Origin: an uncultured Methanomicrobiales archaeon
GTDB taxonomy: Archaea > Halobacteriota > Methanomicrobia > Methanomicrobiales > JACTUA01
DNA length: 64,000 nucleotides
Assembly (NCBI GenBank): GCA_964551875.1
Contig: CAZKEV010000002.1
Location: 16,047 to 80,046 of the forward strand
Direction: 5' to 3'
The position numbers were made by a program, and so were the translations under genes. Below the pieces are notes generated by a model that searched no databases, had not been told where the DNA came from, and worked only from the letters and a program-made list of their open reading frames with translations. Shown here piece by piece: positions 1 to 64,000 of this stretch. Within the stretch, counting starts at the first letter, position 1; every line of letters starts with the position of its first letter.

Positions 1-28
1 GAAGAAGCGAGACAACCCGAGGGAAAAA

Positions 29-1120
29 GTGAGCCAGCCATCGACAAGTGAAATCGTCCCCCATGACGAGAGACGGTATTGGGGGAAGTACCGGGGGATC
101 GTGATGGACAATAACGATCCCATGCGCCTTGGCCGCGTGAAGTGTCGGGTTCCCGAGATCCTCGGCCTCATGCTCTCCACGGACTGGGCTGTCATTTCGG
201 CAGGCTCCTATGGCGGGCAGATGAACAGCGGGTTCTTCGCCCCCCCGGACATTGGCGCGGCGGTCTTTGTGGAGTTCGAGAGCGGGGACGTGAATCGCCC
301 CATGGTGACCGGGACCTGGTGGGGGCAGATGACCGGGATGCCTCCAGAAACGCCCTCCCTGGCCCGCCAGGACGGCCAATTGTGCTGGAAGACGGACCCC
401 AGCACCTTGAGCCCCAAGGGCGACGACAAATTCAAGAGCGCGTCCTGCACGGATGAGTGCCAGCCGGGCTCGCCCCTGCGGACCAAGGGGCCGCCGCAGT
501 ACCCGTTCAACAAGGTCTTCAGGACGAAGAACAACGGGATCACCGTCGAGGTGGACGACACCCCCGGTCTGGGAAGAATCCACATTTGGCATGGCCCGTC
601 GAAGTCCTGGGTGGAGATCGACTCGACGGGGGAGCTCTCGATCCGGGTTGCCGGAAAGTCCTACCGGCTCGTGGAGATGGACGACCGGCACCATGTCATA
701 ATGAACCAGCACACGTTGGTGGAAATGGATCACACGGTCAAGGTCGGGAAGGACCGTTGGCTGGAGGTCGCGGCCAAGGAAACGAGGCAACTCAAGGGGG
801 CGAGGGACACCTTCGTGACGGGGCAGGAGCAGAGGGTGAACCAAGGCGGGCTCAAGCAGTGGGCGGTCGGGGACCGAACGGATGTGATTTTCGGAAACTA
901 CACCCTCTGGGTGATGGGGAGCATGACCACGAACATCTTCGGGAGCTACTCGCGGCAGGCGATGGGAAGCATCGAGGACAAGGCATTGACGATTTCTCAC
1001 AAGATGGGAGCCCCGACCGGGTCTCCTCCGACGCAGCCGACGCCGCCCCCGTGCCCTGGACAGCTGACTTGTCCTCCTGTCCCACTCGATACGACCTGTC
1101 CCGATCCGCCAAGCCTGTAG
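29..1120 (+). CDS. Baseplate central hub/spike protein (P2 gpV / Mu gp45 / T4 gp5 OB-fold family, VgrG-like)
   Basis: 363-aa ORF, GTG 29 after GAGGGAAAAA. N-terminus YWGKYRGIVMDNNDPMRLGRVKCRVPEI...GFFAPPDIGAAVFVEFESGDVNRPMVTG is the conserved OB-fold signature of baseplate-V/VgrG proteins. PAAR-like, gp25-like and J-like genes follow. Confidence 0.8.
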   Translation: MSQPSTSEIVPHDERRYWGKYRGIVMDNNDPMRLGRVKCRVPEILGLMLSTDWAVISAGSYGGQMNSGFFAPPDIGAAVFVEFESGDVNRPMVTGTWWGQMTGMPPETPSLARQDGQLCWKTDPSTLSPKGDDKFKSASCTDECQPGSPLRTKGPPQYPFNKVFRTKNNGITVEVDDTPGLGRIHIWHGPSKSWVEIDSTGELSIRVAGKSYRLVEMDDRHHVIMNQHTLVEMDHTVKVGKDRWLEVAAKETRQLKGARDTFVTGQEQRVNQGGLKQWAVGDRTDVIFGNYTLWVMGSMTTNIFGSYSRQAMGSIEDKALTISHKMGAPTGSPPTQPTPPPCPGQLTCPPVPLDTTCPDPPSL

Positions 1121-1128
1121 GGGGGAAT

Positions 1129-1668
1129 ATGGCTTCTCACAAGATGACGGACGAGAACTCGTGGCGGAAAGCCTTTGAGGCAGATCCCGAGCTGGGGGCC
1201 TGCATCCGAAAGGCCTCCTCGATCATCTTGGAAGAGGTGACCGGGGAGAGGTTGCGCCGAGCGAAGGATATCGCTGACCAGGTGGTACTATATTTTCAAG
1301 AGCGGAGAGATCGCCTGGAGGACGTGATCCACGAGCTTGGGTGCTTGGAGGAGATTCTCAAGCGGATCGTCACCTTCTCGGGGGAGGGGCAGCTCCTGAA
1401 GGAGAACCTGGAGTCCCGGCGGAACGCCCTCATGGAAGAGAGGATGGAGATCGAGATTCGGTTGCGCCCCGAAGACCTTCCAGCCAGGGCGGAAGGATGC
1501 GTCAAGACCTACGAGGAGATGAAGATTCAGAGGGAGAACGCGGAGTTCTTCCTTGAGATCCTTGACGGAGGGACCGATGCCTCAGCCGGTGGCGTACCTG
1601 GGATCGTTGACGAGCCACGGAGCCCCGGTGATAACGGGGCCTCTCCTGACCCCCTATGTGACCTGTGA
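1129..1668 (+). CDS. Hypothetical coiled-coil protein of the baseplate module
   Basis: ATG 1129, 9 nt after the hub stop. 179 aa, E/K/R/L-rich with GC3-rich codons. The 3' end overlaps the PAAR-like ORF in another frame. Confidence 0.5.
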   Translation: MASHKMTDENSWRKAFEADPELGACIRKASSIILEEVTGERLRRAKDIADQVVLYFQERRDRLEDVIHELGCLEEILKRIVTFSGEGQLLKENLESRRNALMEERMEIEIRLRPEDLPARAEGCVKTYEEMKIQRENAEFFLEILDGGTDASAGGVPGIVDEPRSPGDNGASPDPLCDL

Positions 1669-1816
1669 CTGCGGGGTCATGGCGAAAGTGACGGACATGG
1701 TTGGGCCGCACATGCACGGCATGATCCCGCAGCCAGCGAGTCCATTCCCGTTGGGATCGCTGGTGACCACCATCGAGGGGCTGGGGGTTTTGAGGGTTGG
1801 CGACACGGCAACGTGA
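1577..1816 (+). CDS. PAAR-like spike-tip protein, ending at an in-frame TGA; possible extension to 1867
   Basis: Three PAAR-like repeats (PVAYLGSLTSHG, GVMAKVTDMVGPHMHG, GLGVLRVGDTAT) in a ~80-aa protein next to the hub gene. The start at ATG 1577 is chosen to include the first repeat. The stop at 1814-1816 lies where PAAR domains carry a conserved Cys (see finding). Confidence 0.6.
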   Translation: MPQPVAYLGSLTSHGAPVITGPLLTPYVTCDCGVMAKVTDMVGPHMHGMIPQPASPFPLGSLVTTIEGLGVLRVGDTAT

Positions 1817-1877
1817 GGGGCGGTGATCCTTCCGGGGCCGTGCGTCCCGAACACGACAAGCGATTAGGGAGGCTTCC

Positions 1878-2345
1878 ATGCCTGGTGTCTCCGAGTTCTT
1901 GGCCCGCCTCACGGACCCGCAATGGGACTCCGTCCTGATGGTCATCCAGGAGCTGCAGGACAGTGCGGCTCCCGAGAGGATGGAAAGCCTCCGGAAGTTC
2001 TTGGTCTCTTTGAACGTGGAGATCGACCAGATCAACCGCAAGCGAGACGTCCTGGGGCAGAAGGCAGACAACATCAAGGCGGTCGTCTTCATGATTGAGG
2101 GATACCTCAAGGGGAACCCCGACCTGGAGGTGGAGCTTCTCAAGAACGTCCTCGTTATGTGGGAGTCCTCCTTGCGGCTGGAGATTGCCGAACTTCGGCC
2201 CTCCGAAAAGCTGGAAAAAAAGTATGATACGGAGAGGAAGCGGAACTTTCTCATCCAGATCCAGGCTCTCGTGTCGAACCTGAACGTGGAGATGAGGCAG
2301 TCGAAGGCAAGTTCTCCGCAAAGCGTTTGCGGAAAGAAGGTCTGA
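1878..2345 (+). CDS. Hypothetical protein (baseplate module, coiled-coil)
   Basis: ATG 1878 after GGGAGG. 155 aa. Stop TGA overlaps the next start (ATGA). Confidence 0.6.
   Translation: MPGVSEFLARLTDPQWDSVLMVIQELQDSAAPERMESLRKFLVSLNVEIDQINRKRDVLGQKADNIKAVVFMIEGYLKGNPDLEVELLKNVLVMWESSLRLEIAELRPSEKLEKKYDTERKRNFLIQIQALVSNLNVEMRQSKASSPQSVCGKKV
2317..2331. repeat. Palindrome CGCAAA-GCG-TTTGCG (copy 1, intragenic)
   Basis: Direct reading. The flanking C/G extend it to a 17-bp palindrome. Confidence 0.9.
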
Positions 2346-2791
2346 TGGTCACGCGGTCGGACATCATCGGGCGGGGCTGGGCCTTCCCCTTCCGATTTTC
2401 CTCCTTGGGACGGGTGGGGAAGATGGTGGGGGTGACCCCATCCGATTCCATCGAGAAGGTCCGCATGGCCATCCGGCAGATCCTCGGGACGAATATCGGG
2501 AGCCGGATGATCGACCGCGAATTCGGATCCGATCTTCGGAACATCCTTTTCTACCCCATCGACGAGCTTTCCGCCTCTCGGGTTCGCCTCGCCACGGTGG
2601 AGGCCATCCAGCGGTGGGAGAAGCGGGTGGAGATTCTGGAATCCGAGGTGTCCATCGAGCGGGCGAAGGATGGTGTCATCGAGGTGGACGTCACCCTTCG
2701 TTTGGTTTCGACCCAGCAGGTTTTCAATCTGGTCTACCCCTACTATTTGACCCCGGAAATGATGGTTGTGGACCAGATCAACGTCATCTGA
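2345..2791 (+). CDS. Baseplate wedge protein, gp25 / gpW family (lysozyme-like fold)
   Basis: IGRGWAFPFRF...IEKVRMAIRQILGTNIGSRMIDREFGSDL...EAIQRWEKRVEI matches the GPW_gp25 signature. The ATG at 2345 overlaps the upstream stop. Confidence 0.8.
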   Translation: MVTRSDIIGRGWAFPFRFSSLGRVGKMVGVTPSDSIEKVRMAIRQILGTNIGSRMIDREFGSDLRNILFYPIDELSASRVRLATVEAIQRWEKRVEILESEVSIERAKDGVIEVDVTLRLVSTQQVFNLVYPYYLTPEMMVVDQINVI

Positions 2792-2804
2792 CGGAGGGGG
2801 CAGC

Positions 2805-4586
2805 ATGGTTGCGAATCCCATTACGCTGACGCGGGTTTCGCAGCGAATCCCGCCGATCGACTACACCAGTCGCGATTTCGAGGCAATTTCTCAAGATCTC
2901 GTGCGGGCGATTCCATTTTTTGCTCCGGAATGGACAGATCACAATTTGTCGGACTTCGGAATCGTTCTTCAGCGGCTCCTGGCGATGATGGGCGACTGCC
3001 TCCACTTCTACATCGACCGGGGGGCCAACGAGGCGTTCCTTCCTACGGCCATCACCCGGCGTTCGGTCATCTACCTCCTCCGGCTCATCAACTTCACCCT
3101 GAACAGCGCGGCCCCGGCATCCGTGGACGTCGTCTTCTCTCTTCAGAATCCCTTGGGCGGAGACCTCGTGATCCCCAAGGGAACTCTTCTCCAGACCACG
3201 GCGGACGCCACGGACAAGCCCGTCTACTTCGAGACCACGGCGGACGCGGTGATCCCAGGGGGGCAACTGGACGTGACGGTCGCGGCGGTGGAGGGACAGA
3301 CCAAGAGCGAGAATGTCGGGATCAGCAGGGGCATTCCGAGACAGCGGTTCACTCTCTCTGGGACTCCGATCATCGACGGAACCCTCGAAATCTGGATCGA
3401 CGAGGGCGTTGGAGATCAGCTCTGGCAGGAGATTGACTCCTTCGCCTACGCCGGATCGGACGACAAGGTGTTCGTTACCAATCGAGACGAGAACAATCTC
3501 GTCACCGTATTCTTCGGTGACAACGCCCAGGGCAAGATTCCTGACCAGGGGGCGATCATCCGGTCGGATTACCGGGTTGGGGGCGGGGCGAATGGGAATG
3601 TGCCGGAGAACACGATTACGGCGATCAACGCGGTCTTCACTTTCAACGGAGCCCCCGTGGGCGTGGCGGTGACGAACCCCAACGCGGCGAGCGGTGGCGA
3701 AGAAGCCATGACCATCGACGAGGCCAAGGTAGCGGGACCGAGGAGCCTCCTGGCCCTGAATCGGGCGGTCACGGCCCAGGACTTCGTCGCCTTGACCGAA
3801 GCCTACCCCGGTGTGGCGAAGGCGTTTGTGGTCGTGGGAGCGACCCCGATGGACCCGTCGAGCGGGTGCTGTTGCCTCGTGCGTCTCACCTTCGCCCCCA
3901 CGGGAGGGGGCTTGCCGTCGAGCCAGCTAAAGGCCGATATTCTGGCCTACTTCGAGACCAGGAAGATGATCGGGACTTGCCTGGAGATTGTGGATCCCGA
4001 GTACCAGCCGGTGGACGGTGCGGGGACGATCTACATGGCGAGCAACTTCTCCACGGAGCAGGGTGCCCTGGATGTTGACCAGTCGATCACCAACTTCTTC
4101 GCGCTTGGGAGTGAGTTCGTAGGATTCGGCCAGTCGCTCTACCTGTCGGATTTCTACCGCCTCCTGGATTCGATCCCGGGGGTCGACCACGCCGACCTCA
4201 CGGAGCTGACCCGGAGGCCCGTTCCCGGGTGCGGGCCGTGGAGCGGGGACTGCGAGCTCAAGAACTTCGTGGTGGGTGCGACGGCGAAGAACGAGGAATG
4301 GACGGTCACCATGACGTCCATCACCACGTTCTCGGTGATCGGGACGGTGAGCGGGATCCAGAACCCCGGAACCGTGGGGGTGAACTACACCACGAACGGC
4401 GGGGAAGTCTCGTTCAAGATCGAATGCGGAGGAGGCCCCGCGCCCGTGGTGGGGGACAGGTGCAAGTTCACGACCAGTCCAAAGGTCGCCAACGTACCCA
4501 TGAAGCCGGTCGAGATCATGACGAGGGGCAACTTCGTGTTCAACTTCATCGGCAGCGCGAGGCCGCAGAGGGTGTGCCCAGTATGA
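2805..4586 (+). CDS. Baseplate J-like protein (P2 gpJ / T4 gp6 family)
   Basis: ATG 2805 after GGAGGGGG. IDYTSRDFEAISQDLVRAIPFFAPEWTDHNLSDFGIVLQRLLAMMGDCLHFYIDRGANEAFLPTA is a typical Baseplate_J N-terminus. Its position after gp25-like is canonical. Confidence 0.85.
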   Translation: MVANPITLTRVSQRIPPIDYTSRDFEAISQDLVRAIPFFAPEWTDHNLSDFGIVLQRLLAMMGDCLHFYIDRGANEAFLPTAITRRSVIYLLRLINFTLNSAAPASVDVVFSLQNPLGGDLVIPKGTLLQTTADATDKPVYFETTADAVIPGGQLDVTVAAVEGQTKSENVGISRGIPRQRFTLSGTPIIDGTLEIWIDEGVGDQLWQEIDSFAYAGSDDKVFVTNRDENNLVTVFFGDNAQGKIPDQGAIIRSDYRVGGGANGNVPENTITAINAVFTFNGAPVGVAVTNPNAASGGEEAMTIDEAKVAGPRSLLALNRAVTAQDFVALTEAYPGVAKAFVVVGATPMDPSSGCCCLVRLTFAPTGGGLPSSQLKADILAYFETRKMIGTCLEIVDPEYQPVDGAGTIYMASNFSTEQGALDVDQSITNFFALGSEFVGFGQSLYLSDFYRLLDSIPGVDHADLTELTRRPVPGCGPWSGDCELKNFVVGATAKNEEWTVTMTSITTFSVIGTVSGIQNPGTVGVNYTTNGGEVSFKIECGGGPAPVVGDRCKFTTSPKVANVPMKPVEIMTRGNFVFNFIGSARPQRVCPV

Positions 4587-4792
4587 GCCAAGATAACATC
4601 GTCAAAAATCAATGCGCCTCGGATCAGCTTGGCTGGAGACTGAACTTGATCGAGGCCAGCGCCCGGGGCATTTTGAGCCACTTCCCCCTCCTGGGGATCG
4701 AGGAGGACGAGGCGAAGAAGTTCCGGGGCTACCTTGACGAGATCGTGAAGGTGGCCAGGGAACGGTTCATGGAAGCGACGGGGGGAAAGTGA
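4583..4792 (+). CDS. Hypothetical small protein
   Basis: 69 aa. ATGA overlap with the J stop and GTGA overlap with the next gene. Normal amino-acid composition. Confidence 0.45.
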   Translation: MSQDNIVKNQCASDQLGWRLNLIEASARGILSHFPLLGIEEDEAKKFRGYLDEIVKVARERFMEATGGK

Positions 4793-5976
4793 TCGGTCCA
4801 ACCGCTCTCGTCACTGACACGAGGCTCGTCCAGAACGCGGCCATCCGGCGCGGCCTGGAGGGGCCTCAGCTCGTCGTGGAGTGGGACGCCCCGCTGACGC
4901 CCCCCCTGGGGGGGATCGTCCGCGTCCTGCGGAAGCAGTACGAGTTTGCGAACGACCCCTACGACGTCGCTGCCGACATCGTGTACGAGGGGGACGTTGA
5001 CGGGGGGTACGTCGCGGACACGGATTTGGGGGCCTGCCACTGCTACTACTACACCATCTTCGTTTTCGACCCCCTCACTTTCCAGTGGGTCTATTCGGTG
5101 GGAACCCAGGTGAGCCTCCTGGCCATCGAGACCGGGTTCTTCACCAACAAGCTGTTCAACCTCCTCCCGAACATCTACATCCTCGGGGACAAGCTCCTTG
5201 ACGAGAACGACCCCTACGGGTCGGTCTTCCCCCTGGAACGCGTTCTCGACGTGGATGGGCACGAGTGGTTCAACATCCACGAGAATACCGATTCCACCAA
5301 GGAGCCGAAGAAGCGGGGGCCGTTGAACCGCTTCCTCAAGACCCTGGCGACCGAGCTTGACATCGTGAAGGGGCTGATCGACTGCATGTCGACCCTCTGG
5401 GACGCGGATGAAACGTGCTGCGACAACCTTCCCGCCCTGGGCGAGCTGACCGGGACGGAAGTCAATCGGGATTTTCCATGCACGAAGCAGAGGGAGGAGA
5501 TCAAGCAGCAGGTCGCCATCCTCAAGATCAAGGGGACGCCGCAGGCGATCCTGGCGCGGGCGCGACTGATTTCAGGTTTCCATGTGGAGATCCAGGAGTG
5601 GTGCCACAACATCCTGATCTCTAACCGACTCGACCGCACGAGTGTGCGGATTCCAAATCCCGAGATCACGCTGCACTACCGTCGGTGCGGGGACGACACG
5701 GACTTCACCCCCGGCCAGGAGATCACGTTCCAGTCCTTCACCCTCTGTTTTTACTTGGAGTGTGACGACTGCCTTTCCCAGCAGATCGTGGAGAAACTGG
5801 CCCGAATTCTTCCGACGGAGTATCCTGTATGTCGGAGCGGGTACTTCCACTTCGAGGATTGTCGGTTCCAGGAGATCAACCGGCCCCAGCAAGAATCCTG
5901 GTGGGACGTCGAGGAGTTCGGCCAGCAGAACCGAGTGAACATCGCCCGCGTGAACCTTGGGCGGGCGGTCGGATAG
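4789..5976 (+). CDS. Baseplate/tail protein, P2 gpI-like (tail protein I family) with extra N-terminal domain
   Basis: 395 aa. NLLPNIYILGD...GPLNRFLKTLATELDIVKGLIDCMSTLWDADETCCDNLPALGELTG...REEIKQQVAILKIKGTPQAI resembles the Phage_tail_I signature. It follows the J-like gene as in P2. Confidence 0.65.
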   Translation: MIGPTALVTDTRLVQNAAIRRGLEGPQLVVEWDAPLTPPLGGIVRVLRKQYEFANDPYDVAADIVYEGDVDGGYVADTDLGACHCYYYTIFVFDPLTFQWVYSVGTQVSLLAIETGFFTNKLFNLLPNIYILGDKLLDENDPYGSVFPLERVLDVDGHEWFNIHENTDSTKEPKKRGPLNRFLKTLATELDIVKGLIDCMSTLWDADETCCDNLPALGELTGTEVNRDFPCTKQREEIKQQVAILKIKGTPQAILARARLISGFHVEIQEWCHNILISNRLDRTSVRIPNPEITLHYRRCGDDTDFTPGQEITFQSFTLCFYLECDDCLSQQIVEKLARILPTEYPVCRSGYFHFEDCRFQEINRPQQESWWDVEEFGQQNRVNIARVNLGRAVG

Positions 5977-5985
5977 AGGTGGTCG

Positions 5986-7041
5986 ATGTCGTACGAGACG
6001 AAATGGGACGAGTGGGACAACCTCCACCTGATCCTTGACGAGCGCCTCTCCGGCTTCCTGCGCTTCATCAAGAACTTCGTGATGGGTGGGTACGGGTTGA
6101 CCGACCCGGCCCTCGGGCTGTTTGTCCAGGTGGGGCAGCTCGGCCTGAACGTCGCCTACTGCAACGGCTACGAGCTGAAGCAGATGGACGCGGTGTTCGC
6201 CCCCCTGGTGAATGCCCCTACAAATTACATCTACCTCCACTTCACGAAGACGGTGGATCCAGGCGGCGGGTATCTGGCCATCACTCTGGACATCACGGTG
6301 AACCAGACGGGGGTTGCCCCCGTCGACGGGAATTTCATCAAGCTGGGCGAGGTGGACACGGCGGCAGGAGTCATTACGGCAATCCGGGAGGATGATAATC
6401 GGTACAAGATCCACACCTCCCAGCTCGACGACGACATCGAGGGCAACCGGAGGTTTATCAACCGGCTGACCCTCCAGAGGGGGGCCGCCTTCCCAGTGAC
6501 CCCGGCCCCCATCCAGTCGGAGCTGTTTTGGAGGACGGATCTCCTCCAGCTCTACGTCTTCGACGGGGTGGTGTGGCAGCCCCTGACCCCGGGGGCACCT
6601 CCGGGCGCGGTCATTTTCACGGTGAACCCTCTGGGCTTGCCGGTCCTCATGGGGGAGATGATGTACGTGGGGCCAAACCCCCCGGCAACCCCTGGAACCG
6701 TGACGCAGGCCATCGCCCTCGCCATGGCCACGGCGGAGGTTGTGGGGGCGGCGATGGCCCCATTCACCCCCCCAGGGGCTCCCGGGCCGTTCATGACGTG
6801 GCACGGGACGACCGGGACCGCCTTCTACGAGACCGCCGCCCCGCCGGTCGTCCCCCCCATCCCGGGCCGGAAGGTGTGGCTCTCCAAGCTCACGCCGGGG
6901 GCGGTGACCACCCTGGCCCCCGCGAACCCGTGCGCGAGGAAGGTCCTCGGGGTCATCACGGACAACAGCGTGTTCGCCTGGCCGATGAATCCCTACCTCA
7001 CGGTCTTGTGGGCTCCCGAGCCCACGATTTGGGTTCCATAG
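5986..7041 (+). CDS. Putative tail fibre / baseplate-attached structural protein
   Basis: 351 aa with ATG after GAGGTGG. Sits in the fibre module. No motif recognised. Confidence 0.5.
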   Translation: MSYETKWDEWDNLHLILDERLSGFLRFIKNFVMGGYGLTDPALGLFVQVGQLGLNVAYCNGYELKQMDAVFAPLVNAPTNYIYLHFTKTVDPGGGYLAITLDITVNQTGVAPVDGNFIKLGEVDTAAGVITAIREDDNRYKIHTSQLDDDIEGNRRFINRLTLQRGAAFPVTPAPIQSELFWRTDLLQLYVFDGVVWQPLTPGAPPGAVIFTVNPLGLPVLMGEMMYVGPNPPATPGTVTQAIALAMATAEVVGAAMAPFTPPGAPGPFMTWHGTTGTAFYETAAPPVVPPIPGRKVWLSKLTPGAVTTLAPANPCARKVLGVITDNSVFAWPMNPYLTVLWAPEPTIWVP

Positions 7042-7089
7042 ACTTGAGAATTTCTTCTTGGTATACTTGGGAAAACGTGGAGAGGCGGA

Positions 7090-7521
7090 ATGACCTACCC
7101 GGCGAGAGTGCTGGCACTGACGGAGGACGGGGAGCTTGAGGCTCTCTCCCCCGACCAGTTCGAGATGCTCTCGGATGTGGAGATGCTTCAAGGGCCGACC
7201 CTTCCCGGGCTCCTCGACGCGGTGTACCTCTCCTCCTCCGGGACGGTGGACAAGACCACGGGTCGCACGACCACCAGCCCGTGCATCGGGTTCGTCGTCG
7301 GGATCCTCCTGGGCGGGAAGGTCCTGATGCGGAGGGAGGGGGAGGTTGACGGGTTGGCACTCGTGGCTGGGGACGTCTACTACGTGGACACGGTGACTCC
7401 CGGGGCGATCACGAATGCCCCGGTTCCATTGAATAGCGGAAGGGTGTTGCAGAGGGTGGGAAAGGCCGTAACGGCGAACAAGCTTCTGCTGACCCTCGAC
7501 GGGGATTTTACCGTTCTCTGA
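7090..7521 (+). CDS. Hypothetical structural protein
   Basis: 143 aa with ATG after GGAGAGGCGG. C-terminal pattern GDVYYVD...GAIT...VLQRVGKAV is common in fibre tip/adaptor proteins (weak evidence). Confidence 0.45.
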   Translation: MTYPARVLALTEDGELEALSPDQFEMLSDVEMLQGPTLPGLLDAVYLSSSGTVDKTTGRTTTSPCIGFVVGILLGGKVLMRREGEVDGLALVAGDVYYVDTVTPGAITNAPVPLNSGRVLQRVGKAVTANKLLLTLDGDFTVL

Positions 7522-7536
7522 TGAGGAGGATACGAG

Positions 7537-10533
7537 ATGGCTACCGGAAACTCCCTTTTTCTCTCCCTGAACCAGAACACGGTCTACTCGGACCTCTCCG
7601 TGGACTTCGCAACCGGCATCTTCACCATGGGCGGGGACATTACCATGGCCGGGGCGGACTCCGTCACCTACCTCGCGGACTCCATCAAGGACACGGACAT
7701 CGACTGGGCTCCTGAAGGCGCAGTTCCGGGTGCCGGACAGGTCTCCGGGGTGGATGTGCCGATTCAGGACGTCGGAAACTGGTTCGGAACAGACAACGTG
7801 GAGGCGGCCCTGCAAGAACTCGGGGCGGATGTCGATTCCCTGCAATCCGGCCTCGTCATCAAGGACAACGTCTGGACATCGGTAGGTCCGACCTTCGACG
7901 ACACGGACGGCTTGCGCCAGACCCAGGCGGTCCTCCTCACCGGGAACGTCGCGGCGGGGGAGAAGTTCTACATCGACGACAACGTGGCGTTGACCGAGAC
8001 GTACACGGCGACCGCCGGGGCACCCGGAGCGTTCCAGTTCCAGGTCGGAGCCACGATCAACGCAACGGTGGCAAACCTGGTCGCCTCGATCAACGCCAAC
8101 TCGGCCCTGGCGAAGGCCGAGTATTCGCTGGTGGACGACATCCACGCGACGACCTACCTGATCGGGATCGGGGCGCAGGACTTCCTGACGGGGATCTACA
8201 CGTGGGCTGCGACTGCCGGTGGGGCCGTCTGGACGAACGGCCAGCCCAAGTACAGCAAGGACGGAACCGACATCGCTGCACACTTCACGAACCTGGCGAA
8301 CGTCGATCCGGCGGCCACGAACTTCCAGGCGGGCGTCGCGGCAGCGGGCATCGCAACCGGATGGACTTACGTGGTCAGGGCGGGAGCCCAATCTGCCGCG
8401 TGGCTCACCTACAACCAGACCACCGATCACTGGACCGAGTCCAGCCCGCACCGGACCCCCGGGTTCCAGGCCGGGAAGGGCATCGACATCGACACGAACA
8501 CGTCGCCGTGGACCATCTCGGTGGACATCCTCGACGTCGATTCCACGGGCGGGGCGAACGGAGAAGTGCTCACGGCGGACGGGGCGGGAGGCGTGGACTG
8601 GATAGCTCCTGGCGTTCCTGCCACGCCCACCCTCCAGGAAGCCTACGACGCTTCTTCCCCTCCGACCATCACCCTCGACGCGAGCGGCGATCTCCTCATC
8701 AACCTGAACAGCGCAACGGCTGGCGATGCGTTCAAGGTAGCATCCAGTGCCGGAGGCGCGGACGGCCTCACGCTGACCTCGACCGGGGCGGACGCGATGA
8801 GCATGGTCGCCGACACGACAACCACGGCGCTCAGCTCGTCGAGCACCACGGACATCGACGCGGCGGGAACCATGTCCTTCAACGTCACGGGCGGGAATAT
8901 CCTGAACATTCAGAGCGACGCGGCTGCTGCGAGCGTCAATGTGGGCACGGGTGCGGCGGTCATCGCGCTCAACGCCGGAAGCAGCAACGGCGCGTCTTCC
9001 ACGAGCATCCACTCGGGGACAGGGGGGGCGAACTTCGCCACGGATGCGAACGCGCACACCACGACGGTCGGAAGCGGGAACACCACCTCCACCACCACCC
9101 TCGACTCCGGAACCGGGGGAACGAACATCGGCACGACAGCGAACGCCCACGAGGTCACCATCGGAAGCGCCACGGGAGCATCCGGGATCACGGCGAACAT
9201 GGGAACGGGGGGAGTGGACATCGGGACGAACGCCGTTGCCGGAACCATCACGGTGGGCAACTCCACCGGAGCGACCTCGATCGTCGCGGAAGTCGGGACC
9301 GGGAACCTGGATCTCGGCGTCAATGCGGTCGCGCACGAAGTCCGCATCGGAAGCGCCACGGGTGCCGCTGGTGTCACCGTGAACACGGGCACCGGAGGCA
9401 TCGACATCGGAACGAACGGGGTGGCCGCGACCATCATCATCGGCAACAACACAGGGGCAACCGCCCTGAATCTGGAGACGGGGTCGGGCGGGCTCAACGT
9501 GGATTCCGACGGGAACAGCGCCATGACGTTCGCCGGAACCCTGGACGTCGACACGACGGGGACGGTCAACCTCCAGACGTCGAGCGGAACAGCGAGCCTC
9601 TTCACCGACGCCGTAGCGACGACACTCACGCTCGGCAACGGCACGGGCGCGACCACGGTGACGCTCGACACGGGCACGGGCGGGGTGAACGTCGGAACCA
9701 ACGCGACGGCGCACGAGGTGTCCATCGGTAGCGGGACCGGGGCCTCCGGGGTCACGATGAACACGGGCACAGGCGGGGTCGACATCGCTACCAACGCGGT
9801 GGCTGCGAAGGTCACGATCGGAAACGCCACGGGGGCAACGGAAGTGCAGGTGGACACAGGAAGCGGCGGATTCGATGCGAACGTGGGCGGGGACACCGAC
9901 ATCAACTCCACGGGAACGACCACCATCACGAACGGGACTGGCGACCTCAAGCTGGAGAACAACGCGGCAGGGGCCGGAAGCGACATCATCTTCGAGTTGG
10001 GTGGGTCGGCAGGAGCCGAGAAGGTTCTGTTCAACGATGCCACATCGGCCACGAAAGCCTCGGTGGACTCGGACGGAAACAGCACATTCCTGGGGTCGGT
10101 GACGATCGGGGCTCTCGGGGAGTTCCGCATGACCGACAGAGGCCCCATGACGCTGGTGACGTCCACGAGCGGGTCGATCAAGGGGGAAGGGTGCAAGCTC
10201 ACGGGCAACTTCACGGTGACGAAGACCCCCGGGCAGACCGGCGAGCAGGACAAGGTGAACGGGGTCTTCCTCGCGACCGAGGCCGCAGGGCCGACCTGGA
10301 TGTACCTCTCCGGGTCCATGCCGGAGATCAAGTGGAACGACCTCGCGGCCCCGACGGTCGGGATGCCCTTCGCCCCCGACGGCCTCGGCGGGTTCGTCAA
10401 GTACACCACCTTCGGTACGGCGGGGAAGAAGCTCCAGTATTGCGGGGTCGTCGCCAGCATCGCCGGGTACGTCAACCCCGGAGACCTGGTCTCGGCCTTC
10501 TTCAACCCGGACAACATGGGAACCTTGCTGTAG
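7537..10533 (+). CDS. Tail fibre / adhesin with Gly-Thr-rich beta-helix-like tandem repeats
   Basis: 998 aa with ATG after GAGGAGGA. The central ~300 aa consist of reiterated units such as GTGG(V/I)(D/N)IGTNA-A-EV-IGSATGA-GVT-NT. Confidence 0.7.
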   Translation: MATGNSLFLSLNQNTVYSDLSVDFATGIFTMGGDITMAGADSVTYLADSIKDTDIDWAPEGAVPGAGQVSGVDVPIQDVGNWFGTDNVEAALQELGADVDSLQSGLVIKDNVWTSVGPTFDDTDGLRQTQAVLLTGNVAAGEKFYIDDNVALTETYTATAGAPGAFQFQVGATINATVANLVASINANSALAKAEYSLVDDIHATTYLIGIGAQDFLTGIYTWAATAGGAVWTNGQPKYSKDGTDIAAHFTNLANVDPAATNFQAGVAAAGIATGWTYVVRAGAQSAAWLTYNQTTDHWTESSPHRTPGFQAGKGIDIDTNTSPWTISVDILDVDSTGGANGEVLTADGAGGVDWIAPGVPATPTLQEAYDASSPPTITLDASGDLLINLNSATAGDAFKVASSAGGADGLTLTSTGADAMSMVADTTTTALSSSSTTDIDAAGTMSFNVTGGNILNIQSDAAAASVNVGTGAAVIALNAGSSNGASSTSIHSGTGGANFATDANAHTTTVGSGNTTSTTTLDSGTGGTNIGTTANAHEVTIGSATGASGITANMGTGGVDIGTNAVAGTITVGNSTGATSIVAEVGTGNLDLGVNAVAHEVRIGSATGAAGVTVNTGTGGIDIGTNGVAATIIIGNNTGATALNLETGSGGLNVDSDGNSAMTFAGTLDVDTTGTVNLQTSSGTASLFTDAVATTLTLGNGTGATTVTLDTGTGGVNVGTNATAHEVSIGSGTGASGVTMNTGTGGVDIATNAVAAKVTIGNATGATEVQVDTGSGGFDANVGGDTDINSTGTTTITNGTGDLKLENNAAGAGSDIIFELGGSAGAEKVLFNDATSATKASVDSDGNSTFLGSVTIGALGEFRMTDRGPMTLVTSTSGSIKGEGCKLTGNFTVTKTPGQTGEQDKVNGVFLATEAAGPTWMYLSGSMPEIKWNDLAAPTVGMPFAPDGLGGFVKYTTFGTAGKKLQYCGVVASIAGYVNPGDLVSAFFNPDNMGTLL
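9010..9890 (+). repeat. Coding tandem repeats (about 19-20 aa units, often paired as ~40 aa) inside the 998-aa fibre
   Basis: Translated repeats are visible from HSGTGGANFATDANAHTTTVGSGNTTS to DTGSGGFDANVGG. Repeat boundaries are approximate. Confidence 0.6.
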
Positions 10534-10553
10534 TCGAGAACGGTTCAGAGGCC

Positions 10554-10580
10554 GGGGGCTCGGTGAGCCCCCCTTTCGGA
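10554..10580 (+). terminator. Hairpin after the 998-aa fibre gene (weak terminator or RNA stability element)
   Basis: GGGGGCTC-GGT-GAGCCCCC forms an 8-bp perfect stem, followed only by CCTTTCGG. Confidence 0.35.
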
Positions 10581-10590
10581 GGACGGGTGA

Positions 10591-11133
10591 ATGTCCAAGC
10601 ACACGAAGATGGGAAGGGCGGCGGTGCCGCCGCCGCAGTCCAGGGGCGTGGGTCCGAGGCTCCTTCCTCCGGGGACGGTCTCTCCGGGGACGGTGCGCCA
10701 GGAGCTCGGGGACGTGGATGCGCTCAAGTACCGCCTCGCGATCCAGAAGGACAACAATCTCAAGGAGAAGCTGAAGTACATCGAGGGGCAGAAGGCCCTT
10801 CTCGCCAAGGACGAGGAGAACATCAAGCTGCGGATCGAACTCGTCCGCATGGAGAACCGCAGGGACATCGGGCACCTGGACATCCAACAGGGCGACAGCC
10901 TGGCCGAGGAGAACGGGAAGTTCTACATCATCCGGGCTCCGAGGCAGGGTCCGATCCCTCAGATCAAGACGCCTCCTCTCAAGGCGGGACCGGACAAGCC
11001 GAAGCCCCCGGCGGAGCCTCCTGCGGAGGTGCCCCCGGCGAATCCCGAGGGGGAGGAGGAAGAGGGGGAAGAGGACGAGGAGGAGGGGGCCACGGAGGGG
11101 AACGGAGCGGAAGCCTCCCCGGAGAAAGAGTGA
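10591..11133 (+). CDS. Hypothetical protein with coiled-coil centre and Pro-rich, highly acidic C-terminus (possible fibre assembly factor)
   Basis: 180 aa with ATG after GGAGGACGGG. C-terminus is PEGEEEEGEEDEEEG. Confidence 0.5.
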   Translation: MSKHTKMGRAAVPPPQSRGVGPRLLPPGTVSPGTVRQELGDVDALKYRLAIQKDNNLKEKLKYIEGQKALLAKDEENIKLRIELVRMENRRDIGHLDIQQGDSLAEENGKFYIIRAPRQGPIPQIKTPPLKAGPDKPKPPAEPPAEVPPANPEGEEEEGEEDEEEGATEGNGAEASPEKE

Positions 11134-11145
11134 ACGCGGCAACCA

Positions 11146-11194
11146 GACCGGCGGGCGTTCTCCATTCGGGGGGACGCCCCCGGTCTTTTCATTT
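11146..11194 (+). terminator. Rho-independent terminator
   Basis: GACCGGCGGGCGT ... ACGCCCCCGGTC gives a 12-bp stem with one bulge, followed by TTTTCATTT. Confidence 0.6.
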
Positions 11195-11206
11195 CAGGGG
11201 TGACCT

Positions 11207-12874
11207 ATGGGCGTCGCCCTAATCAACAATGCGCTCGAAGTCGAGGGGAACAATTCAGGAAACAGGTTCGCGGGCACGGAGTATTTCACCAGCCTTGACG
11301 CTTCCACCAGCGTGACGGTCGGGACTCTCGTCGTCACCAACACCAGGATCAATCCGGGGGTCCAGGGCACACTCGACATCGGCACGACGACGAAGCCCGC
11401 CGCTGGCATCAACGGGAACGACATCACCATCACATCCCAGCCGGGTAGCGACTACAGCGGAGGGCTCGGCCCTGGGCTCGGGGGGGACTCCACCCTGAAG
11501 GGCGGGACGGGCGGGCTCGGGGACGCCATCATCGTCCCGAGCGCCGACGGGGGCGACGTCTACGTCGAGGGGGGACCAGCGGGGGCGAACCTCGGCGGAG
11601 GGGTGGGGGCAGATGGAAATATCAACCTCGGGCTGAACGACACCTCGGCGATCATCATCGGCTCCATCCACATGCTCTGGAACGTGGATGGGGGTGGGAA
11701 CATCGGGTACGACGGATCCACAAACTACAGGCCCGACCGTATCCGAGCGAAGACCTCGGTCTCGGCGGGCGATTCCATTACCCTGAAGGGGGACCGCCTT
11801 TCCGTGTCGGGAGGGACGGGAGACCCCGGCACCCTGGTCGCTGGCGACCTCTGGTACAGGACGGACCTCGGGAAGTTCAAGTTCCGCAACGCCACAACCG
11901 CCGTGGAGCTGCTGGACGCCTCGACGGCAATCGCCAACCCCGGCACGAAGGCAAACAATGACATCCTCCAGTACAAGTCCGGCACGACGACGTGGGACGC
12001 GGTCGGAGGGGCGTCGGGCGACCCCGTCCTCGGTACGCTCTACACATCGGCCCTCACGATCGTCGGGACTACCAATACTGCCCCCCTCTTGTGGAATTCA
12101 GATAATCAGAATGACATCGGGGCGAGCGGGGCAACGAGGCCGAGGACGATCTACGCCGGAACGTCGATCTACCAGGGGTCGAACCAAGTCCTTGACGCTG
12201 GAACGGCCCACGCCGGAGACGTCACCGGGACCAACGGGGCGACCGTGGTCGCCAGGATTCAGGGGGACGCGGTCTCCACGACGAACCCTTCCAACAATCA
12301 GGGGCTCGTGTGGACCGGGAGCGAGTATGCCCCCAAGAGCCATGCGTGGTTCCCGGTCGCCTCGCAGGCGGTGAACGCGACATCCGTCACTGTCGACTCT
12401 CTGGCGGGTGGAACCCACTACGCCTACGAGATCATCCTCCACGGATACTGGGCTGCTACTGGCTCCCAGAAGTACGTCTACCTGACCCCTCGCACCTCGG
12501 GCGGCGACCAGACGGGGAACCAGTATTCGCACAGGCACTATGCCGGGGTGGAGCCTGGTGTCGGATCTGTCCACTCGATCACCAGCATCGCGAGTCGGCT
12601 CATCCTGCACATGAACGACTGGAACCACTCGCAGGACATCTTCGTCCACGCCCACTTCTTCGCGGCGACCGGGACTTACAACAGGCGCTTGATCTCCCAT
12701 ACTGTGAAGGAAGAGGCCGGGAAGACTGGTGCTGGGGAGCAGGGTAAGTTCCTGGAGGCCATGTACCACGGCGTGTGGCGGGATACGAGCAGCGCGATCA
12801 CCGGCCTGAAGATCGACTTCAACGGGGCGACCTTTGTTGGCTACTTGCAGATCAACGCGCTGAGGATCGCGTAG
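11207..12874 (+). CDS. Putative tail fibre / receptor-binding protein
   Basis: 555 aa. Gly-rich N-terminal part. GDLWYRTDLGKFKFRN is the kind of motif seen in fibre shafts. Located in the fibre module. Confidence 0.55.
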   Translation: MGVALINNALEVEGNNSGNRFAGTEYFTSLDASTSVTVGTLVVTNTRINPGVQGTLDIGTTTKPAAGINGNDITITSQPGSDYSGGLGPGLGGDSTLKGGTGGLGDAIIVPSADGGDVYVEGGPAGANLGGGVGADGNINLGLNDTSAIIIGSIHMLWNVDGGGNIGYDGSTNYRPDRIRAKTSVSAGDSITLKGDRLSVSGGTGDPGTLVAGDLWYRTDLGKFKFRNATTAVELLDASTAIANPGTKANNDILQYKSGTTTWDAVGGASGDPVLGTLYTSALTIVGTTNTAPLLWNSDNQNDIGASGATRPRTIYAGTSIYQGSNQVLDAGTAHAGDVTGTNGATVVARIQGDAVSTTNPSNNQGLVWTGSEYAPKSHAWFPVASQAVNATSVTVDSLAGGTHYAYEIILHGYWAATGSQKYVYLTPRTSGGDQTGNQYSHRHYAGVEPGVGSVHSITSIASRLILHMNDWNHSQDIFVHAHFFAATGTYNRRLISHTVKEEAGKTGAGEQGKFLEAMYHGVWRDTSSAITGLKIDFNGATFVGYLQINALRIA

Positions 12875-12883
12875 GAGACATCG

Positions 12884-13045
12884 ATGGCTGAGAGCGACCA
12901 GACCATGCTCCTCCCGTTCAAGATCGTCTTCTCGGAGACGGACCCCACGGCGGTCCTCTACATCCTGTTCAAGGACACGACCAACGGCAAGAAGTACAAT
13001 CTCCAGGTGACGAACGGGGCCGTCGAGGTTGTCGAGGTGGTGTAG
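12884..13045 (+). CDS. Small hypothetical protein (53 aa, below the ORF-track cut-off)
   Basis: ATG 12884 after TAGGAGA. MAESDQTMLLPFKIVFSETDPTAVLYILFKDTTNGKKYNLQVTNGAVEVVEVV. It fills the gap between two fibre genes. Confidence 0.35.
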   Translation: MAESDQTMLLPFKIVFSETDPTAVLYILFKDTTNGKKYNLQVTNGAVEVVEVV

Positions 13046-13046
13046 G

Positions 13047-13661
13047 GTGGGAGAGCCGAACCCCAAGCTGAAGCCCGTCGAGGAGAGGGTCGCAGAGATC
13101 CTCATGGGGCCTCCAAAGGATGTCTACGACGCCGCCAAGAACGTGAAGGGCCGGTGGAGGGACGTCGTCACCCGAAGGATGCCCGACGGGACAGAGGAGG
13201 TGGTCGAGGACACGGGGTGGAAGAGCAACATGATCGTCCAGGGGATGCCCAAGCTCCTGGCTGGTCTGATGCGAAACGAGTCGACGTACATCGGGGGGAT
13301 TCTCCAACACGCGATCGGCAATGGAAATCCAGCCTGGGATATTCCGGGACCCCCGACCCCGGCGTACAACTCGACACAGCTCGTGGCGGAGTACTTCCGC
13401 AAGCCTCCGACCTCGATTTCCTACCTGGATCCCCTGGGGCTTCCTTCCCCCGTCATCACGGGGTCCATCCTCATCCAGACGGTGTTCGATTACGGCGAGG
13501 CCAACGGGATGGCCGGGGAGTACATCCGGGAGCAGGGCCTTTTCGGCGGCACGGCGACTGGGGTGGGCAACTCTGGTATCATGGCGAATCTGATTTACCA
13601 CGTTGCCAAGTGGAAAGACAGCAACGTCAAGATCACAAGGTACATCAACATCATCTTTTGA
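13047..13661 (+). CDS. Hypothetical structural protein
   Basis: ORF 13029-13661. GTG 13047 is the first start after the upstream stop at 13045; TTG 13029 is the alternative. About 204 aa with non-biased composition. Confidence 0.5.
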   Translation: MGEPNPKLKPVEERVAEILMGPPKDVYDAAKNVKGRWRDVVTRRMPDGTEEVVEDTGWKSNMIVQGMPKLLAGLMRNESTYIGGILQHAIGNGNPAWDIPGPPTPAYNSTQLVAEYFRKPPTSISYLDPLGLPSPVITGSILIQTVFDYGEANGMAGEYIREQGLFGGTATGVGNSGIMANLIYHVAKWKDSNVKITRYINIIF

Positions 13662-13662
13662 C

Positions 13663-13677
13663 CGCAAACGCTTTGCG
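13663..13677. repeat. Palindrome CGCAAA-CGC-TTTGCG (copy 2, intergenic)
   Basis: Begins 2 nt after the stop at 13661. Followed by AAAAGCC and the next gene's start region. Confidence 0.9.
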
Positions 13678-13705
13678 AAAAGCCGAGTGAGTGGCGGGGG
13701 TATCG

Positions 13706-16246
13706 ATGGGCCAGAACACCGCAATCATCACCAGGGACATGTACGACGAGGCGAAACGATACGTCCTCACGGTGCTTCAGGCAGGGGTTCCCCTCGTCGA
13801 CGCCGACTACAACGACCAGATGGTGTCCCTTTTCACCCAGCTTCGCCGGGTCGTCCAGACGGGCATCGGCGACGGGGCGGTCGGGGACGCTTTCCTGATC
13901 CAGCAGTACCTCCCTAACCCGGTGAACAACTTCCGGATCACGGGCGGGATCACCCCCGTCACCGCTAACATCACCATCGACGCCACGCCGAAGGTGACGG
14001 CCCTCCCCCAGCCGGGGCCGGAGGGGCTGTTTGACAAGGGGCACAACGCCCAACTTGAGGCGGACGAGACCTTCCTGGTGGGAACGGAGACGCTTCCGAC
14101 GTCCACGGGGGCCTCGGCGACGGCCTTCCCGAACGACACCCTGAATGATTCGGCGGCCCAGTTTGTTCCCGCCTCCTTGGTGGGGCTCATCCTGGTCCCG
14201 GACATCACGGTGCCTGCGAACCAGTACCCCATCGTCGCCAACACGGGGAACACCATTCAGGCCAACGGCACGATGGTCTTCACCCCCGGCCAGAGCTACC
14301 GCGTCCTTCTGACGACGCCTGCCGTGAACCGGAAGGACTTGGTGTACCTGGACGTCTACCTGGACGAAATCAATTCGACGGAGGACACGGACCTCAAGCA
14401 TCAAATCGACTCCATGCTCATCACGGCGATGCTGAGGAAGAAAATCGTCCAGACGGTCCTCGTCCAGGAGGGGGTCGCTCTCCCCATGACGATTCCGACC
14501 GGGTGGACGGACGCGGACGGCAACCCGCATGTAATCGTCCCCCTGGCCCTCATCGACCGGCCAGCCGGGAACGCGAACATCACCGACTCGATGATCACGG
14601 ACCTCCGGAGGAAAATCTTCCGGCTGGACGAGATCGACGACCGCTTCGTGAACGTGACCGGGGACACCATGACGGGCACCCTGGTCATGCAGGCGAACAT
14701 CATCATGGCCCCGGGTCGGAAGGTGCTGGGGACGTGCGTGATCGACGCCAACGCCCTGTGCGAGGACACGGTAGGCCAGAAGCACATGAAGCGGGACTCC
14801 CACCTTCTCGGGAGTTTCGACGCGGTTCCGACGTGGAGCCAGGTGAACAATCCGCTGGACCCGAACCACTTCAAGGTCCACGACAACCGGTACTACGAGA
14901 AATCCGTCCTCGACGCGATGATCGGGGCGAACCTCATCTCCAACGGGCTGTTCGACGACGGCCTGGTGGGGTGGGAAAACCTGGCCCCGAGACCCCTCTA
15001 CGGCTACCCCGCCATCGAGGCCGAAAAGATCATCGTGGCGATCAGCCTGTGCGGGGCGACGTGCGAGGGGGGCTTCTGCTCCTGCCGGTCCCTCCAGGTC
15101 TACATCCCGGCGGGGAACCGGATCTGCACGGTCTGCGCCGTGCGGCAGGAGGTCTGCGGAGGGATCAAGTGCGGCGGGGAGTTCATGCTCATCCACACCC
15201 TCTGCGTCACCAAGGGCGAGGAGGCGGTGATCCCCTTCCTGGTGTTCGATCTCTACTCCTCCTGCCAGTACGTCGGGACGCGGCGATACCAGATGTGGAC
15301 CCCATCGCTGGACCAGCCCGACAAGCAGGGAATCGACATCTACGACGGCTTCGTGCGGATGGAAAAGAAGATCGACCTCCCGAAGTGCGTGGACAACGCG
15401 GTGGTGACCCTCTGCTTCCAGGTCATTCCGCTGAAGGTTCTGAATCCTCCCGTTCCTCCAATCACCTGCGACGAGTGCAGGCAGGGAGCTCCGTTGACCG
15501 AGGGGACGGGGGCCATCTGGTTCTGCGTCGAGGATCCGGTGCAGCTCACCCCGTTCGCCATCTGCCGGAACTTCCCGACCCCGAAGGCGGTGGTGGACGC
15601 GATTTTCTTCGATCTCCAGTCGAATCGACCGGGGGTGGCGATCGTCACGATCCTCGTGGATGCCAACGGGAGAAGGGCCGTACATGCTGACGTGGCTACC
15701 GGAGGGCTCGATTCGTTCTTGGTCACCGTGCCCTCCTTCTCGATGCCCGACGGGCAGGTGGACTGGCAGAACATCATCTCCTGGTGCCAGTATTGGCAGG
15801 ATCCCCAGCCGTACGACGACAACGCCACGGACAACTGGAAGATCGACAATGTGCTGGTCGAGGGGTGGAACGACATCGAGGCCCTGTTCGAGCAGCAACT
15901 GGCCTACTGCGGGTACCAGGGGGAGCCGGGCCAGCCTCGCTCGATGAATCGAGGGCCGACGCCGACGCCCCCGGACCCGAATCCACCCTCACCCGCGTGT
16001 GAGGTGGGGCCGAATCCCTTCGAGATTTCGGTCTGCGCGGTGCAGATGCGCCGGATCAGCGGTCCGGAGGGCGAGATTGACCCAGGGATCGGGTGCAAGA
16101 CGAACAAGATCCCGGTCATCACGACCGTGCAACTGGACGGTACGGTGAACTTCACCCCGGCATTCAACCAAGTGGCGACCGTTCTGGAAGTCCTCGAAGA
16201 GGACTGCCTGGTGCAGGAACCCGAGGAGCCGGAAGGGCCGCAGTGA
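13706..16246 (+). CDS. Large fibre/adhesin protein with Cys-rich region and C-terminal carbohydrate-binding-module-like domain
   Basis: ATG 13706 (the track gives GTG 13691). 847 aa. The C-terminal module ILVDANGRRAVHADVATGG...DWQNIISWCQYWQD...NWKIDNVLVEGW is repeated in the next gene. Confidence 0.6.
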   Translation: MGQNTAIITRDMYDEAKRYVLTVLQAGVPLVDADYNDQMVSLFTQLRRVVQTGIGDGAVGDAFLIQQYLPNPVNNFRITGGITPVTANITIDATPKVTALPQPGPEGLFDKGHNAQLEADETFLVGTETLPTSTGASATAFPNDTLNDSAAQFVPASLVGLILVPDITVPANQYPIVANTGNTIQANGTMVFTPGQSYRVLLTTPAVNRKDLVYLDVYLDEINSTEDTDLKHQIDSMLITAMLRKKIVQTVLVQEGVALPMTIPTGWTDADGNPHVIVPLALIDRPAGNANITDSMITDLRRKIFRLDEIDDRFVNVTGDTMTGTLVMQANIIMAPGRKVLGTCVIDANALCEDTVGQKHMKRDSHLLGSFDAVPTWSQVNNPLDPNHFKVHDNRYYEKSVLDAMIGANLISNGLFDDGLVGWENLAPRPLYGYPAIEAEKIIVAISLCGATCEGGFCSCRSLQVYIPAGNRICTVCAVRQEVCGGIKCGGEFMLIHTLCVTKGEEAVIPFLVFDLYSSCQYVGTRRYQMWTPSLDQPDKQGIDIYDGFVRMEKKIDLPKCVDNAVVTLCFQVIPLKVLNPPVPPITCDECRQGAPLTEGTGAIWFCVEDPVQLTPFAICRNFPTPKAVVDAIFFDLQSNRPGVAIVTILVDANGRRAVHADVATGGLDSFLVTVPSFSMPDGQVDWQNIISWCQYWQDPQPYDDNATDNWKIDNVLVEGWNDIEALFEQQLAYCGYQGEPGQPRSMNRGPTPTPPDPNPPSPACEVGPNPFEISVCAVQMRRISGPEGEIDPGIGCKTNKIPVITTVQLDGTVNFTPAFNQVATVLEVLEEDCLVQEPEEPEGPQ

Positions 16247-16256
16247 GAGGTGGACG

Positions 16257-19200
16257 ATGGGTAGGTGGCCTACGGATTTTCCGGGTCTGGTGATCGACCC
16301 GAGCCGCCAGTGCGTCGTGAATCAGGTCGAGCTGGCGCGGTTTCCTGTACGGGTCTGCGAGTGCTTCTCCGAATGCACGAACCCCGGCGCACCCTTCCCC
16401 ATGCTGACGGAGTGCTTCATCTACGGGGTGCAGCTTGGGGATTTGGACAAGGGGTGCCCGCTCATCACGGACGGGGCGCTCGGAGTGACCGTAGGATTTC
16501 TGGAAGCCCACTTTTTCGTTCGACTCCAGCTTCCGAACGAGGCGGGGGTTGACCCGGACATCAACTTCCTCCAGGGCGGAGGAGACATTACCAACACGGC
16601 CCTCCGGTTCAACCTCTACATCGGGAAGCCCGTCGGCATCTACGAGGTTTACCTCGTGGACGGAAACGGGCATAGAGCATGGATCTCCTTCGAGCCTGCC
16701 GTGGGCTCGATTCTGTGGGTGAACATCCCGCTGGAGGACTTTACCCTTCTCGATCCTCCTGACCCCCCGAATCCCGATTTCGACTGGAGCGTCGTCCGGT
16801 ACATTTACTTCGGCTTCACGAATAACTTCCAGGTGGCCGAGTGCATGATGGCCTTGGACAACGTGAGGGTCTGCACGAAGGAGCCAATCGGAGGGTTCTC
16901 GTTCAACCCCGACACGGAGCCCTACGGGACGAATCCGGATGGAGCCTCCTGCGTGATGCTGGAGACGTTCGACAGCGAAGCGTCTCTCCGGAAGGTGGAA
17001 TGCGACGCCCCGGAGCCCGGCCCCCCGACTCCCGAGGATTGCGACAAGTGCGTGGTCGGGCCGCCGCTCATCGACGGGAACGGGGCCATTCACTTCTGCG
17101 TGGACACCATTCCCGAGCCGTTCTACCCCCCGAGCATTCGGTACATCGCCGCCGCTTTCGCCCTCACCACGGACGTCACCTTCACGATCTACTCCTGGAG
17201 GCCAGGGGTGAACGTCAGGGTGATCCTGGTTGATTTCTCTGGCCGCAGGGCGATCTACAACCTCGTGGCTATCGGGGGGTCGCAGACGGTCACGGTCAGC
17301 CTTCTCGCCTTCACGTATCCCGACGGAGGTTTCGACTTTGCCAACGTGACCGGATGGTGGACGATCTTCGGAACGGCGGGGGTCAACTCCAACGACCGCT
17401 TCGCGGTGGACGAACTGAGGACGAACGGCGGGGCCATACTCATCAACGACATGAGCACCCTGGCCGACATCTACTGCGGGTACGATCCGGAGCCCCAGGA
17501 ACCGAATACGACGATGGAGTGCGAGTGGGTCGCCCTTCTCCCGGTGCTGACGCATGTCCCGGCCCCTCCGGGGAACGTGAACTTCGACGCGCTTACGTGG
17601 ACCGGGCCTCTCACCATTGCGACGGTCAGCCAGCCGTGCGACGACCCCGCCGGGTACTGGGACCTCGGGTTCGACGACCCCCAGGATCCTTTGGGCAACA
17701 ATGACGTGCAGATCGGATTCAACCTTCCGGCCCTCCCCCCGTCGCTGATGATGCGCGAGGCCATTCTGACGTTGTTCGACGAGGCGGGCCGGGAGCTGAT
17801 GATCCATGTGGCCCCTCCGCTGGTAATCGGGGCCAACGTCATCACGATTGCTCTGAGTTCAACCCTGGCGGGGCAGCCGACCCTGGAGTCGAAGGGGAAG
17901 TTCAACGCCCGCAGGGTCATGTATTGGCAGCTCGGATTCGTAGGGGTGGAGGTCGATTCCATCGTCTACCCCTTCATCATCAATTTCGAGGGGTTCCAGT
18001 TCAGGGCGAACGGGAACGTCACGAAGGCTTTCCTGTTCCAGAACTACGGCATCGACCCCGCTACGGGGAAGGTGGACTTCGAGGCCAAGGGGGGTTACTC
18101 CTGCTACGAGGACTGGAGACAGGTGAAGGTGGTGCCTGCCGGAACGCAGTTCGAGTTCCTCGCGGGAGCGGGCGTGACGGTGGACACGGACCCGAACTTC
18201 GTCGTAGACAACGTCGGGATTGACCGGGGGAAGATCCCGGTGAACGACGACAGATCGGAGCTGCGGGCGGAAGTCTGGATGCCGGGGACCGGGTTCAATC
18301 CAGGGTGGAAGGATGGGCACGGTTGGAGCCATCTTGATTTCAGCTACCGGGCGAGACCCGACTCCCCCGCTCCCGGTGTCCCGTGCGACATGTATTACGT
18401 GATCCAGACCGTGCGAGGGCAGACGGCGACGGTCAAGTTCGACAGTCACGCCGGTGGGACTCCGATTCTTCCTCTCGACCAATGGAGGCAGTTCACCACC
18501 GACAGATGGAACATGAACATGCCGATGGGAGACATCCTGTCGGACTTCTGGCGTCTCTTCCGCGTAGTGAAGGAAAAGACGCCGAACCAGCCGAGGACGG
18601 GGACTCCTCCGACGGGCAGGGACCAGTTCATGGGGGACGAACTCGACTTCCTCAGAGCAAGAACTCACGGCGATGGTAACGACCAGAGTTTCGTCGGAAA
18701 CTGTGGGAGGCCCACGGTCGAAGCGGTGAGGGACAACGGCCAGTGGGCGTCCATCGCCGCCTACGGGGACGACCAGCCCGACCACTTCAACGGGCACGTC
18801 CATCACGAAACCGACTGCGGTGTAGCGGCGGGGAACCTGACGGGCGACCCTCCTCCGGGATGGCCCTTTAGCGGTCTTGGAGAATTATCTCCCTACCACC
18901 AGGCGTTCACCGGCTGGATGAAGATCAACAAGCTGGTCGAGGGGCAGGGCGTGATGAGCGTCCAGTTCCCGAGGCCCATCAACCTGTCCGCCGAGGTCTT
19001 GAATAACCAGTCGTTTTTTCAGATCTTCGCGTACGGGACCAACTTCGGCATGGGGCTGGATCTGGAAACCATCGCAGACGTGCAGCTGATTCTTCATGAC
19101 GCCATTGGGGGCACCGCAACCATCAGTCTTGGAACGGGCGCGTTGGGCTCCGGCCTCCTGGGAGCCCCGCAGGGCTGGAACCCTGCCAACCTGTGGGTAA

Positions 19201-22200
19201 CAAACAGTTTCCATGCGACCAATAACCTCTACGCCATGCTGTTCCGGCTCATAGAAAACACGGACGGAGGCATCAACTGGCAGGCCGTTACGGGCTACGA
19301 GTTGAAGTCGAACCATGAAGATCCCGACGGCTGGAGGATGTCCAAGACGTGGTTCTTCCAGGACTGCTACGGTACGTTCATCGCCCCGACCCTCATCTAC
19401 AACTGGGACAGGTCTACATGGACGAACCTCATCGGGTTCCAGAACCCGTCGAACCAGTTCTCCGTGGGCAAGGAGATCGACCCGATGACGACTCCGGTCG
19501 TCGCCTTGAACTGCGACCGGACGAAGAAGATCGCCTACTGGGGCATGGACGAGGACTGGATCAGGACGGCAGACATCGTCCTGGTCCCCGCCAAGTACAG
19601 GGACGATTCCATCGTGGGGATCAATGGAAATCGGGGGTACGATCCCCTCGGGAACCCCCTGCCCGGCGTCCTGGAGGCCCTCGCCAGGGACACGCGGGCG
19701 TGGTACGGCAACATCGCCTTCCGGGTGCCTCCGTTTGCCGGGTGTCGGAACATCTGGATGGACTTCTGCTACATCGAGGAGGTGATTTGCCTCGGCGAGG
19801 ACCTGGAGAAGGCCATCTACGCCTTCTGGGACACGGCATGCCCGTGCTACGGCCCTCCCCAGGAGATCTCCACCCTGGTCACCCACTACAGGGGGAAAGT
19901 TCCGCTGACGAACGAGCCCCTGTCGGGGTGGATGGACCGCATCCTGCCGGATGACCGGTTCATCCTTGAGCCGGGGGCGCAGCCGCTTCCGGCGGGATAC
20001 CCGGAGTCCATCTACTTCGAGTATTGCGCCATCCCCGACTGCGACCAGACGGCGACGGACGACACCGATCCCAACTTCACGTTCGTCAGGAGAACGCCGA
20101 CGTGCTCGCGGCCCGACGACCCGCTGAACACCATGTACGGGTACTACCGCGTCGAGGTCGAGGTGACCGCCAAGACCCCGATGGTCACGGTGAACTGGGC
20201 CGACGTTCTGAACCCCGGAGAGACGCTGGTCAGTGGGGCCATGTCCGGATTGGCGATCCTTGCGGGGATCGGGGACTCGTACAAGTGGGAATACATCATC
20301 AAAACGGCCCAGCTCCAGGCGGGAACGGTGGTCATCACGGGGGCGGCTTGGGCGGTTGCGCCCCCGGTCACGCTGGTCTCTCCGGCCATCACGATGGACG
20401 TGGACTGCGACACGGTTTCCTGGCACACCTTCGGGAGCCAGAACCCCAACGTCTACGGCCAGGTGTTCTGGGCGGGAGGAGGAAGATCGGATCCGGTGGT
20501 CCCCCCGAACGTGAAGTTGTGGACGAAGGTCTACGCCGGGCCGGGATCGGCGGGCCTGAGCAAGCGGGAGCAGTACCTCTTCGGGGACGCGACCATCCCC
20601 GACACAACGGCAAGCTGGATCTTCCAGCTCGGCGGGACGGGCATCGAGGGCTTCGCCGTCGGGCTCCCTGTCTGGATCTTCAACACGAACTTTGTGGACA
20701 ACCCCGCCAGGGCGATCACCGGCCTGGATATCGAGGCCGAGGAAATGATGATCGACCCGAACGAGGAGGTCACTGGCCTCTACGGGGTGGTGAAGTCCGT
20801 TGACCCGGCTCTGATGAGGGTCGAGGTGGACTTCAACATTCCGACGAACCAGCAAGTGCGTTTCACCATGCTGGCGATGGCCTGCATCATGGTCGCTCCG
20901 GACAAGTCTCGGGGCTACTACTGGGAGGCGAGTCCGGAGCTGGTTGACATCTGCAAGATCCTTCCGTACCTCGGCGCGGGGAGGGCGGAACTGCGGTGGG
21001 GATTCCACTACTGGAACGCGACCAAGTACCCCGCCATCGAGACGCAGGGGGCCGGGTACATCTGCGACGGGGACGGGGAAAGCTACCTCTACGAGTTCCA
21101 CGGGGAGGCCGCGAAGGAGATCATCAACCCCGTGGACTGGATGGACCTTTTGTGCAGCCCGGTGCAGGAGACCAAGCTCTCGAACGACGCCCTGCCTACG
21201 CAGGACGACATCCGGGTGTGCGACTACTGCCTGTTCCAGCCGTGCTCCATCGTCCAGATCGTGGACGAGAACTGCACGGGCAAGGAGGGGGGAGGGCCGG
21301 GCTACATCGGATCGGTCGTGCTGACGACGCCCGACGACCCCGGCAAGACATGCGCCTCCCTCTACGCCGCCGAGGGGCATCTCAAGATCATTCCCGCGAT
21401 CCCGGCGGCGGTCACCGGATGCGGGCTCATCGACGGGTTCAAGACGACGCGGAGGGCCAGGGCATTCGTGAAGCCCGACGTGGCCCGGTACGCCTACAGC
21501 CCGACCACGAAGGTCGATGCCAACGGAGTCCCGGTGGAGGGGCAGAACTTCGTGGGGGTGGACTTTGCGACCGGGTTGTTCACCTTCATCCCGGACGTCG
21601 TGGTGAGTAACCCCTGCGTCTGTTACAAGGCGCTGAACTCAAGCATCAAGATCGAGCCGCTGCTTCCCGGCATCTACTTCTTGAAGGGGATCGACAAGAG
21701 CGGATGCAAGAGCCCGCCGAGCAAGCCCATCAAGGTCGCGGGGGAATCGACGGAGCCCGAGGACTGCGGCGTGGGGTTGAGCCCGACCCTCCTGTTCCAC
21801 AAGACGCTCAATGACGGGGAGCAGGAATACGTAGGGCCGCAAGGGGCGGATCTTCCCATCGTGGGATCGACCATCAACTTCACCCTCGCCTCCCCGTCGA
21901 GGGTGGAATTCCGGGTGTCCTTCTTCGGGTTCGACGTGGTCTGGGGAAGCAAGTTGGGGAAGGACATGACGGGCTGGACCGAACTCTTGGTGAAGAACCT
22001 GCAATCCGGAGCCGTCCATAAGATCATGGACAGGCTCCTCATGGTTCGCGCCCAGGAGCAGGGCGGCCAGCCGGATGCGGAGGCCGATGGTGGGGCCGGT
22101 TCCGTGGGCTCCAGGGTCGTTGACCTCCCGGCGGGGGTCTACGTGTTCGACCTCATCATCAGGAACGGTCCCCCGCCGTCCACCGGAAGGACCAGATCCC

Positions 22201-22250
22201 CCATCGACATCCAGGTCTGGCGGTATGGGGTGTGTATTCCTCCGATGTAG
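16257..22250 (+). CDS. Giant (1997 aa) fibre/adhesin protein with several CBM-like modules
   Basis: Uninterrupted ORF with GC3-rich codons; ATG after GAGAGGTGG. Contains reiterated modules (YLVDGNGHRAWISF...ALDNVRV; ILVDFSGRRAIYNL...FAVDELR; LTLFDEAGRELMIHV...). Confidence 0.65.
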   Translation: MGRWPTDFPGLVIDPSRQCVVNQVELARFPVRVCECFSECTNPGAPFPMLTECFIYGVQLGDLDKGCPLITDGALGVTVGFLEAHFFVRLQLPNEAGVDPDINFLQGGGDITNTALRFNLYIGKPVGIYEVYLVDGNGHRAWISFEPAVGSILWVNIPLEDFTLLDPPDPPNPDFDWSVVRYIYFGFTNNFQVAECMMALDNVRVCTKEPIGGFSFNPDTEPYGTNPDGASCVMLETFDSEASLRKVECDAPEPGPPTPEDCDKCVVGPPLIDGNGAIHFCVDTIPEPFYPPSIRYIAAAFALTTDVTFTIYSWRPGVNVRVILVDFSGRRAIYNLVAIGGSQTVTVSLLAFTYPDGGFDFANVTGWWTIFGTAGVNSNDRFAVDELRTNGGAILINDMSTLADIYCGYDPEPQEPNTTMECEWVALLPVLTHVPAPPGNVNFDALTWTGPLTIATVSQPCDDPAGYWDLGFDDPQDPLGNNDVQIGFNLPALPPSLMMREAILTLFDEAGRELMIHVAPPLVIGANVITIALSSTLAGQPTLESKGKFNARRVMYWQLGFVGVEVDSIVYPFIINFEGFQFRANGNVTKAFLFQNYGIDPATGKVDFEAKGGYSCYEDWRQVKVVPAGTQFEFLAGAGVTVDTDPNFVVDNVGIDRGKIPVNDDRSELRAEVWMPGTGFNPGWKDGHGWSHLDFSYRARPDSPAPGVPCDMYYVIQTVRGQTATVKFDSHAGGTPILPLDQWRQFTTDRWNMNMPMGDILSDFWRLFRVVKEKTPNQPRTGTPPTGRDQFMGDELDFLRARTHGDGNDQSFVGNCGRPTVEAVRDNGQWASIAAYGDDQPDHFNGHVHHETDCGVAAGNLTGDPPPGWPFSGLGELSPYHQAFTGWMKINKLVEGQGVMSVQFPRPINLSAEVLNNQSFFQIFAYGTNFGMGLDLETIADVQLILHDAIGGTATISLGTGALGSGLLGAPQGWNPANLWVTNSFHATNNLYAMLFRLIENTDGGINWQAVTGYELKSNHEDPDGWRMSKTWFFQDCYGTFIAPTLIYNWDRSTWTNLIGFQNPSNQFSVGKEIDPMTTPVVALNCDRTKKIAYWGMDEDWIRTADIVLVPAKYRDDSIVGINGNRGYDPLGNPLPGVLEALARDTRAWYGNIAFRVPPFAGCRNIWMDFCYIEEVICLGEDLEKAIYAFWDTACPCYGPPQEISTLVTHYRGKVPLTNEPLSGWMDRILPDDRFILEPGAQPLPAGYPESIYFEYCAIPDCDQTATDDTDPNFTFVRRTPTCSRPDDPLNTMYGYYRVEVEVTAKTPMVTVNWADVLNPGETLVSGAMSGLAILAGIGDSYKWEYIIKTAQLQAGTVVITGAAWAVAPPVTLVSPAITMDVDCDTVSWHTFGSQNPNVYGQVFWAGGGRSDPVVPPNVKLWTKVYAGPGSAGLSKREQYLFGDATIPDTTASWIFQLGGTGIEGFAVGLPVWIFNTNFVDNPARAITGLDIEAEEMMIDPNEEVTGLYGVVKSVDPALMRVEVDFNIPTNQQVRFTMLAMACIMVAPDKSRGYYWEASPELVDICKILPYLGAGRAELRWGFHYWNATKYPAIETQGAGYICDGDGESYLYEFHGEAAKEIINPVDWMDLLCSPVQETKLSNDALPTQDDIRVCDYCLFQPCSIVQIVDENCTGKEGGGPGYIGSVVLTTPDDPGKTCASLYAAEGHLKIIPAIPAAVTGCGLIDGFKTTRRARAFVKPDVARYAYSPTTKVDANGVPVEGQNFVGVDFATGLFTFIPDVVVSNPCVCYKALNSSIKIEPLLPGIYFLKGIDKSGCKSPPSKPIKVAGESTEPEDCGVGLSPTLLFHKTLNDGEQEYVGPQGADLPIVGSTINFTLASPSRVEFRVSFFGFDVVWGSKLGKDMTGWTELLVKNLQSGAVHKIMDRLLMVRAQEQGGQPDAEADGGAGSVGSRVVDLPAGVYVFDLIIRNGPPPSTGRTRSPIDIQVWRYGVCIPPM

Positions 22251-22259
22251 GAGCGGGGC

Positions 22260-22469
22260 ATGAACAAGCCGAACACACGGGTAGTCTGGGTGGTCTACAG
22301 CGAGGGATCGGGGGCGGTGCAGGCCCTCTACTTCCGCGACCCGAAGACAGTGAAGCAGGGCTACGGGATCATCAAGACAGTTTTGGATGAGAGGGCCATT
22401 CAGAAACCCCACCATCTTCGTGTGGTTGGGGAGAAGGTCGTCAGCGTTCTTGCCCTGGGAGGAATCTGA
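22260..22469 (+). CDS. Hypothetical small protein
   Basis: 69 aa. ATG lies 10 nt after the giant gene's stop. Confidence 0.45.
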   Translation: MNKPNTRVVWVVYSEGSGAVQALYFRDPKTVKQGYGIIKTVLDERAIQKPHHLRVVGEKVVSVLALGGI

Positions 22470-22475
22470 AAAGGA

Positions 22476-22504
22476 TTGAAATAAAAGAGCGGCTCTGATA
22501 CGAT
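22476..22504 (+). promoter_or_regulatory. Candidate sigma70-type promoter of a moron
   Basis: TTGAAA-N17-TACGAT within the only AT-rich intergenic stretch of the late region (22470-22552). Confidence 0.4.
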
Positions 22505-22552
22505 TTCTTGCGTCAAGCGATCTTTTTGATCGAATCGAATAGGAGGACGCTC

Positions 22553-22816
22553 ATGGCACCGCCCCTCATCACCGAAGACATCGTGTTCCAGCACATCTCC
22601 AGCCCGTTGGGCAACCCCGGCTCGCCGTTCGACAAGGCCCTGGCGATGCGGGACCAGATCGTCGTGGGCTTCATCCAGAAGATCAACCGCCTCCCCTACC
22701 GTTCCCTCGGCGGCGGCATCCTGTCCGACCTCTGGGGCAACGAGGTGAAGGCCAACAACGCCGCGATCTTCCCCGGCATGGGCAACTTCGGGCCGGGCGG
22801 CGGGCCGCTTTCGTAG
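22553..22816 (+). CDS. Hypothetical 87-aa protein (moron cargo)
   Basis: ATG 22553 after TAGGAGGA. Gly-rich C-terminus GMGNFGPGGGPLS. Bracketed by its own candidate promoter and terminator. Confidence 0.5.
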   Translation: MAPPLITEDIVFQHISSPLGNPGSPFDKALAMRDQIVVGFIQKINRLPYRSLGGGILSDLWGNEVKANNAAIFPGMGNFGPGGGPLS

Positions 22817-22847
22817 CAAGCGCTACACGTACATCCGATAAGGGAGT

Positions 22848-22876
22848 GGGCGGAGGACGGTCTCCGCCCATTTTCC
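22848..22876 (+). terminator. Rho-independent terminator
   Basis: GGGCGGAG-GACGGT-CTCCGCCC forms an 8-bp perfect stem, followed by ATTTTCC. Confidence 0.55.
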
Positions 22877-22889
22877 TATAGGGGCGATC

Positions 22890-23822
22890 ATGAAGAAAGC
22901 CCTGATCGTAGGGATCAACCGCTACCCCTCTTCGCCCCTCAAGGGGTGCGTGAACGACGTCGAGGACTGGCACAAGCTTCTCGCGTCCCTCGGGAAGTAC
23001 CCCGCCGACAACATCCGGGCGGTGTGCGACGAGCGGGCCACGACCCAGGGCATCCGGGACCGCATGGCGTGGCTCAAGGAGGGCCTGAAGGGGCCGGGCG
23101 ACGAGGTGTTCTTCGCCTTCTCAGGTCACGGTTCTCAAGTGAGAGACCGTGGTAGCCTCGATGAACTTGCCGACAACCTTGACGAGATCCTCGTGCCTGT
23201 GGACATCGATTGGAACACCAGGGTCATCACGGACGACGACATCGGGGAGTGGCTCAAGGGATTCCCGAAGGGGACCAGGATCACGGTCGTCCTCGACTGC
23301 TGCCACTCGGGCACGGGGACCAGGGAGATGAGGCCTCCCCAGGAAAACCCGCACTACAAGGCCGACCGCTACCTTCCCCCGCCCCTCGACATCTTCCTCC
23401 GTTCCGAGGGACTTGCCACGCGGAAGGGAGTGGAGATTGGAGTCAAGATCGGGCGCGGTCACGGCAAGCGGAATGGTTGGCGGGAGGCCAAGGCGAACGG
23501 CAAGAAAAAGAGCCTGTTCTGGTGGAAGAATCCCTGCTTGAAGCCCAAGCCTGCCACGATTTCCACTCCCGTCGCCACGATGAACCACGTTCTCATCTCC
23601 GGGTGCAGGAGTGACCAGACCAGCGCCGACGCCCTCATCAATGGGCGGTACAACGGGGCGCTCACCTGCTACCTGGCGACAGCCATGCGGCTGATGCAGG
23701 GGAAGTCGATCCGAGAGGTACACGCGCTGGCGCGGAAGTCGATCTTGGACGCGGGGTACACGCAGGATTCACAGTTGGAAGGCCCCGAAAGCCTTCTGAC
23801 CCATCCGGTATTCATGGTATAA
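22890..23822 (+). CDS. Caspase-like cysteine peptidase (Peptidase C14, metacaspase/orthocaspase type)
   Basis: KALIVGINRYP...LKGCVNDV at the N-terminus. Catalytic His in FAFSGHGSQ and catalytic Cys in VVLDCCHSGTG. 310 aa. Confidence 0.85.
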   Translation: MKKALIVGINRYPSSPLKGCVNDVEDWHKLLASLGKYPADNIRAVCDERATTQGIRDRMAWLKEGLKGPGDEVFFAFSGHGSQVRDRGSLDELADNLDEILVPVDIDWNTRVITDDDIGEWLKGFPKGTRITVVLDCCHSGTGTREMRPPQENPHYKADRYLPPPLDIFLRSEGLATRKGVEIGVKIGRGHGKRNGWREAKANGKKKSLFWWKNPCLKPKPATISTPVATMNHVLISGCRSDQTSADALINGRYNGALTCYLATAMRLMQGKSIREVHALARKSILDAGYTQDSQLEGPESLLTHPVFMV

Positions 23823-23825
23823 CTA

Positions 23826-23840
23826 CGCAAACGGTTTGCG
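23826..23840. repeat. Palindrome CGCAAA-CGG-TTTGCG (copy 3, intergenic)
   Basis: Begins 4 nt after the caspase-like gene's stop. Followed by AAAAGGAG (RBS of the 23855 gene). Confidence 0.9.
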
Positions 23841-23854
23841 AAAAGGAGATCTCG

Positions 23855-24718
23855 ATGAGTCGCTACTACGCCCCGACCGATAAAACCGTCCGGGGGAACC
23901 TCTTGGACGACTTGCAGGCCGACAAGGAAGCCATCGCCGCAGCGTTCGAGGGGGTCCAGGACGAAGAGAAGATGATGGACGCGGGAGGGGCGGGTGTGGG
24001 TTACATCCACTTCCTCACCCAGCCCAACGCCGAGGACGCCTTCTCCGTGGACGGGCAGATCTACCGCTTCTTCACGGGATCGCCTCCGAGGCCCCCGCGT
24101 CCGCCGTGGAGGCCGCCGTGGAGGCCGATCCCCCGACCCCGCGAGCCCTTCCTGCCGAGGGAGATCCTCCCGAGGGAGATTCCCCCGGACGAGTTCGACG
24201 TGGGGATCATCATCGGGCTCACCGTCGAGGAGACCATCGACCACGCCGCTGCCGCAATCGAGGGGAACATCTACACGGGCGTCCGGGGCATCCGGGCGGT
24301 CAACGGGGCCGGGCCGGTCCTGCTCCTGGCGGCTCGATGGGCAGGGGCCGACTCCAACTTCCCGATCGAAGAGAGCACGGCAGGGGTCCGCATGGTGGTG
24401 GGTGAGAGCGAGGCGCGGAGCGCGGCGGAGCCCCGCCAGAGGAAGGTCGTCACCTGCAACTACGCCATGAACGACCGGGACATCGCGGCCCTGGCGACGC
24501 CGTGCGAGATCCCGATCATGTGCTGCATCGCCAGCACGGCCCCGCAGTTCGGGGGGGCGATCATCCTGCGGGGAATGGGCCTCAACGTGGTCCCCTTCAC
24601 GGCGGACATCGGCTTCGGCGTCCGCCAGATCGGGGACGAGCTCTGGATCATCACGGTTCACGACCTGGGTGGGGTCATCCTGGAAGGCGACTCCATGCTC
24701 GTGACTGCGTGGACGTAG
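23855..24718 (+). CDS. Hypothetical fibre-associated protein, paralogue A (shared N-terminal module, Pro/Arg-rich linker)
   Basis: ATG after AAGGAG. The N-terminus YYAPTDKTVRGNLLDDLQADKEAIAAAFEGVQD is shared with the ORFs at 24748 and 25833. Confidence 0.55.
   Translation: MSRYYAPTDKTVRGNLLDDLQADKEAIAAAFEGVQDEEKMMDAGGAGVGYIHFLTQPNAEDAFSVDGQIYRFFTGSPPRPPRPPWRPPWRPIPRPREPFLPREILPREIPPDEFDVGIIIGLTVEETIDHAAAAIEGNIYTGVRGIRAVNGAGPVLLLAARWAGADSNFPIEESTAGVRMVVGESEARSAAEPRQRKVVTCNYAMNDRDIAALATPCEIPIMCCIASTAPQFGGAIILRGMGLNVVPFTADIGFGVRQIGDELWIITVHDLGGVILEGDSMLVTAWT
24101..24124 (+). repeat. Perfect 12-bp tandem duplication (CCGCCGTGGAGG x2) in coding sequence
   Basis: Direct reading. Encodes the repeated PPWR PPWR in the Pro/Arg-rich linker. 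Confidence 0.8.
24155..24184 (+). repeat. 15-bp tandem repeat (CCGAGGGAGATCCTC / CCGAGGGAGATTCCC)
   Basis: Direct reading, 13/15 identical. Encodes PREIL PREIP. Confidence 0.75.
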
Positions 24719-24747
24719 GCGCACACGGTGTGCGCGGAGGGGCATGA

Positions 24748-25506
24748 ATGACCGTTCAGAACTTCTATGTCCGTGGAGACAAGTCGATCATCAGCAACGT
24801 CATCGACGAGTTCGAGAGCGAGCGCAATCGTGTCCAGACCGCCTTCCAGGGGGTCCAGGACAAGTTCGACTCCGGGGGAGGAAGCGGAGGGGGGACGCGG
24901 ATCGTAGGAAACGACGTAACTCTGACGGCGGGGTACTTCCAGTTTACGGTCCCGCTGGACGCCGGAAACATCAACAGGTACTGCCGGATCGGAGGCCCTC
25001 TATCCTACGGCAGGCAACAGATCCACTTCACCGGGAACCAGAGCGTCCTGCGACTGGGGGCGTGCTCGTCCGACGGTGACGCCTTCACGGAGGACTCCGA
25101 TGGGATCGTCGTCTACAAGGAGAGCTCCAACTTCCTCGCGAGGATCAAGGCTGATCGGTTCGGACTCACCCGCTGCACGGACTCGGCGCTCTACTTCTTC
25201 CGGGTGGACCCGAGCGCCCTGTACTACAGGGCGGACCCCCCCGGAGGGGCGGTACACTTCCGGGTCGATCGCGTCACGGGCATGATGAGCCTGGGGCACG
25301 ACGCCCCTGTCTCCGGCCTGGACATCTACCCGGACGCGGGGGGCGTGGACAAGGGATTCATCACGCTCAGGGAGCTGGCGGGGGGTCTCCCGCTGGCAGC
25401 GGCGAACGCCGTGGCTCTCGGGGCGAAGGACGACGGACTGGGCAAGACCCAGTTGGTGGTCAGGTTCCAGAGCGGTGCTGAGGTGCCACTGGCGACGGAG
25501 GCGTAG
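24748..25506 (+). CDS. Hypothetical fibre-associated protein, paralogue B
   Basis: N-terminus FYVRGDKSIISNVIDEFESERNRVQTAFQGVQD aligns with paralogues A and C, followed by a Gly linker GGGSGGG. Confidence 0.55.
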   Translation: MTVQNFYVRGDKSIISNVIDEFESERNRVQTAFQGVQDKFDSGGGSGGGTRIVGNDVTLTAGYFQFTVPLDAGNINRYCRIGGPLSYGRQQIHFTGNQSVLRLGACSSDGDAFTEDSDGIVVYKESSNFLARIKADRFGLTRCTDSALYFFRVDPSALYYRADPPGGAVHFRVDRVTGMMSLGHDAPVSGLDIYPDAGGVDKGFITLRELAGGLPLAAANAVALGAKDDGLGKTQLVVRFQSGAEVPLATEA

Positions 25507-25507
25507 G

Positions 25508-25822
25508 GTGAAGGACGACAAGGTCGCTATCTCCTTGGTGAAGATCGAGGAGGGGGATCTCCAGAGGTACATGGCGAACGACGAGGCCATCTCCGACCAG
25601 GAGTGGCTCAAGTACGTCGCTAACAGGTACGAGGAGATCAAGGAGGACTACCGGGGGCTGGTGGCGCAGAGGCGGGAGGCGGAGGCCCAGGGTAGGGAAG
25701 ACCTCCTGAACCGTCTCACCTCTGTGTTCCGAGGGAACTACAAGGCCCGCGTGTGGGCGGTGAAAATCCTTCGGGAGAAGGGGTTCGTCGTAGAAGACCC
25801 CTTCGTTCCTAACGGAAAATAA
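25508..25822 (+). CDS. Hypothetical protein
   Basis: GTG 25508 lies 2 nt after the upstream TAG. 104 aa, charged/helical. Confidence 0.45.
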   Translation: MKDDKVAISLVKIEEGDLQRYMANDEAISDQEWLKYVANRYEEIKEDYRGLVAQRREAEAQGREDLLNRLTSVFRGNYKARVWAVKILREKGFVVEDPFVPNGK

Positions 25823-25832
25823 GGAGGGCAAG

Positions 25833-26270
25833 ATGCCGTACGTCAGACCGGACAAGGCGATCAGGGAGAACATCATCGTCAAGATGGAGGAGGACCGCGA
25901 CGCGATCCAGGCCGCCTTCTCCTCCAGTCTCATCGAGACCTCGGTGGACTTCATCCACGACATGCCCCCGGTGGGCGGCGACGTGCGGATCAGGACGGCG
26001 CTGGGCACGATGACCCCCATCGAGGGGTCGTGCTGCTGCATGCCGGGAAGCGGACCCGGAGGGCTGGTGGACATCAAGGTAGGCACTCCCGCAGGCCCCT
26101 CGATCCTGACGGCCCCTGCCGCCATCACCTCGACCCCCGGCGTCCCGGTGCCGCTGTCCTTCATCCCCGGCGTGTACATCCCGGCGGGCGTGCCGATCTG
26201 CTACATCCTGACGGACATCGGGGCTCCGGTCTTCTTCCCGACGATGAACGTCAAGTGGAACATGACGTAG
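25833..26270 (+). CDS. Hypothetical fibre-associated protein, paralogue C
   Basis: ATG after AAGGAGGG. N-terminus YVRPDKAIRENIIVKMEEDRDAIQAAF aligns with A and B. Contains a CCC motif. Confidence 0.55.
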   Translation: MPYVRPDKAIRENIIVKMEEDRDAIQAAFSSSLIETSVDFIHDMPPVGGDVRIRTALGTMTPIEGSCCCMPGSGPGGLVDIKVGTPAGPSILTAPAAITSTPGVPVPLSFIPGVYIPAGVPICYILTDIGAPVFFPTMNVKWNMT

Positions 26271-26313
26271 CCCTGAAGGACGGGCTTGCAAGGAATTCTG
26301 AAGGAGGTGGGGA

Positions 26314-26862
26314 GTGCGGAAGATCATCTACGCGCTCGGCGGGATTACCCTGATGATGTCGGTCGGGTGCAACGGGGATTTCCTCAAGATCGACCCAGCC
26401 TTCGCGGCCCCCCTCGTCGAGAAGGGCGCGGCGATCACGACCACGCTGGGGCTCAAGGCCCTGGTTTCGGACGCCGAGGGCTACGAGAAGGTGAAGGCGG
26501 TGGTCAAGCCGGTGCAGGAGATCATCGACACTACGGTGATCCCCATCATCAAGGGGGTGGATCTGGCCGACGTGACGCGGGCGACGGTAGACAAGGCCCT
26601 GGCCCTCTTGAACGAGAAGATCCCCCAGGAGATCAAGGGAGTGATCCAACTGGCCGTGAATGGGGCGCTGGTCCTCTTGAAGATGCCCGACAACCCCGCG
26701 ACGAAACTGGAACCAGGACAGGCCGAAATCATTCTGGCCCTGTTCCGGGGCATCGAGACGGGGGCCTCGGCGTTCGTGGCTTGGGGCGGGCCGGGTGCCA
26801 AGGCTCTCGGGGACATCCCTGTGGTGATGGAAATCACATGGGCCGGAGGAAAAGGCCCGTAG
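26314..26862 (+). CDS. Putative lipoprotein (last gene of the late operon)
   Basis: GTG after AAGGAGGTGGGGA. Signal peptide MRKIIYALGGITLMMSVGC has a lipobox-like SVGC. Confidence 0.6.
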   Translation: MRKIIYALGGITLMMSVGCNGDFLKIDPAFAAPLVEKGAAITTTLGLKALVSDAEGYEKVKAVVKPVQEIIDTTVIPIIKGVDLADVTRATVDKALALLNEKIPQEIKGVIQLAVNGALVLLKMPDNPATKLEPGQAEIILALFRGIETGASAFVAWGGPGAKALGDIPVVMEITWAGGKGP

Positions 26863-26889
26863 GATTACCGGTCTCCTTTCCTTCCCGCG

Positions 26890-26927
26890 ATCCGCCGGGG
26901 GGTTCGCGCCTCCTGGCGGATTTTTTT
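26890..26927 (+). terminator. Strong rho-independent terminator closing the late operon
   Basis: ATCCGCCGGGGGG ... CCTCCTGGCGGAT forms a stem of about 13 bp including G-U pairs, followed by T7. Confidence 0.8.
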
Positions 26928-26939
26928 ACAGAATTGCCC

Positions 26940-26967
26940 TTGACAAAATCATTGAACGATATATACT
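26940..26967 (+). promoter_or_regulatory. Consensus early/middle promoter P1
   Basis: TTGACA-N16-TATACT, preceded by CCC and followed by ATAATAGG. About 27 nt upstream of the SWIM gene start. Confidence 0.75.
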
Positions 26968-26993
26968 ATAATAGGAATTGAGGAGGATTGAAG

Positions 26994-27362
26994 ATGATGA
27001 CGCTTCCAAGATCGCGCTTGGCGGACCAGAGGGCGCAGCTTCGGGCGAAGCCGGTCGACCCCATGAAGGAGAAGATCCGGCGGAACCTGAAGACCATGCT
27101 CCTCATGGGCGACGACGACTCGGATATGAAGGCGTTCGCGGACAAGGTCTGCAAGCTCCAGCACCAGTTCCGGGACGGCAAGCTCTACGTCGGGACGGAC
27201 TTCCCCCCGAAGCACGAGGTGCGGAAGTCGGCCAAGACAGGCGATCCCTGGTGCCGCTGCCCCGACTTCGCCTTCAGGAGCCGGAAAGGCGGCGGGCTCT
27301 GCAAGCACCTGGTGTACGCCCAGGCCGCCGAGCTGGAGATCCCAACCACGGGAGACGTCTAA
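26994..27362 (+). CDS. SWIM zinc-finger protein
   Basis: ATG after GAGGAGG. CRCPDFAFRSRKGGGLCKHLV fits the CxCxnCxH SWIM signature. Confidence 0.75.
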   Translation: MMTLPRSRLADQRAQLRAKPVDPMKEKIRRNLKTMLLMGDDDSDMKAFADKVCKLQHQFRDGKLYVGTDFPPKHEVRKSAKTGDPWCRCPDFAFRSRKGGGLCKHLVYAQAAELEIPTTGDV

Positions 27363-27379
27363 AAAAGTTATTTAGCCCC

Positions 27380-27407
27380 TTGACAAATAAGGCAAGGCGT
27401 ATATACT
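27380..27407 (+). promoter_or_regulatory. Consensus promoter P2
   Basis: CCCCTTGACAAA..TATACTGTAGG with a 16-nt spacer. Confidence 0.75.
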
Positions 27408-27456
27408 GTAGGTAGATCCTGGGCAAGAAGCAAGGAAGGACGAAGGAGGACGAACC

Positions 27457-28563
27457 ATGCGGATCGGACAGGTGCCGGAAGTTCTGCGGGCGCACGAATC
27501 GGCGGGCAACGCGGTCATGCTCTGGTCGCCTCCGGGCGTGGGCAAATCGAGCCTGGTCGGGCAGATGAGCGAGGAGGACGGCGTCCTCAATGTCGACATC
27601 CGCCTCAGCCTCCTCAACCCGGTCGACCTGCGGGGCATCCCCATCGTCAAGGGGGATCGGGTCGAGTGGGTGCCGCCGGTGTTCCTGGTCAACAAGGGGC
27701 CATGCCGCTTCTTCCTCGACGAGATCAACATCGCTCCTCCCACCACCCAGGCCGCCGCCTACCAGTGGGTGCTCGACGGACGGATCGGCGAGTGGGCGAT
27801 GGACCGCACCCCGATGGTCACGAAGACGGGATGCAAGCGCCCGGCGCAGACGATCGTCGCTGCCGGGAACCGCGCTTCCGATCAGGCATTCGTCCACCAG
27901 ATGCCCGCCCCCCTGCGGAACAGGATGGCGCACATCGAGGTGGAGCCCCACCTGGACGACTGGAAGGAGTGGGCCTGGAAGTCCGGGGTCGACGGGAGGA
28001 TCATCAACTTCCTCCAGTTCACTTCGCGGGTCGGGGTCGGGCTCAACGCCGATTCTCCCTGGGGCCTCCTCTTCTTCTTCGATCCCAAGGTCCACGCGAC
28101 GGGGGCCTTCCCGACCCCGCGCTCCTGGGTCCAGGTCAGCAACTTCGTCGGGGTGAATCCCCGGTTGGCCATGAACACCGAGGCGATCGCCGGGATGGTC
28201 GGGGGCGCGGTCGCGCAGAAGTTCGTGGCCTTCCTCAAGGTCGCGGACAAGCTCCCGAACGCCGACCGGGTCCTCGACGGCGAGATCACCCTTCACCCGC
28301 CGACGGAGCCAAGCGCCCTCTACGCCTTCTGCGGTGCGCTCACCGCCGCCCTCATCCGGAGGGAGAAGGACAAGCGGGTGAAGGCCACCGAGAACGTCGC
28401 CCTCTACTGCGCCAAGCACTGGGCCGATGCGGCGGAGTTCGCCATCCTGACCATGAAGGACTTCGGCAGGACGCCCGAGTACAAGGAGGTCTACCGGAAC
28501 GTGATCGTCACCAAGGGCTGGCGCGACTTCGCAAAGTGCTTCGGCCAGCTCCTGGAGGTGTAG
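27457..28563 (+). CDS. MoxR-type AAA+ ATPase (AAA_5 / CbbQ-NorQ-like)
   Basis: Walker A in LWSPPGVGKSSL and Walker B in RFFLDEINIAPP. 368 aa. Adjacent to a vWA protein. Confidence 0.85.
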   Translation: MRIGQVPEVLRAHESAGNAVMLWSPPGVGKSSLVGQMSEEDGVLNVDIRLSLLNPVDLRGIPIVKGDRVEWVPPVFLVNKGPCRFFLDEINIAPPTTQAAAYQWVLDGRIGEWAMDRTPMVTKTGCKRPAQTIVAAGNRASDQAFVHQMPAPLRNRMAHIEVEPHLDDWKEWAWKSGVDGRIINFLQFTSRVGVGLNADSPWGLLFFFDPKVHATGAFPTPRSWVQVSNFVGVNPRLAMNTEAIAGMVGGAVAQKFVAFLKVADKLPNADRVLDGEITLHPPTEPSALYAFCGALTAALIRREKDKRVKATENVALYCAKHWADAAEFAILTMKDFGRTPEYKEVYRNVIVTKGWRDFAKCFGQLLEV

Positions 28564-28571
28564 GAATCCTC

Positions 28572-28599
28572 TTGACAAATACGGGAAATCACCTATAAT
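28572..28599 (+). promoter_or_regulatory. Consensus promoter P3
   Basis: TTGACA-N16-TATAAT followed by ATAGG. Confidence 0.8.
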
Positions 28600-28627
28600 A
28601 TAGGCAGAGTCAGGATTGAGGTGAAAG

Positions 28628-30142
28628 ATGGCCGACAACGAAAACCTCTTCGCCAAGAGCAAGGTTCAGCTGGTTCTGAACCACCCGTTCTTCGGCGTCC
28701 TGGTCTGCCACTTGCCGACCGAGCCGATGGATCCCGCGATCATGATGGCGATGGGCGCTCCGCCTACGGCGATGGTCGACGGGAAGAAGATCTACTACAA
28801 CGCCGAGTGGGTGAAGGGCCTCCCGGAAAAGCAGCGGATGGGTCTCCTCTGCCACGAGATCCTTCACCCCGCCCTTCAGCACCTTTGGCGGCGGGGGCAG
28901 CGCGAGCCCGAGACCTGGAACAGGGCTTGCGACTACGTGGTGAACGACATCATCCTCAACACGAAGAACGGAGGGGGAACCGGATTTGAGCTTCCTCCCG
29001 GCGGGTGCATCGACGGCCAGTTCTCCGGGATGTCCGTCGAGCAGGTCTACCATCTTCTGAAGGAGCAGGAACAAGGGAAGGGGAAGAAGAAGGCGAAGGA
29101 AGGCAAGGTCCTCGACGGACACCTGGAGAAGGAATACGAAAAGGGCGGGGGGAAGGGGAAGGGGAAGGCGGGGGCAGGGGACCAGGGGGCCAGCAAGAAG
29201 GACGGGAAGGGGAAGGACGGGAAGGGGAAGGGGCAGGAGAAGAAGGACGGGCAGGGCAATGGCAGCGGGGCCAAGGAAGAGGCCGAACGCCAGCGCCAGG
29301 AAGCGGAGAAGAAGGCCGCGCAGGGCCAGGGCAAATCCGAGGAGAAGGATGAGGAGAAAGACGACGAGGGGGAGAACGACCAGGACGGGGAAACGCCCAA
29401 CCAGCAGCAGGAGGGGGAAGGCGGGGACGCCGACTCCAACGAGGGAAGCCTCGACGACGTGAAGGAAGACATGACGGAGGTCTGGAAGGGCCTCCTCATC
29501 CAGGCGGCGATGGTTGCGAAGTCGAGGGGAACCCTTCCCGGCCAGCTGGAACGGCTGGTGGGGGAGGTCACGAAGCCCAAGGTGCCGTGGCAGCGGATCA
29601 TCGAGATGTACATCAACGACACGATCCGCGACGACTACGATATGTGCCGCCAGGACCGGCGGTTCATCATGCAGGGGATCTACTTTCCCGAGCTGCAAAG
29701 CAACGCGGCGAGCGTGGTGGTTGCGACCGACACCTCCGGCTCCATCGGGGGGGATGAGCTGAAGACCTTCGTCGGGGAGATCACGGGCATCCTGCGGTGC
29801 AGGGGGGTCTCGGCAATGAGGCTGATGGCCTGCGATGCCGAGATCACCATGGACGAGACGCTTCTCCCGACGGACGCCTTGCCGGAGAACTTCCCCGGCG
29901 GTGGTGGGACGGACTTCCGCCCGGTCTTCAAGCGGATCGCTGACAACATGGAGGGGATTCCTCCCGCCCTGATCGTGTACCTCACGGATGGGTACGGGAC
30001 TTTCCCGGAGCGGGACATCGGCATCCCGACGATCTGGTTGATCGCGGCGCACTCGGGAACGCCCGACGAGAGCCTTCCCAAGCCGCCCTTCGGGATCACG
30101 GTGCGGTACGACCTGGATACGGAGGTCATCGGTGTCCTTTGA
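28628..30142 (+). CDS. vWA-domain protein with N-terminal HExxH metallopeptidase-like domain (DUF2201-like architecture)
   Basis: LLCHEILHPALQH carries HExxH. A ~150-aa K/G/E/D low-complexity insert follows. VVVATDTSGSIGGDEL is the MIDAS DxSxS motif. Confidence 0.8.
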   Translation: MADNENLFAKSKVQLVLNHPFFGVLVCHLPTEPMDPAIMMAMGAPPTAMVDGKKIYYNAEWVKGLPEKQRMGLLCHEILHPALQHLWRRGQREPETWNRACDYVVNDIILNTKNGGGTGFELPPGGCIDGQFSGMSVEQVYHLLKEQEQGKGKKKAKEGKVLDGHLEKEYEKGGGKGKGKAGAGDQGASKKDGKGKDGKGKGQEKKDGQGNGSGAKEEAERQRQEAEKKAAQGQGKSEEKDEEKDDEGENDQDGETPNQQQEGEGGDADSNEGSLDDVKEDMTEVWKGLLIQAAMVAKSRGTLPGQLERLVGEVTKPKVPWQRIIEMYINDTIRDDYDMCRQDRRFIMQGIYFPELQSNAASVVVATDTSGSIGGDELKTFVGEITGILRCRGVSAMRLMACDAEITMDETLLPTDALPENFPGGGGTDFRPVFKRIADNMEGIPPALIVYLTDGYGTFPERDIGIPTIWLIAAHSGTPDESLPKPPFGITVRYDLDTEVIGVL

Positions 30143-30905
30143 AGAAGCGGAAGAGAGGGGACCCTACGAGGAGACCTACCGGACGACCGAAGTCCAGGTA
30201 GGTCTCTTCCTCATTTCCCTCGGATTCGAGTCGGTGGCCGAAGATCCTTCTCCCCTCGGATTCCGTTCCGCCCCTTCCATGTGGAAGAGGGGGATGGGGT
30301 TCGGGGCGGTCGTCAGGGCTTTTCCGAGATTCAACTCTTTCAAGATGGAAGTGAATCTCGGGGTGTATGCCGAGGAGCGGGATGAGGCGGGGGAAGACGT
30401 TTCCTACGTCTCTCCCGTCACGATTTCCATTGAGGGGGCGGATCATCACTGGAAGGACGTCCTGAACAAAAAGATCCAGTCCGCCGTCGAGCACGGGATG
30501 AAGGCGATGAATCTGACCTGCCCCCATTGCGGCGGGAAGATGAAGGAGAGGAAGATCCGGGCGGATGGAGATCACAAGGGCGAGTCATTCTACGGCTGCT
30601 CGAAGTACCCCCAGTGCCGGGGGGCGAGATTTCCGTGGAACGCGGGGGCGCAAAGCGACGAGGGCAAGTGGGCGTTTGCCAAATGCCCCGACTGCGACGC
30701 CCCCCTGGTCATCCGATACGCCAAGCAGGGGAGGAACGAAGGGAACAAGTTCTACGGGTGCAAGGCATATCCGAAGTGCAAGCGAATCGTCCAGGAAAAC
30801 GAGCTGATGGCCCTCCGGTTCATGCAGGGGGAAGACGCCAAAAACCCCTGGGAATGGACCCCCCCGGAACCCCCTCCCGATCCACCTGTTGATTTAACTT
30901 TTTAA
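30132..30905 (+). CDS. Protein with two topoisomerase-type C4 zinc ribbons
   Basis: CPHCGGKM...FYGCSKYPQCRG and CPDCDAPL...FYGCKAYPKCKR. The GTG start overlaps the vWA gene's end by 11 nt. Confidence 0.65.
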   Translation: MSFEEAEERGPYEETYRTTEVQVGLFLISLGFESVAEDPSPLGFRSAPSMWKRGMGFGAVVRAFPRFNSFKMEVNLGVYAEERDEAGEDVSYVSPVTISIEGADHHWKDVLNKKIQSAVEHGMKAMNLTCPHCGGKMKERKIRADGDHKGESFYGCSKYPQCRGARFPWNAGAQSDEGKWAFAKCPDCDAPLVIRYAKQGRNEGNKFYGCKAYPKCKRIVQENELMALRFMQGEDAKNPWEWTPPEPPPDPPVDLTF

Positions 30906-30914
30906 TTTTACCCC

Positions 30915-30942
30915 TTGACAAAATCATGAAACGATATATACT
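30915..30942 (+). promoter_or_regulatory. Consensus promoter P4
   Basis: CCCCTTGACAAAATCATGAAACGATATATACTATGATTAGG, nearly identical to P1 over about 35 nt. Confidence 0.8.
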
Positions 30943-30971
30943 ATGATTAGGATGATGGAGAAAGGGGAAAG

Positions 30972-31496
30972 GTGAACAAGAACACAACAGACTGGGAGAG
31001 GGCCTGGGAGGCTTGCAAGGACGAGATCACCGACGTCGGGGGCGGGCTCTTCCTGAGCGCGGTTCCGAGGGCAAACGACCTCCGAGACCTGGGGATCAAG
31101 AACGTCCTCAACGTGGCGCGGGAGCAGGGGGACAACCACCTGTGCTACGGCAACTTCAACGTCGCCCACTTCTTCATCGAGGACGGCGTCCCGATGAACC
31201 CGATGATGGTGCGATCGGCCTTGAAGACCCTGCGGGAGATGCACCGGAAGGGATCGACCGTGGTTCACTGCGGGATGGGGGTCAGCCGATCCCCCACGAT
31301 CATCGCCCTCTACTGGTACGCCAGGGGCGAGGTGGACTCCCTGGAAGAAGGCATCGAGATCCTTCAACGGGTGCGGCCCTGCGTTTCTCCGAATTACATC
31401 GTGGACAAGAAGGTCATGCGGGCGGTCGACGGTCTTCGCCGGATGTGGACGAAGCATGGGGCTCCCGCGACTATCAGGATTGGAGGTGCGGAATGA
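30972..31496 (+). CDS. Dual-specificity (Cys-based) protein phosphatase
   Basis: VVHCGMGVSRSPTII fits the HCx5R(S/T) P-loop. 174 aa. Confidence 0.75.
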   Translation: MNKNTTDWERAWEACKDEITDVGGGLFLSAVPRANDLRDLGIKNVLNVAREQGDNHLCYGNFNVAHFFIEDGVPMNPMMVRSALKTLREMHRKGSTVVHCGMGVSRSPTIIALYWYARGEVDSLEEGIEILQRVRPCVSPNYIVDKKVMRAVDGLRRMWTKHGAPATIRIGGAE

Positions 31497-32056
31497 CCGG
31501 ACTCGAAAACGTGGGCGTCCTTCACTACGACATCCCGGTGAGCATCAGCAGGTTCGGCATCTGGCTCCGCAAGGAGCTGCGGAAGGGCAAGGCCCTCCCG
31601 GCGTCCAAGAGCGTCTACCTGGTGAACTGGTCGGACGTCCCGCGCCTCCAGGGGGTGGTGGACGGGGCGAAGGTCGCCTACACCGAAAAGTACCCGGAGG
31701 AGGCCGCGACCCTCAACCGCCTCTCGGTCGCCTTCCTGAAGTTCGACAACGCCACGGGGGAAGAGGCCCGGCGGATGGCGGTCGAGGGCATGAACCGCCT
31801 CATCGCGGAAACCACCGACTCCCTCAAGAAGCAGATCAAGAAGGCCGACGGCGAGGGCCTGCCCCGCGCCATCCAGCGGAAGTTCATCAAGCGCATCAAG
31901 GAGTGCAAGATGCTCGCGATCGCCTTCCGGCTGATGGAGGACGTCGAGGGGCCGATGGCGGAGCTCTGGACCCTGGTCGAGGAGGAGATCGGAGCCGAGG
32001 TGGCCGCGCAGATCGCCAAGAAGGCGGAGGCCCGGCTCGCCAAGGCGGTGGCCTAA
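31493..32056 (+). CDS. Hypothetical protein
   Basis: ATGA overlap. 187 aa with a helical, charged C-terminal half. Confidence 0.55.
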   Translation: MTGLENVGVLHYDIPVSISRFGIWLRKELRKGKALPASKSVYLVNWSDVPRLQGVVDGAKVAYTEKYPEEAATLNRLSVAFLKFDNATGEEARRMAVEGMNRLIAETTDSLKKQIKKADGEGLPRAIQRKFIKRIKECKMLAIAFRLMEDVEGPMAELWTLVEEEIGAEVAAQIAKKAEARLAKAVA

Positions 32057-32131
32057 CCCTGCAAGGCGGGATCCCGGAGGCCGGAACAGACCCGCGCCTT
32101 CGGGTTCCCGTTCTACTTGGGGAGGTGAAGC

Positions 32132-32377
32132 ATGAAGTGGTATCCGAAAGGACTTCATGGGGGAGGGCGAGGGGCGGTGGTCCCCGAAGCCAAGGTTTCC
32201 GACAACCACTACACCATGGAGTGCTACACCGAACGAATGACAACGGCCCGATGGAAGGCCGTCCTTCTGGCGAAGATGGACGAAATCTTCTGCGGGGGTC
32301 ACCGCCGACGTCTCGTGGCAAAGCGGCTCGGGGCGGGGGTCGTTGAAGTGAGCAAGGCCCCGGAGAAGCAAGGATGA
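32132..32377 (+). CDS. Hypothetical small protein
   Basis: ATG after GGGGAGGTGAAGC. 81 aa. Confidence 0.4.
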   Translation: MKWYPKGLHGGGRGAVVPEAKVSDNHYTMECYTERMTTARWKAVLLAKMDEIFCGGHRRRLVAKRLGAGVVEVSKAPEKQG

Positions 32378-33102
32378 AGTGGAGGAAGTACAAGGAGAGA
32401 GGGAACCGGCTGGTCGCCCTGAAGGAGCCCCGCCTCGTCACCCGCGTGGGGTACGAGGTGGACTTCGAGGAGGCTTGCCGGATGGTGGCGAAGGAGGCCA
32501 CTTTTGTCCCGGGGGATCCCAGGATCAAGGACGCGAAGACGGAATTGGATGGTTGGCCGGTTCAACAGAACAAGGATTTCGACCTTAAAATCGTTTCTCT
32601 TCATCCTTCTCTGTGGAAGTACTGGGACGACCGGGCAAATTGGAAGAAACACCTGAGCGACAATCTTGAAGAGGCGATAGGGCACGTGGGGGTCGATTCC
32701 GTTATGGGGGCCATCGACCATGCGGTCGTGAGAAAGATGATTTTAGACCGCCTTCAGTCGGAAATTCACGGGGGGCAGGAGAGGAAAATCTGGTTTGAGG
32801 ACCCCCCTGGGACGATGATGCTACCGGACGCGAAGGAGATGTGGCGCGGGCCGTGGGAGGTTCTCGGTTGGGGAACGGCGTACACCGGGACTTACTATCC
32901 GGGAGGGGGGAACGCGGAGGATTACGAGCCCCCTCATCTCGGAAACGTCCGGGTCCATGTCCTTTTGAGAATTGTCTACGTCGGGAAAGACCCCGGGTGG
33001 GGCGAGCACATGGTATTGAATGAGAACACGTATCCTTGGGAACAGGAAGCGGTCGCGCAGAAGATGTTGACCGACGTTCAGATCGGTTCGAGGGGAGCAT
33101 GA
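32374..33102 (+). CDS. Hypothetical protein
   Basis: ATGA overlap. 242 aa with W/Y-rich, non-biased composition. Confidence 0.55.
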   Translation: MKWRKYKERGNRLVALKEPRLVTRVGYEVDFEEACRMVAKEATFVPGDPRIKDAKTELDGWPVQQNKDFDLKIVSLHPSLWKYWDDRANWKKHLSDNLEEAIGHVGVDSVMGAIDHAVVRKMILDRLQSEIHGGQERKIWFEDPPGTMMLPDAKEMWRGPWEVLGWGTAYTGTYYPGGGNAEDYEPPHLGNVRVHVLLRIVYVGKDPGWGEHMVLNENTYPWEQEAVAQKMLTDVQIGSRGA

Positions 33103-33287
33103 AACGCCCGAAGCACCTCCTGAAGGAATGGGAGGACGGATTTCCAAAGACCGAGTGTGGGAAGATCGTAGAAGAGAAGGACGCCACGCTTATCCTCGAA
33201 AAGGTGACGTGCGGAACGTGCAAGAAGGGGAAGGAGTTCAAGAAGATCCAGCGGAGCCGACCCTTCAGGTGGGCGCAGGGGAGGTAG
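33099..33287 (+). CDS. Small hypothetical protein with a three-Cys cluster
   Basis: ATGA overlap. 62 aa. Contains TECGKIV...CGTCKKG. Confidence 0.4.
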   Translation: MKRPKHLLKEWEDGFPKTECGKIVEEKDATLILEKVTCGTCKKGKEFKKIQRSRPFRWAQGR

Positions 33288-33289
33288 CG

Positions 33290-33715
33290 GTGGAAGACAG
33301 CAGAGCGATCTACTGGCAGGACGCCATCTCAAGAAATATCCCCTTGGGAAACGTGTCGAAGGAGGAGGTGGAAAGAGCCCCCGAGGAAAGGGCGGACGCT
33401 TTCTTCATCGCGGGGATGGTCCTGGCCGCACGGGGAGGGGAGGACATGAGCAACGAGCAGCTTCATTGTTCGGGGGAGGCCGTGATGGAGAACCTTATGC
33501 ACGAGGGCCTCCGCAGACGGTTTGCGAAAAATCGGCCCAAGCTGTTCTGTCTTCGTGACCTCCCCTTGCTCGAACTCGACAGGCGAATGGAAATCCCCGA
33601 GCGGGAGTTCATGCTCGGGTTGGCCTACATGATCAGGGAGAAGACGGGCAGGGAGTTGACCGCCGAGCAGGCCGCTTCGGAGATCGACTACCGATTAACA
33701 GGAGGGAACAACTGA
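33290..33715 (+). CDS. Hypothetical protein
   Basis: GTG 33290 after GGGGAGG. 141 aa. Start uncertain. Confidence 0.45.
   Translation: MEDSRAIYWQDAISRNIPLGNVSKEEVERAPEERADAFFIAGMVLAARGGEDMSNEQLHCSGEAVMENLMHEGLRRRFAKNRPKLFCLRDLPLLELDRRMEIPEREFMLGLAYMIREKTGRELTAEQAASEIDYRLTGGNN
33512..33526. repeat. Palindrome variant CGCAGA-CGG-TTTGCG (copy 4, one mismatch)
   Basis: Direct reading; intragenic. Confidence 0.7.
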
Positions 33716-33906
33716 TGAAGAAGGAAGGGACCGGGAAAGGGATGGCCTGCCCCTACTGCAAGTCGGAAATGAGGGACGGCAAGTGCCCCGACTGCGGTGC
33801 GTGGGCGGACTCCTACGGAATCGTCCACCGGGCCAAGTGCCAGGGGGGATTCCACGAGGCGTGCTCCGTGAAAGGGAGCGTGAGAGAGGAAGAGGGAGAC
33901 GATTAG
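33715..33906 (+). CDS. Small zinc-ribbon protein
   Basis: ATGA overlap. CPYCKSEMRDGKCPDCG. Confidence 0.45.
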   Translation: MKKEGTGKGMACPYCKSEMRDGKCPDCGAWADSYGIVHRAKCQGGFHEACSVKGSVREEEGDD

Positions 33907-33917
33907 TTTTTGGAGGC

Positions 33918-33945
33918 TTGACAAAAGAAACAAGTACCTTATAAT
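33918..33945 (+). promoter_or_regulatory. Consensus promoter P5
   Basis: GGCTTGACAAAA..N..TATAAT with a 16-nt spacer. Confidence 0.8.
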
Positions 33946-33971
33946 GTAAAGGTGAACTTGAGGCGCAAACG

Positions 33972-34556
33972 ATGGCGAGACGAATCGTTAAGGCGGGGGT
34001 CGTAACGCCCGACCTGATGGTCTACGACAAGAGCTTGAATCGGGAATTCTTCCCGAACGTGAAGCTCTTCGCAGAGAAGATGATCCCCGGCTGCCCCCTG
34101 GGCAAAACGGTGTATCTCACCCTCGCGTTTCACAGAAGGAGCCGGGCGCGCTTCCCCGTTTCGGTTTCGACCATCCAGTCCGGGGATGGGTGGCTTCACG
34201 TCAAGGTGCGAGTGAGCCATTTTGCTGCATTCCCCTGTGCAACCCAGGTCAAGACCAAGACGACCGCAGTAGGAGACAAGGTGGCGCAGGTTCTGATGAA
34301 CGCCAGGTTCACCTACGACTTCGACGACGTGACGTTCTCGAACGCCGAGGAGGCGGCGATCTTCGGCGCGGGGAACGGCCTATTCTGGGCTTTGCGGAAG
34401 CTCAACCGGATCGAGGGAAGGAACTCAAAGACGGCCAGGAATCTTCACGGGTTGATGTGGCTCAGCTCCTTCCGATTTTGGCTGGCGAAGGGGAGGGACG
34501 ACGCCGCCATCGTGCCCGAGAAGATCGTCGACCGGAGGGCGTTGTGTCTGAAGTGA
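33972..34556 (+). CDS. Hypothetical protein
   Basis: 194 aa, first gene after P5. Confidence 0.55.
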   Translation: MARRIVKAGVVTPDLMVYDKSLNREFFPNVKLFAEKMIPGCPLGKTVYLTLAFHRRSRARFPVSVSTIQSGDGWLHVKVRVSHFAAFPCATQVKTKTTAVGDKVAQVLMNARFTYDFDDVTFSNAEEAAIFGAGNGLFWALRKLNRIEGRNSKTARNLHGLMWLSSFRFWLAKGRDDAAIVPEKIVDRRALCLK

Positions 34557-35036
34557 CGATTGTCTTGACCCAGGAGGACTTCCGACGGCTTGTGGCCGGG
34601 CGACCCGTCGAGGTCGAGGTGAAGCTGCGTGGGGTGCAGTGGTGGATACGATTCGGCTTGAAGGACATCGACTTCAACACGATGATCGAGGCGATCCGGG
34701 ACGCAATGGAAGGAATGGCCAGTGGCCAGGTCGAAAAACTCAATCCAGCGGATCAAGGAACGGGCCAAGGTTCTCTCGGCCCGGATCCAGATTCTGGAGG
34801 AGGAAAACCAGGCCCTGAAGATGGCGGCAGCCATCGAGGGGTTCAAGATCGAGCATCAAGGGGTGTCGAACAGGATTTACAGGGGGAGGTCCAAGGAATT
34901 CAGGGTCGGCCAGCTGATCCTCCCCCTTCCGAGGGGATGGGTCATTGATTCCAGTTCGGGGTCGTTTACTGCTTTCACTACCGAGCGGCATGGGCAGAAG
35001 TACGCGGAGGTCCAGGTCATCCAATTGGAGGAGTGA
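34553..35036 (+). pseudogene. Hypothetical gene split into two overlapping ORFs (34553-34948 and 34722-35036) by a 7-bp tandem duplication
   Basis: Removing one TGGCCAG copy fuses VTIVLTQEDF...AMEGMA to RSKNSIQRIKERAKV... in a single frame. The downstream part of the first ORF is G/P/R-rich off-frame-looking sequence. Confidence 0.5.
34716..34729 (+). repeat. Perfect 7-bp tandem duplication TGGCCAG TGGCCAG
   Basis: Direct reading of aaTGGCCAGTGGCCAGgtcg. Confidence 0.9.
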
Positions 35037-35038
35037 GA

Positions 35039-35524
35039 ATGGCAAGGGTACTGACGGTTTACATCGGGAAGGAAACGATCGAACAGATCCTCAAGGGAGA
35101 GACCATCGAGATCGGAGTGGCGGATAGCGCGGGCCAGAAGTGGAAAGCCGCGCTCGCCAAGACGGGCATCACCCTGGAGGAGGGATTCGCTCTTTCCATC
35201 GGGGAAGTTCCGAAGTGGATTCTTTACATCGAGGGCCACCCGATCGGGACCGGCCAGAACGAGAACCCGGGAGATGCCCTCCGCGAAGCGTTTGCGGCGG
35301 CGGGGTTGACGTCCATGCCCGAGGCGGTGGAGGCCAAGGCAATCAACGCGGAGACGGGCGACGCCTACTCGATTTTCACGCTCGAAGGTTCCGCCTACTG
35401 CGTTCCCGTGACGCAATTCGCGGAGGAGGTCGCCAAGTCCTCGAATTGGACGACGGCGAGGCAGGCCAAGCGGCCCGAGATCGACGCCCTGATGAAGGAG
35501 CTCAAGGCGCTCCCCAGGGGGTAG
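35039..35524 (+). CDS. Hypothetical protein
   Basis: ATG after GGAGGAG. 161 aa. Confidence 0.55.
   Translation: MARVLTVYIGKETIEQILKGETIEIGVADSAGQKWKAALAKTGITLEEGFALSIGEVPKWILYIEGHPIGTGQNENPGDALREAFAAAGLTSMPEAVEAKAINAETGDAYSIFTLEGSAYCVPVTQFAEEVAKSSNWTTARQAKRPEIDALMKELKALPRG
35282..35296. repeat. Palindrome variant CGCGAA-GCG-TTTGCG (copy 5, one mismatch)
   Basis: Direct reading; intragenic. Confidence 0.7.
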
Positions 35525-35533
35525 GGGGACCAC

Positions 35534-35860
35534 ATGGAGGAGCAGGCGTTTCCCAGCGTGACCGTCAGGAAGTGGACGGCGTGCGGCGTGATGGACGTCA
35601 CCCTCGTTTTCAATTCTGGCGGCAAGGTCAGCGGGATTTTCCCCCGCCTCGGGAAGGGGTTCACCTGCAAGGGGCTCCTCTGCGGGGTTGCGGGGAACAT
35701 CGCGGGGAGGGCTATCCAGCTGGGGGTGCCCATTCCTTCCATCGTGGCGGCAATGAAGGGGACGGCATGCCCCGAGGCGAAGGACAAGAGGTCCTGCCTT
35801 GACGCGATCGCCGGGGTGCTCGATGAACACGGAGGTTCCTGTGCCTCTTCCGGTGAATGA
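35534..35860 (+). CDS. Standalone TSCPD-domain protein
   Basis: GTACPEAKDKRSCLDAIAGVLDEH resembles the TSCPD motif found at the C-terminus of B12-dependent RNRs. 108 aa. Confidence 0.55.
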   Translation: MEEQAFPSVTVRKWTACGVMDVTLVFNSGGKVSGIFPRLGKGFTCKGLLCGVAGNIAGRAIQLGVPIPSIVAAMKGTACPEAKDKRSCLDAIAGVLDEHGGSCASSGE

Positions 35861-36233
35861 TCCATCGTTCATGTTTCTCTGCCGCTTCTGCGAGTGTTTT
35901 GCCGAGGCGAAGGATGCCGGAAGAGCGTCGTGCGGGAAGGCTTGCGGGGGGCCGAAGAAGAGGATGGACTACCCCAAGTACCGGGGTCCCCTCACGATGA
36001 AGTACATCGCGGATCACTGCTTCGTTTGCGGGGAGGAGACCAGGATTTCCGTTCACGTCCACAAGGAAGACCGGGCTCTGGGCGTCTGCGAGAAGCACCT
36101 GATTTTTGCCGGGATCGGGTACGATGACATCAAGAAGGTGAAGGCGGAGAACATGGGAATCGTGTGCCGGAAGATGGTTTCCATTTCTCCCGAGGAACTA
36201 TTCGGCCTCAAGGGGCCAGAGGACAAATCATGA
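35823..36233 (+). CDS. Cys-rich hypothetical protein
   Basis: FLCRFCECF...SCGKACGG...HCFVCGEE...GVCEKH. Start uncertain: ATG 35823 or GTG 35853. Confidence 0.45.
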   Translation: MNTEVPVPLPVNDPSFMFLCRFCECFAEAKDAGRASCGKACGGPKKRMDYPKYRGPLTMKYIADHCFVCGEETRISVHVHKEDRALGVCEKHLIFAGIGYDDIKKVKAENMGIVCRKMVSISPEELFGLKGPEDKS

Positions 36234-36472
36234 TTCGATGCGATATCTGCCGGATGGAGTTCAAGGACGACAACGCGGAGAGGTTGGATCGAACGAAGCA
36301 CGGATGGCCGGTTCCAACGGGTAAAACCGACAAGGAGACGGGTGCTCCCGTCTGGAAGCTCCGCCTGTGCTCCGACGCGTCGCCCGCCGAGATCCTGACC
36401 TACCGGAAGGTAAAAGAGAATCTCAAGAAGGGGATCAGGAGCGCGGGTTTTCCCGGAGGGAACACCCCGTGA
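36230..36472 (+). CDS. Small hypothetical protein
   Basis: ATGA overlap. 80 aa. MIRCDICRMEF. Confidence 0.45.
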   Translation: MIRCDICRMEFKDDNAERLDRTKHGWPVPTGKTDKETGAPVWKLRLCSDASPAEILTYRKVKENLKKGIRSAGFPGGNTP

Positions 36473-36792
36473 ATTTAGAGAGCCTCCCCAAGGAAGCCGA
36501 GGACACGTTCTGGTTGTCCTTCGGTGCCAAGCTGCCCCCGGGGGCGAAGGTCTTCGTCTCGAAGACGGCGGAGTCCCCGAGGACCTTCTTGGACGCCAGG
36601 GGGGCGCTCCTTTCCTGCATCCCTTCCGCCATGTTGGCGCACCTGATCTTCGTGGATCTGTATCCCGAGGCAAATTGGGCGCACGACTGCCTTTACGTCT
36701 TTGCGGTGTCGGGTGGGAACCTATTCGCTGTGGCGCACGACTGGCCCCCGCTCGGGGCCGACGATTTTCTTCCCATGGAAAAGAAAGGATGA
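36469..36792 (+). CDS. Hypothetical protein
   Basis: GTGA overlap. 107 aa. Confidence 0.45.
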   Translation: MNLESLPKEAEDTFWLSFGAKLPPGAKVFVSKTAESPRTFLDARGALLSCIPSAMLAHLIFVDLYPEANWAHDCLYVFAVSGGNLFAVAHDWPPLGADDFLPMEKKG

Positions 36793-36795
36793 ACG

Positions 36796-37125
36796 GTGGA
36801 CGCGAAGCAAATGAAGTCGCTGGAGAAGATGCTCCTGGAGAAACGGGAGCGTCTCTCCAACGACATCGGGCGCATGAAGGCCGATGAGGAGGTGATTCCC
36901 AGCAAGGATCCCGAGGATTTAGACTACGAGGCAGAGATCACGCGGGGTCTAATCGAGATGGAAGAGAGGGAGATCCGGGAGATCGACGACGCCCTGGCGC
37001 GGATCGAGGACAAGACCTTCGGGATCTGCGAGTCTTGCGGGAAGGGAATCAAGCCCGTCAGGCTCAAGTCCCTTCCGAATTCCAGGCTGTGTCTTCCCTG
37101 CAAAAGGAAAGAGGAAGAGGCATGA
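36796..37125 (+). CDS. DksA/TraR-family C4 zinc-finger protein
   Basis: Coiled-coil N-terminus, then IEDKTFGICESCGKGIKPVRLKSLPNSRLCLPC (CxxC-N17-CxxC). Confidence 0.7.
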   Translation: MDAKQMKSLEKMLLEKRERLSNDIGRMKADEEVIPSKDPEDLDYEAEITRGLIEMEEREIREIDDALARIEDKTFGICESCGKGIKPVRLKSLPNSRLCLPCKRKEEEA

Positions 37126-37526
37126 AGCCCGGCGACGTCGTAGTTCTGAAGGGAACGATCATTTATGACGGGGGAATCACTATCCCCGACAAGTCTGATC
37201 GTCTCACCATCATCGAGGGGAAGGCTGACATCGGCGGGTGCATCCTGGCGAAGGATTGGCAGGGGGAGATCCACTGCATCAATCCCGACAGGTTCGATCT
37301 GGTCTGGACCGCCGAGGAGGCCGTCGCCAAGAAGATGATGGAGCCACCTATCATGCAGTTCAAGCCGGTGAGCTACGCCGAGGTGGAACAGCGGCTTCAT
37401 CAATCTATAGCGAAGGCCATGGCGATCAACCTTGACGACGCGATCATGAATGGGATGCTCGCGACGGCGGACGAAAAGGGAACAAAGCAGATAGCCACGC
37501 AGTTGGGGATGGGGGACCGAGGATGA
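37122..37526 (+). CDS. Hypothetical protein
   Basis: ATGA overlap at both ends. 134 aa. Confidence 0.5.
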   Translation: MKPGDVVVLKGTIIYDGGITIPDKSDRLTIIEGKADIGGCILAKDWQGEIHCINPDRFDLVWTAEEAVAKKMMEPPIMQFKPVSYAEVEQRLHQSIAKAMAINLDDAIMNGMLATADEKGTKQIATQLGMGDRG

Positions 37527-38740
37527 AACGCATGACGGTACTACTGGTGGTCGTTTTCATGTCCGGGTGCCCCTCTTCGGAGCTCCTTCGGGAGACCCCG
37601 GTGATGGACACGGACCTCGTGGCGGTCGAGAAGGCTCACGCCCAGGAGATCCAGACCCACCTCCTGCCCGAGGGGCTGCTGATCTACGCCAAGAGGCCCC
37701 CAGGAGACCTGAAGGCACTCTACGAACAGGGGACCGCCCAGGCGGACGGGGCGTTCCACAACGGGCTCTACCTCGCGGCCCTGTCCCTGAAGTACGCCGT
37801 GACCAAGGATCCGGCGGACCAAGTGAAGGCCCTGGCCTGCTGGAAGGCCCACCATCTCCTCGTCGCGGGTTCCGGATACTCCGGGCTGGTGGCGCGATCC
37901 TACGGGAAGCACGATCCATCGGAGACCACGCTGACCTTCAGGCGGGACGGGAGCGGGGACGGGCAGGGGGGGTGGCTGTTCGGAACGAACATCTTCGTGC
38001 GGCTGGCCGCCGACGACGCATCCAGGGCGGAGGCGGCGGTGGACGTAAAAGCCATCGCCATGCACATGAGGAAGCACCACCTGAAGGTGTACCAGGACGA
38101 GAACACGCCGACGCCCTACGGGGACTTCAACACGCCGGTCATGGGGGTCCCCATCGGGCACTACGGGGTGGCGATGATGGCTCTTGCGAACCTCGCTCTG
38201 AAGCTGAACCCGGGGGACGGGGAGTGCGAGGCGTTCCTCAACTGGCTGGTCGAGAAGGATTACCATCGGCAGGCGCAGCACTTCTACCCGTGGTTCCCCC
38301 ACTCCGCCGCGAACACGTTCATGTACGGGATGAATATGGTGACCCTCTGGATGAACGACGAGTCTCCGCACCGGAGGGAGTTCTACCTCGCAGGCGCGGA
38401 TGCCTTCTGGGAGCGGAGCCACGCTTGGCAGATGACGTTCCACGCCCTGTCCTACAAGTTCGTGGGGGGGACCCACTACAGCGGGGACATCGACGGCTCG
38501 GTCGTCAGGCTGAAGAATCTGACGCAGAGGTACAACCCCTACGCCGACCAGCATCAGAACACCAAGACCCACACGAAGGTGGTGCCGTTGGAGTGCCGAC
38601 CCGTGACCTCGACCGCGTGGTCGTCGGACGCCTACGAGGAGCTGCTGAAGGCCGAGGGAGGGGACCCGTCCCTGGACTACTCGCGGCAGGACTTCCTGCT
38701 TGCCTATTGGATGGGCCGGTACATGGGAGCCCTTGAATGA
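37523..38740 (+). CDS. Putative secreted lipoprotein, 405 aa, function unknown
   Basis: MKRMTVLLVVVFMSGC has a hydrophobic core plus lipobox-like MSGC. The mature part is rich in aromatic residues and His. Confidence 0.6.
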   Translation: MKRMTVLLVVVFMSGCPSSELLRETPVMDTDLVAVEKAHAQEIQTHLLPEGLLIYAKRPPGDLKALYEQGTAQADGAFHNGLYLAALSLKYAVTKDPADQVKALACWKAHHLLVAGSGYSGLVARSYGKHDPSETTLTFRRDGSGDGQGGWLFGTNIFVRLAADDASRAEAAVDVKAIAMHMRKHHLKVYQDENTPTPYGDFNTPVMGVPIGHYGVAMMALANLALKLNPGDGECEAFLNWLVEKDYHRQAQHFYPWFPHSAANTFMYGMNMVTLWMNDESPHRREFYLAGADAFWERSHAWQMTFHALSYKFVGGTHYSGDIDGSVVRLKNLTQRYNPYADQHQNTKTHTKVVPLECRPVTSTAWSSDAYEELLKAEGGDPSLDYSRQDFLLAYWMGRYMGALE

Positions 38741-39126
38741 TCGTCAAACTTGAAGATCATCCGTGGCTTCGGGATGAGATGCTGGAGAAGGCCAGCAAGG
38801 TAGCGGGGAAGGTCGTCGGCTCATTTTTCCTCACGAAAATAGGGATGGAAGCGGGGGTGATCAAGGCGGTTCGGAAGGGGGCGGAAGAGGCTTTGCGGCC
38901 CTACAATGTTAGGGTGTCGTGGGGGGAGGAGAATCTTGCTGAGTACCTATCTACCCACATGGACGTCACGTTCGATTTCTCGCCCGAGAGCGAGACGGAC
39001 CTCGATCACCCATGGTCCAGGCGTATTTTCATTCACACGGACCGCATGAAGAAGTTGCTTCAGAAGAACGGGCTCCTCGCCAACGCGGACGACGCGAGGG
39101 CGGTAGCGGAATCTCTCCTGAAGTAG
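38737..39126 (+). CDS. Hypothetical protein
   Basis: ATGA overlap. 129 aa. Confidence 0.5.
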   Translation: MIVKLEDHPWLRDEMLEKASKVAGKVVGSFFLTKIGMEAGVIKAVRKGAEEALRPYNVRVSWGEENLAEYLSTHMDVTFDFSPESETDLDHPWSRRIFIHTDRMKKLLQKNGLLANADDARAVAESLLK

Positions 39127-39136
39127 GAGGACGTGG

Positions 39137-39481
39137 ATGTCAGCCATTGACAGGCTTCTCGATAAGTTGGGGATCAAGGCCCCACCCATTGCCGACTTGA
39201 GCCAGATAGCCCCCTGCCTGGGGGCAGACTACTCCGTTCGGGAGTTCGCACGAGAAGCGGCCCAGCGCATCCACAGCCAGTTCGGCCTCGACGAAGACCT
39301 CGTCTTCTTCATGATCATCGACGAGAAGGATCCCGAGGAGGAAACCAAGATCGCCGAGGCCGTCGAGGCGCGGGCGTGGTCGAGGCAGGGGGCAGAGGAG
39401 GAGGACGCCTGGGAGGACGAGGAAGAGGAAGACGAGGACTGGGACGAGGACGATCCTGAAGAATCGAGGGGGGATCAATAG
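39137..39481 (+). CDS. Hypothetical protein with a strongly acidic C-terminal tail
   Basis: ATG after GTAGGAGGA. C-terminus AEEEDAWEDEEEEDEDWDEDDPEE. Confidence 0.5.
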   Translation: MSAIDRLLDKLGIKAPPIADLSQIAPCLGADYSVREFAREAAQRIHSQFGLDEDLVFFMIIDEKDPEEETKIAEAVEARAWSRQGAEEEDAWEDEEEEDEDWDEDDPEESRGDQ

Positions 39482-39511
39482 AGTTGAGTGACCTTGACGA
39501 AAGGGCCAAGC

Positions 39512-40783
39512 ATGAAAATCGGAAGCATCGAGGACCTCAATCCAGCGCCCTACAACCCGAGGCGGATCGACCAGGAATCCTTGTCGGGCTTGCAGGTCAG
39601 CATCCGGGAACTCGGCGACGTCAGCTGCATCTGTTTCAACGAGAGGACGAAGCAGATGTTTGCGGGACACCAGCGGGTGAAGGCCCTCAAGGCGGAGTTC
39701 GGATCCGACCTCAAGATTGTCGGGGACGAGGCGACGGGCTTTTCCATCCTCACCCCGAAGGGGGACCGCTTCCCCATCCGGGTCGTGGACTGGCCGGAGG
39801 ACAAGGAGCGGCTGGCGAACCTCACGGCCAACAACCACTTCATCCAGGGGGTGTGGACCGAAACCGCCGAGGACGTTCTTGGGCAGGCCGACAACGACTT
39901 CCCGGAATTGTGTGAGCAGCTCCGTCTCAACGACCTGGACCTTGAACTTCTCATTGCGAAGGGGAAGAAGGATCACGTCGGCAAGGGCAAGGACGCGGAG
40001 CCCGACCTCGACGCCGGGGAGGAGCTGAGGAAGAAGTGGGGGGTGGAGCTGGGGCAGATTTGGGAGATGGGAGATCACCGGATCCTCTGCGGAGACTGCC
40101 TCGACAAGGCCCTGGTGGATAATTTTATGGCGGGGGAGATGGCTCACATGAGCTTCACCGATCCCCCCTACGGGGTGGATTACGGAGGACACAACCACCC
40201 ATTGTGGTCTCACAAACACGCCCCAATCCAGAACGACGCCCTGCCCGCCGACCAGATGGCCGCTTTCTGGGAAGCCGCCTTCAACATGGTGGCGGACTAC
40301 GTCTCGAACGACCTCTACGTGACGGCCCCCGGAGGCCCCCTGAACAACACCATGGCCGCCGCCATCTCCAGGACCCCGTTCGAGCATCACCAGTGGCTCA
40401 TTTGGGTGAAGGACCGGCTCGTCCTCGGGCGGTCGAATTACCACTACCGGCACGAGCACATTTGGTACGGCTGGAAGAAGGGGAAGACATCTTCCTGGCA
40501 GGGATCCACGACCGAGGACAGCGTCTGGGAAATCAAGCGCCCCAGTCGATCGGATGACCACCCGACCATGAAACCGGTGGAGCTCGTTCAGAAGGCCCTG
40601 GCCAACAGCAGCATGAAGGGCGACACCGTGTTCGAGCCCTTCAGCGGCTCGGGGACAACCATCGTGGCCTGCGAGAACATGGAGAGGAAGTGCTTGGCCA
40701 TCGAAGTCGTTCCGGCCTACGTCGCCGTCGCGCTTCAGCGGTGGTCGGACGCTTTCCAGAAAACTCCGAAAAAGTTGTCGTAG
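39512..40783 (+). CDS. ParB-like nuclease domain fused to an N6-adenine/N4-cytosine DNA methyltransferase (beta class)
   Basis: N-terminus IEDLNPAPYNPRRI (ParB box). HRILCGDCLD, FTDPPYGVDY (DPPY) and VFEPFSGSGTTIVAC (FxGxG). Start is ATG 39512 or GTG 39488. Confidence 0.85.
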   Translation: MKIGSIEDLNPAPYNPRRIDQESLSGLQVSIRELGDVSCICFNERTKQMFAGHQRVKALKAEFGSDLKIVGDEATGFSILTPKGDRFPIRVVDWPEDKERLANLTANNHFIQGVWTETAEDVLGQADNDFPELCEQLRLNDLDLELLIAKGKKDHVGKGKDAEPDLDAGEELRKKWGVELGQIWEMGDHRILCGDCLDKALVDNFMAGEMAHMSFTDPPYGVDYGGHNHPLWSHKHAPIQNDALPADQMAAFWEAAFNMVADYVSNDLYVTAPGGPLNNTMAAAISRTPFEHHQWLIWVKDRLVLGRSNYHYRHEHIWYGWKKGKTSSWQGSTTEDSVWEIKRPSRSDDHPTMKPVELVQKALANSSMKGDTVFEPFSGSGTTIVACENMERKCLAIEVVPAYVAVALQRWSDAFQKTPKKLS

Positions 40784-40788
40784 GTCCC

Positions 40789-40816
40789 TTGACTCGGTGA
40801 CCCTCCCGCCTATGAT
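40789..40816 (+). promoter_or_regulatory. Promoter-like element P11 (drives candidate RNA1)
   Basis: CCCTTGACT-N16-TATGAT followed by AGGG. Same architecture as P1-P10. Confidence 0.5.
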
Positions 40817-40822
40817 AGGGAG

Positions 40823-40988
40823 TGGCAAGACCGGGGGAAGAAATGCAGCGAGGCAACGAATCTCGGATCTCAGCACCCCCTTCGCTGGGGGTTGCTGGCG
40901 GGGGGTTACGCGGGTTCTCCTGCGCTGCCCCGGTAGCCCCCTATAACCATCAGGCCGTCTTCCACCAGGAGGCGGCCTTTCTTTTTTT
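40823..40988 (+). ncRNA. Candidate structured non-coding RNA 1 (~165 nt), family unknown
   Basis: No credible ORF. Internal helices: CAGCACCCCC/GGGGGUUGCUG and CGCGGG-UUCU-CCUGCG. Ends at an 11-bp hairpin followed by UUCUUUUUUU. The 5' end is inferred from the -10 position. Confidence 0.4.
40952..40988 (+). terminator. Rho-independent terminator T1
   Basis: AGGCCGTCTTC ... GGAGGCGGCCT stem followed by TTCTTTTTTT. Confidence 0.8.
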
Positions 40989-41000
40989 GCTGGAAACCCC

Positions 41001-41030
41001 TTGACAGCTTTCAGACGGGGGAGCAAGAAT
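41001..41030 (+). promoter_or_regulatory. Promoter-like element P12 (drives candidate RNA2 / replication leader)
   Basis: CCCCTTGACA-N18-AAGAAT followed by AGGGG. Weaker -10 than P1-P10. Confidence 0.4.
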
Positions 41031-41036
41031 AGGGGT

Positions 41037-41287
41037 GTCGGGGGAGCGGTAGTGAACAAGGACAAACCCTGACAAGCGAAACAAGATGGCCGCTGGCAAC
41101 GGCCTGAGAACAGGAGAACGGAGCGGGAGTGGTAGAGACGAAGCACAACACCGGAAAAACCGGTGTCGGTTGCCAACCGACTCCGGGGGGGCGAAGTGGG
41201 GAATCGGACCACTCCTACTCGCCCTACGTAGCCCCCGAAAAAACAACCAGGCCGCGCCTCGAAAGAGGTTGCGGCCTGTTTTATTTC
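41037..41287 (+). ncRNA. Candidate structured non-coding RNA 2 / cis-regulatory leader (~250 nt), family unknown
   Basis: Nested helices: GGCCG-CUGGCAA-CGGCC, CACCGG-AAAAA-CCGGUG, UCGGUU-GCC-AACCGA, and GGGCGA..UCGCCC enclosing AGUGG..CCACU. The 5' UCGGGGG can pair with CCCCCGA at 41232. Ends at a GAAA-tetraloop terminator. Confidence 0.4.
41248..41287 (+). terminator. Rho-independent terminator T2
   Basis: CAGGCCGCGCCTC-GAAA-GAGGTTGCGGCCTG followed by TTTTATTT. Confidence 0.8.
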
Positions 41288-41372
41288 CAGGCAAGACGCC
41301 GAGTGACCGGCGAGACGCGGTGAAGAAGCCCCAGAGGTGAACGGGGCATGCTCGGGTGGAAAGGATCGAACG

Positions 41373-42791
41373 ATGGACGGCGGAGTTATCATCAAGCGCA
41401 AGAGGGCGCAGGGGCCATTCAGCATCAACTACGGTCCCTACGTCGTTGATGGGAGAATTTCGGACGGGGCGGCACGGACCCTCGATCTCCTGGACATCCT
41501 TTGCGGGGCGGACGAGGAGGGAAACCATAGCTGCGGCTTGATCGCCCGGCTGAGGCATACCACCACCAGAACCATCGAGAGGCACCTTGACGAGCTGAAA
41601 ACGGTGGGCCTCATTGCCGTCGAGTACCGCCAAGGGCAAACCAACGTGGTCACCATCCTCGACCCGGTTGAGGTGTACGGAGACGAGGCGATCCGGAACT
41701 TCTACCGGCTGTTCGTGCGGCGGGAGACCCCCGAAAAAAACTTCGGGGGTGGGACCCCCGACAAAAATGTCGGGGGTACCTACGACAAAAATGTCGGGGG
41801 GACCCCCGACAAAAATGTCGGACAGAACAGAGGGGGGGGAAACAGAGTAAAGAAAACAGAGCCCTACGGGGCGTTGTCGCCCGAGGCGACACCGCTTCTC
41901 GTGCTCAAGACAGCTGAAAAGAAGAGGGAGAAAGAAGCAGAGGATAAAGCCAAAGCCAAAGGCATCGCCTTCGAGAAAGAAATTCATTCAAACGCTGCAT
42001 CTTCTGAAATCGCTTCAGAAGCCGCTGGTTGCCCCCAGGACGCGTCGCCTCCCAAGGGCAACCCGGCCCAGCGGGGAGGGGGGGCACCCCCGGCAACGGC
42101 GGCAAGCCGTCCCGGTTCCCGCCCCGTTTCCCACGATGACGCAGATCCCATCTTCGCCCCCTTCCACCCGGAGGAAGAAATGGTTCCGCAAACGCTTTGC
42201 GCTGCTCCCTTCAAGAGCGAGAGGTCGGGGGGGCAGATCCTGATTCCAGGAAGTGACGACGAGGACGATGGTCGGATTTCCAAGAAGCCGAAGAAGAGGG
42301 GGATGTACGACCCGGAGAAGGCCCCGGCGGAGTGGAACACGAACGACGCCATCGGGTACTTCCGCAAGATGTACCAGAAGGCGTGGCCGGGGGAGGGAGC
42401 GCCGGACGTCGGGGTGAAGGACGCCGCTGCCGTGAAGGGGCGGCTCGCCTGGCTCAAGGCGGAGGGCACCGGGGCGGGCATGATGAAGCGGGCCATTGAC
42501 CACCTGTTCGCGGGGTGGAGCGATGGTTTGCCTTCTCGGATGAAGTGGACGGGGTCGCGTCCGGGGCTGGTCCTCATCGAGAGCACTCGGTGGTTCGAGT
42601 CCCTGGTGCGGGAGGTGCAGGGAGGGGTGGGGGCGAGCGGGAGGGTGGACGAGTGGTCTGGGAACACCCCGGAGGGGAAGGTGCGGGAGGAGAAGTACGC
42701 GAAGAAGGAAGAGATTGTAGCGAGGTTGATCCATGAGGGTGCCAATCTGGAAACCGCAGAGCGTGAAGCGCGCCGACTGGCTGGATGCTAA
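41373..42791 (+). CDS. Putative replication initiator / replisome organiser (N-terminal winged-HTH; iterons inside the gene)
   Basis: ATG 41373 after GGAAAGGA. LIARLRHTTTRTIERHLDELKTVGLIAVEY is HTH-like. Carries an internal 24-bp iteron array. Followed by a DnaC-like loader gene. Confidence 0.6.
   Translation: MDGGVIIKRKRAQGPFSINYGPYVVDGRISDGAARTLDLLDILCGADEEGNHSCGLIARLRHTTTRTIERHLDELKTVGLIAVEYRQGQTNVVTILDPVEVYGDEAIRNFYRLFVRRETPEKNFGGGTPDKNVGGTYDKNVGGTPDKNVGQNRGGGNRVKKTEPYGALSPEATPLLVLKTAEKKREKEAEDKAKAKGIAFEKEIHSNAASSEIASEAAGCPQDASPPKGNPAQRGGGAPPATAASRPGSRPVSHDDADPIFAPFHPEEEMVPQTLCAAPFKSERSGGQILIPGSDDEDDGRISKKPKKRGMYDPEKAPAEWNTNDAIGYFRKMYQKAWPGEGAPDVGVKDAAAVKGRLAWLKAEGTGAGMMKRAIDHLFAGWSDGLPSRMKWTGSRPGLVLIESTRWFESLVREVQGGVGASGRVDEWSGNTPEGKVREEKYAKKEEIVARLIHEGANLETAEREARRLAGC
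41727..41823 (+). repeat. Four 24-bp palindromic iterons (putative origin of replication)
   Basis: aCCCCCGAaaaaaaCTTCGGGGG, gaCCCCCGACAAAAATGTCGGGGG, taCCTACGACAAAAATGTCGGGGG, gaCCCCCGACAAAAATGTCGGAC. They translate as (G)GTPDKNV repeats. Confidence 0.65.
42187..42201. repeat. Palindrome CGCAAA-CGC-TTTGCG (copy 6)
   Basis: Direct reading; inside the replication initiator gene. Confidence 0.9.
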
Positions 42792-43326
42792 CGTCCCGGA
42801 GGGGAAGTGGGGGGCGAGCCTGGAGGCCCTTCCGGAGAACATCCCCGGAGTCGCGGCCTACCGGCTGAAGATCCAGACGTACCTTGCGGCGATGAAGGAG
42901 AACATCGAGAAGGGGAGGGGGCTCCTTCTCTTCGGCCCCTACCGTTCGGGGAAGTCCTGCCTCGCCGCTCTCTGCTGCAAGGAGGTCCTGGGCCATCGGT
43001 GCAGCGCCTACTGGCTGGAGGCGTTCGAGCTGGTGGATGGGTGGAGGCGGAAGGACGATCGCGCTGCGGGATTCCGAACCGCCCATCTGGTGGTTGTCGA
43101 CGACCTGGGAACGGAGGCGCAGACCGCCGGTGTGGATTGGCCGAGGTCGCTGGTCAAGGAAGCCATGCGGTACCGGCTGGAGAGGCTGATGCCGGTTGTC
43201 GTCACGACGAACATGATGCCCGAAGAGGTGCAGAAGGTCTACGGCGACAAGTTCGTCGCGCTGATCGACGAATACCTGACGCCGATCATGATCAAGGGTG
43301 CCGAGGGGCGCTGGAAGGCGAAGTAG
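42733..43326 (+). CDS. DnaC/IstB-like AAA+ helicase loader
   Basis: Walker A LLLFGPYRSGKSCL and Walker B HLVVVDDLGTE. 197 aa. Overlaps the initiator's 3' end by 59 nt. Confidence 0.7.
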   Translation: MRVPIWKPQSVKRADWLDANVPEGKWGASLEALPENIPGVAAYRLKIQTYLAAMKENIEKGRGLLLFGPYRSGKSCLAALCCKEVLGHRCSAYWLEAFELVDGWRRKDDRAAGFRTAHLVVVDDLGTEAQTAGVDWPRSLVKEAMRYRLERLMPVVVTTNMMPEEVQKVYGDKFVALIDEYLTPIMIKGAEGRWKAK

Positions 43327-43554
43327 ATGGGTACGACGCTAATCGGCGAGGAGGATGGGGCGTTCAAGACGGCCCACATGCCTCTTTCTCTTGCGGACAT
43401 CCAGAAGATGATCATCAAGCTGAACAACCTTCTGGAAGCCGTCGCCTTGAACCACATGAGGGGGCCGGATGGCAAGTGCCTTCCCGAGTGCTGGTCTTGC
43501 AAGGTCGAGGATTCCATGCGATCCCTCGCGGTCGCCAAGAAGATGGAGGGGTAA
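43327..43554 (+). CDS. Small CWSCK-motif protein, paralogue 1
   Basis: 75 aa. LNNLLEAVALNHMRGPDGKCLPECWSCKVEDSMRSL. Confidence 0.5.
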   Translation: MGTTLIGEEDGAFKTAHMPLSLADIQKMIIKLNNLLEAVALNHMRGPDGKCLPECWSCKVEDSMRSLAVAKKMEG

Positions 43555-43555
43555 C

Positions 43556-43828
43556 GTGGCAGAGGATTTCGATGAATCAAAGTGGGGGCATACCATGGCC
43601 CCGCCGTTCTCTTCTACCAATCCTGAACTGGAAATCGACGGGGTGGGAGTCGGGGCGATTCTTCGGGATCTTCTGGTGAAGATGGACATTCTGATCGAGG
43701 CCATCATGACGACCCACCAGGTGGGGCTGGACGGCAAGTGCAGGGAGGACTGCTGGTCTTGCAAACTGCAGGAGACCATGCGGGGGATCCGCGTGGCCAG
43801 GAAATTGGGATCCATGGACAAGGGGTAG
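43556..43828 (+). CDS. Small CWSCK-motif protein, paralogue 2
   Basis: GTG 2 nt after the upstream TAA. MDILIEAIMTTHQVGLDGKCREDCWSCKLQETMRGI aligns with paralogue 1. Confidence 0.5.
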   Translation: MAEDFDESKWGHTMAPPFSSTNPELEIDGVGVGAILRDLLVKMDILIEAIMTTHQVGLDGKCREDCWSCKLQETMRGIRVARKLGSMDKG

Positions 43829-43830
43829 CG

Positions 43831-44178
43831 ATGGCCAAGAAAAAATCCAAGGGCGAGTTCATGTTTATTCCGCCGCCTCCGGATGCTTGCCAAGAATGCG
43901 CCGTGAAGCATTCTCCGGAGCAGCCCCACAACCGGGATTCCATTTTCTATCAGATGAAATTTCAAGCCGCGCACGGACGGCCTCCGCAGTGGAGCGACGC
44001 GGTTGCTCACTGCACGTCCGAGGTGCAGGCATTCTGGAAGGAGGAACTCGAAAAGATTGGGGCCTGGTCGGAGCCGGTCGAGCGCTTGGTCCCCAAGACA
44101 AGGTGGCCCGCAAGATCGGTGGGTTCCCGGTGCATTCGGAAAAGGATCGGAAGGTTGAGGTCATGTTCGCGGGTATGA
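43831..44178 (+). CDS. Hypothetical protein; 3' end of uncertain frame
   Basis: ATG 43831. The N-terminal ~85 aa look genuine (CQECAVKH...). The last ~30 aa are Arg-rich, while the overlapping frame reads better. Confidence 0.4.
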   Translation: MAKKKSKGEFMFIPPPPDACQECAVKHSPEQPHNRDSIFYQMKFQAAHGRPPQWSDAVAHCTSEVQAFWKEELEKIGAWSEPVERLVPKTRWPARSVGSRCIRKRIGRLRSCSRV

Positions 44179-44270
44179 CCGAGATTGACCTGGGTAAAAA
44201 GCGGAAGTTCGCCAAGGGAAACGAGAAGATCGACGTCGGCGTCATGATGATAAAAAAGGAGGACAAGTGA
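44103..44270 (+). CDS. Possible small ORF or frameshifted continuation of the previous gene
   Basis: GTG 44103. VARKIGGFPVHSEKDRKVEVMFAGMTEIDLGKKRKFAKGNEKIDVGVMMIKKEDK has normal composition. Confidence 0.3.
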   Translation: MARKIGGFPVHSEKDRKVEVMFAGMTEIDLGKKRKFAKGNEKIDVGVMMIKKEDK

Positions 44271-44345
44271 CGAGAAGGATTCGGCTCGCGTCGCTTCTAT
44301 GAGGTTGGCATGAAAACCACGGTCTCGAAGTCAAGGAGTAGAACC

Positions 44346-47015
44346 ATGAGCCGCAAAGGCTTGACCATTGAACCCATTTTCTGCAAGGGAGGGGATCCCT
44401 ACGCGGACATCGAGTGGAACAAGCGCACGATCGAAACGAAGGAGGAAGACAAGGTCGTCAAGTTGGAGGTGGAGGCACCGAAGGATTGGAGCGACAACGC
44501 CGTCTCGACGATGGCGACCAAGTACTTCCGGGGGGTGATTGGGACTCCGACGAGGGAGTGCTCGTCGAAGCAGTTGTTCAATCGCGTCATGGACGAGATG
44601 GTTCGTCAGGGAATCGCGAGGGGCTTCTTCGACAAGGACAACGGAAGAAACTTCGGGAACGACATGAAGTGGCTGCTCACCCGGCGGAAGTACTCCTTCA
44701 ACAGCCCCGTCTACTTCAACGTGGGCGCGGAGAAGGATCCGCAGGGGGCGGCCTGCTTCATCCTGGTGATCCAGGACGACCTGCGGAGCATCAGCGAGGC
44801 CCAGCGCGTGATGATCGTCATCTTCTCCAACGGGTCGGGATCGGGATTCAACCTGTCGGCTCTACGCGAGGCGGGGGCCTCCTTGTCCAGGGGTGGGGTC
44901 GCCTCGGGACCGAACACCTTCCTGCGGGGCTACAATGCCTGGGGGGGCATCATCAAGTCGGGCGGGGTCCAGCGGCGGGCAGCGATGCTGGCCCGACTGG
45001 ATGACCGGCACCCGGACGTCTACAACGGGAGCGACGGGGGGGACTTCATCAGCCTGAAGGCGAAGGAGGAGAAGAAGGCCCGAGCCCTGGTGAAGAAGGG
45101 ATTCACCGTCGAGGAGGCGTACGCGACGGTGGCCTGCCAGAACGCGAATCTTTCCGTCGGCCTTTCGGACGCTTTCATGCGGGCCGCGCTGGAGGGGAAG
45201 GACTGGCCCCTGAAGTCCGTGGTTGGAGGCAGGGTCATTCGGACCGTCAAGGCGTCTGAGATGCTGGACGCCATTGCCAAGAACGCGCTCTATTGCGGGG
45301 ATCCGGGGGCGCAGTTCGATGACACCATGAACCGCTGGAACCCCCTTATCAAGATCGCCAGGATTCTCTGCACGAACCCCTGCGTCGAGTTCTGCTGCAT
45401 CGTGAACACGGCGTGCAACCTGGCCTCGCTCAACCTCGCGTCCTTCTACGACCACGTCACGGGTTTCAATGATGAGGAGTTCGAGGCAGCGGTGAGGCTT
45501 TCGATCATCGCCCAGGACATCTTGGTCGACATGTGCGGGTATCCCACGGAGGAGATCACGAAGAACAGCCGCGCCTACCGTCCGCTGGGCCTCGGGTTTT
45601 CCAACCTGGGTGGCTTGTTCATGAAGATGGGGATCCCCTACGACAGCGACGCGGCGAGGACGTGGGCCTCGTTGATTACCTCTCGCATGACGGCGACCGC
45701 CTACATCGCGTCGTCCGAGCTCGCCAAGGTGGTCGGGCCGTTCACGGGTTTCGAGGAGAACAAGAAGGGGGTCCTTTCCGTCCTGAAGCAGCACCGGACG
45801 AAGTTCGCGGGGGTGATGGATCAGTTCGGGACGCTCGTTCCCGGCCTGGACAAGGTGGAGGACCTCTGGGAGAAGGCGTACACGGCAGCAGCGAAGCACG
45901 GGGTCCGCAACTGCCAGGTGACGCTGGTGCCCCCGGCGGGGACCATTTCGCACATGATGGACTGCGCGACGACGGGCATCGAGCCCCTCCTGTACCTCAT
46001 CGCCAAGAAGAAGCTGGTGGGGGGCGGGGAGATGATCCTCCTCAACCCGGCGCTCGGGGAGATGTTCCTCGGTCTCGGCTACACCCCGCAGGAGCGGGAC
46101 ATCCTCATCGAGTACATCAAGGAGAACGGGAACCTGGACGGGTCTCCGATCAAGCCGCAGCACCTCCCGATCTTCGACCCCGTGTACCCGCTCAAATTGG
46201 AGGATCGGCACATTTCGATCCAGGGGCAGATGCTCATGCTGGCGGCAGTGCAGCCGTTCATCAGCGGGGCGATCTCGAAGACGTTCGGACTGCCCCGAAA
46301 CGCTACATCTCAGGAGGTGAGGGACATCATCATCCAGGCGTGGAAGTTGGGATTGAAGGCCGTATCCGTCTACCGCGACGGGAGCAAGATGAGCCAACCG
46401 GTCGTGAACGCCATCGCGGAGAACGGATTGTTGGAGGACGACGAACCTGCCAGGGACAGGCTGCCCAACGACACGGATGCCAAGAAGCACCGGGTCGTGA
46501 TCGGCGGGTCGAAGATGTACATCCTTCCCTCCTTCTACCCCGACGGAAGGATCGGGGAGGTATTCATCAACGGGCTTGGGAAGGATGGCTCGACCCTCAA
46601 GGGTCTGGTGGAGGGGCTGATGACATCCGTTTCCATCGGGCTCCAGTACGGCATCCCGCTGGAGGTGTTCACGGAGAAGTTCGTCGGGACCATCTTCTCG
46701 CCGAGGGGGCTCACGTCGAATCCCAAGATTCCGAGCTGCACCAGCCTCATCGACTACATCTTCAGGTTCCTCGACATGAACTACGGAGAGGGGATCTACG
46801 CCAAACTGGATGACAAGTCCAGGGACGGCGAGGACAAGGCCGAGATTCCGGTCAAGGACATCCACAAGGTCATCAGGAAGATCCGGGCCTCTTCCGGGGA
46901 GGTGTCCACGGGCGAGACCTGCGACAGGTGCGGTTCGCTCGCGGTTCGGCTCGGGCCGTGCAAATACTGCCAGAACCTCTCGTGTCCGGAATCGAAGAAC
47001 GGAATCTGTGGGTAG
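44346..47015 (+). CDS. nrdJ: Ribonucleotide reductase, class II (adenosylcobalamin-dependent)
   Basis: ATG 44346 lies 7 nt after AAGGAG. Motifs FNSPVYFNVG, AACFIL, CTNPCVEF...CNLASLNL, VPPAGTISHMMDCATTGIEP and GAISKTFGLPRNAT...KAVSVYRDGSK. Cys-rich C-terminal tail. Confidence 0.9.
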   Translation: MSRKGLTIEPIFCKGGDPYADIEWNKRTIETKEEDKVVKLEVEAPKDWSDNAVSTMATKYFRGVIGTPTRECSSKQLFNRVMDEMVRQGIARGFFDKDNGRNFGNDMKWLLTRRKYSFNSPVYFNVGAEKDPQGAACFILVIQDDLRSISEAQRVMIVIFSNGSGSGFNLSALREAGASLSRGGVASGPNTFLRGYNAWGGIIKSGGVQRRAAMLARLDDRHPDVYNGSDGGDFISLKAKEEKKARALVKKGFTVEEAYATVACQNANLSVGLSDAFMRAALEGKDWPLKSVVGGRVIRTVKASEMLDAIAKNALYCGDPGAQFDDTMNRWNPLIKIARILCTNPCVEFCCIVNTACNLASLNLASFYDHVTGFNDEEFEAAVRLSIIAQDILVDMCGYPTEEITKNSRAYRPLGLGFSNLGGLFMKMGIPYDSDAARTWASLITSRMTATAYIASSELAKVVGPFTGFEENKKGVLSVLKQHRTKFAGVMDQFGTLVPGLDKVEDLWEKAYTAAAKHGVRNCQVTLVPPAGTISHMMDCATTGIEPLLYLIAKKKLVGGGEMILLNPALGEMFLGLGYTPQERDILIEYIKENGNLDGSPIKPQHLPIFDPVYPLKLEDRHISIQGQMLMLAAVQPFISGAISKTFGLPRNATSQEVRDIIIQAWKLGLKAVSVYRDGSKMSQPVVNAIAENGLLEDDEPARDRLPNDTDAKKHRVVIGGSKMYILPSFYPDGRIGEVFINGLGKDGSTLKGLVEGLMTSVSIGLQYGIPLEVFTEKFVGTIFSPRGLTSNPKIPSCTSLIDYIFRFLDMNYGEGIYAKLDDKSRDGEDKAEIPVKDIHKVIRKIRASSGEVSTGETCDRCGSLAVRLGPCKYCQNLSCPESKNGICG

Positions 47016-47024
47016 GAGGACGCG

Positions 47025-47414
47025 ATGCAAAGGAAGGGGCCATCGAGAAACATGGTGCGGCGGCTGGCGGAGGTTGCCCCAGAGAACCTCGCCAAGGAGA
47101 ACGAGGAGCTGCGAAGGGACAGGGACGCCCTGAAGCAGGCGCTCTCGATGAAGATCGGCGAGCACGTCAGGACGTTGACCCTTGGGAAGAACGACATCTT
47201 GATCCTTAAGCCGCCCGCGACGAATCCCATGATTTCCACCGAGTCGCTCGCGGAGGTCGGGATGGCCATGGCTCAGAGCCTCCGGGCGCGGGCGGGGTGG
47301 GAGGGAACCATCCTCATCGAAGCCGGTGCATTGGTCGAGAGGATGAAGCCGGAGGAGGAGCAGAAGCTCTTCGATGTTCTGAAAAAGAAACGAGGCGACG
47401 GGAATCAGGCTTGA
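47025..47414 (+). CDS. Hypothetical protein
   Basis: ATG after GTAGGAGGA. 129 aa. Its TGA stop is embedded in the -35 of P6. Confidence 0.5.
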   Translation: MQRKGPSRNMVRRLAEVAPENLAKENEELRRDRDALKQALSMKIGEHVRTLTLGKNDILILKPPATNPMISTESLAEVGMAMAQSLRARAGWEGTILIEAGALVERMKPEEEQKLFDVLKKKRGDGNQA

Positions 47415-47438
47415 CAAAAGTAGGGAACTGCATATAGT
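47411..47438 (+). promoter_or_regulatory. Consensus promoter P6
   Basis: GGCTTGACAAAA..N..TATAGT with a 16-nt spacer. Confidence 0.75.
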
Positions 47439-47460
47439 GTAATTAAGATCGGAGGTTCCG

Positions 47461-48837
47461 ATGCCCAGTCTTGATATGTGTCTGGTGATCCATCTTGTGA
47501 GGGGTGGACACCTTCGGGCGGTGCGCGATTCGGGCTTGAAGGAAGAGGCCCTGTTCGACGAAGCGAAGGCAATCTTCCGTTATTCCATGGAGCACTTCGG
47601 GAAGTTCGGGAAGATGCCCGAGCCTGCCACGGTGGAGAACGATCTTCGGGTCACCATTCCCCTGATCTCGGATGTTCCCGAGCCAGTGGATTACTACATC
47701 AGCCGGGTGAAGGAACGGGCGCTCGACAAGATCGTCAAGGACTACACCAAGGAGCAGCTCGCCAAGTCTGATCGGTTGAACGCGAAGGGGGCCGTCCAGC
47801 AGGCCAAGGATCTTCTCTCGGAAGTCGGGAGAATGAGTCTCACGGGGGAGCCCGTCAGCGACTGGACGCTGAGGACGGACGAGCGGTGGGCGGCGTACAA
47901 GGAGGCGGCGCGGTTCAAGGGGATCCTCGGTATCCCGACGCCGTGGCCGAGCGTGAACGACGTCACCCACGGGATTCGCAAGGGAGACTTCTGGTTGATC
48001 GTTGGACGCCCCAGCACGGGGAAAACCTGGTATCTGACGAAGATGGCGATCGGGGCTTGGATCTTCCTCTTCACCGTGAAGTTCAATGAGGACGGGTCCA
48101 TCGCCGAGACGCGGCCCTGTCGGGTCCTCTTCATCTCCCTGGAGATGCTGGACGAGGACATCAAACAGCGGATGGACTCGATCCACTCCCGTTTGCCCTA
48201 TACGGGCATCACGGCGGGGACGTTGGGTATGATCATCGACGACAAGTACAGGGAGCATCTTGAAGCCCTCAAGGGGAAGAATCCCTTGCTGCTGGCTACG
48301 CGGCGGCAGATCCAGGATGTCCGTGACCTCCCCATCGTGATCGAGGAGGTCCGGCCCGACGTGGTGTTCATCGACGGGATCTACAAGCTGCGGATCGGGG
48401 CCGGGAGGTACAAGAGCAACTGGGAGAAGATCACGGACATCGCGGACGAGCTGGACATGATCGCCAAGACCAAGGGAGTACCGATCATTGGGACGACGCA
48501 GTTCAACCGGGGCGCGGTGAAGGTGGGGTCGCCGAAGAAGGGCAAGGGGAAGGCCATTCCGCTCATGGGGCTGGAGAACTTGGCCTTCGCCGATGCCCTG
48601 GGCATGAACCCCGACGTGGTGGTGGGGCTGGTTTCCACGAAGCGCACGAAGGATAACAAGGAGCTGCTGCTTCAGCTCATCAAGAATCGGCGAGGGAAGA
48701 GCGGGATCTGGGTCACGCAATTCGATCCTGACACCGGTTCCTACGACGAGGTCGCCCCCTACGAGGAGGGGGACAGCTACGGCGGGGCCGACGCGGACGA
48801 TGACGACGAAGTGGGTGATACGTCTGTGGGGTATTGA
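47461..48837 (+). CDS. dnaB: DnaB-like replicative DNA helicase
   Basis: Walker A FWLIVGRPSTGKTW, Walker B DVVFIDGIYKL, then PIIGTTQFNRG. 458 aa. Confidence 0.8.
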   Translation: MPSLDMCLVIHLVRGGHLRAVRDSGLKEEALFDEAKAIFRYSMEHFGKFGKMPEPATVENDLRVTIPLISDVPEPVDYYISRVKERALDKIVKDYTKEQLAKSDRLNAKGAVQQAKDLLSEVGRMSLTGEPVSDWTLRTDERWAAYKEAARFKGILGIPTPWPSVNDVTHGIRKGDFWLIVGRPSTGKTWYLTKMAIGAWIFLFTVKFNEDGSIAETRPCRVLFISLEMLDEDIKQRMDSIHSRLPYTGITAGTLGMIIDDKYREHLEALKGKNPLLLATRRQIQDVRDLPIVIEEVRPDVVFIDGIYKLRIGAGRYKSNWEKITDIADELDMIAKTKGVPIIGTTQFNRGAVKVGSPKKGKGKAIPLMGLENLAFADALGMNPDVVVGLVSTKRTKDNKELLLQLIKNRRGKSGIWVTQFDPDTGSYDEVAPYEEGDSYGGADADDDDEVGDTSVGY

Positions 48838-48855
48838 CTGAGGTGATGGCCTTCA

Positions 48856-49080
48856 ATGAACGCGAGCAAACACGAGCCGCCCCCGAAGCCTGGCGAGAAG
48901 CGCGTCCTTGACCTCGTCCTCGCGGATCTAAAGGCGAGGGCCGAGGTGGGGAAGATCAAGTACGGCACCTATCTCATGACGAAGAATGGCAGGGACTCCC
49001 TGATGGATGCTTACCAGGAGGCTCTGGACCTTGTGATGTACCTGCGCCAGGCAATCGAAGAGGCGAAGAAAGGGGATTGA
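48856..49080 (+). CDS. Small hypothetical protein
   Basis: 74 aa. The ARAEVGKIKYGTYL...DSLMDAYQEALDLVMYLRQ pattern is seen in small phage nucleotide-metabolism-associated proteins (weak evidence). Confidence 0.45.
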   Translation: MNASKHEPPPKPGEKRVLDLVLADLKARAEVGKIKYGTYLMTKNGRDSLMDAYQEALDLVMYLRQAIEEAKKGD

Positions 49081-49082
49081 CC

Positions 49083-50105
49083 GTGAGAGCCGAAGCGATT
49101 GTTGAACTGGCGGGGATGATGGGTTCGGACACGAAGGCGCGGAAGACCTATGTCGCCATGCAGTGCCCCTTCGCCCCGTTCTATCACGAGAAGGGGACGG
49201 ACAACACCCCGAGCCTGAACGTGTTCGTGGCGGATGGGGGGCTCTCTGGGTGGAAGTGCTGGTCCTGCAACCAGCACGGGACGCTCTCCGGCATGGTCAT
49301 CCGGTGGGCGATCTTGACGAAAAAGGACGCGGGGCCTCTTCTGGATCTGGTCAACAAGGAGGAGAACTCCGTCGATGCCATTTGCGGCAGGCTGGATCGG
49401 AAGTGGGATGAGAAGTGGGGGGAACGGGACGCTGCTGCCGTCAAGGACAAGGAGTTTGACATCTTCAGCGAGGAGGAGCTGGCTCCGTTCCTGGGGAGGG
49501 TTCCGAAGTACATCGTCGACCGGGGGTACAGCATCGAGACGTGCAAGGCGTGGCAGCTGGGGTACGACAAGGAGTGGAGGGCCGATGGGGTCACGCGCCC
49601 CAGAGTTACGATTCCCATTCGTCGTCGGGACGGGAAACTGGTGGGCCTGACCGGCAGAGCGATCGACGACCTCAAGGAGGGGAAGTATTGGAACTACTGG
49701 AACTTCCCCAAAAGCCGCTACCTGTTCGGGGAGAACATGGTTCTGGCGCGGGAGGCCGCGATCAAGGCGGCGGAAGGGGACAAGTACGAGCCCTTGTCAG
49801 GCCTCTCCATGGTGGAGGGCTACCTCGACGCGATCAAGTGGTGGGAGTACGAGATCCCCACGGTCGCCATCATGGGGTCCGCCCCGAGCAAGGAGCAGTA
49901 CGAGATGCTCAAGGAGTACGGGCGGATCTACATCGCCCTGGACGCGGATGCCGGGGGCGAGTCGGGGGTATCGGACATCCTCAAGACGCTGCGGGATCGC
50001 CTTCCCCTGTTCCGGGTCAGGTTCCCTGGAGGCAAGACCGATCCGAAGCAATGCACGAGGGAGGAGGCGTGGGCGTCGCTCGAAATGGCTAAAAGAATCT
50101 CTTGA
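49083..50105 (+). CDS. dnaG: DnaG-like DNA primase (CHC2 zinc finger + Toprim)
   Basis: CPFAPFYHEKGTDNTPSLNVF...WKCWSCNQHG. Toprim motifs MVEGYLDAI and YIALDADAGGESG. Start is GTG 49083 or TTG 49077. Confidence 0.8.
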   Translation: MRAEAIVELAGMMGSDTKARKTYVAMQCPFAPFYHEKGTDNTPSLNVFVADGGLSGWKCWSCNQHGTLSGMVIRWAILTKKDAGPLLDLVNKEENSVDAICGRLDRKWDEKWGERDAAAVKDKEFDIFSEEELAPFLGRVPKYIVDRGYSIETCKAWQLGYDKEWRADGVTRPRVTIPIRRRDGKLVGLTGRAIDDLKEGKYWNYWNFPKSRYLFGENMVLAREAAIKAAEGDKYEPLSGLSMVEGYLDAIKWWEYEIPTVAIMGSAPSKEQYEMLKEYGRIYIALDADAGGESGVSDILKTLRDRLPLFRVRFPGGKTDPKQCTREEAWASLEMAKRIS

Positions 50106-50122
50106 AAAAACCAGAAAAGCCC

Positions 50123-50150
50123 TTGACAAAATCTATAAACGATTTATAGC
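50123..50150 (+). promoter_or_regulatory. Consensus promoter P7
   Basis: CCCTTGACAAAATCTATAAACGATTTATAGC with a 16-nt spacer. Confidence 0.7.
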
Positions 50151-50260
50151 ATAGAGTAGGAAAACAAGAGGGAAAGGAGGTGCCATGGCGTAAGGCGAAA
50201 AAGAAACCGGGCATGAGAAGTTCTGAAGAAATTCTGAAGGTTTTGTGAAGGGTTGTACCA

Positions 50261-51028
50261 ATGGCAGAGCCAAGCTGGTTTGACACCGGGAAGGGCGCGG
50301 TGGACCGCGCCAATCAGAAGAGCTCCGGGTTCGCGGCCTCTCGCCGGTTCTACATGAAGACGGGTTCCGAGGCGGCGATCATCTTTCTCGACGGGGACAA
50401 CACCGACGCCGAGCCCATCGGGTCCTTCCGGGAGCACGCCTACGTGACGAAGGACGGCAAGTGGCCGAACTTCTGCACCTGCCCCGGCCCCAAGGACTGC
50501 ACCACCTTCTGCAAGGGGGGCATCCGGCCCTACGACGGCTGGCCGTTCACCATCATCCAGGTCAGCCCCGTGTACAAGGACCGGGACGGCAAGGAGCACT
50601 TCAACGAGAGGAAGCTCCTGATCTCCAAGAAGGAGGCCATGCAGAAGATCCTCCGGCACCTGTCCCACCGGAAGGGGCTGGTCGGGACGGTCTGGAACAT
50701 CTTCCGTTCCAGTGATCGCTCCTACACCATCGGGGACGACTGGCAGTTCGACCGGAAGATCGGCGGGGACGTCCAGATGCCCCCGCAGGCGAGGCGCGAG
50801 CTGATTTCCAAGGAGCTCAGCCTTCCCCCGGAGGGGGTCCTGCCTCTCGTCTACCGCGAGATCCTGAAGCCCAAGGACGAGAACGACCTGGTGTTCGAGG
50901 GGGTCGACATCGAGGCCACGAAGAGGAAGAATTCCTGGACGAGCGACCGCAACGGGCAGGGCGGCGGGCAGGCCGCACGCGGCGGCCCCGCGAAGGGATC
51001 CGACGCCGGTGCCGAGGTGAAGTATTAA
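50261..51028 (+). CDS. Hypothetical protein (function unknown)
   Basis: 255 aa. Cys cluster FCTCPGPKDCTTFC and a Gly-rich tail. Preceded by a ~100-nt leader with mini-ORFs. Confidence 0.5.
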   Translation: MAEPSWFDTGKGAVDRANQKSSGFAASRRFYMKTGSEAAIIFLDGDNTDAEPIGSFREHAYVTKDGKWPNFCTCPGPKDCTTFCKGGIRPYDGWPFTIIQVSPVYKDRDGKEHFNERKLLISKKEAMQKILRHLSHRKGLVGTVWNIFRSSDRSYTIGDDWQFDRKIGGDVQMPPQARRELISKELSLPPEGVLPLVYREILKPKDENDLVFEGVDIEATKRKNSWTSDRNGQGGGQAARGGPAKGSDAGAEVKY

Positions 51029-51042
51029 GGAGAAGGTCGGGT

Positions 51043-51076
51043 GGGGAGGGGTCTGGATCGGCCCCTCCCCATTTCT
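51043..51076 (+). other. Stable hairpin between the 50261 gene and the tRNA cluster (processing site or weak terminator)
   Basis: GGGGAGGGG-N10-CCCCTCCCC forms a 9-bp perfect stem, followed by ATTTCT. Confidence 0.4.
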
Positions 51077-51153
51077 GGGCGTGTAGCTCAGCTGGTTAGA
51101 GCGCTTGCCTGATAAGCAAGAGGTCGGCGGTTCGAGTCCGCCTTCGCCCACCA
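51077..51153 (+). tRNA. tRNA-Ile (anticodon GAU), CCA encoded
   Basis: Hand-folded cloverleaf: GGGCGTG/TA/GCTC-AGCTGGTTA-GAGC/G/CTTGC-CTGATAA-GCAAG/AGGTC/GGCGG-TTCGAGT-CCGCC/TTCGCCC/A/CCA. Confidence 0.85.
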
Positions 51154-51285
51154 GGGAGAGGAAGTGGGTGCCCCTGGTGCCTCCACCCCGCATCCCGGCG
51201 ATACGCGATCGACCGTGGGTGAGCAGAAAAATCAGGCGGCGAGGCTGGTAACAGCTCCGTCGAGGGCTTGGGTGGCCTCTCTTTG

Positions 51286-51361
51286 GCGGGAGTAGCTCAG
51301 TTGGTAGAGCGCGATCTTTCCAAGCTCGATGTCGTGGGTTCGACTCCCATCTCCCGTTCCA
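51286..51361 (+). tRNA. tRNA-Gly (anticodon UCC), CCA encoded
   Basis: GCGGGAG/TA/GCTC-AGTTGGTA-GAGC/G/CGATC-TTTCCAA-GCTCG/ATGTC/GTGGG-TTCGACT-CCCAT/CTCCCGT/T/CCA. One mismatch in the anticodon stem. Confidence 0.8.
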
Positions 51362-51425
51362 CTGGGAGGAGATGCTGCCGGGCAACGTGATGGTTCGCCA
51401 TCCCGGCCCGGAGAGCGCCTCCCGC

Positions 51426-51500
51426 GCCACCCTGGCTCAACGGTAGAGCGACGCTTTCGTAAAGCGTAGGTTGTCGGTTCGATTCCGGCGGGTGGCTCCA
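51426..51500 (+). tRNA. tRNA-Thr (anticodon CGU), CCA encoded
   Basis: GCCACCC/TG/GCTC-AACGGTA-GAGC/G/ACGCT-TTCGTAA-AGCGT/AGGTT/GTCGG-TTCGATT-CCGGC/GGGTGGC/T/CCA. Confidence 0.85.
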
Positions 51501-51572
51501 GCCGCCTTAGCTCAAAGGCAGAGCGACGGTTTTGTAAACCGTAGGTTGTCGGTTCAAGTCCGACAGGTGGCT
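51501..51572 (+). tRNA. tRNA-Thr (anticodon UGU), no encoded CCA
   Basis: GCCGCCT/TA/GCTC-AAAGGCA-GAGC/G/ACGGT-TTTGTAA-ACCGT/AGGTT/GTCGG-TTCAAGT-CCGAC/AGGTGGC/T. Starts immediately after the previous tRNA's CCA. Confidence 0.85.
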
Positions 51573-51581
51573 TCAAAGTGT

Positions 51582-51657
51582 GGCGGGGTAGTTCAGCTGG
51601 TAGAATGCCGGGCTCATAACCCGGAGATCGCGAGTTCGAGTCTCGCCCCCGCTCCCA
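51582..51657 (+). tRNA. tRNA-Met (anticodon CAU), initiator-like anticodon stem, CCA encoded
   Basis: GGCGGGG/TA/GTTC-AGCTGGTA-GAAT/G/CCGGG-CTCATAA-CCCGG/AGATC/GCGAG-TTCGAGT-CTCGC/CCCCGCT/C/CCA. Three consecutive G:C pairs next to the anticodon loop and a weak 1:72 pair (G:U) resemble initiator tRNA. An elongator or lysidine-modified Ile2 tRNA cannot be excluded. Confidence 0.8.
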
Positions 51658-51658
51658 C

Positions 51659-53827
51659 ATGCCCAAGACTGACAAGAAGATCAAGGCCGAGGCGCGGCTC
51701 TACAACCTGTTCCGGGGGGCTCAGGAGGGCCTTACGGACCAGGAGAAGACGATCCTGTCGACGTTGGAAAGCATCCAGGGGGTGAAGACGGCGGCGGATG
51801 CCCCCAAGGGGAATGGCGTGAAGAGAGCGGACCTCGATGCAGCGGTGGCCGCGCTCAAGGGGACGGATACCTTCGCTCTTGACCTTGAGACCCAGAGCAC
51901 GACGACCGAGCAGGACGACGCGACGAACCCCAGGAAGAACCGGCTCGAAGGGGTGTCTCTCGCGGTGGGGATGAGGCCGAACGAGTCCTGGTGGTTCCCG
52001 TTCATGAACGTGGCCCCCGAGGAAACCTTCTCCCAGGTCCAGGTCTTCCGCGCCCTCGAACCCATCCTCCTCGATCCCACCAAGATCTTCGTCGGGTCTA
52101 ATACCAAGTTTGACCTGGAGTGCTTGCGGGTTCAGGGCATCGAGGTCAAGAACAAGATCGTCGACACGGTCGTTTCCGACTGGCTTCTTGACGAGAACCA
52201 GAAGCGGCACGGCCTGAAGGAGATTGTGGAGAGGGACCTTGGGATCAAGCTGGAGAAGTACGGTTCGGCCAAGGCGGCGCAGGGGGGGATCTCGGACGAA
52301 GGGCGCAAACGGTTTGCGGAATATGCGACCAACGACGCCCGCTACGTCCTCAAGGTGTGGAAGGACCTCCACCTGAAGGAGCTCAGCAAGGATCCCAAGT
52401 GCAAGGACAACCCCAAGATGGTCCCCCGTCTTCTTCGGCTCTTCCACGACGTCGAAATGGAAATCGTTGAGATCCTGGTGGAAGCGGAGTTGACGGGTGT
52501 CCGGATCGACATGGTGTACCTCGACGCCCTGGAAAAGCGCATGACCGATGAGGCAGATCAGGCGAAGCAGGCCGCGATCAAGATCTACGGGCAGGAATTC
52601 GACATCGGGAGCCCCACGGTGGTTTCCGAGATTCTATTCGGCATTCCTTCCGACGAGGCCCTCGCCGAGGTCGTCGCCGACAAGGCAGCCAAGACGGGGA
52701 AGTCGGCAAAGGACATCCTGGTGAAGATGACGGACCGGGGGAACCTTTTCGGAGGCCCCCCGAAGGGTCTTCTTCTTCCCCCGGTCGACATGAAGGGGAT
52801 GCCTCTGTCCCCTGGCAAGAACGGGCTCTACTCGACGGACGACGAGATTCTCGGCAAGTTGAAGGGGGCGCATCCGATCGTCGAGAAGATCCTTGATTAC
52901 CGATGGGCGACCAAGACCATCAACACCTATGTGGATTCGTACAGGGTGCTCATCGAGGATGATGGACGGGTCCATCCCGACTTCAAGCAGGCTGGAACCA
53001 TAGCCTTTAGATTCGCGTGTAAGAAGCCCAATCTCCAGCAGATCCCCAAGGAGAAGGGGCTCGTCAAGCCGATGTTCATTCCTGCCGATGGGCACTCCTT
53101 CGTGTGCGGCGACTTCAACCAGCTCCAGTTTCGTTTGATCGGCCACTTCGCCAAGCGGGTTCTCAAGAAGTCGGTGATCCACGAGGCGTACCTGGCGGGG
53201 AAGGATCTTCACACCAAGACCAAGGATGACATGAAACTCCCTGATCGCACGGCGGCGAAGGTTGTGAATTTCGCTTTTCTCTTCGGGCGCGGGGCGGATT
53301 CCCTTTCCGAGAAGGACAACATCCCCTTCCCCATGGCGAAGGGGTACTACGAGGGGTTTCACAAGAATTATCCCGAGGTCAAGAAGATGGCTACGTGGGC
53401 CAGGCAGTGCATCTGCGATCAGGGGTACATCGAATCCCTGACCGGCAGGCGCAGAAGGTTCATGCAGCACAAGGGGAAGGATCAATTCCTCCGAAGGAAG
53501 AAGGGGGAAAAGGACGACGGCCTGTGGTGGGACGGCTGGAAGGCGTGGAATTCCGTTATCCAGATGGCCGAGTCCGACCTGGTGCGGATTTCCATGAGGA
53601 ACATCTTCAGGGAGATCAAGGAGCGGAGGAAGACCGACCCCCGGTGGAACACGGTCAAGATTTTGATTCAGATCCACGACGAGCTGGTGATCGAGACCCC
53701 GACCGAGATCGTCGAGGAGGTCGCCAAGATGGCAAAGGAGAAGGCGGAGACCGCGCTCACCCTGGAAGTGCCGATTATTTTCGAGATTGGAATCAGTTCC
53801 AAGAACTGGGAAGAAGCCAAGAAATGA
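51659..53827 (+). CDS. polA: Family A DNA polymerase (Pol I-like) with 3'-5' exonuclease domain
   Basis: Exo motifs FALDLETQ, NTKFDLECL and YATNDARY. Polymerase motifs VCGDFNQLQFRL (A), RTAAKVVNFAFLFG (B) and LIQIHDELVIE (C). ATG 51659 lies 2 nt after the tRNA-Met CCA, and codons are GC3-rich from the first codon. Confidence 0.9.
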   Translation: MPKTDKKIKAEARLYNLFRGAQEGLTDQEKTILSTLESIQGVKTAADAPKGNGVKRADLDAAVAALKGTDTFALDLETQSTTTEQDDATNPRKNRLEGVSLAVGMRPNESWWFPFMNVAPEETFSQVQVFRALEPILLDPTKIFVGSNTKFDLECLRVQGIEVKNKIVDTVVSDWLLDENQKRHGLKEIVERDLGIKLEKYGSAKAAQGGISDEGRKRFAEYATNDARYVLKVWKDLHLKELSKDPKCKDNPKMVPRLLRLFHDVEMEIVEILVEAELTGVRIDMVYLDALEKRMTDEADQAKQAAIKIYGQEFDIGSPTVVSEILFGIPSDEALAEVVADKAAKTGKSAKDILVKMTDRGNLFGGPPKGLLLPPVDMKGMPLSPGKNGLYSTDDEILGKLKGAHPIVEKILDYRWATKTINTYVDSYRVLIEDDGRVHPDFKQAGTIAFRFACKKPNLQQIPKEKGLVKPMFIPADGHSFVCGDFNQLQFRLIGHFAKRVLKKSVIHEAYLAGKDLHTKTKDDMKLPDRTAAKVVNFAFLFGRGADSLSEKDNIPFPMAKGYYEGFHKNYPEVKKMATWARQCICDQGYIESLTGRRRRFMQHKGKDQFLRRKKGEKDDGLWWDGWKAWNSVIQMAESDLVRISMRNIFREIKERRKTDPRWNTVKILIQIHDELVIETPTEIVEEVAKMAKEKAETALTLEVPIIFEIGISSKNWEEAKK
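52304..52318. repeat. Palindrome CGCAAA-CGG-TTTGCG (copy 7)
   Basis: Direct reading; inside polA. Confidence 0.9.
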
Positions 53828-54402
53828 GCGAGCCCCAAGTAAACCCGGAACACGACCCGAAGAACCCGGTCCAGGCGGCGGCGAACCTGGGCATGATTCC
53901 CGAGCCTTCCGAGGAGTTCCTCGATGCCTTCCGGGAAGGCAGCTCGGGGATGATTGTCGAGTGCGACTTCTGCGGGCGGGTGTACTTCGCAACGCAGGAC
54001 AGCGGCGACTACGGAGAGGGGGAGCTGGAGAACCTTCGAGCGCAGGCAGAAAAGGAGCCCGACAAGTACATCGAGGTGGACTACTTCACGACCAGAATCA
54101 TCGTCGACGGGAAGGGCTACGCCGAGGATTGCAAGTGCCATAAGATCCGCCGGTACGAGGATTGGATCTGGGCGAATCGCGGGTCGATCATGAAGTACCT
54201 TCGGGCCAGGATCGAGAAGCGATTCAAGGAAGCGGAGGAAGAGATCAAGGCGATGCGGGTTCACATGGCGATCATCAAGGGGGCGGAAGGGGCGGAGGAG
54301 TCGGAGCGCGAGATCCTTCGGAAGCTTCTGAACAAGTACCCAGATGAGAATGGGGTCTACAGCCTTCACGATCATTCCAGCGGGAAAGATGAATTCGGGT
54401 AG
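53824..54402 (+). CDS. Hypothetical protein (Cys/His cluster)
   Basis: ATGA overlap. 192 aa. CDFCGRVYF...DCKCHKIRRY. Confidence 0.5.
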   Translation: MSEPQVNPEHDPKNPVQAAANLGMIPEPSEEFLDAFREGSSGMIVECDFCGRVYFATQDSGDYGEGELENLRAQAEKEPDKYIEVDYFTTRIIVDGKGYAEDCKCHKIRRYEDWIWANRGSIMKYLRARIEKRFKEAEEEIKAMRVHMAIIKGAEGAEESEREILRKLLNKYPDENGVYSLHDHSSGKDEFG

Positions 54403-54410
54403 AATCCTCC

Positions 54411-54438
54411 TTGACAAAATCAAGGAAGCACATATACT
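54411..54438 (+). promoter_or_regulatory. Consensus promoter P8
   Basis: CCTTGACAAAATCAAGGAAGCACATATACTATAGG. Confidence 0.8.
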
Positions 54439-54466
54439 ATAGGATAGGCTTTTGGAAGGAGAAGGC

Positions 54467-55906
54467 GTGGAACTGGGATCGATGTTCCGTCTCTCGCTGT
54501 CCGACTTGGAACCGGCCCTGCTGAGGGGGATCAAGAAGGACCTGACCGTCCGCCAGCGGGGAGGGGAGAAGTACGGGTTCGGGAAGGGGCAAACGGTCAC
54601 TCTCTTTCACGAGCACGACGGGATGATCGAGATCCCCCGTTGGTACGCCCTCCGGGAGATTTCGCCCAGAGGCTTCGAGGACACGACCTCGGAAGGTCAA
54701 CCTGCTCTGTTCGATTTCATCCGGCCTTTGCGCCCCAACCAGGAGCCCGTCATCAGGGACTTCTTTTCCAAGATCGGGAAGCGGGGTTCCGAGAACGGAG
54801 GGATCGTCTCCGCGCCGTGCGGATCGGGCAAGACCGTGATGGCGCTCAAGATCCTTTCGGAGATGAAGCGGACGGCCATCGTTCTCGTCCATGCCGAGTT
54901 CCTGGTGAAGCAGTGGAAGGAAGCCATTCTGGGCAGCACCGGCGTTACCCCTCCCCTCCTTCCGTTCACGAATCTCAAGCCGGAGGATGTGGGGATCATC
55001 CAGCAGGACGACTGCGAGTGGCAGGGGAAGAAGATCGTCCTGGCGATGGTGGAGACGCTGATCAACCGGGAGTACGCCCCCGACTTCTACCGCTACTTCG
55101 GGGTTGCCGTCCTCGACGAGGTCCACCGGCATTCTGCGGCCAAGTGGCATCAGGCTATGACGAAGTTCCCCGCCAAGTTCAGGGTGGGGCTCTCTGCAAC
55201 TCCTTCTCGAAGCGACGGGCTTTGGAACGTGGTCAGGTATCACGTCGGGAACGTCATCGCGCAGGGGGACGAGTCGGAGAAGGCCACGGTTTGGGTGGTC
55301 CCCACGGGGGTTCATGTCCACGATGAGTTCTACAAGAAAACCGATGCGAACGGGGAGGAGACGGACAACATCATGCTGGCCCGTCTTCTCAAGGTGCTGT
55401 GCAAGAGCGACTTCCGAAACCGCTTGATCGCGGACGAAGTGTTCAAGGCGGTACAGGCCGGGCGCAGGGTCCTGGTCCTCTCGGACCGGCTGGCTCACCT
55501 TGACGAGATCGAGAATCTCTACAAGGAGCACCTGCCCGCCGAGGAGAGGATGGCGGCGGAGATGGCAGGGGATACAGAGATTCTCAAGATCGGGAGGTAC
55601 GTCGGCGGGATCTCCGGCGAGGAATTGGAAAGGGCCAAGAACTGCGTCCTCCTGTTCGGGACGTATCAGTACGCCAAGGAAGGTCTCGACGATCCGATGC
55701 TGGACACGCTGTTCTTGACGACCCCGAAGGGCGACGTGACCCAAGCGGTGGGCCGCATCCTTCGCGTGGCCGAGGGTAAGAAGCCCCCGCTCGTCGTGGA
55801 CTTCCTGGATGAGAAGACGGATGCCTGCAACGAGTTCTTCGAGAGAAGGATGCGGCGGTATTCCTCGAAGAATTACGACGTGAAAAAAATCGAGAAAAGG
55901 GCTTGA
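54467..55906 (+). CDS. Superfamily 2 DNA helicase (DEAH box, type III restriction res-subunit / XPB-like)
   Basis: IVSAPCGSGKTVMAL (motif I), AVLDEVHRH (II), GLSATPSR (III), LVLSDRLAHLDEI and QAVGRILR (VI). Start is GTG 54467 after GGAAGGAGAAGG; ATG 54482 is the alternative. Confidence 0.8.
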   Translation: MELGSMFRLSLSDLEPALLRGIKKDLTVRQRGGEKYGFGKGQTVTLFHEHDGMIEIPRWYALREISPRGFEDTTSEGQPALFDFIRPLRPNQEPVIRDFFSKIGKRGSENGGIVSAPCGSGKTVMALKILSEMKRTAIVLVHAEFLVKQWKEAILGSTGVTPPLLPFTNLKPEDVGIIQQDDCEWQGKKIVLAMVETLINREYAPDFYRYFGVAVLDEVHRHSAAKWHQAMTKFPAKFRVGLSATPSRSDGLWNVVRYHVGNVIAQGDESEKATVWVVPTGVHVHDEFYKKTDANGEETDNIMLARLLKVLCKSDFRNRLIADEVFKAVQAGRRVLVLSDRLAHLDEIENLYKEHLPAEERMAAEMAGDTEILKIGRYVGGISGEELERAKNCVLLFGTYQYAKEGLDDPMLDTLFLTTPKGDVTQAVGRILRVAEGKKPPLVVDFLDEKTDACNEFFERRMRRYSSKNYDVKKIEKRA

Positions 55907-55930
55907 CAAAAGGGCGAAATACAATATAGT
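55903..55930 (+). promoter_or_regulatory. Consensus promoter P9
   Basis: GGCTTGACAAAA..N..TATAGT. The helicase TGA stop (55904-55906) lies inside the -35 hexamer. Confidence 0.75.
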
Positions 55931-55969
55931 GGAAATAGGAATAGACAGCGCAGGGGATGGAGGAAAACG

Positions 55970-56440
55970 ATGGGGGATTCTGAGAACAAGGTCGGGGTGT
56001 ACAACCAGATGTACTACGTCACCCACAAGGAGGATCTCAGCAAGAAGCGGGCGAAGCTCTACGCCGAGAACTTGGATTACCGCAAGAAGGCTCGGGAACG
56101 AGCCATGGCGCGGTATCGCCAGGAGCGGGAGAATCGGCCTGGGAAGGCCGGTCGTGGCTACAACATCCCGAAGGTGGTTCCCATCGACGGGGAGGATGTC
56201 CGCGTCCACTGCGTGAAGGAGTTCGCGGATCAAATCGGGCGCAGGGTTCAGACGATTCGTTCCTGGGAGGCCAAGGGGGTCATCCCTCCTCCTACGGTCG
56301 TGGACGATAGGGGCCGCCGGTGGTACAGCGAGAAGCACATGGCCGCCGTGGAAAAGGCCCAGGACAAATTTATCGAGAAGAACGCCGTGAGCCTTGAGGA
56401 TTTCAAGGCGATGGTGGAGAAGGAGTTCGGAAGGAAGTAA
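55970..56440 (+). CDS. MerR/excisionase-type HTH DNA-binding protein
   Basis: VKEFADQIGRRVQTIRSWEAKGVIPPPTVVDDRGRRWYSEKHM resembles a MerR-family HTH. Confidence 0.55.
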   Translation: MGDSENKVGVYNQMYYVTHKEDLSKKRAKLYAENLDYRKKARERAMARYRQERENRPGKAGRGYNIPKVVPIDGEDVRVHCVKEFADQIGRRVQTIRSWEAKGVIPPPTVVDDRGRRWYSEKHMAAVEKAQDKFIEKNAVSLEDFKAMVEKEFGRK

Positions 56441-56450
56441 GGAGCAGCGC

Positions 56451-56885
56451 ATGGCCGGAAAACCGAATGGGCACGAGAAAAAGGTCGGGGAGATGATGGA
56501 GAAGGCGGGAGGGGCCGGAACCGACAACGGGTTCGTTTGGGTCGTCTCCACGAAGGATCGGCTCCTGGGCGGAGGGGAACGGGAAACCGTTTCCGAGAAG
56601 ACCGACGAGAAGATGATTCGCGTCGGCGTGTTCCAGACGGCCCCGGCTCGGGTGAACATCAACAAGGGGTTGACGCTCAACCTGGGGAACTACGAGAGCG
56701 CCAGGGTTTCGGTGGGCTTCGAGATGCCCTGTTACGTCGAAGAGGTCAAGGAGGTCACCGAGGTCGTGAACCAGATGGTCGAGGACCGTCTCCAGGCCGA
56801 GGTCGTCGAGGTGCGAGGCAAGGACATCAGGCCGGGCTTCGAGGCCAAGCGGCTGGGAGCCCAGGATGCGGGAGGCCCGAAGTGA
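56451..56885 (+). CDS. Hypothetical protein
   Basis: ATG after TAAGGAG. 144 aa. Confidence 0.5.
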   Translation: MAGKPNGHEKKVGEMMEKAGGAGTDNGFVWVVSTKDRLLGGGERETVSEKTDEKMIRVGVFQTAPARVNINKGLTLNLGNYESARVSVGFEMPCYVEEVKEVTEVVNQMVEDRLQAEVVEVRGKDIRPGFEAKRLGAQDAGGPK

Positions 56886-58141
56886 ACCTGAACCCGAAGC
56901 TTCTCGACCTCATGAAGAAGATGCAGAAGGATCACGGCGAGGGGTCCATCAAGATCGCTTCAGACACGAATCCTTACTGCCACCGCATCCCGACCGGGAT
57001 CTTCACCCTGGACTACGCGACCGGAGGGGGGATTCCCATTGGGCGGACCAGCATGGTCTTCGGGAAGAAGTCGGCGGGGAAGTCCGGCCTCTGCGCCAAG
57101 ACGACGGCCAGCGCCCAGAGGCTGTGCCGCAAGTGCTACAAGAGGGTGATCCTCGAAGAGCGCGAGATCGAAGCGGACGTCAAGCGGTTCAACGTCCAGA
57201 CGGGGAAGCTGGCGGTCCTCAAGGAAAAGGTCAAGAAGCTGGTCCCCGTGGACTGCGTGAACAAGTGTCGCGTCACGGTGGACGGGAAGAAGGTGTTCCC
57301 CGGCAGGATGAAGGTGGTGTGGGTGGACGCCGAGGGATCGTTCACCCCCGACTTCTACACGCAGTTCGGTGTGGACTGCGACGACGTGCTTCTCTGCACC
57401 CCGGACTACGGCGAGTCCGCTATCGACATCGCCGATTCCGTCATTCGGCTCGGGGAGGTGGATCTTCTGATCGTGGATTCCATCGCGCACCTCATCCCGA
57501 TGAAGGAACGGGAGGCCAGCACGGAGGACAACCAGATGGGTCTTCAGGCGCGGCTCGTCAACAAGGCCATGCGCCTCTGGACGGCTTCCCTGAACGAGGT
57601 CTCCTCGCAGGGAGTGAACGACTGCGCCATCCTCCTCGTGAACCAGCTCCGGCAGAAGATTTCGTTCTTCCCCCAGGACGTCCGCCCTGGCGGCGTCGGG
57701 CAGGAGTACGCGACCAGCTTGGACATCCACCTCTGGCAGAAGGAATTCAAGAGCGACACCACGGGGAGGCCCCTCTGGATGGAGTCCAAGTTCGCCATCT
57801 CGAAGAATCGGGTCGGGGTTCCGCAGATGGAGGGCCTTTACCGGATGTGCCTTCTGGATCATCCTGGGAGGAAGCAGGGGGACACCTGGGACGACGAGGC
57901 CGTGGCGGACGCCGTCCTCAACACCGGGTTGGCGACCATCGCGGAGACGGGCGACGAGGTGACCGTCTTGGGGAGGAAGTTCTCCAGCGCCGACGAGTTC
58001 AGGGGGGAAATCGCCAAGCGCGACGAGTTCTATCTTTCGGCGCGGGACGCCGTTCTGGATTTCATGATCAACCTTCCCAGCGACGGGAAGGTGGCCGAGA
58101 AGAAGAAGCGGGGAGAGAAGAAGGACGACAAGGAGGAGTAA
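56882..58141 (+). CDS. RecA-like recombinase with a Cys4 insertion after the Walker A motif
   Basis: IPTGIFTLDYATGGGIPIGRTSMVFGKKSAGKSGL (Walker A), DLLIVDSIAHL (Walker B) and LLVNQLRQKI. Insertion is CRKCYKRV...CVNKC. Confidence 0.7.
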   Translation: MNLNPKLLDLMKKMQKDHGEGSIKIASDTNPYCHRIPTGIFTLDYATGGGIPIGRTSMVFGKKSAGKSGLCAKTTASAQRLCRKCYKRVILEEREIEADVKRFNVQTGKLAVLKEKVKKLVPVDCVNKCRVTVDGKKVFPGRMKVVWVDAEGSFTPDFYTQFGVDCDDVLLCTPDYGESAIDIADSVIRLGEVDLLIVDSIAHLIPMKEREASTEDNQMGLQARLVNKAMRLWTASLNEVSSQGVNDCAILLVNQLRQKISFFPQDVRPGGVGQEYATSLDIHLWQKEFKSDTTGRPLWMESKFAISKNRVGVPQMEGLYRMCLLDHPGRKQGDTWDDEAVADAVLNTGLATIAETGDEVTVLGRKFSSADEFRGEIAKRDEFYLSARDAVLDFMINLPSDGKVAEKKKRGEKKDDKEE

Positions 58142-58144
58142 GCC

Positions 58145-58381
58145 ATGCCGGAAAAACGCGTCTCCACCGAGGAGATCGAGAAGTACAAGCGGTGGGCGAT
58201 GATGAAATTCCGCGAGATGCTTCGTGGAATCAGGGTCACCGATCAGATCACGCGCTGGGCCTCCGGCGAGATGGGTGACGAGTACCGATTTCGCCTCGAC
58301 ATCGCCATGAACGACGAGGCGAGAAAGTTCATCGAGGACCCGGCGAACGCGGAGAAGCTGGGCCAGGAGCGGCTGGTGTGA
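58145..58381 (+). CDS. Small hypothetical protein
   Basis: 78 aa. ATG 4 nt after the upstream stop. Confidence 0.45.
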   Translation: MPEKRVSTEEIEKYKRWAMMKFREMLRGIRVTDQITRWASGEMGDEYRFRLDIAMNDEARKFIEDPANAEKLGQERLV

Positions 58382-58887
58382 GCGCAGCACCCAAGGTTCC
58401 GCCGAAGGGGGCCGAGAACGCTCGTGTCGTGGTCTGGTTCGACTATCCCTTGGACTGCATCTGCTTCGGGACGAGGGACGGCTTGGAACCAGGGGAAGTC
58501 ATGCCTCCCGAGAAGATCATCAAGATCCCCCTTCTCCACGCGGAGGGCTTCGTCGAGACCGTGATGAACGCCGCCATGGCAGAGGGGTTCCGGGCTGACC
58601 CGATGGACTTCGACAAGATCATGTACGGGGTCCAGAAGCTCCTTGATAGCAGGGCGGCGGACGCCTACACCCTGGCGGAGCGGTTGAGGTTGGAACGGGG
58701 CAAGGCGGCGGGGGGAGGGGTCATCAATTCCATGAGCAAGGAGATGATCGTCCACGCCGACGAGTTCGGGAAGCTGAAGGAACTTCTTCGGCAGGCCAGG
58801 GCTTGCGTCTTCAAGACACCCCTCTCCGCTCCGGCCTACGCCTTGCGGGGATGGATGGAAGAGAACGGGCTCATGGAGGACGCATGA
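58378..58887 (+). CDS. Hypothetical protein
   Basis: GTGTGA overlap. 169 aa. Confidence 0.5.
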   Translation: MSAAPKVPPKGAENARVVVWFDYPLDCICFGTRDGLEPGEVMPPEKIIKIPLLHAEGFVETVMNAAMAEGFRADPMDFDKIMYGVQKLLDSRAADAYTLAERLRLERGKAAGGGVINSMSKEMIVHADEFGKLKELLRQARACVFKTPLSAPAYALRGWMEENGLMEDA

Positions 58888-59312
58888 ACCCCAGCAAGTT
58901 CATGGAACGTGAGCCACGGAGGCCGGTGAAGGGGATGGGGGAGCTCCCCGAGAACATCAAGGTCAGCCGGGGGCAGGAGAATCGTGTGGCGGGGAGGCTC
59001 GGCGGGACCAGGGTTTTCAGGAGCGGGGCGGGCAGGATCGAGGCCGGGGTCTCCGGGAGCAGGTTGCTAAAGTTTGCGGGGGGCAAGGGGGACGTTTCTT
59101 CGGACATCCTTCTGGTCGAGTGCAAGACCATCGTCAAGGGCGCGTCGATTTCCGTAAAGCAATCCCACCTCATCAAAATCACCCGGGAGGCCCGGCTCGT
59201 GGGGAAGTCCCCGGCGGAGGTCATCTCTTTCCCTGTGATGCCGGAAGACACGGATCAGGACTGGATCCTGGTTCCTCTCGGCGTCTGGGAAAAGGTTAGA
59301 GAGAAAAAGTGA
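58884..59312 (+). CDS. Putative PD-(D/E)xK Holliday-junction resolvase (Hjc-like)
   Basis: ATGA overlap. RGQENRVAGRLGG...FRSGAG...GKGDVSSDILLVECKT resembles the Hjc pattern E...G...S..GD(V/I)...ExK. Confidence 0.5.
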   Translation: MNPSKFMEREPRRPVKGMGELPENIKVSRGQENRVAGRLGGTRVFRSGAGRIEAGVSGSRLLKFAGGKGDVSSDILLVECKTIVKGASISVKQSHLIKITREARLVGKSPAEVISFPVMPEDTDQDWILVPLGVWEKVREKK

Positions 59313-59674
59313 GCGAGCAGGTGGTAGACCTGATTCTTCCGCGTGAGTGCGTTCTCACCGTCAAGGAGCGGGACATCGTCTACAACACCCTGCTTCCAGA
59401 TGAAATCCCGTGCGCGGGGTGCTTCAAGGCCAGGGAGTGCCGGGCGGGGTTGGACGCGGGGATTTCCATTGCGAAGGCTATGGGCATCGCTCCCGAGAGC
59501 GTCGGTGTGAAGTGCGGAAGGTGCGGGGCGACCGCGCTCGGCTGGTTCGTCTCCGGATCGTTCAGGGTTTGGAAGTGTACGAACATCATCGAGAACGAGG
59601 TACGCGGGGCCTCCATCAAGTTCAAGGCCAGGTGCGATTGGGAAAAGTCGGAATTGGGTGCGCCCATCGAATAA
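59309..59674 (+). CDS. Cys-rich hypothetical protein
   Basis: GTGA overlap. PCAGCFKARECRAG...KCGRCGA...WKCTN. Confidence 0.45.
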   Translation: MSEQVVDLILPRECVLTVKERDIVYNTLLPDEIPCAGCFKARECRAGLDAGISIAKAMGIAPESVGVKCGRCGATALGWFVSGSFRVWKCTNIIENEVRGASIKFKARCDWEKSELGAPIE

Positions 59675-59691
59675 AAAGATGAAATAAGCCC

Positions 59692-59719
59692 TTGACAAAA
59701 AAGCCAAACGGAATATACT
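59692..59719 (+). promoter_or_regulatory. Consensus promoter P10
   Basis: CCCTTGACAAAAAAGCCAAACGGAATATACTGTAGTAGG. Confidence 0.8.
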
Positions 59720-59742
59720 GTAGTAGGAATTGGAGGAGTGGC

Positions 59743-60723
59743 GTGAGTCTCAAGGACGTGATGAACAAGGTGAAGGCGACGGACGCCCCGCCTGTGGCGA
59801 CCTTCGATGTCGGCGCGGCGGTGTGGGCGTACTACGCTTCGCTGAACGAAGCCGTCGATGAGGCAAGGGATGACGGCTATCACCCGTCCCAGATGTACGG
59901 GTTCTGCCCGAGGCAGGAAATCCTTCGGTACTTTTTCCCGAAGCCAGACGCGAACATCATCACGCCCGAGCTCCAGACGGCTTTCGATTGGGGGACGGCG
60001 TGGCACTGGCTTCTTCAGAATCGGGTCTTCGGCCCGATGGGGCACCTCTGGGGGGACTGGAGGTGCAACCGGTGCGGGAAGGTCATGAAGGATACCTTCA
60101 TGCCCCCGCCCGACCTGTTCTGCACCCCGAGCACGGGCATGCGCCCCGACGCCGAGATGGAACACCTCGTCAAGGTGGAGGACGAGATCGCGGCTGGCAA
60201 GCGCCCGAGGCGCGGCGGGTACTGGACGTACATGGAACCGAAGCTCCATTCGCGGGAGTGGAACATCTTCGGGCAGGGGGACGGGATCTTCTACCCGAAG
60301 CCCTGGAGCATGACGGAGAGCGATCCCGTCCTTCTCGAAATCAAGACGAGCAACGACAACGGGTTCCAGCGGCTGTATAAGCCTGACCCGAGGTACGTTT
60401 TTCAGATCAGCCTCTATCTTCGCCTTCTGGAGCTCAAGCGGTGCCTCCTGACCTACTGGTCGAAGGGCGACCCCCAGAAACCCAAGTCGTTCTGGGTGGA
60501 CGAGGACAAGACGGCGTGGAGCGAGACGACTTCGAGGATCATCCTGCATCGCCGATCCTGGCCCGAGAAACGCCTCTGTTCGGGGATTTGCAAGGACGCG
60601 GGTTCGGATCAGGGCAGGTGGTGTGGTTGGTCGCGGGAGTGCTTCCAGAAGGACATCGAGGAACAGGTGGAGAAGGCGCGGAGCGCAAACGCTTTGCGGG
60701 GAGGCCCGACCGATGCCGGATAG
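59743..60723 (+). CDS. Cas4/RecB-like PD-(D/E)xK nuclease with putative Fe-S cysteines
   Basis: GTG 59743 after GGAGGAG. N-terminal FCPRQ. GQGDGIF...LLEIKTS...YVFQISLY (D, ExK, QxxxY). C-terminal CSGIC...WCGWSREC. Confidence 0.7.
   Translation: MSLKDVMNKVKATDAPPVATFDVGAAVWAYYASLNEAVDEARDDGYHPSQMYGFCPRQEILRYFFPKPDANIITPELQTAFDWGTAWHWLLQNRVFGPMGHLWGDWRCNRCGKVMKDTFMPPPDLFCTPSTGMRPDAEMEHLVKVEDEIAAGKRPRRGGYWTYMEPKLHSREWNIFGQGDGIFYPKPWSMTESDPVLLEIKTSNDNGFQRLYKPDPRYVFQISLYLRLLELKRCLLTYWSKGDPQKPKSFWVDEDKTAWSETTSRIILHRRSWPEKRLCSGICKDAGSDQGRWCGWSRECFQKDIEEQVEKARSANALRGGPTDAG
60684..60698. repeat. Palindrome CGCAAA-CGC-TTTGCG (copy 8)
   Basis: Direct reading; near the 3' end of the Cas4-like gene. Confidence 0.9.
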
Positions 60724-61429
60724 CCCGTGGAAGAAGTTCGAGCGGCTGGTCGCCGAGCGGTTCTCGAAGTGGATGGCGCAGGGGGCGAAGGGGGTGGACG
60801 CCGAGCGGATCCTCTCCCGTCAAGCCCTCATGGGCCGGATGATCGAGCGGACCTATGGAGACCTCACCGTCCACCCGAAGTGCTCCTCCCGCTTCCTGCC
60901 GATGGCGAAGTGGTTCATGGAGAAGTTCCAGGTGGACGCGAAGAACAGAAAGGCGTTCCGTCTTCCCGGTCTTCTCACGGGGGCGGAGCATCCCTTCTGG
61001 GGCTGGTGGGAGAAGCTGACGGAGGAGACGCCGAGGTGGAGCCGGATCATGACGCGGGACGGGTCGAGCGGCAAGGTCAGCACCGAGGAAAAGGGCAAGG
61101 TTCGCCTCATGGTCATCATGAACGCCCCCTCGAAGGAGCATCTTCTGGTGCTCGGATACGGGGACACGGAGTTTCTCGATAGCGCCATGGGCCTGATGGA
61201 CAGGGAGATTCCCACGATCAGGATTCGCCGCGTGAAAACGGCGGATGCGGTCAAGATCGTTGTCCTGGAGGATTTTTTGAATTGGGCTGACCCGGTTTCG
61301 ATGGGGTGCCCGAAGATCGAGGAGGGATCCAATGCCGCCGAAAAAGAAATCGCGCCTTCAAACCATCCTGTCCAAACTGGCGGAGAAGGGAATTCCGCTG
61401 GAGGAGATGGCGAAAGAGGTCGGCCTTGA
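60713..61429 (+). CDS. Hypothetical protein (possible nuclease fold); last ~30 codons overlap the next gene
   Basis: ATG 60713. The YGDLTVHP...FQVDAKNRK pattern is D...(D/E)xK-like (weak). The C-terminal 98 nt overlap the ORF at 61332. Confidence 0.45.
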   Translation: MPDSPWKKFERLVAERFSKWMAQGAKGVDAERILSRQALMGRMIERTYGDLTVHPKCSSRFLPMAKWFMEKFQVDAKNRKAFRLPGLLTGAEHPFWGWWEKLTEETPRWSRIMTRDGSSGKVSTEEKGKVRLMVIMNAPSKEHLLVLGYGDTEFLDSAMGLMDREIPTIRIRRVKTADAVKIVVLEDFLNWADPVSMGCPKIEEGSNAAEKEIAPSNHPVQTGGEGNSAGGDGERGRP

Positions 61430-61652
61430 AAGCAGGGCCGTTCTTTTCTGGCTCGACGCCTTCGGGCTGAAGACGAAGGACCTTCCTCCTCAGATCGTCG
61501 CCAAGGCAAGGGAGAAGGGATTCGACAGCCTTGCCTCCTACTTCAGGGAGAACGGATCCAAGACCTTTCAGACGATGTCCGAGGATCTTGGAGTGTCTCA
61601 TTGCACGATCGAGGTGTACTACCGGATCTTTTCGGTAGGAGTCGGAGGATAG
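61332..61652 (+). CDS. Small HTH-like DNA-binding protein
   Basis: ATG after GAGGAGGG. LEEMAKEVGLESRAVLFWLDAFGL and MSEDLGVSHCTIEVYYRIF are HTH-like segments. Confidence 0.5.
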   Translation: MPPKKKSRLQTILSKLAEKGIPLEEMAKEVGLESRAVLFWLDAFGLKTKDLPPQIVAKAREKGFDSLASYFRENGSKTFQTMSEDLGVSHCTIEVYYRIFSVGVGG

Positions 61653-61654
61653 TC

Positions 61655-62431
61655 ATGCCCAACGAAATCGTTCCGGTGGTGAAGGCGACCATCGTCGATC
61701 CTGGCCGCCCGAAGTGGGTTCTGAACCGGGTCGATGCCTTGGCGAAGATCGTGAAGGAGTCCTACGTGGAGATGACCGAGCTCCTGTTCGAGGTGAAGGA
61801 GCAGGGGCACTTCCGGCTCTTGAAGGACGATGACGGGGAGTCGTTCGATCACTTCGAGGACTACGTCGAAAAGCATCTGGGCTGGAAAGATCGGAAGGCG
61901 CAGTACTTCGTCTCGATCTACGAGAAGGTCGTCCTGGCGGCGAACGTCACGAAGGCGGTGCTGGCTGAAATCGAGTGGTCGAAGGCGAGCCAACTCGCCA
62001 TGCTTCCAGCGGAGGAGCGGACGCCGAGCAAGATGGGAGGGTGGATTGACAAAGCGAAGGGGATGACCTTCACCGACCTGAAGTCCGAAGTCGCCAAGAA
62101 GCGGAACGAGGTCGCGGGGGAGAAGAAGTACGAGGAGGAGATCAGTTACCACGCGAGTTTCAACCTCACGGCCAAGCAGGCGGCAAACTTCCAGCTCGCC
62201 ATGGCGACGTCCAGCAAAATCAGCGGGAGCGACTGGAAGGGCAACAACATGGATCTCATTTGCACGGAGTTCCTGACGAATCGGCTGGAGGAATCCAAGG
62301 TCAAGATGCATCGCATCCTTGCGTCCGTCGAGAGGATCTTCGGCGTGGATATCGTGGCCGCCAAGGTGAAGGGGTCCGAGGTCGAGATCCTCTACGGGCA
62401 GAAGTTTGCGAAGAAGTACGGCGTCGAGTAG
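61655..62431 (+). CDS. Hypothetical protein
   Basis: ATG after GGAGTCGGAGGA. 258 aa. Confidence 0.5.
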   Translation: MPNEIVPVVKATIVDPGRPKWVLNRVDALAKIVKESYVEMTELLFEVKEQGHFRLLKDDDGESFDHFEDYVEKHLGWKDRKAQYFVSIYEKVVLAANVTKAVLAEIEWSKASQLAMLPAEERTPSKMGGWIDKAKGMTFTDLKSEVAKKRNEVAGEKKYEEEISYHASFNLTAKQAANFQLAMATSSKISGSDWKGNNMDLICTEFLTNRLEESKVKMHRILASVERIFGVDIVAAKVKGSEVEILYGQKFAKKYGVE

Positions 62432-62441
62432 GGAGGCCGGG

Positions 62442-62873
62442 ATGGCGAACACCGTGTCGGGAATCGAGCCTGCCTACATCGTCCAGGAGGACGGGGAGGG
62501 CAGGTGGAAGGTCTACAAGGTGGACCTGGACGCGATGTCCGTCCTCGCCAAGCACGTCGTGTCGAGCGGGCGGTGCGACTGCGAGGGGTGGAAGCACAAC
62601 ATGAAGTGCCGACACCTTCAGATGGTGTTCTCCCTTTACCCGACCACGGACAGGAAGACGGCCCGGAAGGCGGCAAGCGAGGTTATCCATTCCTGGGAGG
62701 ATAAGTTCAGCCGGATCATCTTCGACGACTACGTGTTCGTGGACGCCGAGGAGGAAGAGGTTCGGACGATTCGCCTCAAGGCCAGGGGGGAACCGATCAG
62801 CCTGGAAGGAAAGATTTCCAAACGTCTCTTCGCGGTGCGGAGGGGCGTGTTCATCGAGGTCAGCATCGAGTGA
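62442..62873 (+). CDS. Second SWIM zinc-finger protein
   Basis: ATG after GGGAGG. GRCDCEGWKHNMKCRHLQMV fits CxCxnCxH. Confidence 0.65.
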   Translation: MANTVSGIEPAYIVQEDGEGRWKVYKVDLDAMSVLAKHVVSSGRCDCEGWKHNMKCRHLQMVFSLYPTTDRKTARKAASEVIHSWEDKFSRIIFDDYVFVDAEEEEVRTIRLKARGEPISLEGKISKRLFAVRRGVFIEVSIE

Positions 62874-62884
62874 GGAGGTGCGCG

Positions 62885-63286
62885 ATGCCGAAAGGCAAGA
62901 AGAAGAAGGAAGTCCGGGATCCCAGCAAGCCCGCCATCCATCGGTGGTCGGCGAAGAAGTGGGCGAGCGAGCACGGCGAGAAGTGGACGCGGGCGCTGGA
63001 AGCCGCCGGTCCCGACTTCACGTTCAGGCTCATGCAGGCCCACTCCATGCTCGTGATGGAGCGGCAGCTTGAAAAGCGGATCAAGCGGCTGGAGGAATCC
63101 CTGGAAGATCTGAAGGTCAAGGCCACGGCGGATCCCGACTTTGGCAGGGGAATCGTCGAGATGGATGCGTGCGAGAAGATCCTCGCGGGCATCGTCCAGG
63201 CCCTGCCGAACGTCACTGTCAAGGAGAAGCCGAAGGCGGAGGAGCCGAGGGGCGAGCCCGTCGAGGTTAGCGCGGCCCAGGGATAG
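62885..63286 (+). CDS. Hypothetical protein (basic N-terminus, coiled coil)
   Basis: ATG after GAGGAGG. 133 aa. Confidence 0.5.
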   Translation: MPKGKKKKEVRDPSKPAIHRWSAKKWASEHGEKWTRALEAAGPDFTFRLMQAHSMLVMERQLEKRIKRLEESLEDLKVKATADPDFGRGIVEMDACEKILAGIVQALPNVTVKEKPKAEEPRGEPVEVSAAQG

Positions 63287-63358
63287 CCCTGGCGATGCGC
63301 GGGGTGCAGGCTTCCGCAGTGCCCGTAGACGCTGTTTTCAAGACGGCTGCCGAGGACC

Positions 63359-63383
63359 GGGCCAGGGGGCCTGCCCCTTTTTT
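63359..63383 (+). terminator. Rho-independent terminator
   Basis: GGGCCAGG-GGG-CCTGCCCC (7 of 8 positions paired) followed by TTTTTT. Confidence 0.6.
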
Positions 63384-63396
63384 GATGAGGTGAACC

Positions 63397-63789
63397 GTGG
63401 GCGAGGGAATTCCCAATCCGGAACAGGCCCTGCCGAAACCCCCGGCCCCGAAGCCGGAGGAGAACATCGCGTTGTATTCGGCGGTGTGCTCGATCTTCCA
63501 CCTTCTCGATGCAACCCAGGTCTGCATCTCCCTGGATTATCCAAAGCTGGTGCAGTGGTACAGGGACCGGATCGGGGTTCCCATCACGCTCGCGTCCTGG
63601 GAGGAGGTGGAGAGAACGATTCTGTTCCGGCTTGACGAGGTGAAGCCGATTCTCATGAAGAAGGGGAAGCCGATCCATGTGAGGATCATCGGTCCCGTCG
63701 CGGCATGGGAGGGGATGAGGCTCTACCGGATGTTCTACCCTCACGCGGACAAGGTTTACCTGGTGGAAAGCGCGGTCATCGAGATCTGA
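63397..63789 (+). CDS. Hypothetical protein
   Basis: GTG after TGAGGTGAA. 130 aa. Confidence 0.5.
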   Translation: MGEGIPNPEQALPKPPAPKPEENIALYSAVCSIFHLLDATQVCISLDYPKLVQWYRDRIGVPITLASWEEVERTILFRLDEVKPILMKKGKPIHVRIIGPVAAWEGMRLYRMFYPHADKVYLVESAVIEI

Positions 63790-63797
63790 GGTGAGTC

Positions 63798-64000
63798 GTG
63801 GAAGACGAATACAGGGGGGTCGAGGGTTTCGTCAAGGAACTTGGGACGACCGTCCGTGAGTGCATCGACTGTGGGTGCCTCGTCGCCGGGGGCCTCGTTG
63901 CCGGGGGACCGACGCGGTGCAAGCGATGCGCCAAGGAGTGGGACGACAAGAACGCCGGGAAGGGGATCGGGACCTCCCCGGAGGCGATGGAATTGAGGCG
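63798..64000 (+). CDS. Partial ORF running off the window (Cys-rich)
   Basis: GTG 63798 after GAGGTGAG. VEDEYRGVEGFVKELGTTVRECIDCGC...RCKRCAKEW. No stop before position 64000. Confidence 0.35.
   Translation, partial: MEDEYRGVEGFVKELGTTVRECIDCGCLVAGGLVAGGPTRCKRCAKEWDDKNAGKGIGTSPEAMELR

Follow-up and report, generated by a model that had tools for sequence, protein, structure and literature searches.

A dispersed near-palindrome in a large tailed phage

What does a 15-base near-palindrome, CGCAAA-N3-TTTGCG, do when it recurs throughout a 64,000-nucleotide stretch of DNA (the window), and in which form of nucleic acid is it read? The source sequence is that of an uncultured large tailed phage whose genome measures 116 kb or more; near-identical contigs bring the part examined to 95.8 kb, in which all of the called genes lie on one strand and the motif has 12 copies in total. 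The window contains six perfect copies (at 2317, 13663, 23826, 42187, 52304 and 60684) and two with a single mismatch (33512, CGCAGA, and 35282, CGCGAA), these being the eight coordinates of the original prediction. Its assertion that chance is excluded is borne out, with dinucleotide-preserving shuffles giving a mean of 0.00 perfect copies against the 6 observed and 0.07 copies with no more than one mismatch against the 8 observed; the observed count is reached in none of 100 shuffles. A ninth related copy, CGCACAcggTGTGCG, is absent from that prediction and lies on the + strand (as do the other copies located in the window) at 24720–24734, 1 nt past the TAG of gene 23855–24718 and 13 nt before the ATG at 24748; it has a C-G at arm pair 5:11.

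All eight matches are present, but the one at 35282–35296 (CGCGAAgcgTTTGCG) is doubtful and, judging from its sequence relationships, probably lies outside this motif family. Its ortholog in a close relative, CGCGAAgcgTTCGCG, is inside a 95%-identical coding stretch and, although a perfect palindrome (CGCGAAGCGTTCGCG), departs from the motif at two positions; the 35282 copy also disrupts the spacing series described below.

The two copies between genes occupy the same context, as noted previously: CGCAAAcgcTTTGCG at 13663–13677 is 1 nt past the TGA of gene 13029–13661 and 28 nt before the ATG at 13706, and CGCAAAcggTTTGCG at 23826–23840 is 3 nt past the TAA of a caspase-like gene (22890–23822) and 14 nt before the ATG at 23855, with AAAAG following both. 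The copies at 2317–2331 (CGCAAAgcgTTTGCG) and 60684–60698 (CGCAAAcgcTTTGCG) had been regarded as intragenic, and they do fall within the last codons of gene 1878–2345 and of a Cas4-like exonuclease gene ending at 60723, but a GC3 frame switch coincides with each of them, and the next ATG is only 13 nt (2345) or 14 nt (60713) downstream. The gene starting at 2345 is a gp25-like baseplate gene. All of the junction copies, in the source genome and in relatives, begin 0–4 nt past a called stop codon, a closeness that is partly forced because the intergenic gaps are short, and they closely precede the next ribosome-binding site.

Other copies are found inside genes: CGCAGAcggTTTGCG, with a G.T at pair 5:11, at 33512–33526 in gene 33290–33715; CGCAAAcgcTTTGCG at 42187–42201, at the end of a variable linker in gene 41337–42791; and CGCAAAcggTTTGCG at 52304–52318 in the family A DNA polymerase gene (51659–53827), where it is translated as R-K-R-F-A and uses two rare codons, AAA and TTT. 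Gene 41337–42791 weakly matches a replication initiation protein, and its copy is approximately 365 nt downstream of origin-like iterons. The peptides encoded across the motif (PQSVCG, PQTLCA, RKRFA and SANALR, in three phases) are as originally described, and the proposal that the constraint acts on the nucleic acid and not on the protein is supported by two further observations: four copies lie wholly inside genes, compared with at most one in 2000 synonymous-codon shuffles, and the coding copies are built from rare codons (AAA 0.11, TTT 0.13, AGA 0.06).

Conservation and spacing

Relatives retain the motif at orthologous positions, the 35282 copy excepted. Five to seven copies are retained at such positions in a relative of approximately 89% identity, in which both the flanks and the spacer diverge. 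Over the whole set of sequences, conservation does not extend beyond the 15 bases. In the close relative the 13663 ortholog is CGCAAAcggTTTGCG (it is CGCACAcggTGTGCG in L123 and L124); the A-to-G variant at 33512 is retained as CGCAGAcgaTTTGCG, in a gene that is absent from L123; the 42187 copy is conserved despite indels in the upstream linker; and the 52304 copy is identical while the adjoining codons differ. The ortholog of the 2317 copy in L118 (about 78% amino acid identity) has the spacer CGC. The original statement that the spacer is always G/C holds within the source genome; among the relatives, however, CCA, CGA and CAG also occur.

Motif sites have also been gained and lost between relatives. 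The close relative (spacer CCA), L133, L129 and L126 share the 23826 copy, but L123, L124, L125 and L132 lack it; in these four the stop codon abuts the ribosome-binding site directly. The 15-mer at 24720 is shared with L123, L124 and L157, and L130 has CGCAGAcggTTTGCG at that junction. At one junction, several relatives have different hairpins (CGCACA.., CGCAGA.., CCGCCgaaGGCGG and CCGCTgaaGGCGG), and further copies are found in relatives with 37–80% protein identity, some at non-orthologous places. An identical core is maintained across relatives of 57–70% G+C; almost all copies are perfect and degenerate ones are few.

The copies are evenly spaced, with 8 of the 11 gaps between them falling within 8.4–11.3 kb (P~1e-5), or about one copy per 10 kb, and a copy predicted from the spacing was found at 85,320. 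This spacing, together with the general adjacency to stop codons and with the orientation and the covariation at pair 5:11 described below, extends the earlier description of the element.

Pairing and orientation

Pair 5:11 of the arms is A-T, C-G, T-A or G.T according to lineage but is never unpaired, while the remaining five arm pairs are invariant; in the pairing table all 168 of 168 cells pair, a level reached in none of 500 shuffles. We note that this covariation is not in itself proof of a hairpin, because symmetric compensatory change is also seen in the origin iterons (CGACA..TGTCG versus GGACA..TGTCC in a relative), and these surely function as DNA. The motif is distinct from these lambda-like iterons, whose sequence differs.

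Departures from symmetry are strand-specific. The first spacer base is a C in 27 of 28 sequences, whereas the mirror base is a G in only about 60%; 19 of 20 loci are in the forward orientation and a single one is reversed (P 2e-5; 5e-4 against a skewed background); and the three single-arm substitutions are all A-to-G changes in the 5′ arm, which give G.U pairs on the + strand only. Because all genes share one strand, orientation relative to transcription cannot be told apart here from orientation relative to replication or packaging. The predicted hairpin is weak (−3.8 kcal/mol), and the minimum-energy fold predicted around the polymerase-gene copy does not contain it. None of the motif sites is near the phage's own 11 sigma70-like promoters (TTGACAAAA..TATAnT). 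A role as promoter or terminator was rejected, since the phage has these separate promoters and, elsewhere, hairpin-plus-T terminators.

A proposed stem-loop signal and its alternatives

The two possibilities raised originally, a DNA-binding site and an RNA hairpin, are still the leading explanations. We tentatively favor, at a probability of about 0.37, a stem-loop in + strand RNA whose reader is a protein conserved in the clade, over a double-stranded operator. As a conserved, oriented cis-signal, the element would act on the strand that is transcribed, most probably within mRNA, where it would adopt a 6-bp stem and a 3-nt loop with C as the first loop base; the hairpin alone seems too weak to act unaided, and its reader would be a sequence-specific protein common to the phage clade. 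Such a signal would sit at cistron ends, after a stop codon and ahead of the following ribosome-binding site, a place in which the hairpin would not be kept melted by ribosomes, and would recur about once per 10 kb along a genome whose called genes all lie on one strand; its likeliest roles would be to tag the long polycistronic transcripts so that they are processed or stabilised, or to load a factor anew onto the transcribing complex. The strand-specific features, the constant pairing at 5:11, and the junction copies just past stop codons, with differing hairpins among relatives at one junction, all point in this direction. Against it are the weak hairpin and its failure to appear in the polymerase-gene fold, the three copies deep within translated genes, the partly forced closeness to stop codons, an orientation that could equally be relative to replication or packaging, and a spacing of about 10 kb for which it does not obviously account. 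An invariant stem with a variable loop is, moreover, unusual for protein-RNA recognition, and five of six pairs held fixed over deep divergence is the pattern typical of a duplex site recognised by a dimer.

A double-stranded site for a dimeric sequence-specific protein, of phage or host, is only somewhat less probable, and its role would be architectural or genome-covering (silencing, clamp loading or domain boundaries) rather than promoter-proximal control. It fits well with 6-bp arms that are constant at five of six positions around a variable 3-bp spacer, the perfection of almost all copies, their presence in coding and non-coding DNA alike, an even spacing that is a property at genome scale, and a hairpin energy that speaks against a self-sufficient structure; the lineage-specific change at 5/11 resembles specificity switching, as in the iterons, and dimer binding was favored by those who described a 7-3-7 repeat in Cluster O mycobacteriophages (PMC4351075). 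However, a symmetric dimer predicts neither the 19:1 orientation nor a spacer C without its mirror G, the single-arm variants are all on the side that preserves + strand pairing, the junction copies adjoin stop codons and lie away from promoters, and no supported binder was found among the candidate proteins. Orientation and G.T-tolerant variants would suit a + strand single-stranded DNA hairpin, or a strand-specific DNA transaction, just as well as RNA; a T5-like programmed nick, a lagging-strand-template signal for priming or helicase loading, and a topoisomerase IB swivel site are options. Even spacing fits a process moving along DNA, and the products of the phage's genes include DnaB, a DnaG-type primase, a family A polymerase, RecA, the Cas4-like exonuclease and a catalytic-domain-only topoisomerase IB. 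We nonetheless consider this rather improbable: the lambda-like origin is separate, a search of the encoded proteins gave no nicking enzyme, a topoisomerase IB relative (66% identity) lies in 17.8 kb without a motif copy, and the stop-codon adjacency is left unaccounted for.

An intercistronic RNA hairpin without a dedicated reader, acting as an exonuclease barrier or translational insulator in the manner of REP elements or the hairpins between T4 cistrons, would explain the location between stop codons and ribosome-binding sites, and the unrelated small hairpins at some of the same junctions in relatives. It is very improbable, as −3.8 kcal/mol is too weak for a barrier, pure structure predicts covariation at many pairs and not invariance at five of six, and the in-gene copies, their rare-codon cost and the spacing are all left over. 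There is still less to recommend a decoy for a host factor, either by mimicking CRISPR-repeat hairpins and so sponging up a Cas6-type nuclease, or by mimicking an operator and titrating a LacI/PurR-type repressor. The motif presumably resembles the PurR box, its geometry is like that of repeat hairpins, and the core is held constant across a wide range of G+C. Some phages are reported to carry solitary repeat units with a CRISPR-inhibiting action (PMC10651486). With nothing conserved beyond the 15 bases, however, there is no repeat handle; there are at least 120 matches in bacterial genomes, and among the matches listed all are single and scattered over phyla, with no arrays; and the spacing is again not accounted for. 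Least probable of all is a chance, compositional or functionless selfish mini-palindrome. Sites do come and go among relatives, and at 23826 the element has the look of an insertion when compared with L123, L124 and L125, but neither a transposase nor a target duplication accompanies the motif, the shuffle controls and conservation at orthologous coding positions argue strongly against it, and the spacing successfully predicted a further copy.

Comparison with known systems

The KorB OB operators of IncP plasmids and ParB-parS are palindromic sites of 13–16 bp distributed over tens of kilobases and read genome-wide. The original prediction drew this parallel, and the dispersed palindromic sites are similar, with a spreading or sliding reader well suited to the 10-kb spacing, but the analogy fares poorly: no KorB/ParB-type helix-turn-helix protein was found among the phage proteins, the methyltransferase-fused ParB_N match is sub-threshold (E 0.005, 17 bits versus a cut-off of 26) with no helix-turn-helix identified, and the sites are away from promoters and oriented, unlike a symmetric KorB-type operator. 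Nothing ties either of the other proposed binders to the motif, these being a MerR-like protein and a small 'HTH' protein that is an 81-aa gene in the assemblies' calls with a weak AsnC-type match (E 0.006).

The stoperators of Cluster A mycobacteriophages (the L5 gp71 sites) are asymmetric 13-bp sites of a temperate-phage repressor that affect elongation and not promoters. They too are present in many copies in short intergenic gaps by stop and start codons, in one orientation to transcription, but our motif is nearly palindromic, and the 96 kb examined showed neither a repressor nor an integrase. REP/BIME elements and the T4 intercistronic hairpins are likewise transcribed palindromes directly past stop codons in polycistronic units; these are much more stable, defined by structure or loop, and limited to non-coding DNA, whereas our motif has a fixed stem sequence, a variable loop, an energy of just −3.8 kcal/mol and copies in genes too. 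The boxB of lambda nut is a 15-nt transcript stem-loop in an untranslated gap past a stop codon, and repeated re-loading along long co-directional operons, as in processive antitermination, would suit the motif spacing. However, boxB is recognised by a phage protein (only proposed here) via a conserved 5-nt loop with boxA alongside, lambdoid phages have two sites where this phage has about a dozen, and an N-like protein was not identified among the phage proteins.

The closest published analogue is the unexplained 17-bp palindrome of Corndog and the other Cluster O mycobacteriophages, 5′-TGTTCGGNNNCCGAACA (PMC4351075). Hosts and phage lineages are unrelated, as is the sequence; the arms are 7 bp rather than 6 bp, there are about 34 copies per 70 kb rather than 12 per 96 kb, and even spacing is unreported and little orientation preference reported (PMC4351075). 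Nonetheless, both are short inverted repeats of uncertain function with invariant arms, a variable 3-bp spacer and no tie to promoters, dispersed over the phage genome in short intergenic gaps and within genes, and in relatives largely found at matching positions, although some sites are gained or lost (PMC4351075).

Conservation and distribution of the dispersed palindrome

The original prediction described a 15-bp palindrome dispersed through this DNA, either a site for a DNA-binding protein or an RNA hairpin, and pattern matching confirms both its six exact copies (CGCAAA-SSS-TTTGCG, at 2317, 13663, 23826, 42187, 52304 and 60684) and, with one mismatch allowed, two more at 33512 (CGCAGA) and 35282 (CGCGAA). 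It is the sole repeated 6-N-6 palindrome within the window, and dinucleotide-preserving shuffles contain on average 0.00 exact and 0.07 one-mismatch matches, versus the six and eight observed. Called genes contain four of the perfect copies in full; the peptides and reading frames quoted for them are correct, and a comparison with codon-preserving shuffles, which had been called for, agrees with selection on the nucleic acid: synonymous-codon shuffling within each gene leaves 1957 of 2000 trials with no copy and the others with a single one, versus four observed. Rare codons are used at the intragenic copies (AAA 0.11, TTT 0.13, CAA 0.20, AGA 0.06, GCA 0.09). The copies at 2317 and 60684 are the exact points at which the coding frame switches in GC3 frame plots, each falling among the closing codons of a gene, 13–14 nt upstream of the next ATG. 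A related copy, CGCACAcggTGTGCG, is present at 24720, 1 nt past a stop codon. The half-sites occur 10 times (CGCAAA) and 20 times (TTTGCG), mostly inside the palindromes or in unremarkable counts, and a Chi-like role for them was rejected.

All genes in the window (G+C 0.62) are on the + strand, and they include baseplate and tail genes, a family A DNA polymerase, DnaB, a DnaG-type primase, a class II ribonucleotide reductase, a methyltransferase, and five tRNAs; the genome is that of an uncultured myovirus lineage. Deposited phages offer no nucleotide match to the window and no match for its giant protein, and the DNA polymerase is at most 27% identical to theirs. Contigs carrying identical proteins reach 116,336 nt in length, and near-identical Logan contigs allowed us to extend the genome to window-equivalent positions −8,122 to 87,634. 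A pattern scan of IMG/VR gave scattered single matches among those listed and yielded the related contigs L040, L091, and L118, and 41.3 kb of a close relative, IMGVR_UViG_3300035701_006044 (about 89% protein identity), were assembled for comparison.

Conservation at orthologous positions in related phages, on which the original prediction depended, is evident in the close relative, in which the positions orthologous to 13663, 23826, 33512, 42187, and 52304 still carry the motif, with gaps of 10150, 8388, 9571, and 10738 nt. The 12 arm bases are unchanged, including the A-to-G change of 33512; flanking codons, intergenic flanks, and spacers have changed, the spacers being CGG, CCA, CGA, CGC, and CGG. 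The ortholog of 35282 reads CGCGAAgcgTTCGCG within a 95%-identical stretch, and 35282 is therefore not maintained as this motif. The 2317 copy is kept in L118 (about 78% protein identity) with spacer CGC, the 23826 copy is kept in the related contigs L129 (68%), L133 (91%), and L126, and there are perfect copies at other junctions in L040 (37–70%), L154, and L282. At the 23826 junction L123, L124, L125, and L132 have no copy, and the stop codon abuts the ribosome-binding site; no substitute repeated palindrome was found in the relatives without the motif (L125, L132, and L153). The sharp core, invariant across relatives with 37–90% protein identity and 57–70% G+C, implies that the clade has conserved a reader specific for this sequence.

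Anatomy of the element and its position relative to genes

Alignment of 28 sequences shows no variation at five of the six arm pairs; the sixth, pair 5:11, is A-T in 20, C-G in five, and G.T in three; it is T-A in both copies of a relative with 70% G+C (CGCATAcggTATGCG). This pair is never seen unpaired, and none of 500 shuffles reached the observed pairing. It defines the lineage-specific variants AAA, ACA, and ATA, and as the one covarying pair it constrains the mechanism. The element is not symmetric. Spacer base 1 is a C in 27 of the 28 sequences, the last spacer base is a G in only about 60%, and with one count per orthologous locus 19 copies are oriented one way and one the opposite way (P 2e-5, or 5e-4 with a skewed background); we note that CGC is rarer than GCG on the + strand. 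All three single-arm substitutions are A-to-G changes in the 5′ arm, which give a G.U pair on the + strand only. As RNA, the 15-mer has a folding energy of only −3.8 kcal/mol, and at the polymerase copy the hairpin is absent from the minimum-energy fold. A search of Rfam gave no family match other than tRNAs.

The copies at gene junctions all begin 0–4 nt past a called stop, both in this genome (13663, 23826, 24720, 64691, 75531, 85320, and 85953) and in the relatives (the close relative and contigs L123, L124, L129, L130, L133, L040, L157, L279, and L282). Among the 13 family copies of this genome, which are the 12 motif copies of the extended sequence and the CGCACA variant at 24720, six or seven lie 0–4 nt past a stop and another two fall within the final codons of a gene; of the 15 relatives' sequences included in the 28-sequence alignment, 13 are likewise stop-adjacent or in final codons. 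A GAGG-type ribosome-binding site usually follows a junction copy directly, and the next annotated start is 7 to about 83 nt away. The closeness to the stop is partly forced because most gaps are short, and a possible 18-codon mini-ORF following one copy in a long gap weakens the argument that copies stay next to the stop where the gap is long. The junction after the homolog of 23855–24718 carries differing small hairpins in different relatives. At 75531 the frame is open for 33 codons past the preceding TAG stop and into the next ATG (L155:2674–2780, a near-identical or related contig, window-equivalent ~75,524–75,630); read-through at this TAG would fuse both proteins, although this may well be chance.

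Spacing along the genome

In the extended genome the 12 copies begin at 2317, 13663, 23826, 33512, 42187, 52304, 60684, 64691, 75531, 85320, 85953, and 87563, with successive gaps of 11346, 10163, 9686, 8675, 10117, 8380, 4007, 10840, 9789, 633, and 1610 nt. Eight of these 11 gaps fall within 8–11.5 kb (P about 8e-6 versus uniform placement), and in the window alone the gaps between the seven conserved copies have a coefficient of variation of 0.11 (P 2e-5), the spacing P value being 0.009 when all eight matches are used. A copy was predicted at 83.9–86.9 kb before the DNA was retrieved, and was found at 85,320; L282 has two copies separated by 10,194 nt. The corresponding leftward prediction, of a copy 8–11 kb to the left of 2317, failed: the 10.4 kb to the left in this genome contain no copy, and the sole leftward copy in the related contig L158 has one mismatch and is 13.2 kb away. 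The near-regular spacing of about 10 kb with its successful prediction, the fixed orientation, and the placement after stop codons together constrain the mechanism.

Copies between 85,320 and 87,563 form a small cluster at the right-hand end, with the remaining copies mostly spread out, and the last of them (87563) lies inside a repeat-rich non-coding stretch at the contig end. This stretch (L155:14508–14784, window-equivalent 87,358–87,634) contains CGCGCATGTGCGTACGCGCA repeats and a CT-rich run, and one assembly ends there; a genome end and a control region are both conceivable. Hairpins resembling intrinsic terminators are present at 10533–10591, 11133–11207, 22816–22890, and 32056–32132, with clear T runs in two, and mark off units of about 10 kb within the structural region.

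Candidate readers

The original prediction offered three binders, none of which is now connected to the motif. The methyltransferase (39488–40783) is of the N6/N4 type with a DPPY motif, and the ParB domain attributed to it is not supported: its only ParB_N match is at E 0.005, with 17 bits versus a cut-off of 26.3, no HTH domain was found in it, and its ParB/Srx-like N-terminal segment, which carries a GxxRxxA-like motif (AGHQRVKA), is sub-threshold. The MerR-like protein could plausibly bind DNA, but no evidence connects it to the motif, and the small gene described as HTH encodes 81 amino acids in the assemblies' gene calls, without a significant family match. Domain and PDB sequence searches with these three and about 45 other proteins gave no convincing reader. 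The gene containing copy 33512 (33290–33715) is present in the close relative, missing from L123, and has no recognisable domain.

Just to the right of the window is a type IB topoisomerase (near-identical or related contig L139:19383–20363, window-equivalent ~72,779–73,759) consisting of the catalytic domain only, without the N-terminal domain that the bacterial homologs in the match list have. Related contigs have homologs that are 42–80% identical, and one of 66% identity sits in 17.8 kb without a motif copy. Near the topoisomerase are a PAPS-reductase-like gene, an AAA protein, and a weak PI3/PI4-kinase-like protein. The product of gene 30132–30905, directly downstream of a strong promoter, has a pair of topoisomerase-type C4 zinc ribbons (E 3e-16) together with a weak Ogr/Delta-like zinc finger (E 0.0015), and may regulate late transcription.

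Comparison with known systems and possible modes of action

Short dispersed palindromes are on record for a few groups of phages, and no explanation of them is known. Among published cases the closest is that of the Cluster O mycobacteriophages, whose 17-bp 7-3-7 repeat is present in 34 copies, intergenic and coding, with no promoter link and no known function (PMC4351075). The two share invariant arms, a variable 3-bp spacer, many copies in intergenic and coding positions, and retention among relatives; they differ in sequence (TGTTCGG..CCGAACA in Cluster O) and copy density, with no shared ancestry detected, and even spacing, fixed orientation, and lineage-specific pair variants are additional features of the motif here.

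Roles as a promoter, N4-type promoter, terminator, or iteron were considered and rejected. The 5–7 bp stem and 3-nt loop of N4-type virion RNA polymerase promoters fit the motif geometry, but several copies end only 9–14 nt before a start codon and conventional promoters are present; neither the 1997-aa protein nor other large proteins have an RNA polymerase family match. Distinct from the motif are eleven strong sigma70-like promoters of the phage (TTGACAAAA-N-TATAnT). They have an extended −35 TTGACAAAA followed by TATAnT, are on the + strand at 26940, 27380, 28572, 30915, 33918, 47411, ~50130, 54411, 55903, and 59692, with one beyond the window at 72734, and are limited to the early/replication part of the genome; the − strand has no match to the pattern. 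Intrinsic termination is contradicted by purine-rich sequence downstream of the copies, real T-run terminators being elsewhere (for example 11133–11207 and 22816–22890). The copies are solitary, unlike origin iterons, and the origin-like array at 41721–41821 uses a different repeat, CCCCCGACAAAAATGTCGGGGG. A solitary CRISPR-repeat mimic is a separate reading of low probability, for which one would expect a full conserved repeat with its handle and a matching array in bacteria; conservation here is limited to the 15-nt core. Bacterial genomes contain at least 120 matches, all single copies and scattered, with no arrays, taxon enrichment, or prophage among the matches listed. The motif may also resemble the E. 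coli PurR box.

We favor, at a probability of roughly 0.37, an RNA stem-loop. Its action would be on the + strand, the simplest version being in the mRNA where cistrons end; in favor of + strand action are the consistent orientation, the wobble variants that pair on that strand, the 5:11 pair that is never seen unpaired, and the stop adjacency. REP elements and T4 intercistronic hairpins similarly occupy transcribed gaps directly past stop codons, but they have stable stems with covariation at several pairs, whereas only one of six pairs covaries here and the stem is weak. That low folding energy, an invariant stem with a variable loop, and even spacing at genome scale speak instead for an operator read as duplex DNA, and symmetric compensatory change is seen in DNA sites of the same phage too, at the origin iterons. 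Such an operator is a leading reading as well, only somewhat less probable than the stem-loop; the specific analogy originally drawn with KorB fails on protein, symmetry, and promoter proximity. KorB-OB and ParB-parS systems have a cognate protein with a CTP-binding N-domain and a site-specific helix-turn-helix, and no such protein was found here; their symmetric palindromes function in either orientation, in contrast to the fixed spacer C and near-uniform orientation (19 of 20 loci) of this element; and KorB sites are near regulated promoters and ParB sites clustered at the centromere, while no motif copy is within about 400 nt of the 11 mapped promoters. A single-stranded DNA hairpin or a nick, which would fit the same strand asymmetry, is improbable, and other readings carry small weights each.

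The spacing is the least explained feature, and suggests a role that extends over the entire genome, for instance one in which a travelling factor is re-loaded at intervals. Copies about 10 kb apart would then be stations for re-loading a factor that moves on the DNA itself or rides with the polymerase during transcription, so that the one-directional genome of at least 116 kb stays covered from end to end; candidates would include a sliding clamp, a processive antiterminator, or a ParB-like methyltransferase. We regard this as decidedly improbable. If true, it would be a periodic genome-wide cis-code of a kind undescribed for any phage, and a new principle for managing large phage genomes transcribed in one direction.

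Other features of the genome

A lambda-like origin is recognizable at 41721–42010, inside gene 41337–42791 (a weak replication initiation protein match, E 4e-4). Four palindromic iterons of about 24 nt (CCCCCGACAAAAATGTCGGGGG, 41721–41821) are followed by a purine-rich stretch of 50% G+C in which the GC3 signal collapses; the iterons of the close relative are GGACAAAAATGTCC, a symmetric compensatory change relative to CCCCCGACAAAAATGTCGGGGG. Five tRNA genes (Ile, Gly, two Thr, and Met; 51077–51657) lie directly upstream of the DNA polymerase gene. Several of the polymerase homologs in related contigs (P0004, P0007, P0012, P0017, and P0020) are 1000–1150 aa long, and P0007, P0012, and P0017 have intein or homing-endonuclease domains (PF14890, PF14528), of which the polymerase of the window has none. 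The tail module includes a 1997-aa ORF (16257–22250) for which neither Pfam nor PHROG gives a match, nor does tblastn against deposited phages. Amid the tail and structural genes there is also a caspase-family protein (22890–23822; Peptidase_C14, E 4e-28), which is 58–92% identical across all relatives found.

Follow-up and report, generated by a model that had tools for sequence, protein, structure and literature searches.

The window analysed here, a stretch of 64,000 nucleotides with a GC content of 62%, belongs to a large, myovirus-like and probably lytic phage and covers under half of its genome; the lineage is uncultivated, with contigs of up to ~150 kb. The phage has replication genes of its own in the window (PolA, DnaB, primase and RNR), and neither an integrase nor a repressor was found there. 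We detected no nucleotide similarity between the window and known phages, and its PolA and Baseplate_J proteins are at most 27-29% identical to those of any isolate. The locus under study is a two-gene cassette, whose second gene encodes a caspase-like protease, and its surroundings:

16257-22250: ORF of 1997 aa upstream of the cassette
22476-22504, + strand: promoter-like site, TTGAAA, 17 nt, then TG-n-TACGAT (extended -10), with 9 of 12 matches plus the TG in the scan
22553-22816, + strand: first gene of the cassette (87 aa), a small gene called the partner gene below
22848-22876, + strand: GC-rich hairpin in the gap that separates the two cassette genes; its U tract is short (folding energy)
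22890-23822, + strand: protease gene, an ORF with an ATG start, 310 aa
22890-23321, + strand: metacaspase p20 region, residues 1-144 (Pfam; alignments to Yca1, CgMCA1, AtMC4 and TbMCA2)
23322-23579, + strand: inter-domain region, residues 145-230 (alignments and pLDDT)
23580-23822, + strand: metacaspase p10 region, residues 231-310 and stop codon (aligned to AtMC4 337-405 and Yca1 273-338)
23826-23840, no strand: copy of a dispersed palindrome, CGCAAACGGTTTGCG, 28 nt ahead of the next gene start
23855-24718, 24748-25506 and 25833-26270, + strand: three genes with related N-termini of ~35 aa (BLASTP, alignment)
26314-26862, + strand: lipoprotein gene with the lipobox MRKIIYALGGITLMMSVG/C in its translation
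26889-26967, + strand: block border, a strong terminator (26889-26922) followed by a sigma70-type promoter (26940-26967) (scan)

An earlier sequence-only reading had proposed a phage-encoded C14 peptidase with an intact catalytic dyad at this place, and our analysis bears it out. The 310-aa ORF matches Peptidase_C14 (PF00656) in Pfam with an E-value of 4.1e-28 and a score of 99 bits, where the cutoff is 21, far more than chance would give, and the three motifs that had been pointed out are all in place, namely, KALIVGINRY (residues 3-12), SGHG (residues 78-81, with the His80 codon at 23127-23129) and DCCHSG (residues 136-141, with the Cys138 codon at 23301-23303). H80, C138, D23 and D136 are invariant in an alignment of 98 sequences, and H139 is nearly so. 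The PADLOC 'caspase' model also matches the protein (2e-22), at the domain level only. The homologues number 1121, the nearest being 98% identical, and a PHROGs search with the protease and 17 neighbouring proteins returned no meaningful match.

Profile and structure comparisons place the protein among the metacaspases, and not among the orthocaspases or CHAT proteases that had also been considered. The DxCH signature at the catalytic Cys, which serves as a criterion for metacaspases (PMC5756287), is present as D136-C137-C138-H139. Orthocaspases are prokaryotic homologues with a p20 but without a p10 domain (PMC5756287), and we rejected this identity since a p10 domain is present: residues 237-248 (SGCRSDQTSADA) correspond to the metacaspase p10 motif SGCxDxQTSADA and align to the p10 of AtMC4 and Yca1, and both p20 and p10 align to metacaspases by phmmer and profile searches. 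The top Foldseek matches of the AF2 model (mean pLDDT 80) are AtMC4, AtMC9, GSU0716, Yca1 and TbMCA2, with a probability of 1.00 for AtMC4, AtMC9, Yca1 and TbMCA2, and all the fold matches listed are metacaspases, paracaspases (MALT1) or caspases. The ORF thus appears to encode an active metacaspase with intact catalytic residues. Metacaspases are an already-known kind of protease, and the copy in this phage lineage is a further member.

Other assignments were tried and set aside. A CHAT identity was rejected since no CHAT match was found in the Pfam search, and an EACC1-associated caspase since the protein reaches only 37.6 bits with the NCBIfam model caspase_w_EACC1, whose cutoff is 140. Gasdermin-activating, CHAT/Craspase and EACC1-associated proteases have the clan CD fold and the PADLOC 'caspase' match in common with the phage enzyme, but they lack the metacaspase p10 and are partnered by gasdermin, TPR, SAVED, Cas or EACC1; as such partners are absent both here and in the relatives, the analogies to gasdermin-linked, CHAT and type III CRISPR proteases drawn by the sequence-only reading do not hold.

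The p20 region (pLDDT >90) contains the S1 residue Asp23, His80, Asp136, Cys138, a TDDD motif (114-116) and an acidic loop formed by D86, D91, E92, D95, D98 and E99; D98/E99 and TDDD are conserved in the 98-sequence alignment. Both D23 (in GCVND) and D136, which are invariant, align with the S1-pocket aspartates of metacaspases, and from these acidic pocket residues the protease is predicted to cut after Arg or Lys. In the p10 region (pLDDT 87-98), D247 is invariant in an alignment of 26 sequences and near-invariant in the 98, and Q292 is invariant in both. The inter-domain region starts with a near-invariant R145 and a conserved segment RYLPPPxDIxLR (containing P165 and R171), followed by a fast-evolving linker at 173-230, where 14 of the 58 residues are K or R and a [KR][IFV]G motif is semi-conserved; pLDDT falls below 50 at residues 140-153 and is low across 173-230. 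R145 aligns with an Asp seven residues past the catalytic Cys in Yca1, CgMCA1 and AtMC4, an Asp that we take to be a Ca2+ ligand (D220 in TbMCA2). With Arg in place of this Asp, the regulation of the phage enzyme may differ from that of characterised metacaspases. The inter-domain region may have an autoprocessing or autoinhibitory role.

Compared with known metacaspases, the phage enzyme aligns end to end with the continuous p20-p10 core of the type I enzymes (Yca1, 4F6O; CgMCA1, 7QP0; TbMCA2, 4AF8), with profile E-values of 1.7e-57 (CgMCA1) and 7.9e-57 for the fungal ones, and shares with them the His/Cys dyad, DxCH, the GCxND and DxC aspartates, the acidic loops and the p10 motif SGxxDxQTSADA. 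However, it does not belong to the type I class, since it has no prodomain: the protein starts at strand beta1 (residue 2), and in the fungal chains the match sets in at residue 54 or 98. Arg145 for Asp, the insertion at 173-230 and its being phage-encoded further set it apart. The type II enzymes AtMC4 (6W8R/S/T) and AtMC9 (8A53, 9N3D) score highest in Foldseek (E = 5e-21, TM ~0.66) and likewise have no prodomain and a flexible p20-p10 linker, but the linker of the phage protein is ~85 residues long versus ~190 in AtMC4, with no sequence similarity between them, and the profile fits the type I cores better. The AtMC4 linker carries an autocleavage site and blocks the active site. The stand-alone prokaryotic metacaspases (e.g., Geobacter GSU0716, 3BIJ) have the same single-domain layout of ~270-330 aa, are 32-41% identical and occur in Desulfobacterota, Methanothrix, Planctomycetota, Spirochaetota and others; the phage copies differ in their longer basic linker and, in the lineage of the window, in the small upstream partner.

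This conserved partner gene, which had been overlooked, forms with the protease gene an autonomous two-gene cassette in which the protease comes second. It adjoins the protease gene upstream in the window and in the contigs L001, L004, L006, L009 and L169-171 of the same lineage. Among 5.8 billion proteins, its 87-aa product has only 21 homologues, all of 75-94 aa and all encoded on protease-bearing contigs of this one phage lineage; it is absent from all cellular metacaspase loci. The protein has a helical-hairpin core and conserved disordered termini (FQxISSPLG, and FPGMGxFGPGGGPL at the C-terminus), its AF2 model (pLDDT 72) has two helices, and no PDB fold, PHROG or Pfam family matched it. 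We rejected the idea that it is a detached metacaspase prodomain, since an HMM search of 284 homologues and all the ORFs of the locus returned nothing. The operons of staphopain/staphostatin and SpeB/Spi pair a cysteine protease with a small cytoplasmic cognate inhibitor; their likeness to the phage cassette is an analogy only, as sequences and folds are unrelated and the gene order is reversed. Possibly, the 87-aa protein has a comparable control over the phage protease.

The sequences around the two genes suggest how they may be expressed. A TGnTAGGAT-like element is aligned at the promoter-like site 22476-22504 in L001 and L009, and the site probably acts as the cassette promoter. In L004 and L006, where the cassette follows a divergently oriented gene, it needs a promoter of its own. 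Since the partner gene has a strong Shine-Dalgarno sequence (AGGAGG) 6 nt ahead of its ATG and a GC3 of 0.955 and is followed by the hairpin, whereas the Shine-Dalgarno sequence of the protease gene is weaker, the partner is likely to be the more strongly expressed of the two. The hairpin itself (dG -36.8 kcal/mol, z = -4.4 versus shuffles), previously described as a terminator, is real and is kept in L001 and L009, though not in L004 or L006; however, its U tract is short and our terminator scan did not call it, so that it is probably a weak terminator or attenuator, or an mRNA-stabilising stem. On a larger scale, the promoter at 26940-26967 is the first of seven perfect sigma70-type promoters in the window, all at or beyond 26940, and the scan found none within 1-26900; the same layout is seen in L169 and L006. 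The cassette lies at the end of this block without sigma70-type promoters, which we take to be the late block. The late expression proposed before is thus consistent with the position of the gene, while the timing itself is something that we infer.

Within this block, the sequence-only reading had placed the protease in a tail-fibre module. The 1997-aa ORF does exist upstream, and the three downstream proteins do share ~35 residues at their N-termini (E ~1e-4 by BLASTP against a small database), with an invariant Asp-Lys at residues 9-13; the Pro/Arg-rich linker described in the 23855 product is present as well. As to the label of fibre or adhesin, the size of these neighbours and their position after the Baseplate_J and P2 gpI homologues speak for it, but the 1997-, 851- and 287-aa proteins have no PDB, Pfam, PHROG or phage tblastn match that supports it, and we use the word fibre-like in a positional sense. 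Further downstream, the lipoprotein matches no family; most members of the lineage keep it close to the cassette, with homologues 0.4-1.5 kb downstream of the protease gene in L004, L006 and L169. A tie to the MoxR-like AAA/DUF2201 pair downstream was rejected, as this pair is conserved in the lineage but does not lie beside the protease in other phages. PADLOC gave no matches among the neighbours of the protease.

The cassette is a stable part of this uncultivated myovirus lineage. Both genes are found in every sampled member, with protease identities of 49-89% among the members (59% for L004 and 49% for L006), and a search of IMG/VR with the AAA protein as a marker returned only three contigs, 3 of 3 with the cassette. 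The GC content and GC3 (0.84) of the protease gene are typical of the genome, which led us to reject a recent horizontal acquisition on grounds of composition; since, in addition, its nearest outgroups are other phage copies, the gene has probably long been resident in phages. The gene order around the protease is maintained in L001 and L169. However, in L004 and L006 an island of ~5 kb with glycosyltransferase and receiver genes parts the cassette from the fibre genes, and the three N-terminally related proteins are absent. The claim of a meaningful membership in a tail-fibre module thus finds no support, and the position of the cassette beside these genes looks incidental rather than functional.

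These results bear on the possibility that the protease trims structural proteins of the phage, the candidates being the related proteins at their Asp-Lys, the 23855 product at its Pro/Arg-rich linker and the giant fibre proteins. The gene does lie in a promoter-free structural block, between the 1997-aa protein and the three fibre-like paralogues, in an order kept in L001 and L169, and cleavage of viral proteins by a giant-virus metacaspase has been suggested (PMC10583209). However, the three downstream genes vary between close relatives, the 252-aa paralogue being already missing in L169, whose AAA protein is 98% identical, and in L004 and L006 the protease is retained although the putative substrates are absent. 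A known prohead or fibre-chaperone protease family was likewise rejected, as there is no PHROG match, the fold is unrelated and the linkage to fibre genes is lost elsewhere. Because of the island in L004 and L006 and the mostly non-structural neighbours in other phages (see below), we consider a maturation of neighbouring virion proteins, as proposed earlier, to be unlikely.

Over 100 further metagenomic viral contigs, some of them from jumbo phages, encode related stand-alone metacaspases, mostly among non-structural genes, and such metacaspases are also encoded at more than 580 bacterial or archaeal genome loci. The genes around the protease in 44 other phage contigs are for the most part small and uncharacterised, or are nucleic-acid or metabolic genes (families such as GTP cyclohydrolase I, QueF, RecA, gp32, HNH and helicases); their 149 proteins include a single structural Pfam family, and no family recurs among them in an enrichment analysis. 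All-against-all clustering of 89 viral loci found no partner that is conserved beyond this lineage, and that of 80 bacterial or archaeal loci no conserved neighbour. Given the absence of a conserved neighbour in the 89 viral loci and the single structural family, the protease does not seem to be tied to virion genes in general.

The family is essentially absent from cultured phages, since tblastn of 50,697 phage records gave one match, an uncultured 485-kb phage, and no phage protein was matched among the BFVD folds, where all 20 significant matches are of the giant-virus metacaspase or ascovirus caspase kind. IMG/VR giant-virus MAGs are also among the relatives of the protease. These giant-virus metacaspases and the ascovirus caspase are likewise viral C14 genes, but their hosts are eukaryotic; for most of them the similarity is confined to the p20 part (residues 1-142 of the phage protease), and the ascovirus protein, as a true caspase, is specific for Asp. 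In the literature searched we found no characterised phage metacaspase, only virome listings and giant-virus reviews, plus a 2012 note on phage-related metacaspase operons in Clostridium botulinum; for the giant-virus enzymes, the role in infection is not settled (PMC10583209).

Could the gene be a mere passenger, an auxiliary copy of a housekeeping metacaspase of the host that serves, e.g., protein quality control and has no role specific to the phage? Cells have a very large stand-alone family of the same kind, with 6595 clusters at 50% identity and E <= 1e-30, and virome surveys list the gene simply as auxiliary (10.64898/2026.01.21.700432). However, the catalytic residues are intact across members whose proteases share only 49-89% identity, the gene is linked to a partner found only in phages, and viral copies are mostly closest to other viral copies, all of which makes this explanation highly improbable.

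A lysis-associated role would have the protease inactive in the cytoplasm and freed or activated when the membrane is breached, for instance by Ca2+ influx, to cut proteins that tether the envelope. In L004 and L006 the order is a small ORF, the protease, a coiled-coil protein with an N-terminal TM segment and a lipoprotein, recalling an i-spanin/o-spanin pair; the window has the lipoprotein too and no detected endolysin family, the homologue P0096 bears peptidoglycan-binding domains, and metacaspases are generally activated by Ca2+ (PMC5756287). However, no spanin, holin or lysis function is supported by PHROG or Pfam, the TM coiled-coil gene is absent in the window and in L001, the lipoprotein is far larger than typical o-spanins, and the lysis genes may lie in the larger part of the genome outside the window. 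Moreover, we know of no clan CD peptidase that acts in phage lysis. We therefore regard this role as very unlikely.

Caspase-like proteases act in bacterial cell-death defence, so the protease might instead be an exclusion or abortive-infection factor that disables the cell when a competing phage enters, or a toxin with the small protein as its antitoxin. The domain-level 'caspase' match and the layout of the cassette, whose small, strongly expressed first gene resembles the logic of toxin-antitoxin pairs, are in line with this. Against it stand a phage with its own replication genes but no integrase or repressor, the lack of sensor or partner domains of the defence type, the EACC1-caspase score far below cutoff and an occurrence of the gene that is not sporadic but extends to all lineage members sampled; its probability is accordingly very low, somewhere close to that of a passenger gene.

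Our preferred reading, to which we give a probability of about 0.45 and which is thus a tentative one, is that the protease is a latent, Arg/Lys-specific intracellular effector that acts late on host or phage proteins under the control of its basic linker and possibly of its partner. Synthesised in a latent form, it would be kept so by the flexible basic linker, by the more strongly expressed 87-aa protein, or by both, and a Ca2+ dependence as in other metacaspases might add a further control. Once activated in the infected cell, it would cleave after basic residues, in proteins of the host or in some of those of the phage, and would thereby serve takeover, counter-defence or a dismantling of the cell; to mature the fibre-like proteins encoded next to it would not be its task. 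Late timing, control of latency and substrates are what we infer here. The sequence-only reading had rightly said that the letters by themselves do not tell an effector from an exclusion factor. Host-directed effectors are more typically early genes, which weighs against a late effector, and the location of the cassette among fibre-like genes in a putative late block, as in the window and its closest relatives, also fits a virion-related role.

In a more specific version, the 87-aa protein would act in trans as a prodomain or inhibitor, and the protease, released late, for example by Ca2+ entry at membrane breach or by titration of the partner, would cleave envelope-tethering or defence proteins of the host as a kind of 'timer' for dismantling the cell; we hold this to be distinctly unlikely. 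If true, such a partner-gated protease timer, or fourth lysis function, would be one that has not been described in phages, with relatives widespread in jumbo phages.

Caspase-family proteases are executioners in bacterial antiviral immunity, and to our knowledge almost nothing is known of such enzymes on the side of the virus in prokaryotes. A lineage with a fixed protease and a dedicated small partner offers a defined unit of two genes, which could be made synthetically and its activity, regulation, toxicity and substrates assayed with no need of the phage. If the effector targets defence or envelope proteins of the host, it would add a new class of protease to the phage repertoire of takeover and counter-defence, and would help to explain the puzzling metacaspases of giant viruses.

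Finally, the dispersed palindrome that had been noticed just behind the protease gene is real: its pattern CGCAAA-NNN-TTTGCG occurs in 6 exact copies in the window versus 0.00 expected, and the copy at 23826-23840 has a counterpart at the equivalent position of L169, where the central triplet differs.

The open reading frame (ORF) at 22890-23822 on the + strand is present and encodes a product of 310 aa, and its reading as a C14 peptidase was borne out: Pfam Peptidase_C14 matches it with E=4.1e-28 (99 bits against a cutoff of 21), the generic 'caspase' model of PADLOC matches it at 2e-22, and the motifs KALIVGINRY, SGHG and DCCHSG lie at residues 3-12, 78-81 and 136-141, respectively. We found 1121 homologues in a large protein collection, the nearest with 98% identity, and the composition of the gene (GC 0.62, GC3 0.84) is typical of the surrounding genome. 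One homologue (P0096, 345 aa) combines a caspase domain with the precomputed peptidoglycan-binding domains PF01471 and PF09374, an architecture which hints at a cell-wall role for some relatives.

Profile and structure comparisons place the protease among the metacaspases, and not among the orthocaspases or CHAT proteases. A sequence search against solved structures returned only metacaspases (AtMC4, Yca1, CgMCA1, TbMCA2, AtMC9 and Geobacter GSU0716), to which both the p20 part (residues 2-143) and the p10 part (residues 232-296, with SGCRSDQTSADA) align, and a profile built from 98 members of the family can be aligned over the full length of the fungal type I cores (E=1.7e-57 and 7.9e-57), beginning after the prodomains that the fungal enzymes have. 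The AF2 model (pLDDT 80, pTM 0.79) is confident except at residues 140-153 and 173-230, and Foldseek ranked AtMC4 and AtMC9 first, then GSU0716, Yca1 and TbMCA2, with MALT1 and caspases behind these. H80, C138, D91, D98, D115 and the two S1-pocket aspartates, D23 and D136, are among the residues invariant in the 98 sequences, and the p10 motif, R145 and R171 are near-invariant. As metacaspases are recognized by a DxCH motif and a p10, which orthocaspases lack (PMC5756287), the protease is a metacaspase by these criteria. An orthocaspase was rejected because the p10 is present, and a CHAT or EACC1-type protease because the NCBIfam model scored 37.6 bits against a cutoff of 140. We regard the identity of the protein as an apparently active metacaspase as secure.

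Unlike textbook metacaspases, the protease has no N-terminal prodomain, and the phage copies have a fast-evolving K/R-rich stretch in the p20-p10 connection (14 basic residues in 58; distant copies are 9-24% identical to each other here), which holds a semi-conserved [KR][IFV]G. In addition, R145 replaces the Asp that Yca1, CgMCA1 and AtMC4 have seven residues past the catalytic Cys, and which presumably corresponds to a Ca2+ ligand of TbMCA2. By analogy with type II metacaspases, the flexible loop at R145 and the basic linker are likely to be autoprocessing or autoinhibitory elements.

The protease forms a two-gene cassette with a small partner ORF:
22476-22504, promoter-like extended -10 site, 5' of the small ORF
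22553-22816, small partner ORF, 87 aa, directly upstream of the protease
22848-22876, hairpin between the two genes

The small ORF has a strong Shine-Dalgarno sequence and the highest GC3 of the region (0.955). Among 5.8 billion proteins, only 21 are homologous to its product; all of these have 75-94 aa and are encoded on the same contigs as the protease. The ORF lies immediately 5' of the protease in all members of this phage lineage examined (the window and contigs L001-3/L170, L004/L171, L006, L009 and L169). A hairpin of two helices is predicted for the small protein, whose termini (FQxISSPLG and, C-terminally, FPGMGxFGPGGGPL) are conserved although predicted to be disordered; fold and family searches gave no match for it. 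That it might be a detached domain of longer metacaspases was rejected, as an HMM search of 284 metacaspase homologues and all ORFs of the loci gave no match. The DNA hairpin, seen also in closer relatives, had been taken for a terminator; it folds strongly (-36.8 kcal/mol, z=-4.4 against shuffles), but its U tract is short and a terminator scan did not call it. Since it separates the genes, it suggests an excess of the small protein over the protease.

With a probability of roughly 45%, we favor the prediction that the protease is a latent intracellular effector specific for basic residues. Its own linker, and perhaps also the abundant small partner, would restrain it, and its targets late in infection would be proteins of the host or some of those of the phage. 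The cassette is not a new kind of system; the protease adds a member to a large family already known, with an unusual carrier and a lineage-specific partner gene. It is of moderate interest, as the caspase-family proteases that viruses of prokaryotes encode are uncharacterised, and the two-gene unit is directly testable by synthesis.

The window is phage DNA, with the following features around the cassette:
2766-4586, Baseplate_J
4789-5976, P2 gpI-like protein
13691-16246, 851-aa protein
16257-22250, 1997-aa protein
22260-22469, conserved 69-aa protein
23855-24718, 24748-25506 and 25833-26270 (in L001, 10943-13892), N-terminally related paralogues
26314-26862, +, lipoprotein (lipobox SVG/C), last gene of the structural block
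26889-26922, strong terminator directly before the first sigma70-type promoter
26940, 27380, 28572, 30915, 33918, 54411 and 59692, all +, seven perfect sigma70-type promoters
27457-28563, MoxR-like AAA_5 ATPase, paired with the DUF2201 protein
28628-30142, DUF2201 protein (metallopeptidase-like N domain and VWA-like domain)

After Baseplate_J and the P2 gpI-like protein come a series of very large proteins without family match and, farther downstream, the AAA/DUF2201 pair, a DNA methylase, a class II ribonucleotide reductase, a DnaB-like helicase, a primase and a family A polymerase. The window has no nucleotide match among 50,697 phage records, isolates share no more than 27-29% identity with its PolA and Baseplate_J, and relatives were found on contigs of up to ~150 kb. 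The perfect promoters share the extended form TTGACAAA-N-TATAMT (TATA(C/A)T), and none lies within 1-26900; L169 and L006 have the same layout. As all of them lie at or beyond 26940, the protease lies at the end of a block without sigma70-type promoters, which we infer from this layout to be the late block. The border at 26.9 kb between the promoter-free structural block and the host-RNA-polymerase-driven block is sharp. The AAA_5/DUF2201 pair, the first genes of the latter, is kept across the whole lineage, and L001 has an additional copy of the C-terminal 108 residues of the ATPase.

The sequence-only reading had placed the protease inside a tail-fibre module. The 1997-aa ORF upstream and, downstream, the three proteins related at their N-termini are present as claimed, and the gene order is kept in a 78%-identical relative, but the protease belongs to this module only locally, as the cassette is parted from the fibre genes in L004 (59%) and L006 (49%). 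There, a conserved 69-84 aa protein comes after the fibre genes, then a ~5 kb island (receiver domain, glycosyltransferases, methyltransferases) ending in a divergently oriented gene, and only then the cassette. On its 3' side come a coiled-coil protein with an N-terminal TM and a homologue of the lipoprotein at 26314-26862, and the N-terminally related fibre-like genes are missing from these two contigs. L169 lacks the 252-aa paralogue despite its closeness (AAA protein 98% identical). Since the cassette is stable and its flanks differ among relatives, the fibre-like genes are thus a variable insertion beside it.

The island near the cassette in relatives (~5-8 kb; 4843-9526 and 11452-15422 in L004, 1719-9572 in L006) encodes a receiver domain, several glycosyltransferases (GT1, GT2, GT8, GT25), methyltransferases and a pyruvyl transferase, to which L004 adds an APS kinase and an ADP-ribosylglycohydrolase. 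The window does not have this island, which would be a module with which the phage modifies polysaccharides or proteins. The paralogues have ~35 N-terminal residues in common, with an invariant Asp-Lys at residues 9-13, and unrelated bodies, and their set varies between close relatives (besides the gene missing in L169, L001 has one of 503 aa), which looks like receptor-binding modules swapped on a common anchor. An internal segment of ~170 aa is common to the 851-aa and 1997-aa proteins (36% identity, E=3e-21), and neither protein was matched in Pfam, PHROG, PDB or phage tblastn searches. The 69-aa protein, which in relatives is always found after the giant gene, is possibly an assembly factor.

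Relatives of the protease occur on >100 IMG/VR contigs (GC 25-68%), including jumbo phages (200-476 kb) and giant-virus MAGs, and at >580 bacterial and archaeal genome loci (32-41% identity); the family profile covers 6595 50%-identity clusters (E<=1e-30). Other phage copies are the nearest outgroups of the lineage proteases, with bacterial copies only marginally farther away. Cultured phages are essentially without the gene (one tblastn match, an uncultured 485-kb phage), and 20 of the 20 significant matches among viral predicted structures belong to giant viruses or an ascovirus. In the literature found, phage metacaspases occur only as listed auxiliary genes (10.64898/2026.01.21.700432), a 2012 remark concerns phage-related metacaspase operons in Clostridium botulinum, and the role of giant-virus metacaspases in infection is described as unclear (PMC10583209). 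Neighbour clustering in viruses and cells revealed no partner conserved outside the lineage. Pfam matches among 149 neighbours on 44 other phage contigs include GTP cyclohydrolase I, QueF, RecA, gp32, HNH, helicases and methylases, and a single structural one. Dedicated maturation of the neighbouring virion proteins, one of the roles proposed earlier, is thus unlikely, because the cassette is conserved whichever genes flank it and the context of the gene in other phages is non-structural.

A variant of the effector reading, in which the protease serves lysis or envelope dismantling, could draw on the gene order in L004 and L006, which resembles that of spanins, the lipoprotein conserved near the cassette, the endolysin searches of the window that gave no match, and the Ca2+ activation of metacaspases in general; however, family searches lend it no support, and we consider it improbable. 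That the protease is an exclusion factor is more improbable still, as this fits poorly with a lytic-type genome and a gene fixed in the lineage. Its membership of a defence system was tested for and rejected. The lipoprotein, which is kept near the protease in L004, L006 and L169 and had no match in the family search, could be a receptor-masking or superinfection-exclusion lipoprotein, as T5 Llp is, or spanin-like.

The dispersed palindrome noted after the protease stop codon is real, with six exact copies of the 15-bp CGCAAA-NNN-TTTGCG (0.00 expected) and one variant in the window:
2317-2331, 13663-13677, 23826-23840, 42187-42201, 52304-52318 and 60684-60698, exact copies
33513-33525, variant

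Their spacing is very even (~9.7 kb, gaps 8.4-11.3 kb; p ~3e-5 under random placement). Four copies lie 27-31 nt 5' of start codons bearing a Shine-Dalgarno sequence (2345, 13691, 23855 and 60716), and the others lie inside ORFs, PolA among them. In L169, the copy past the protease is retained but differs in its central triplet, and the palindrome is absent in relatives more distant than L169. It is possibly a binding site for a regulator or a structural DNA-binding protein. The window also has a MerR-like gene at 55970-56440.
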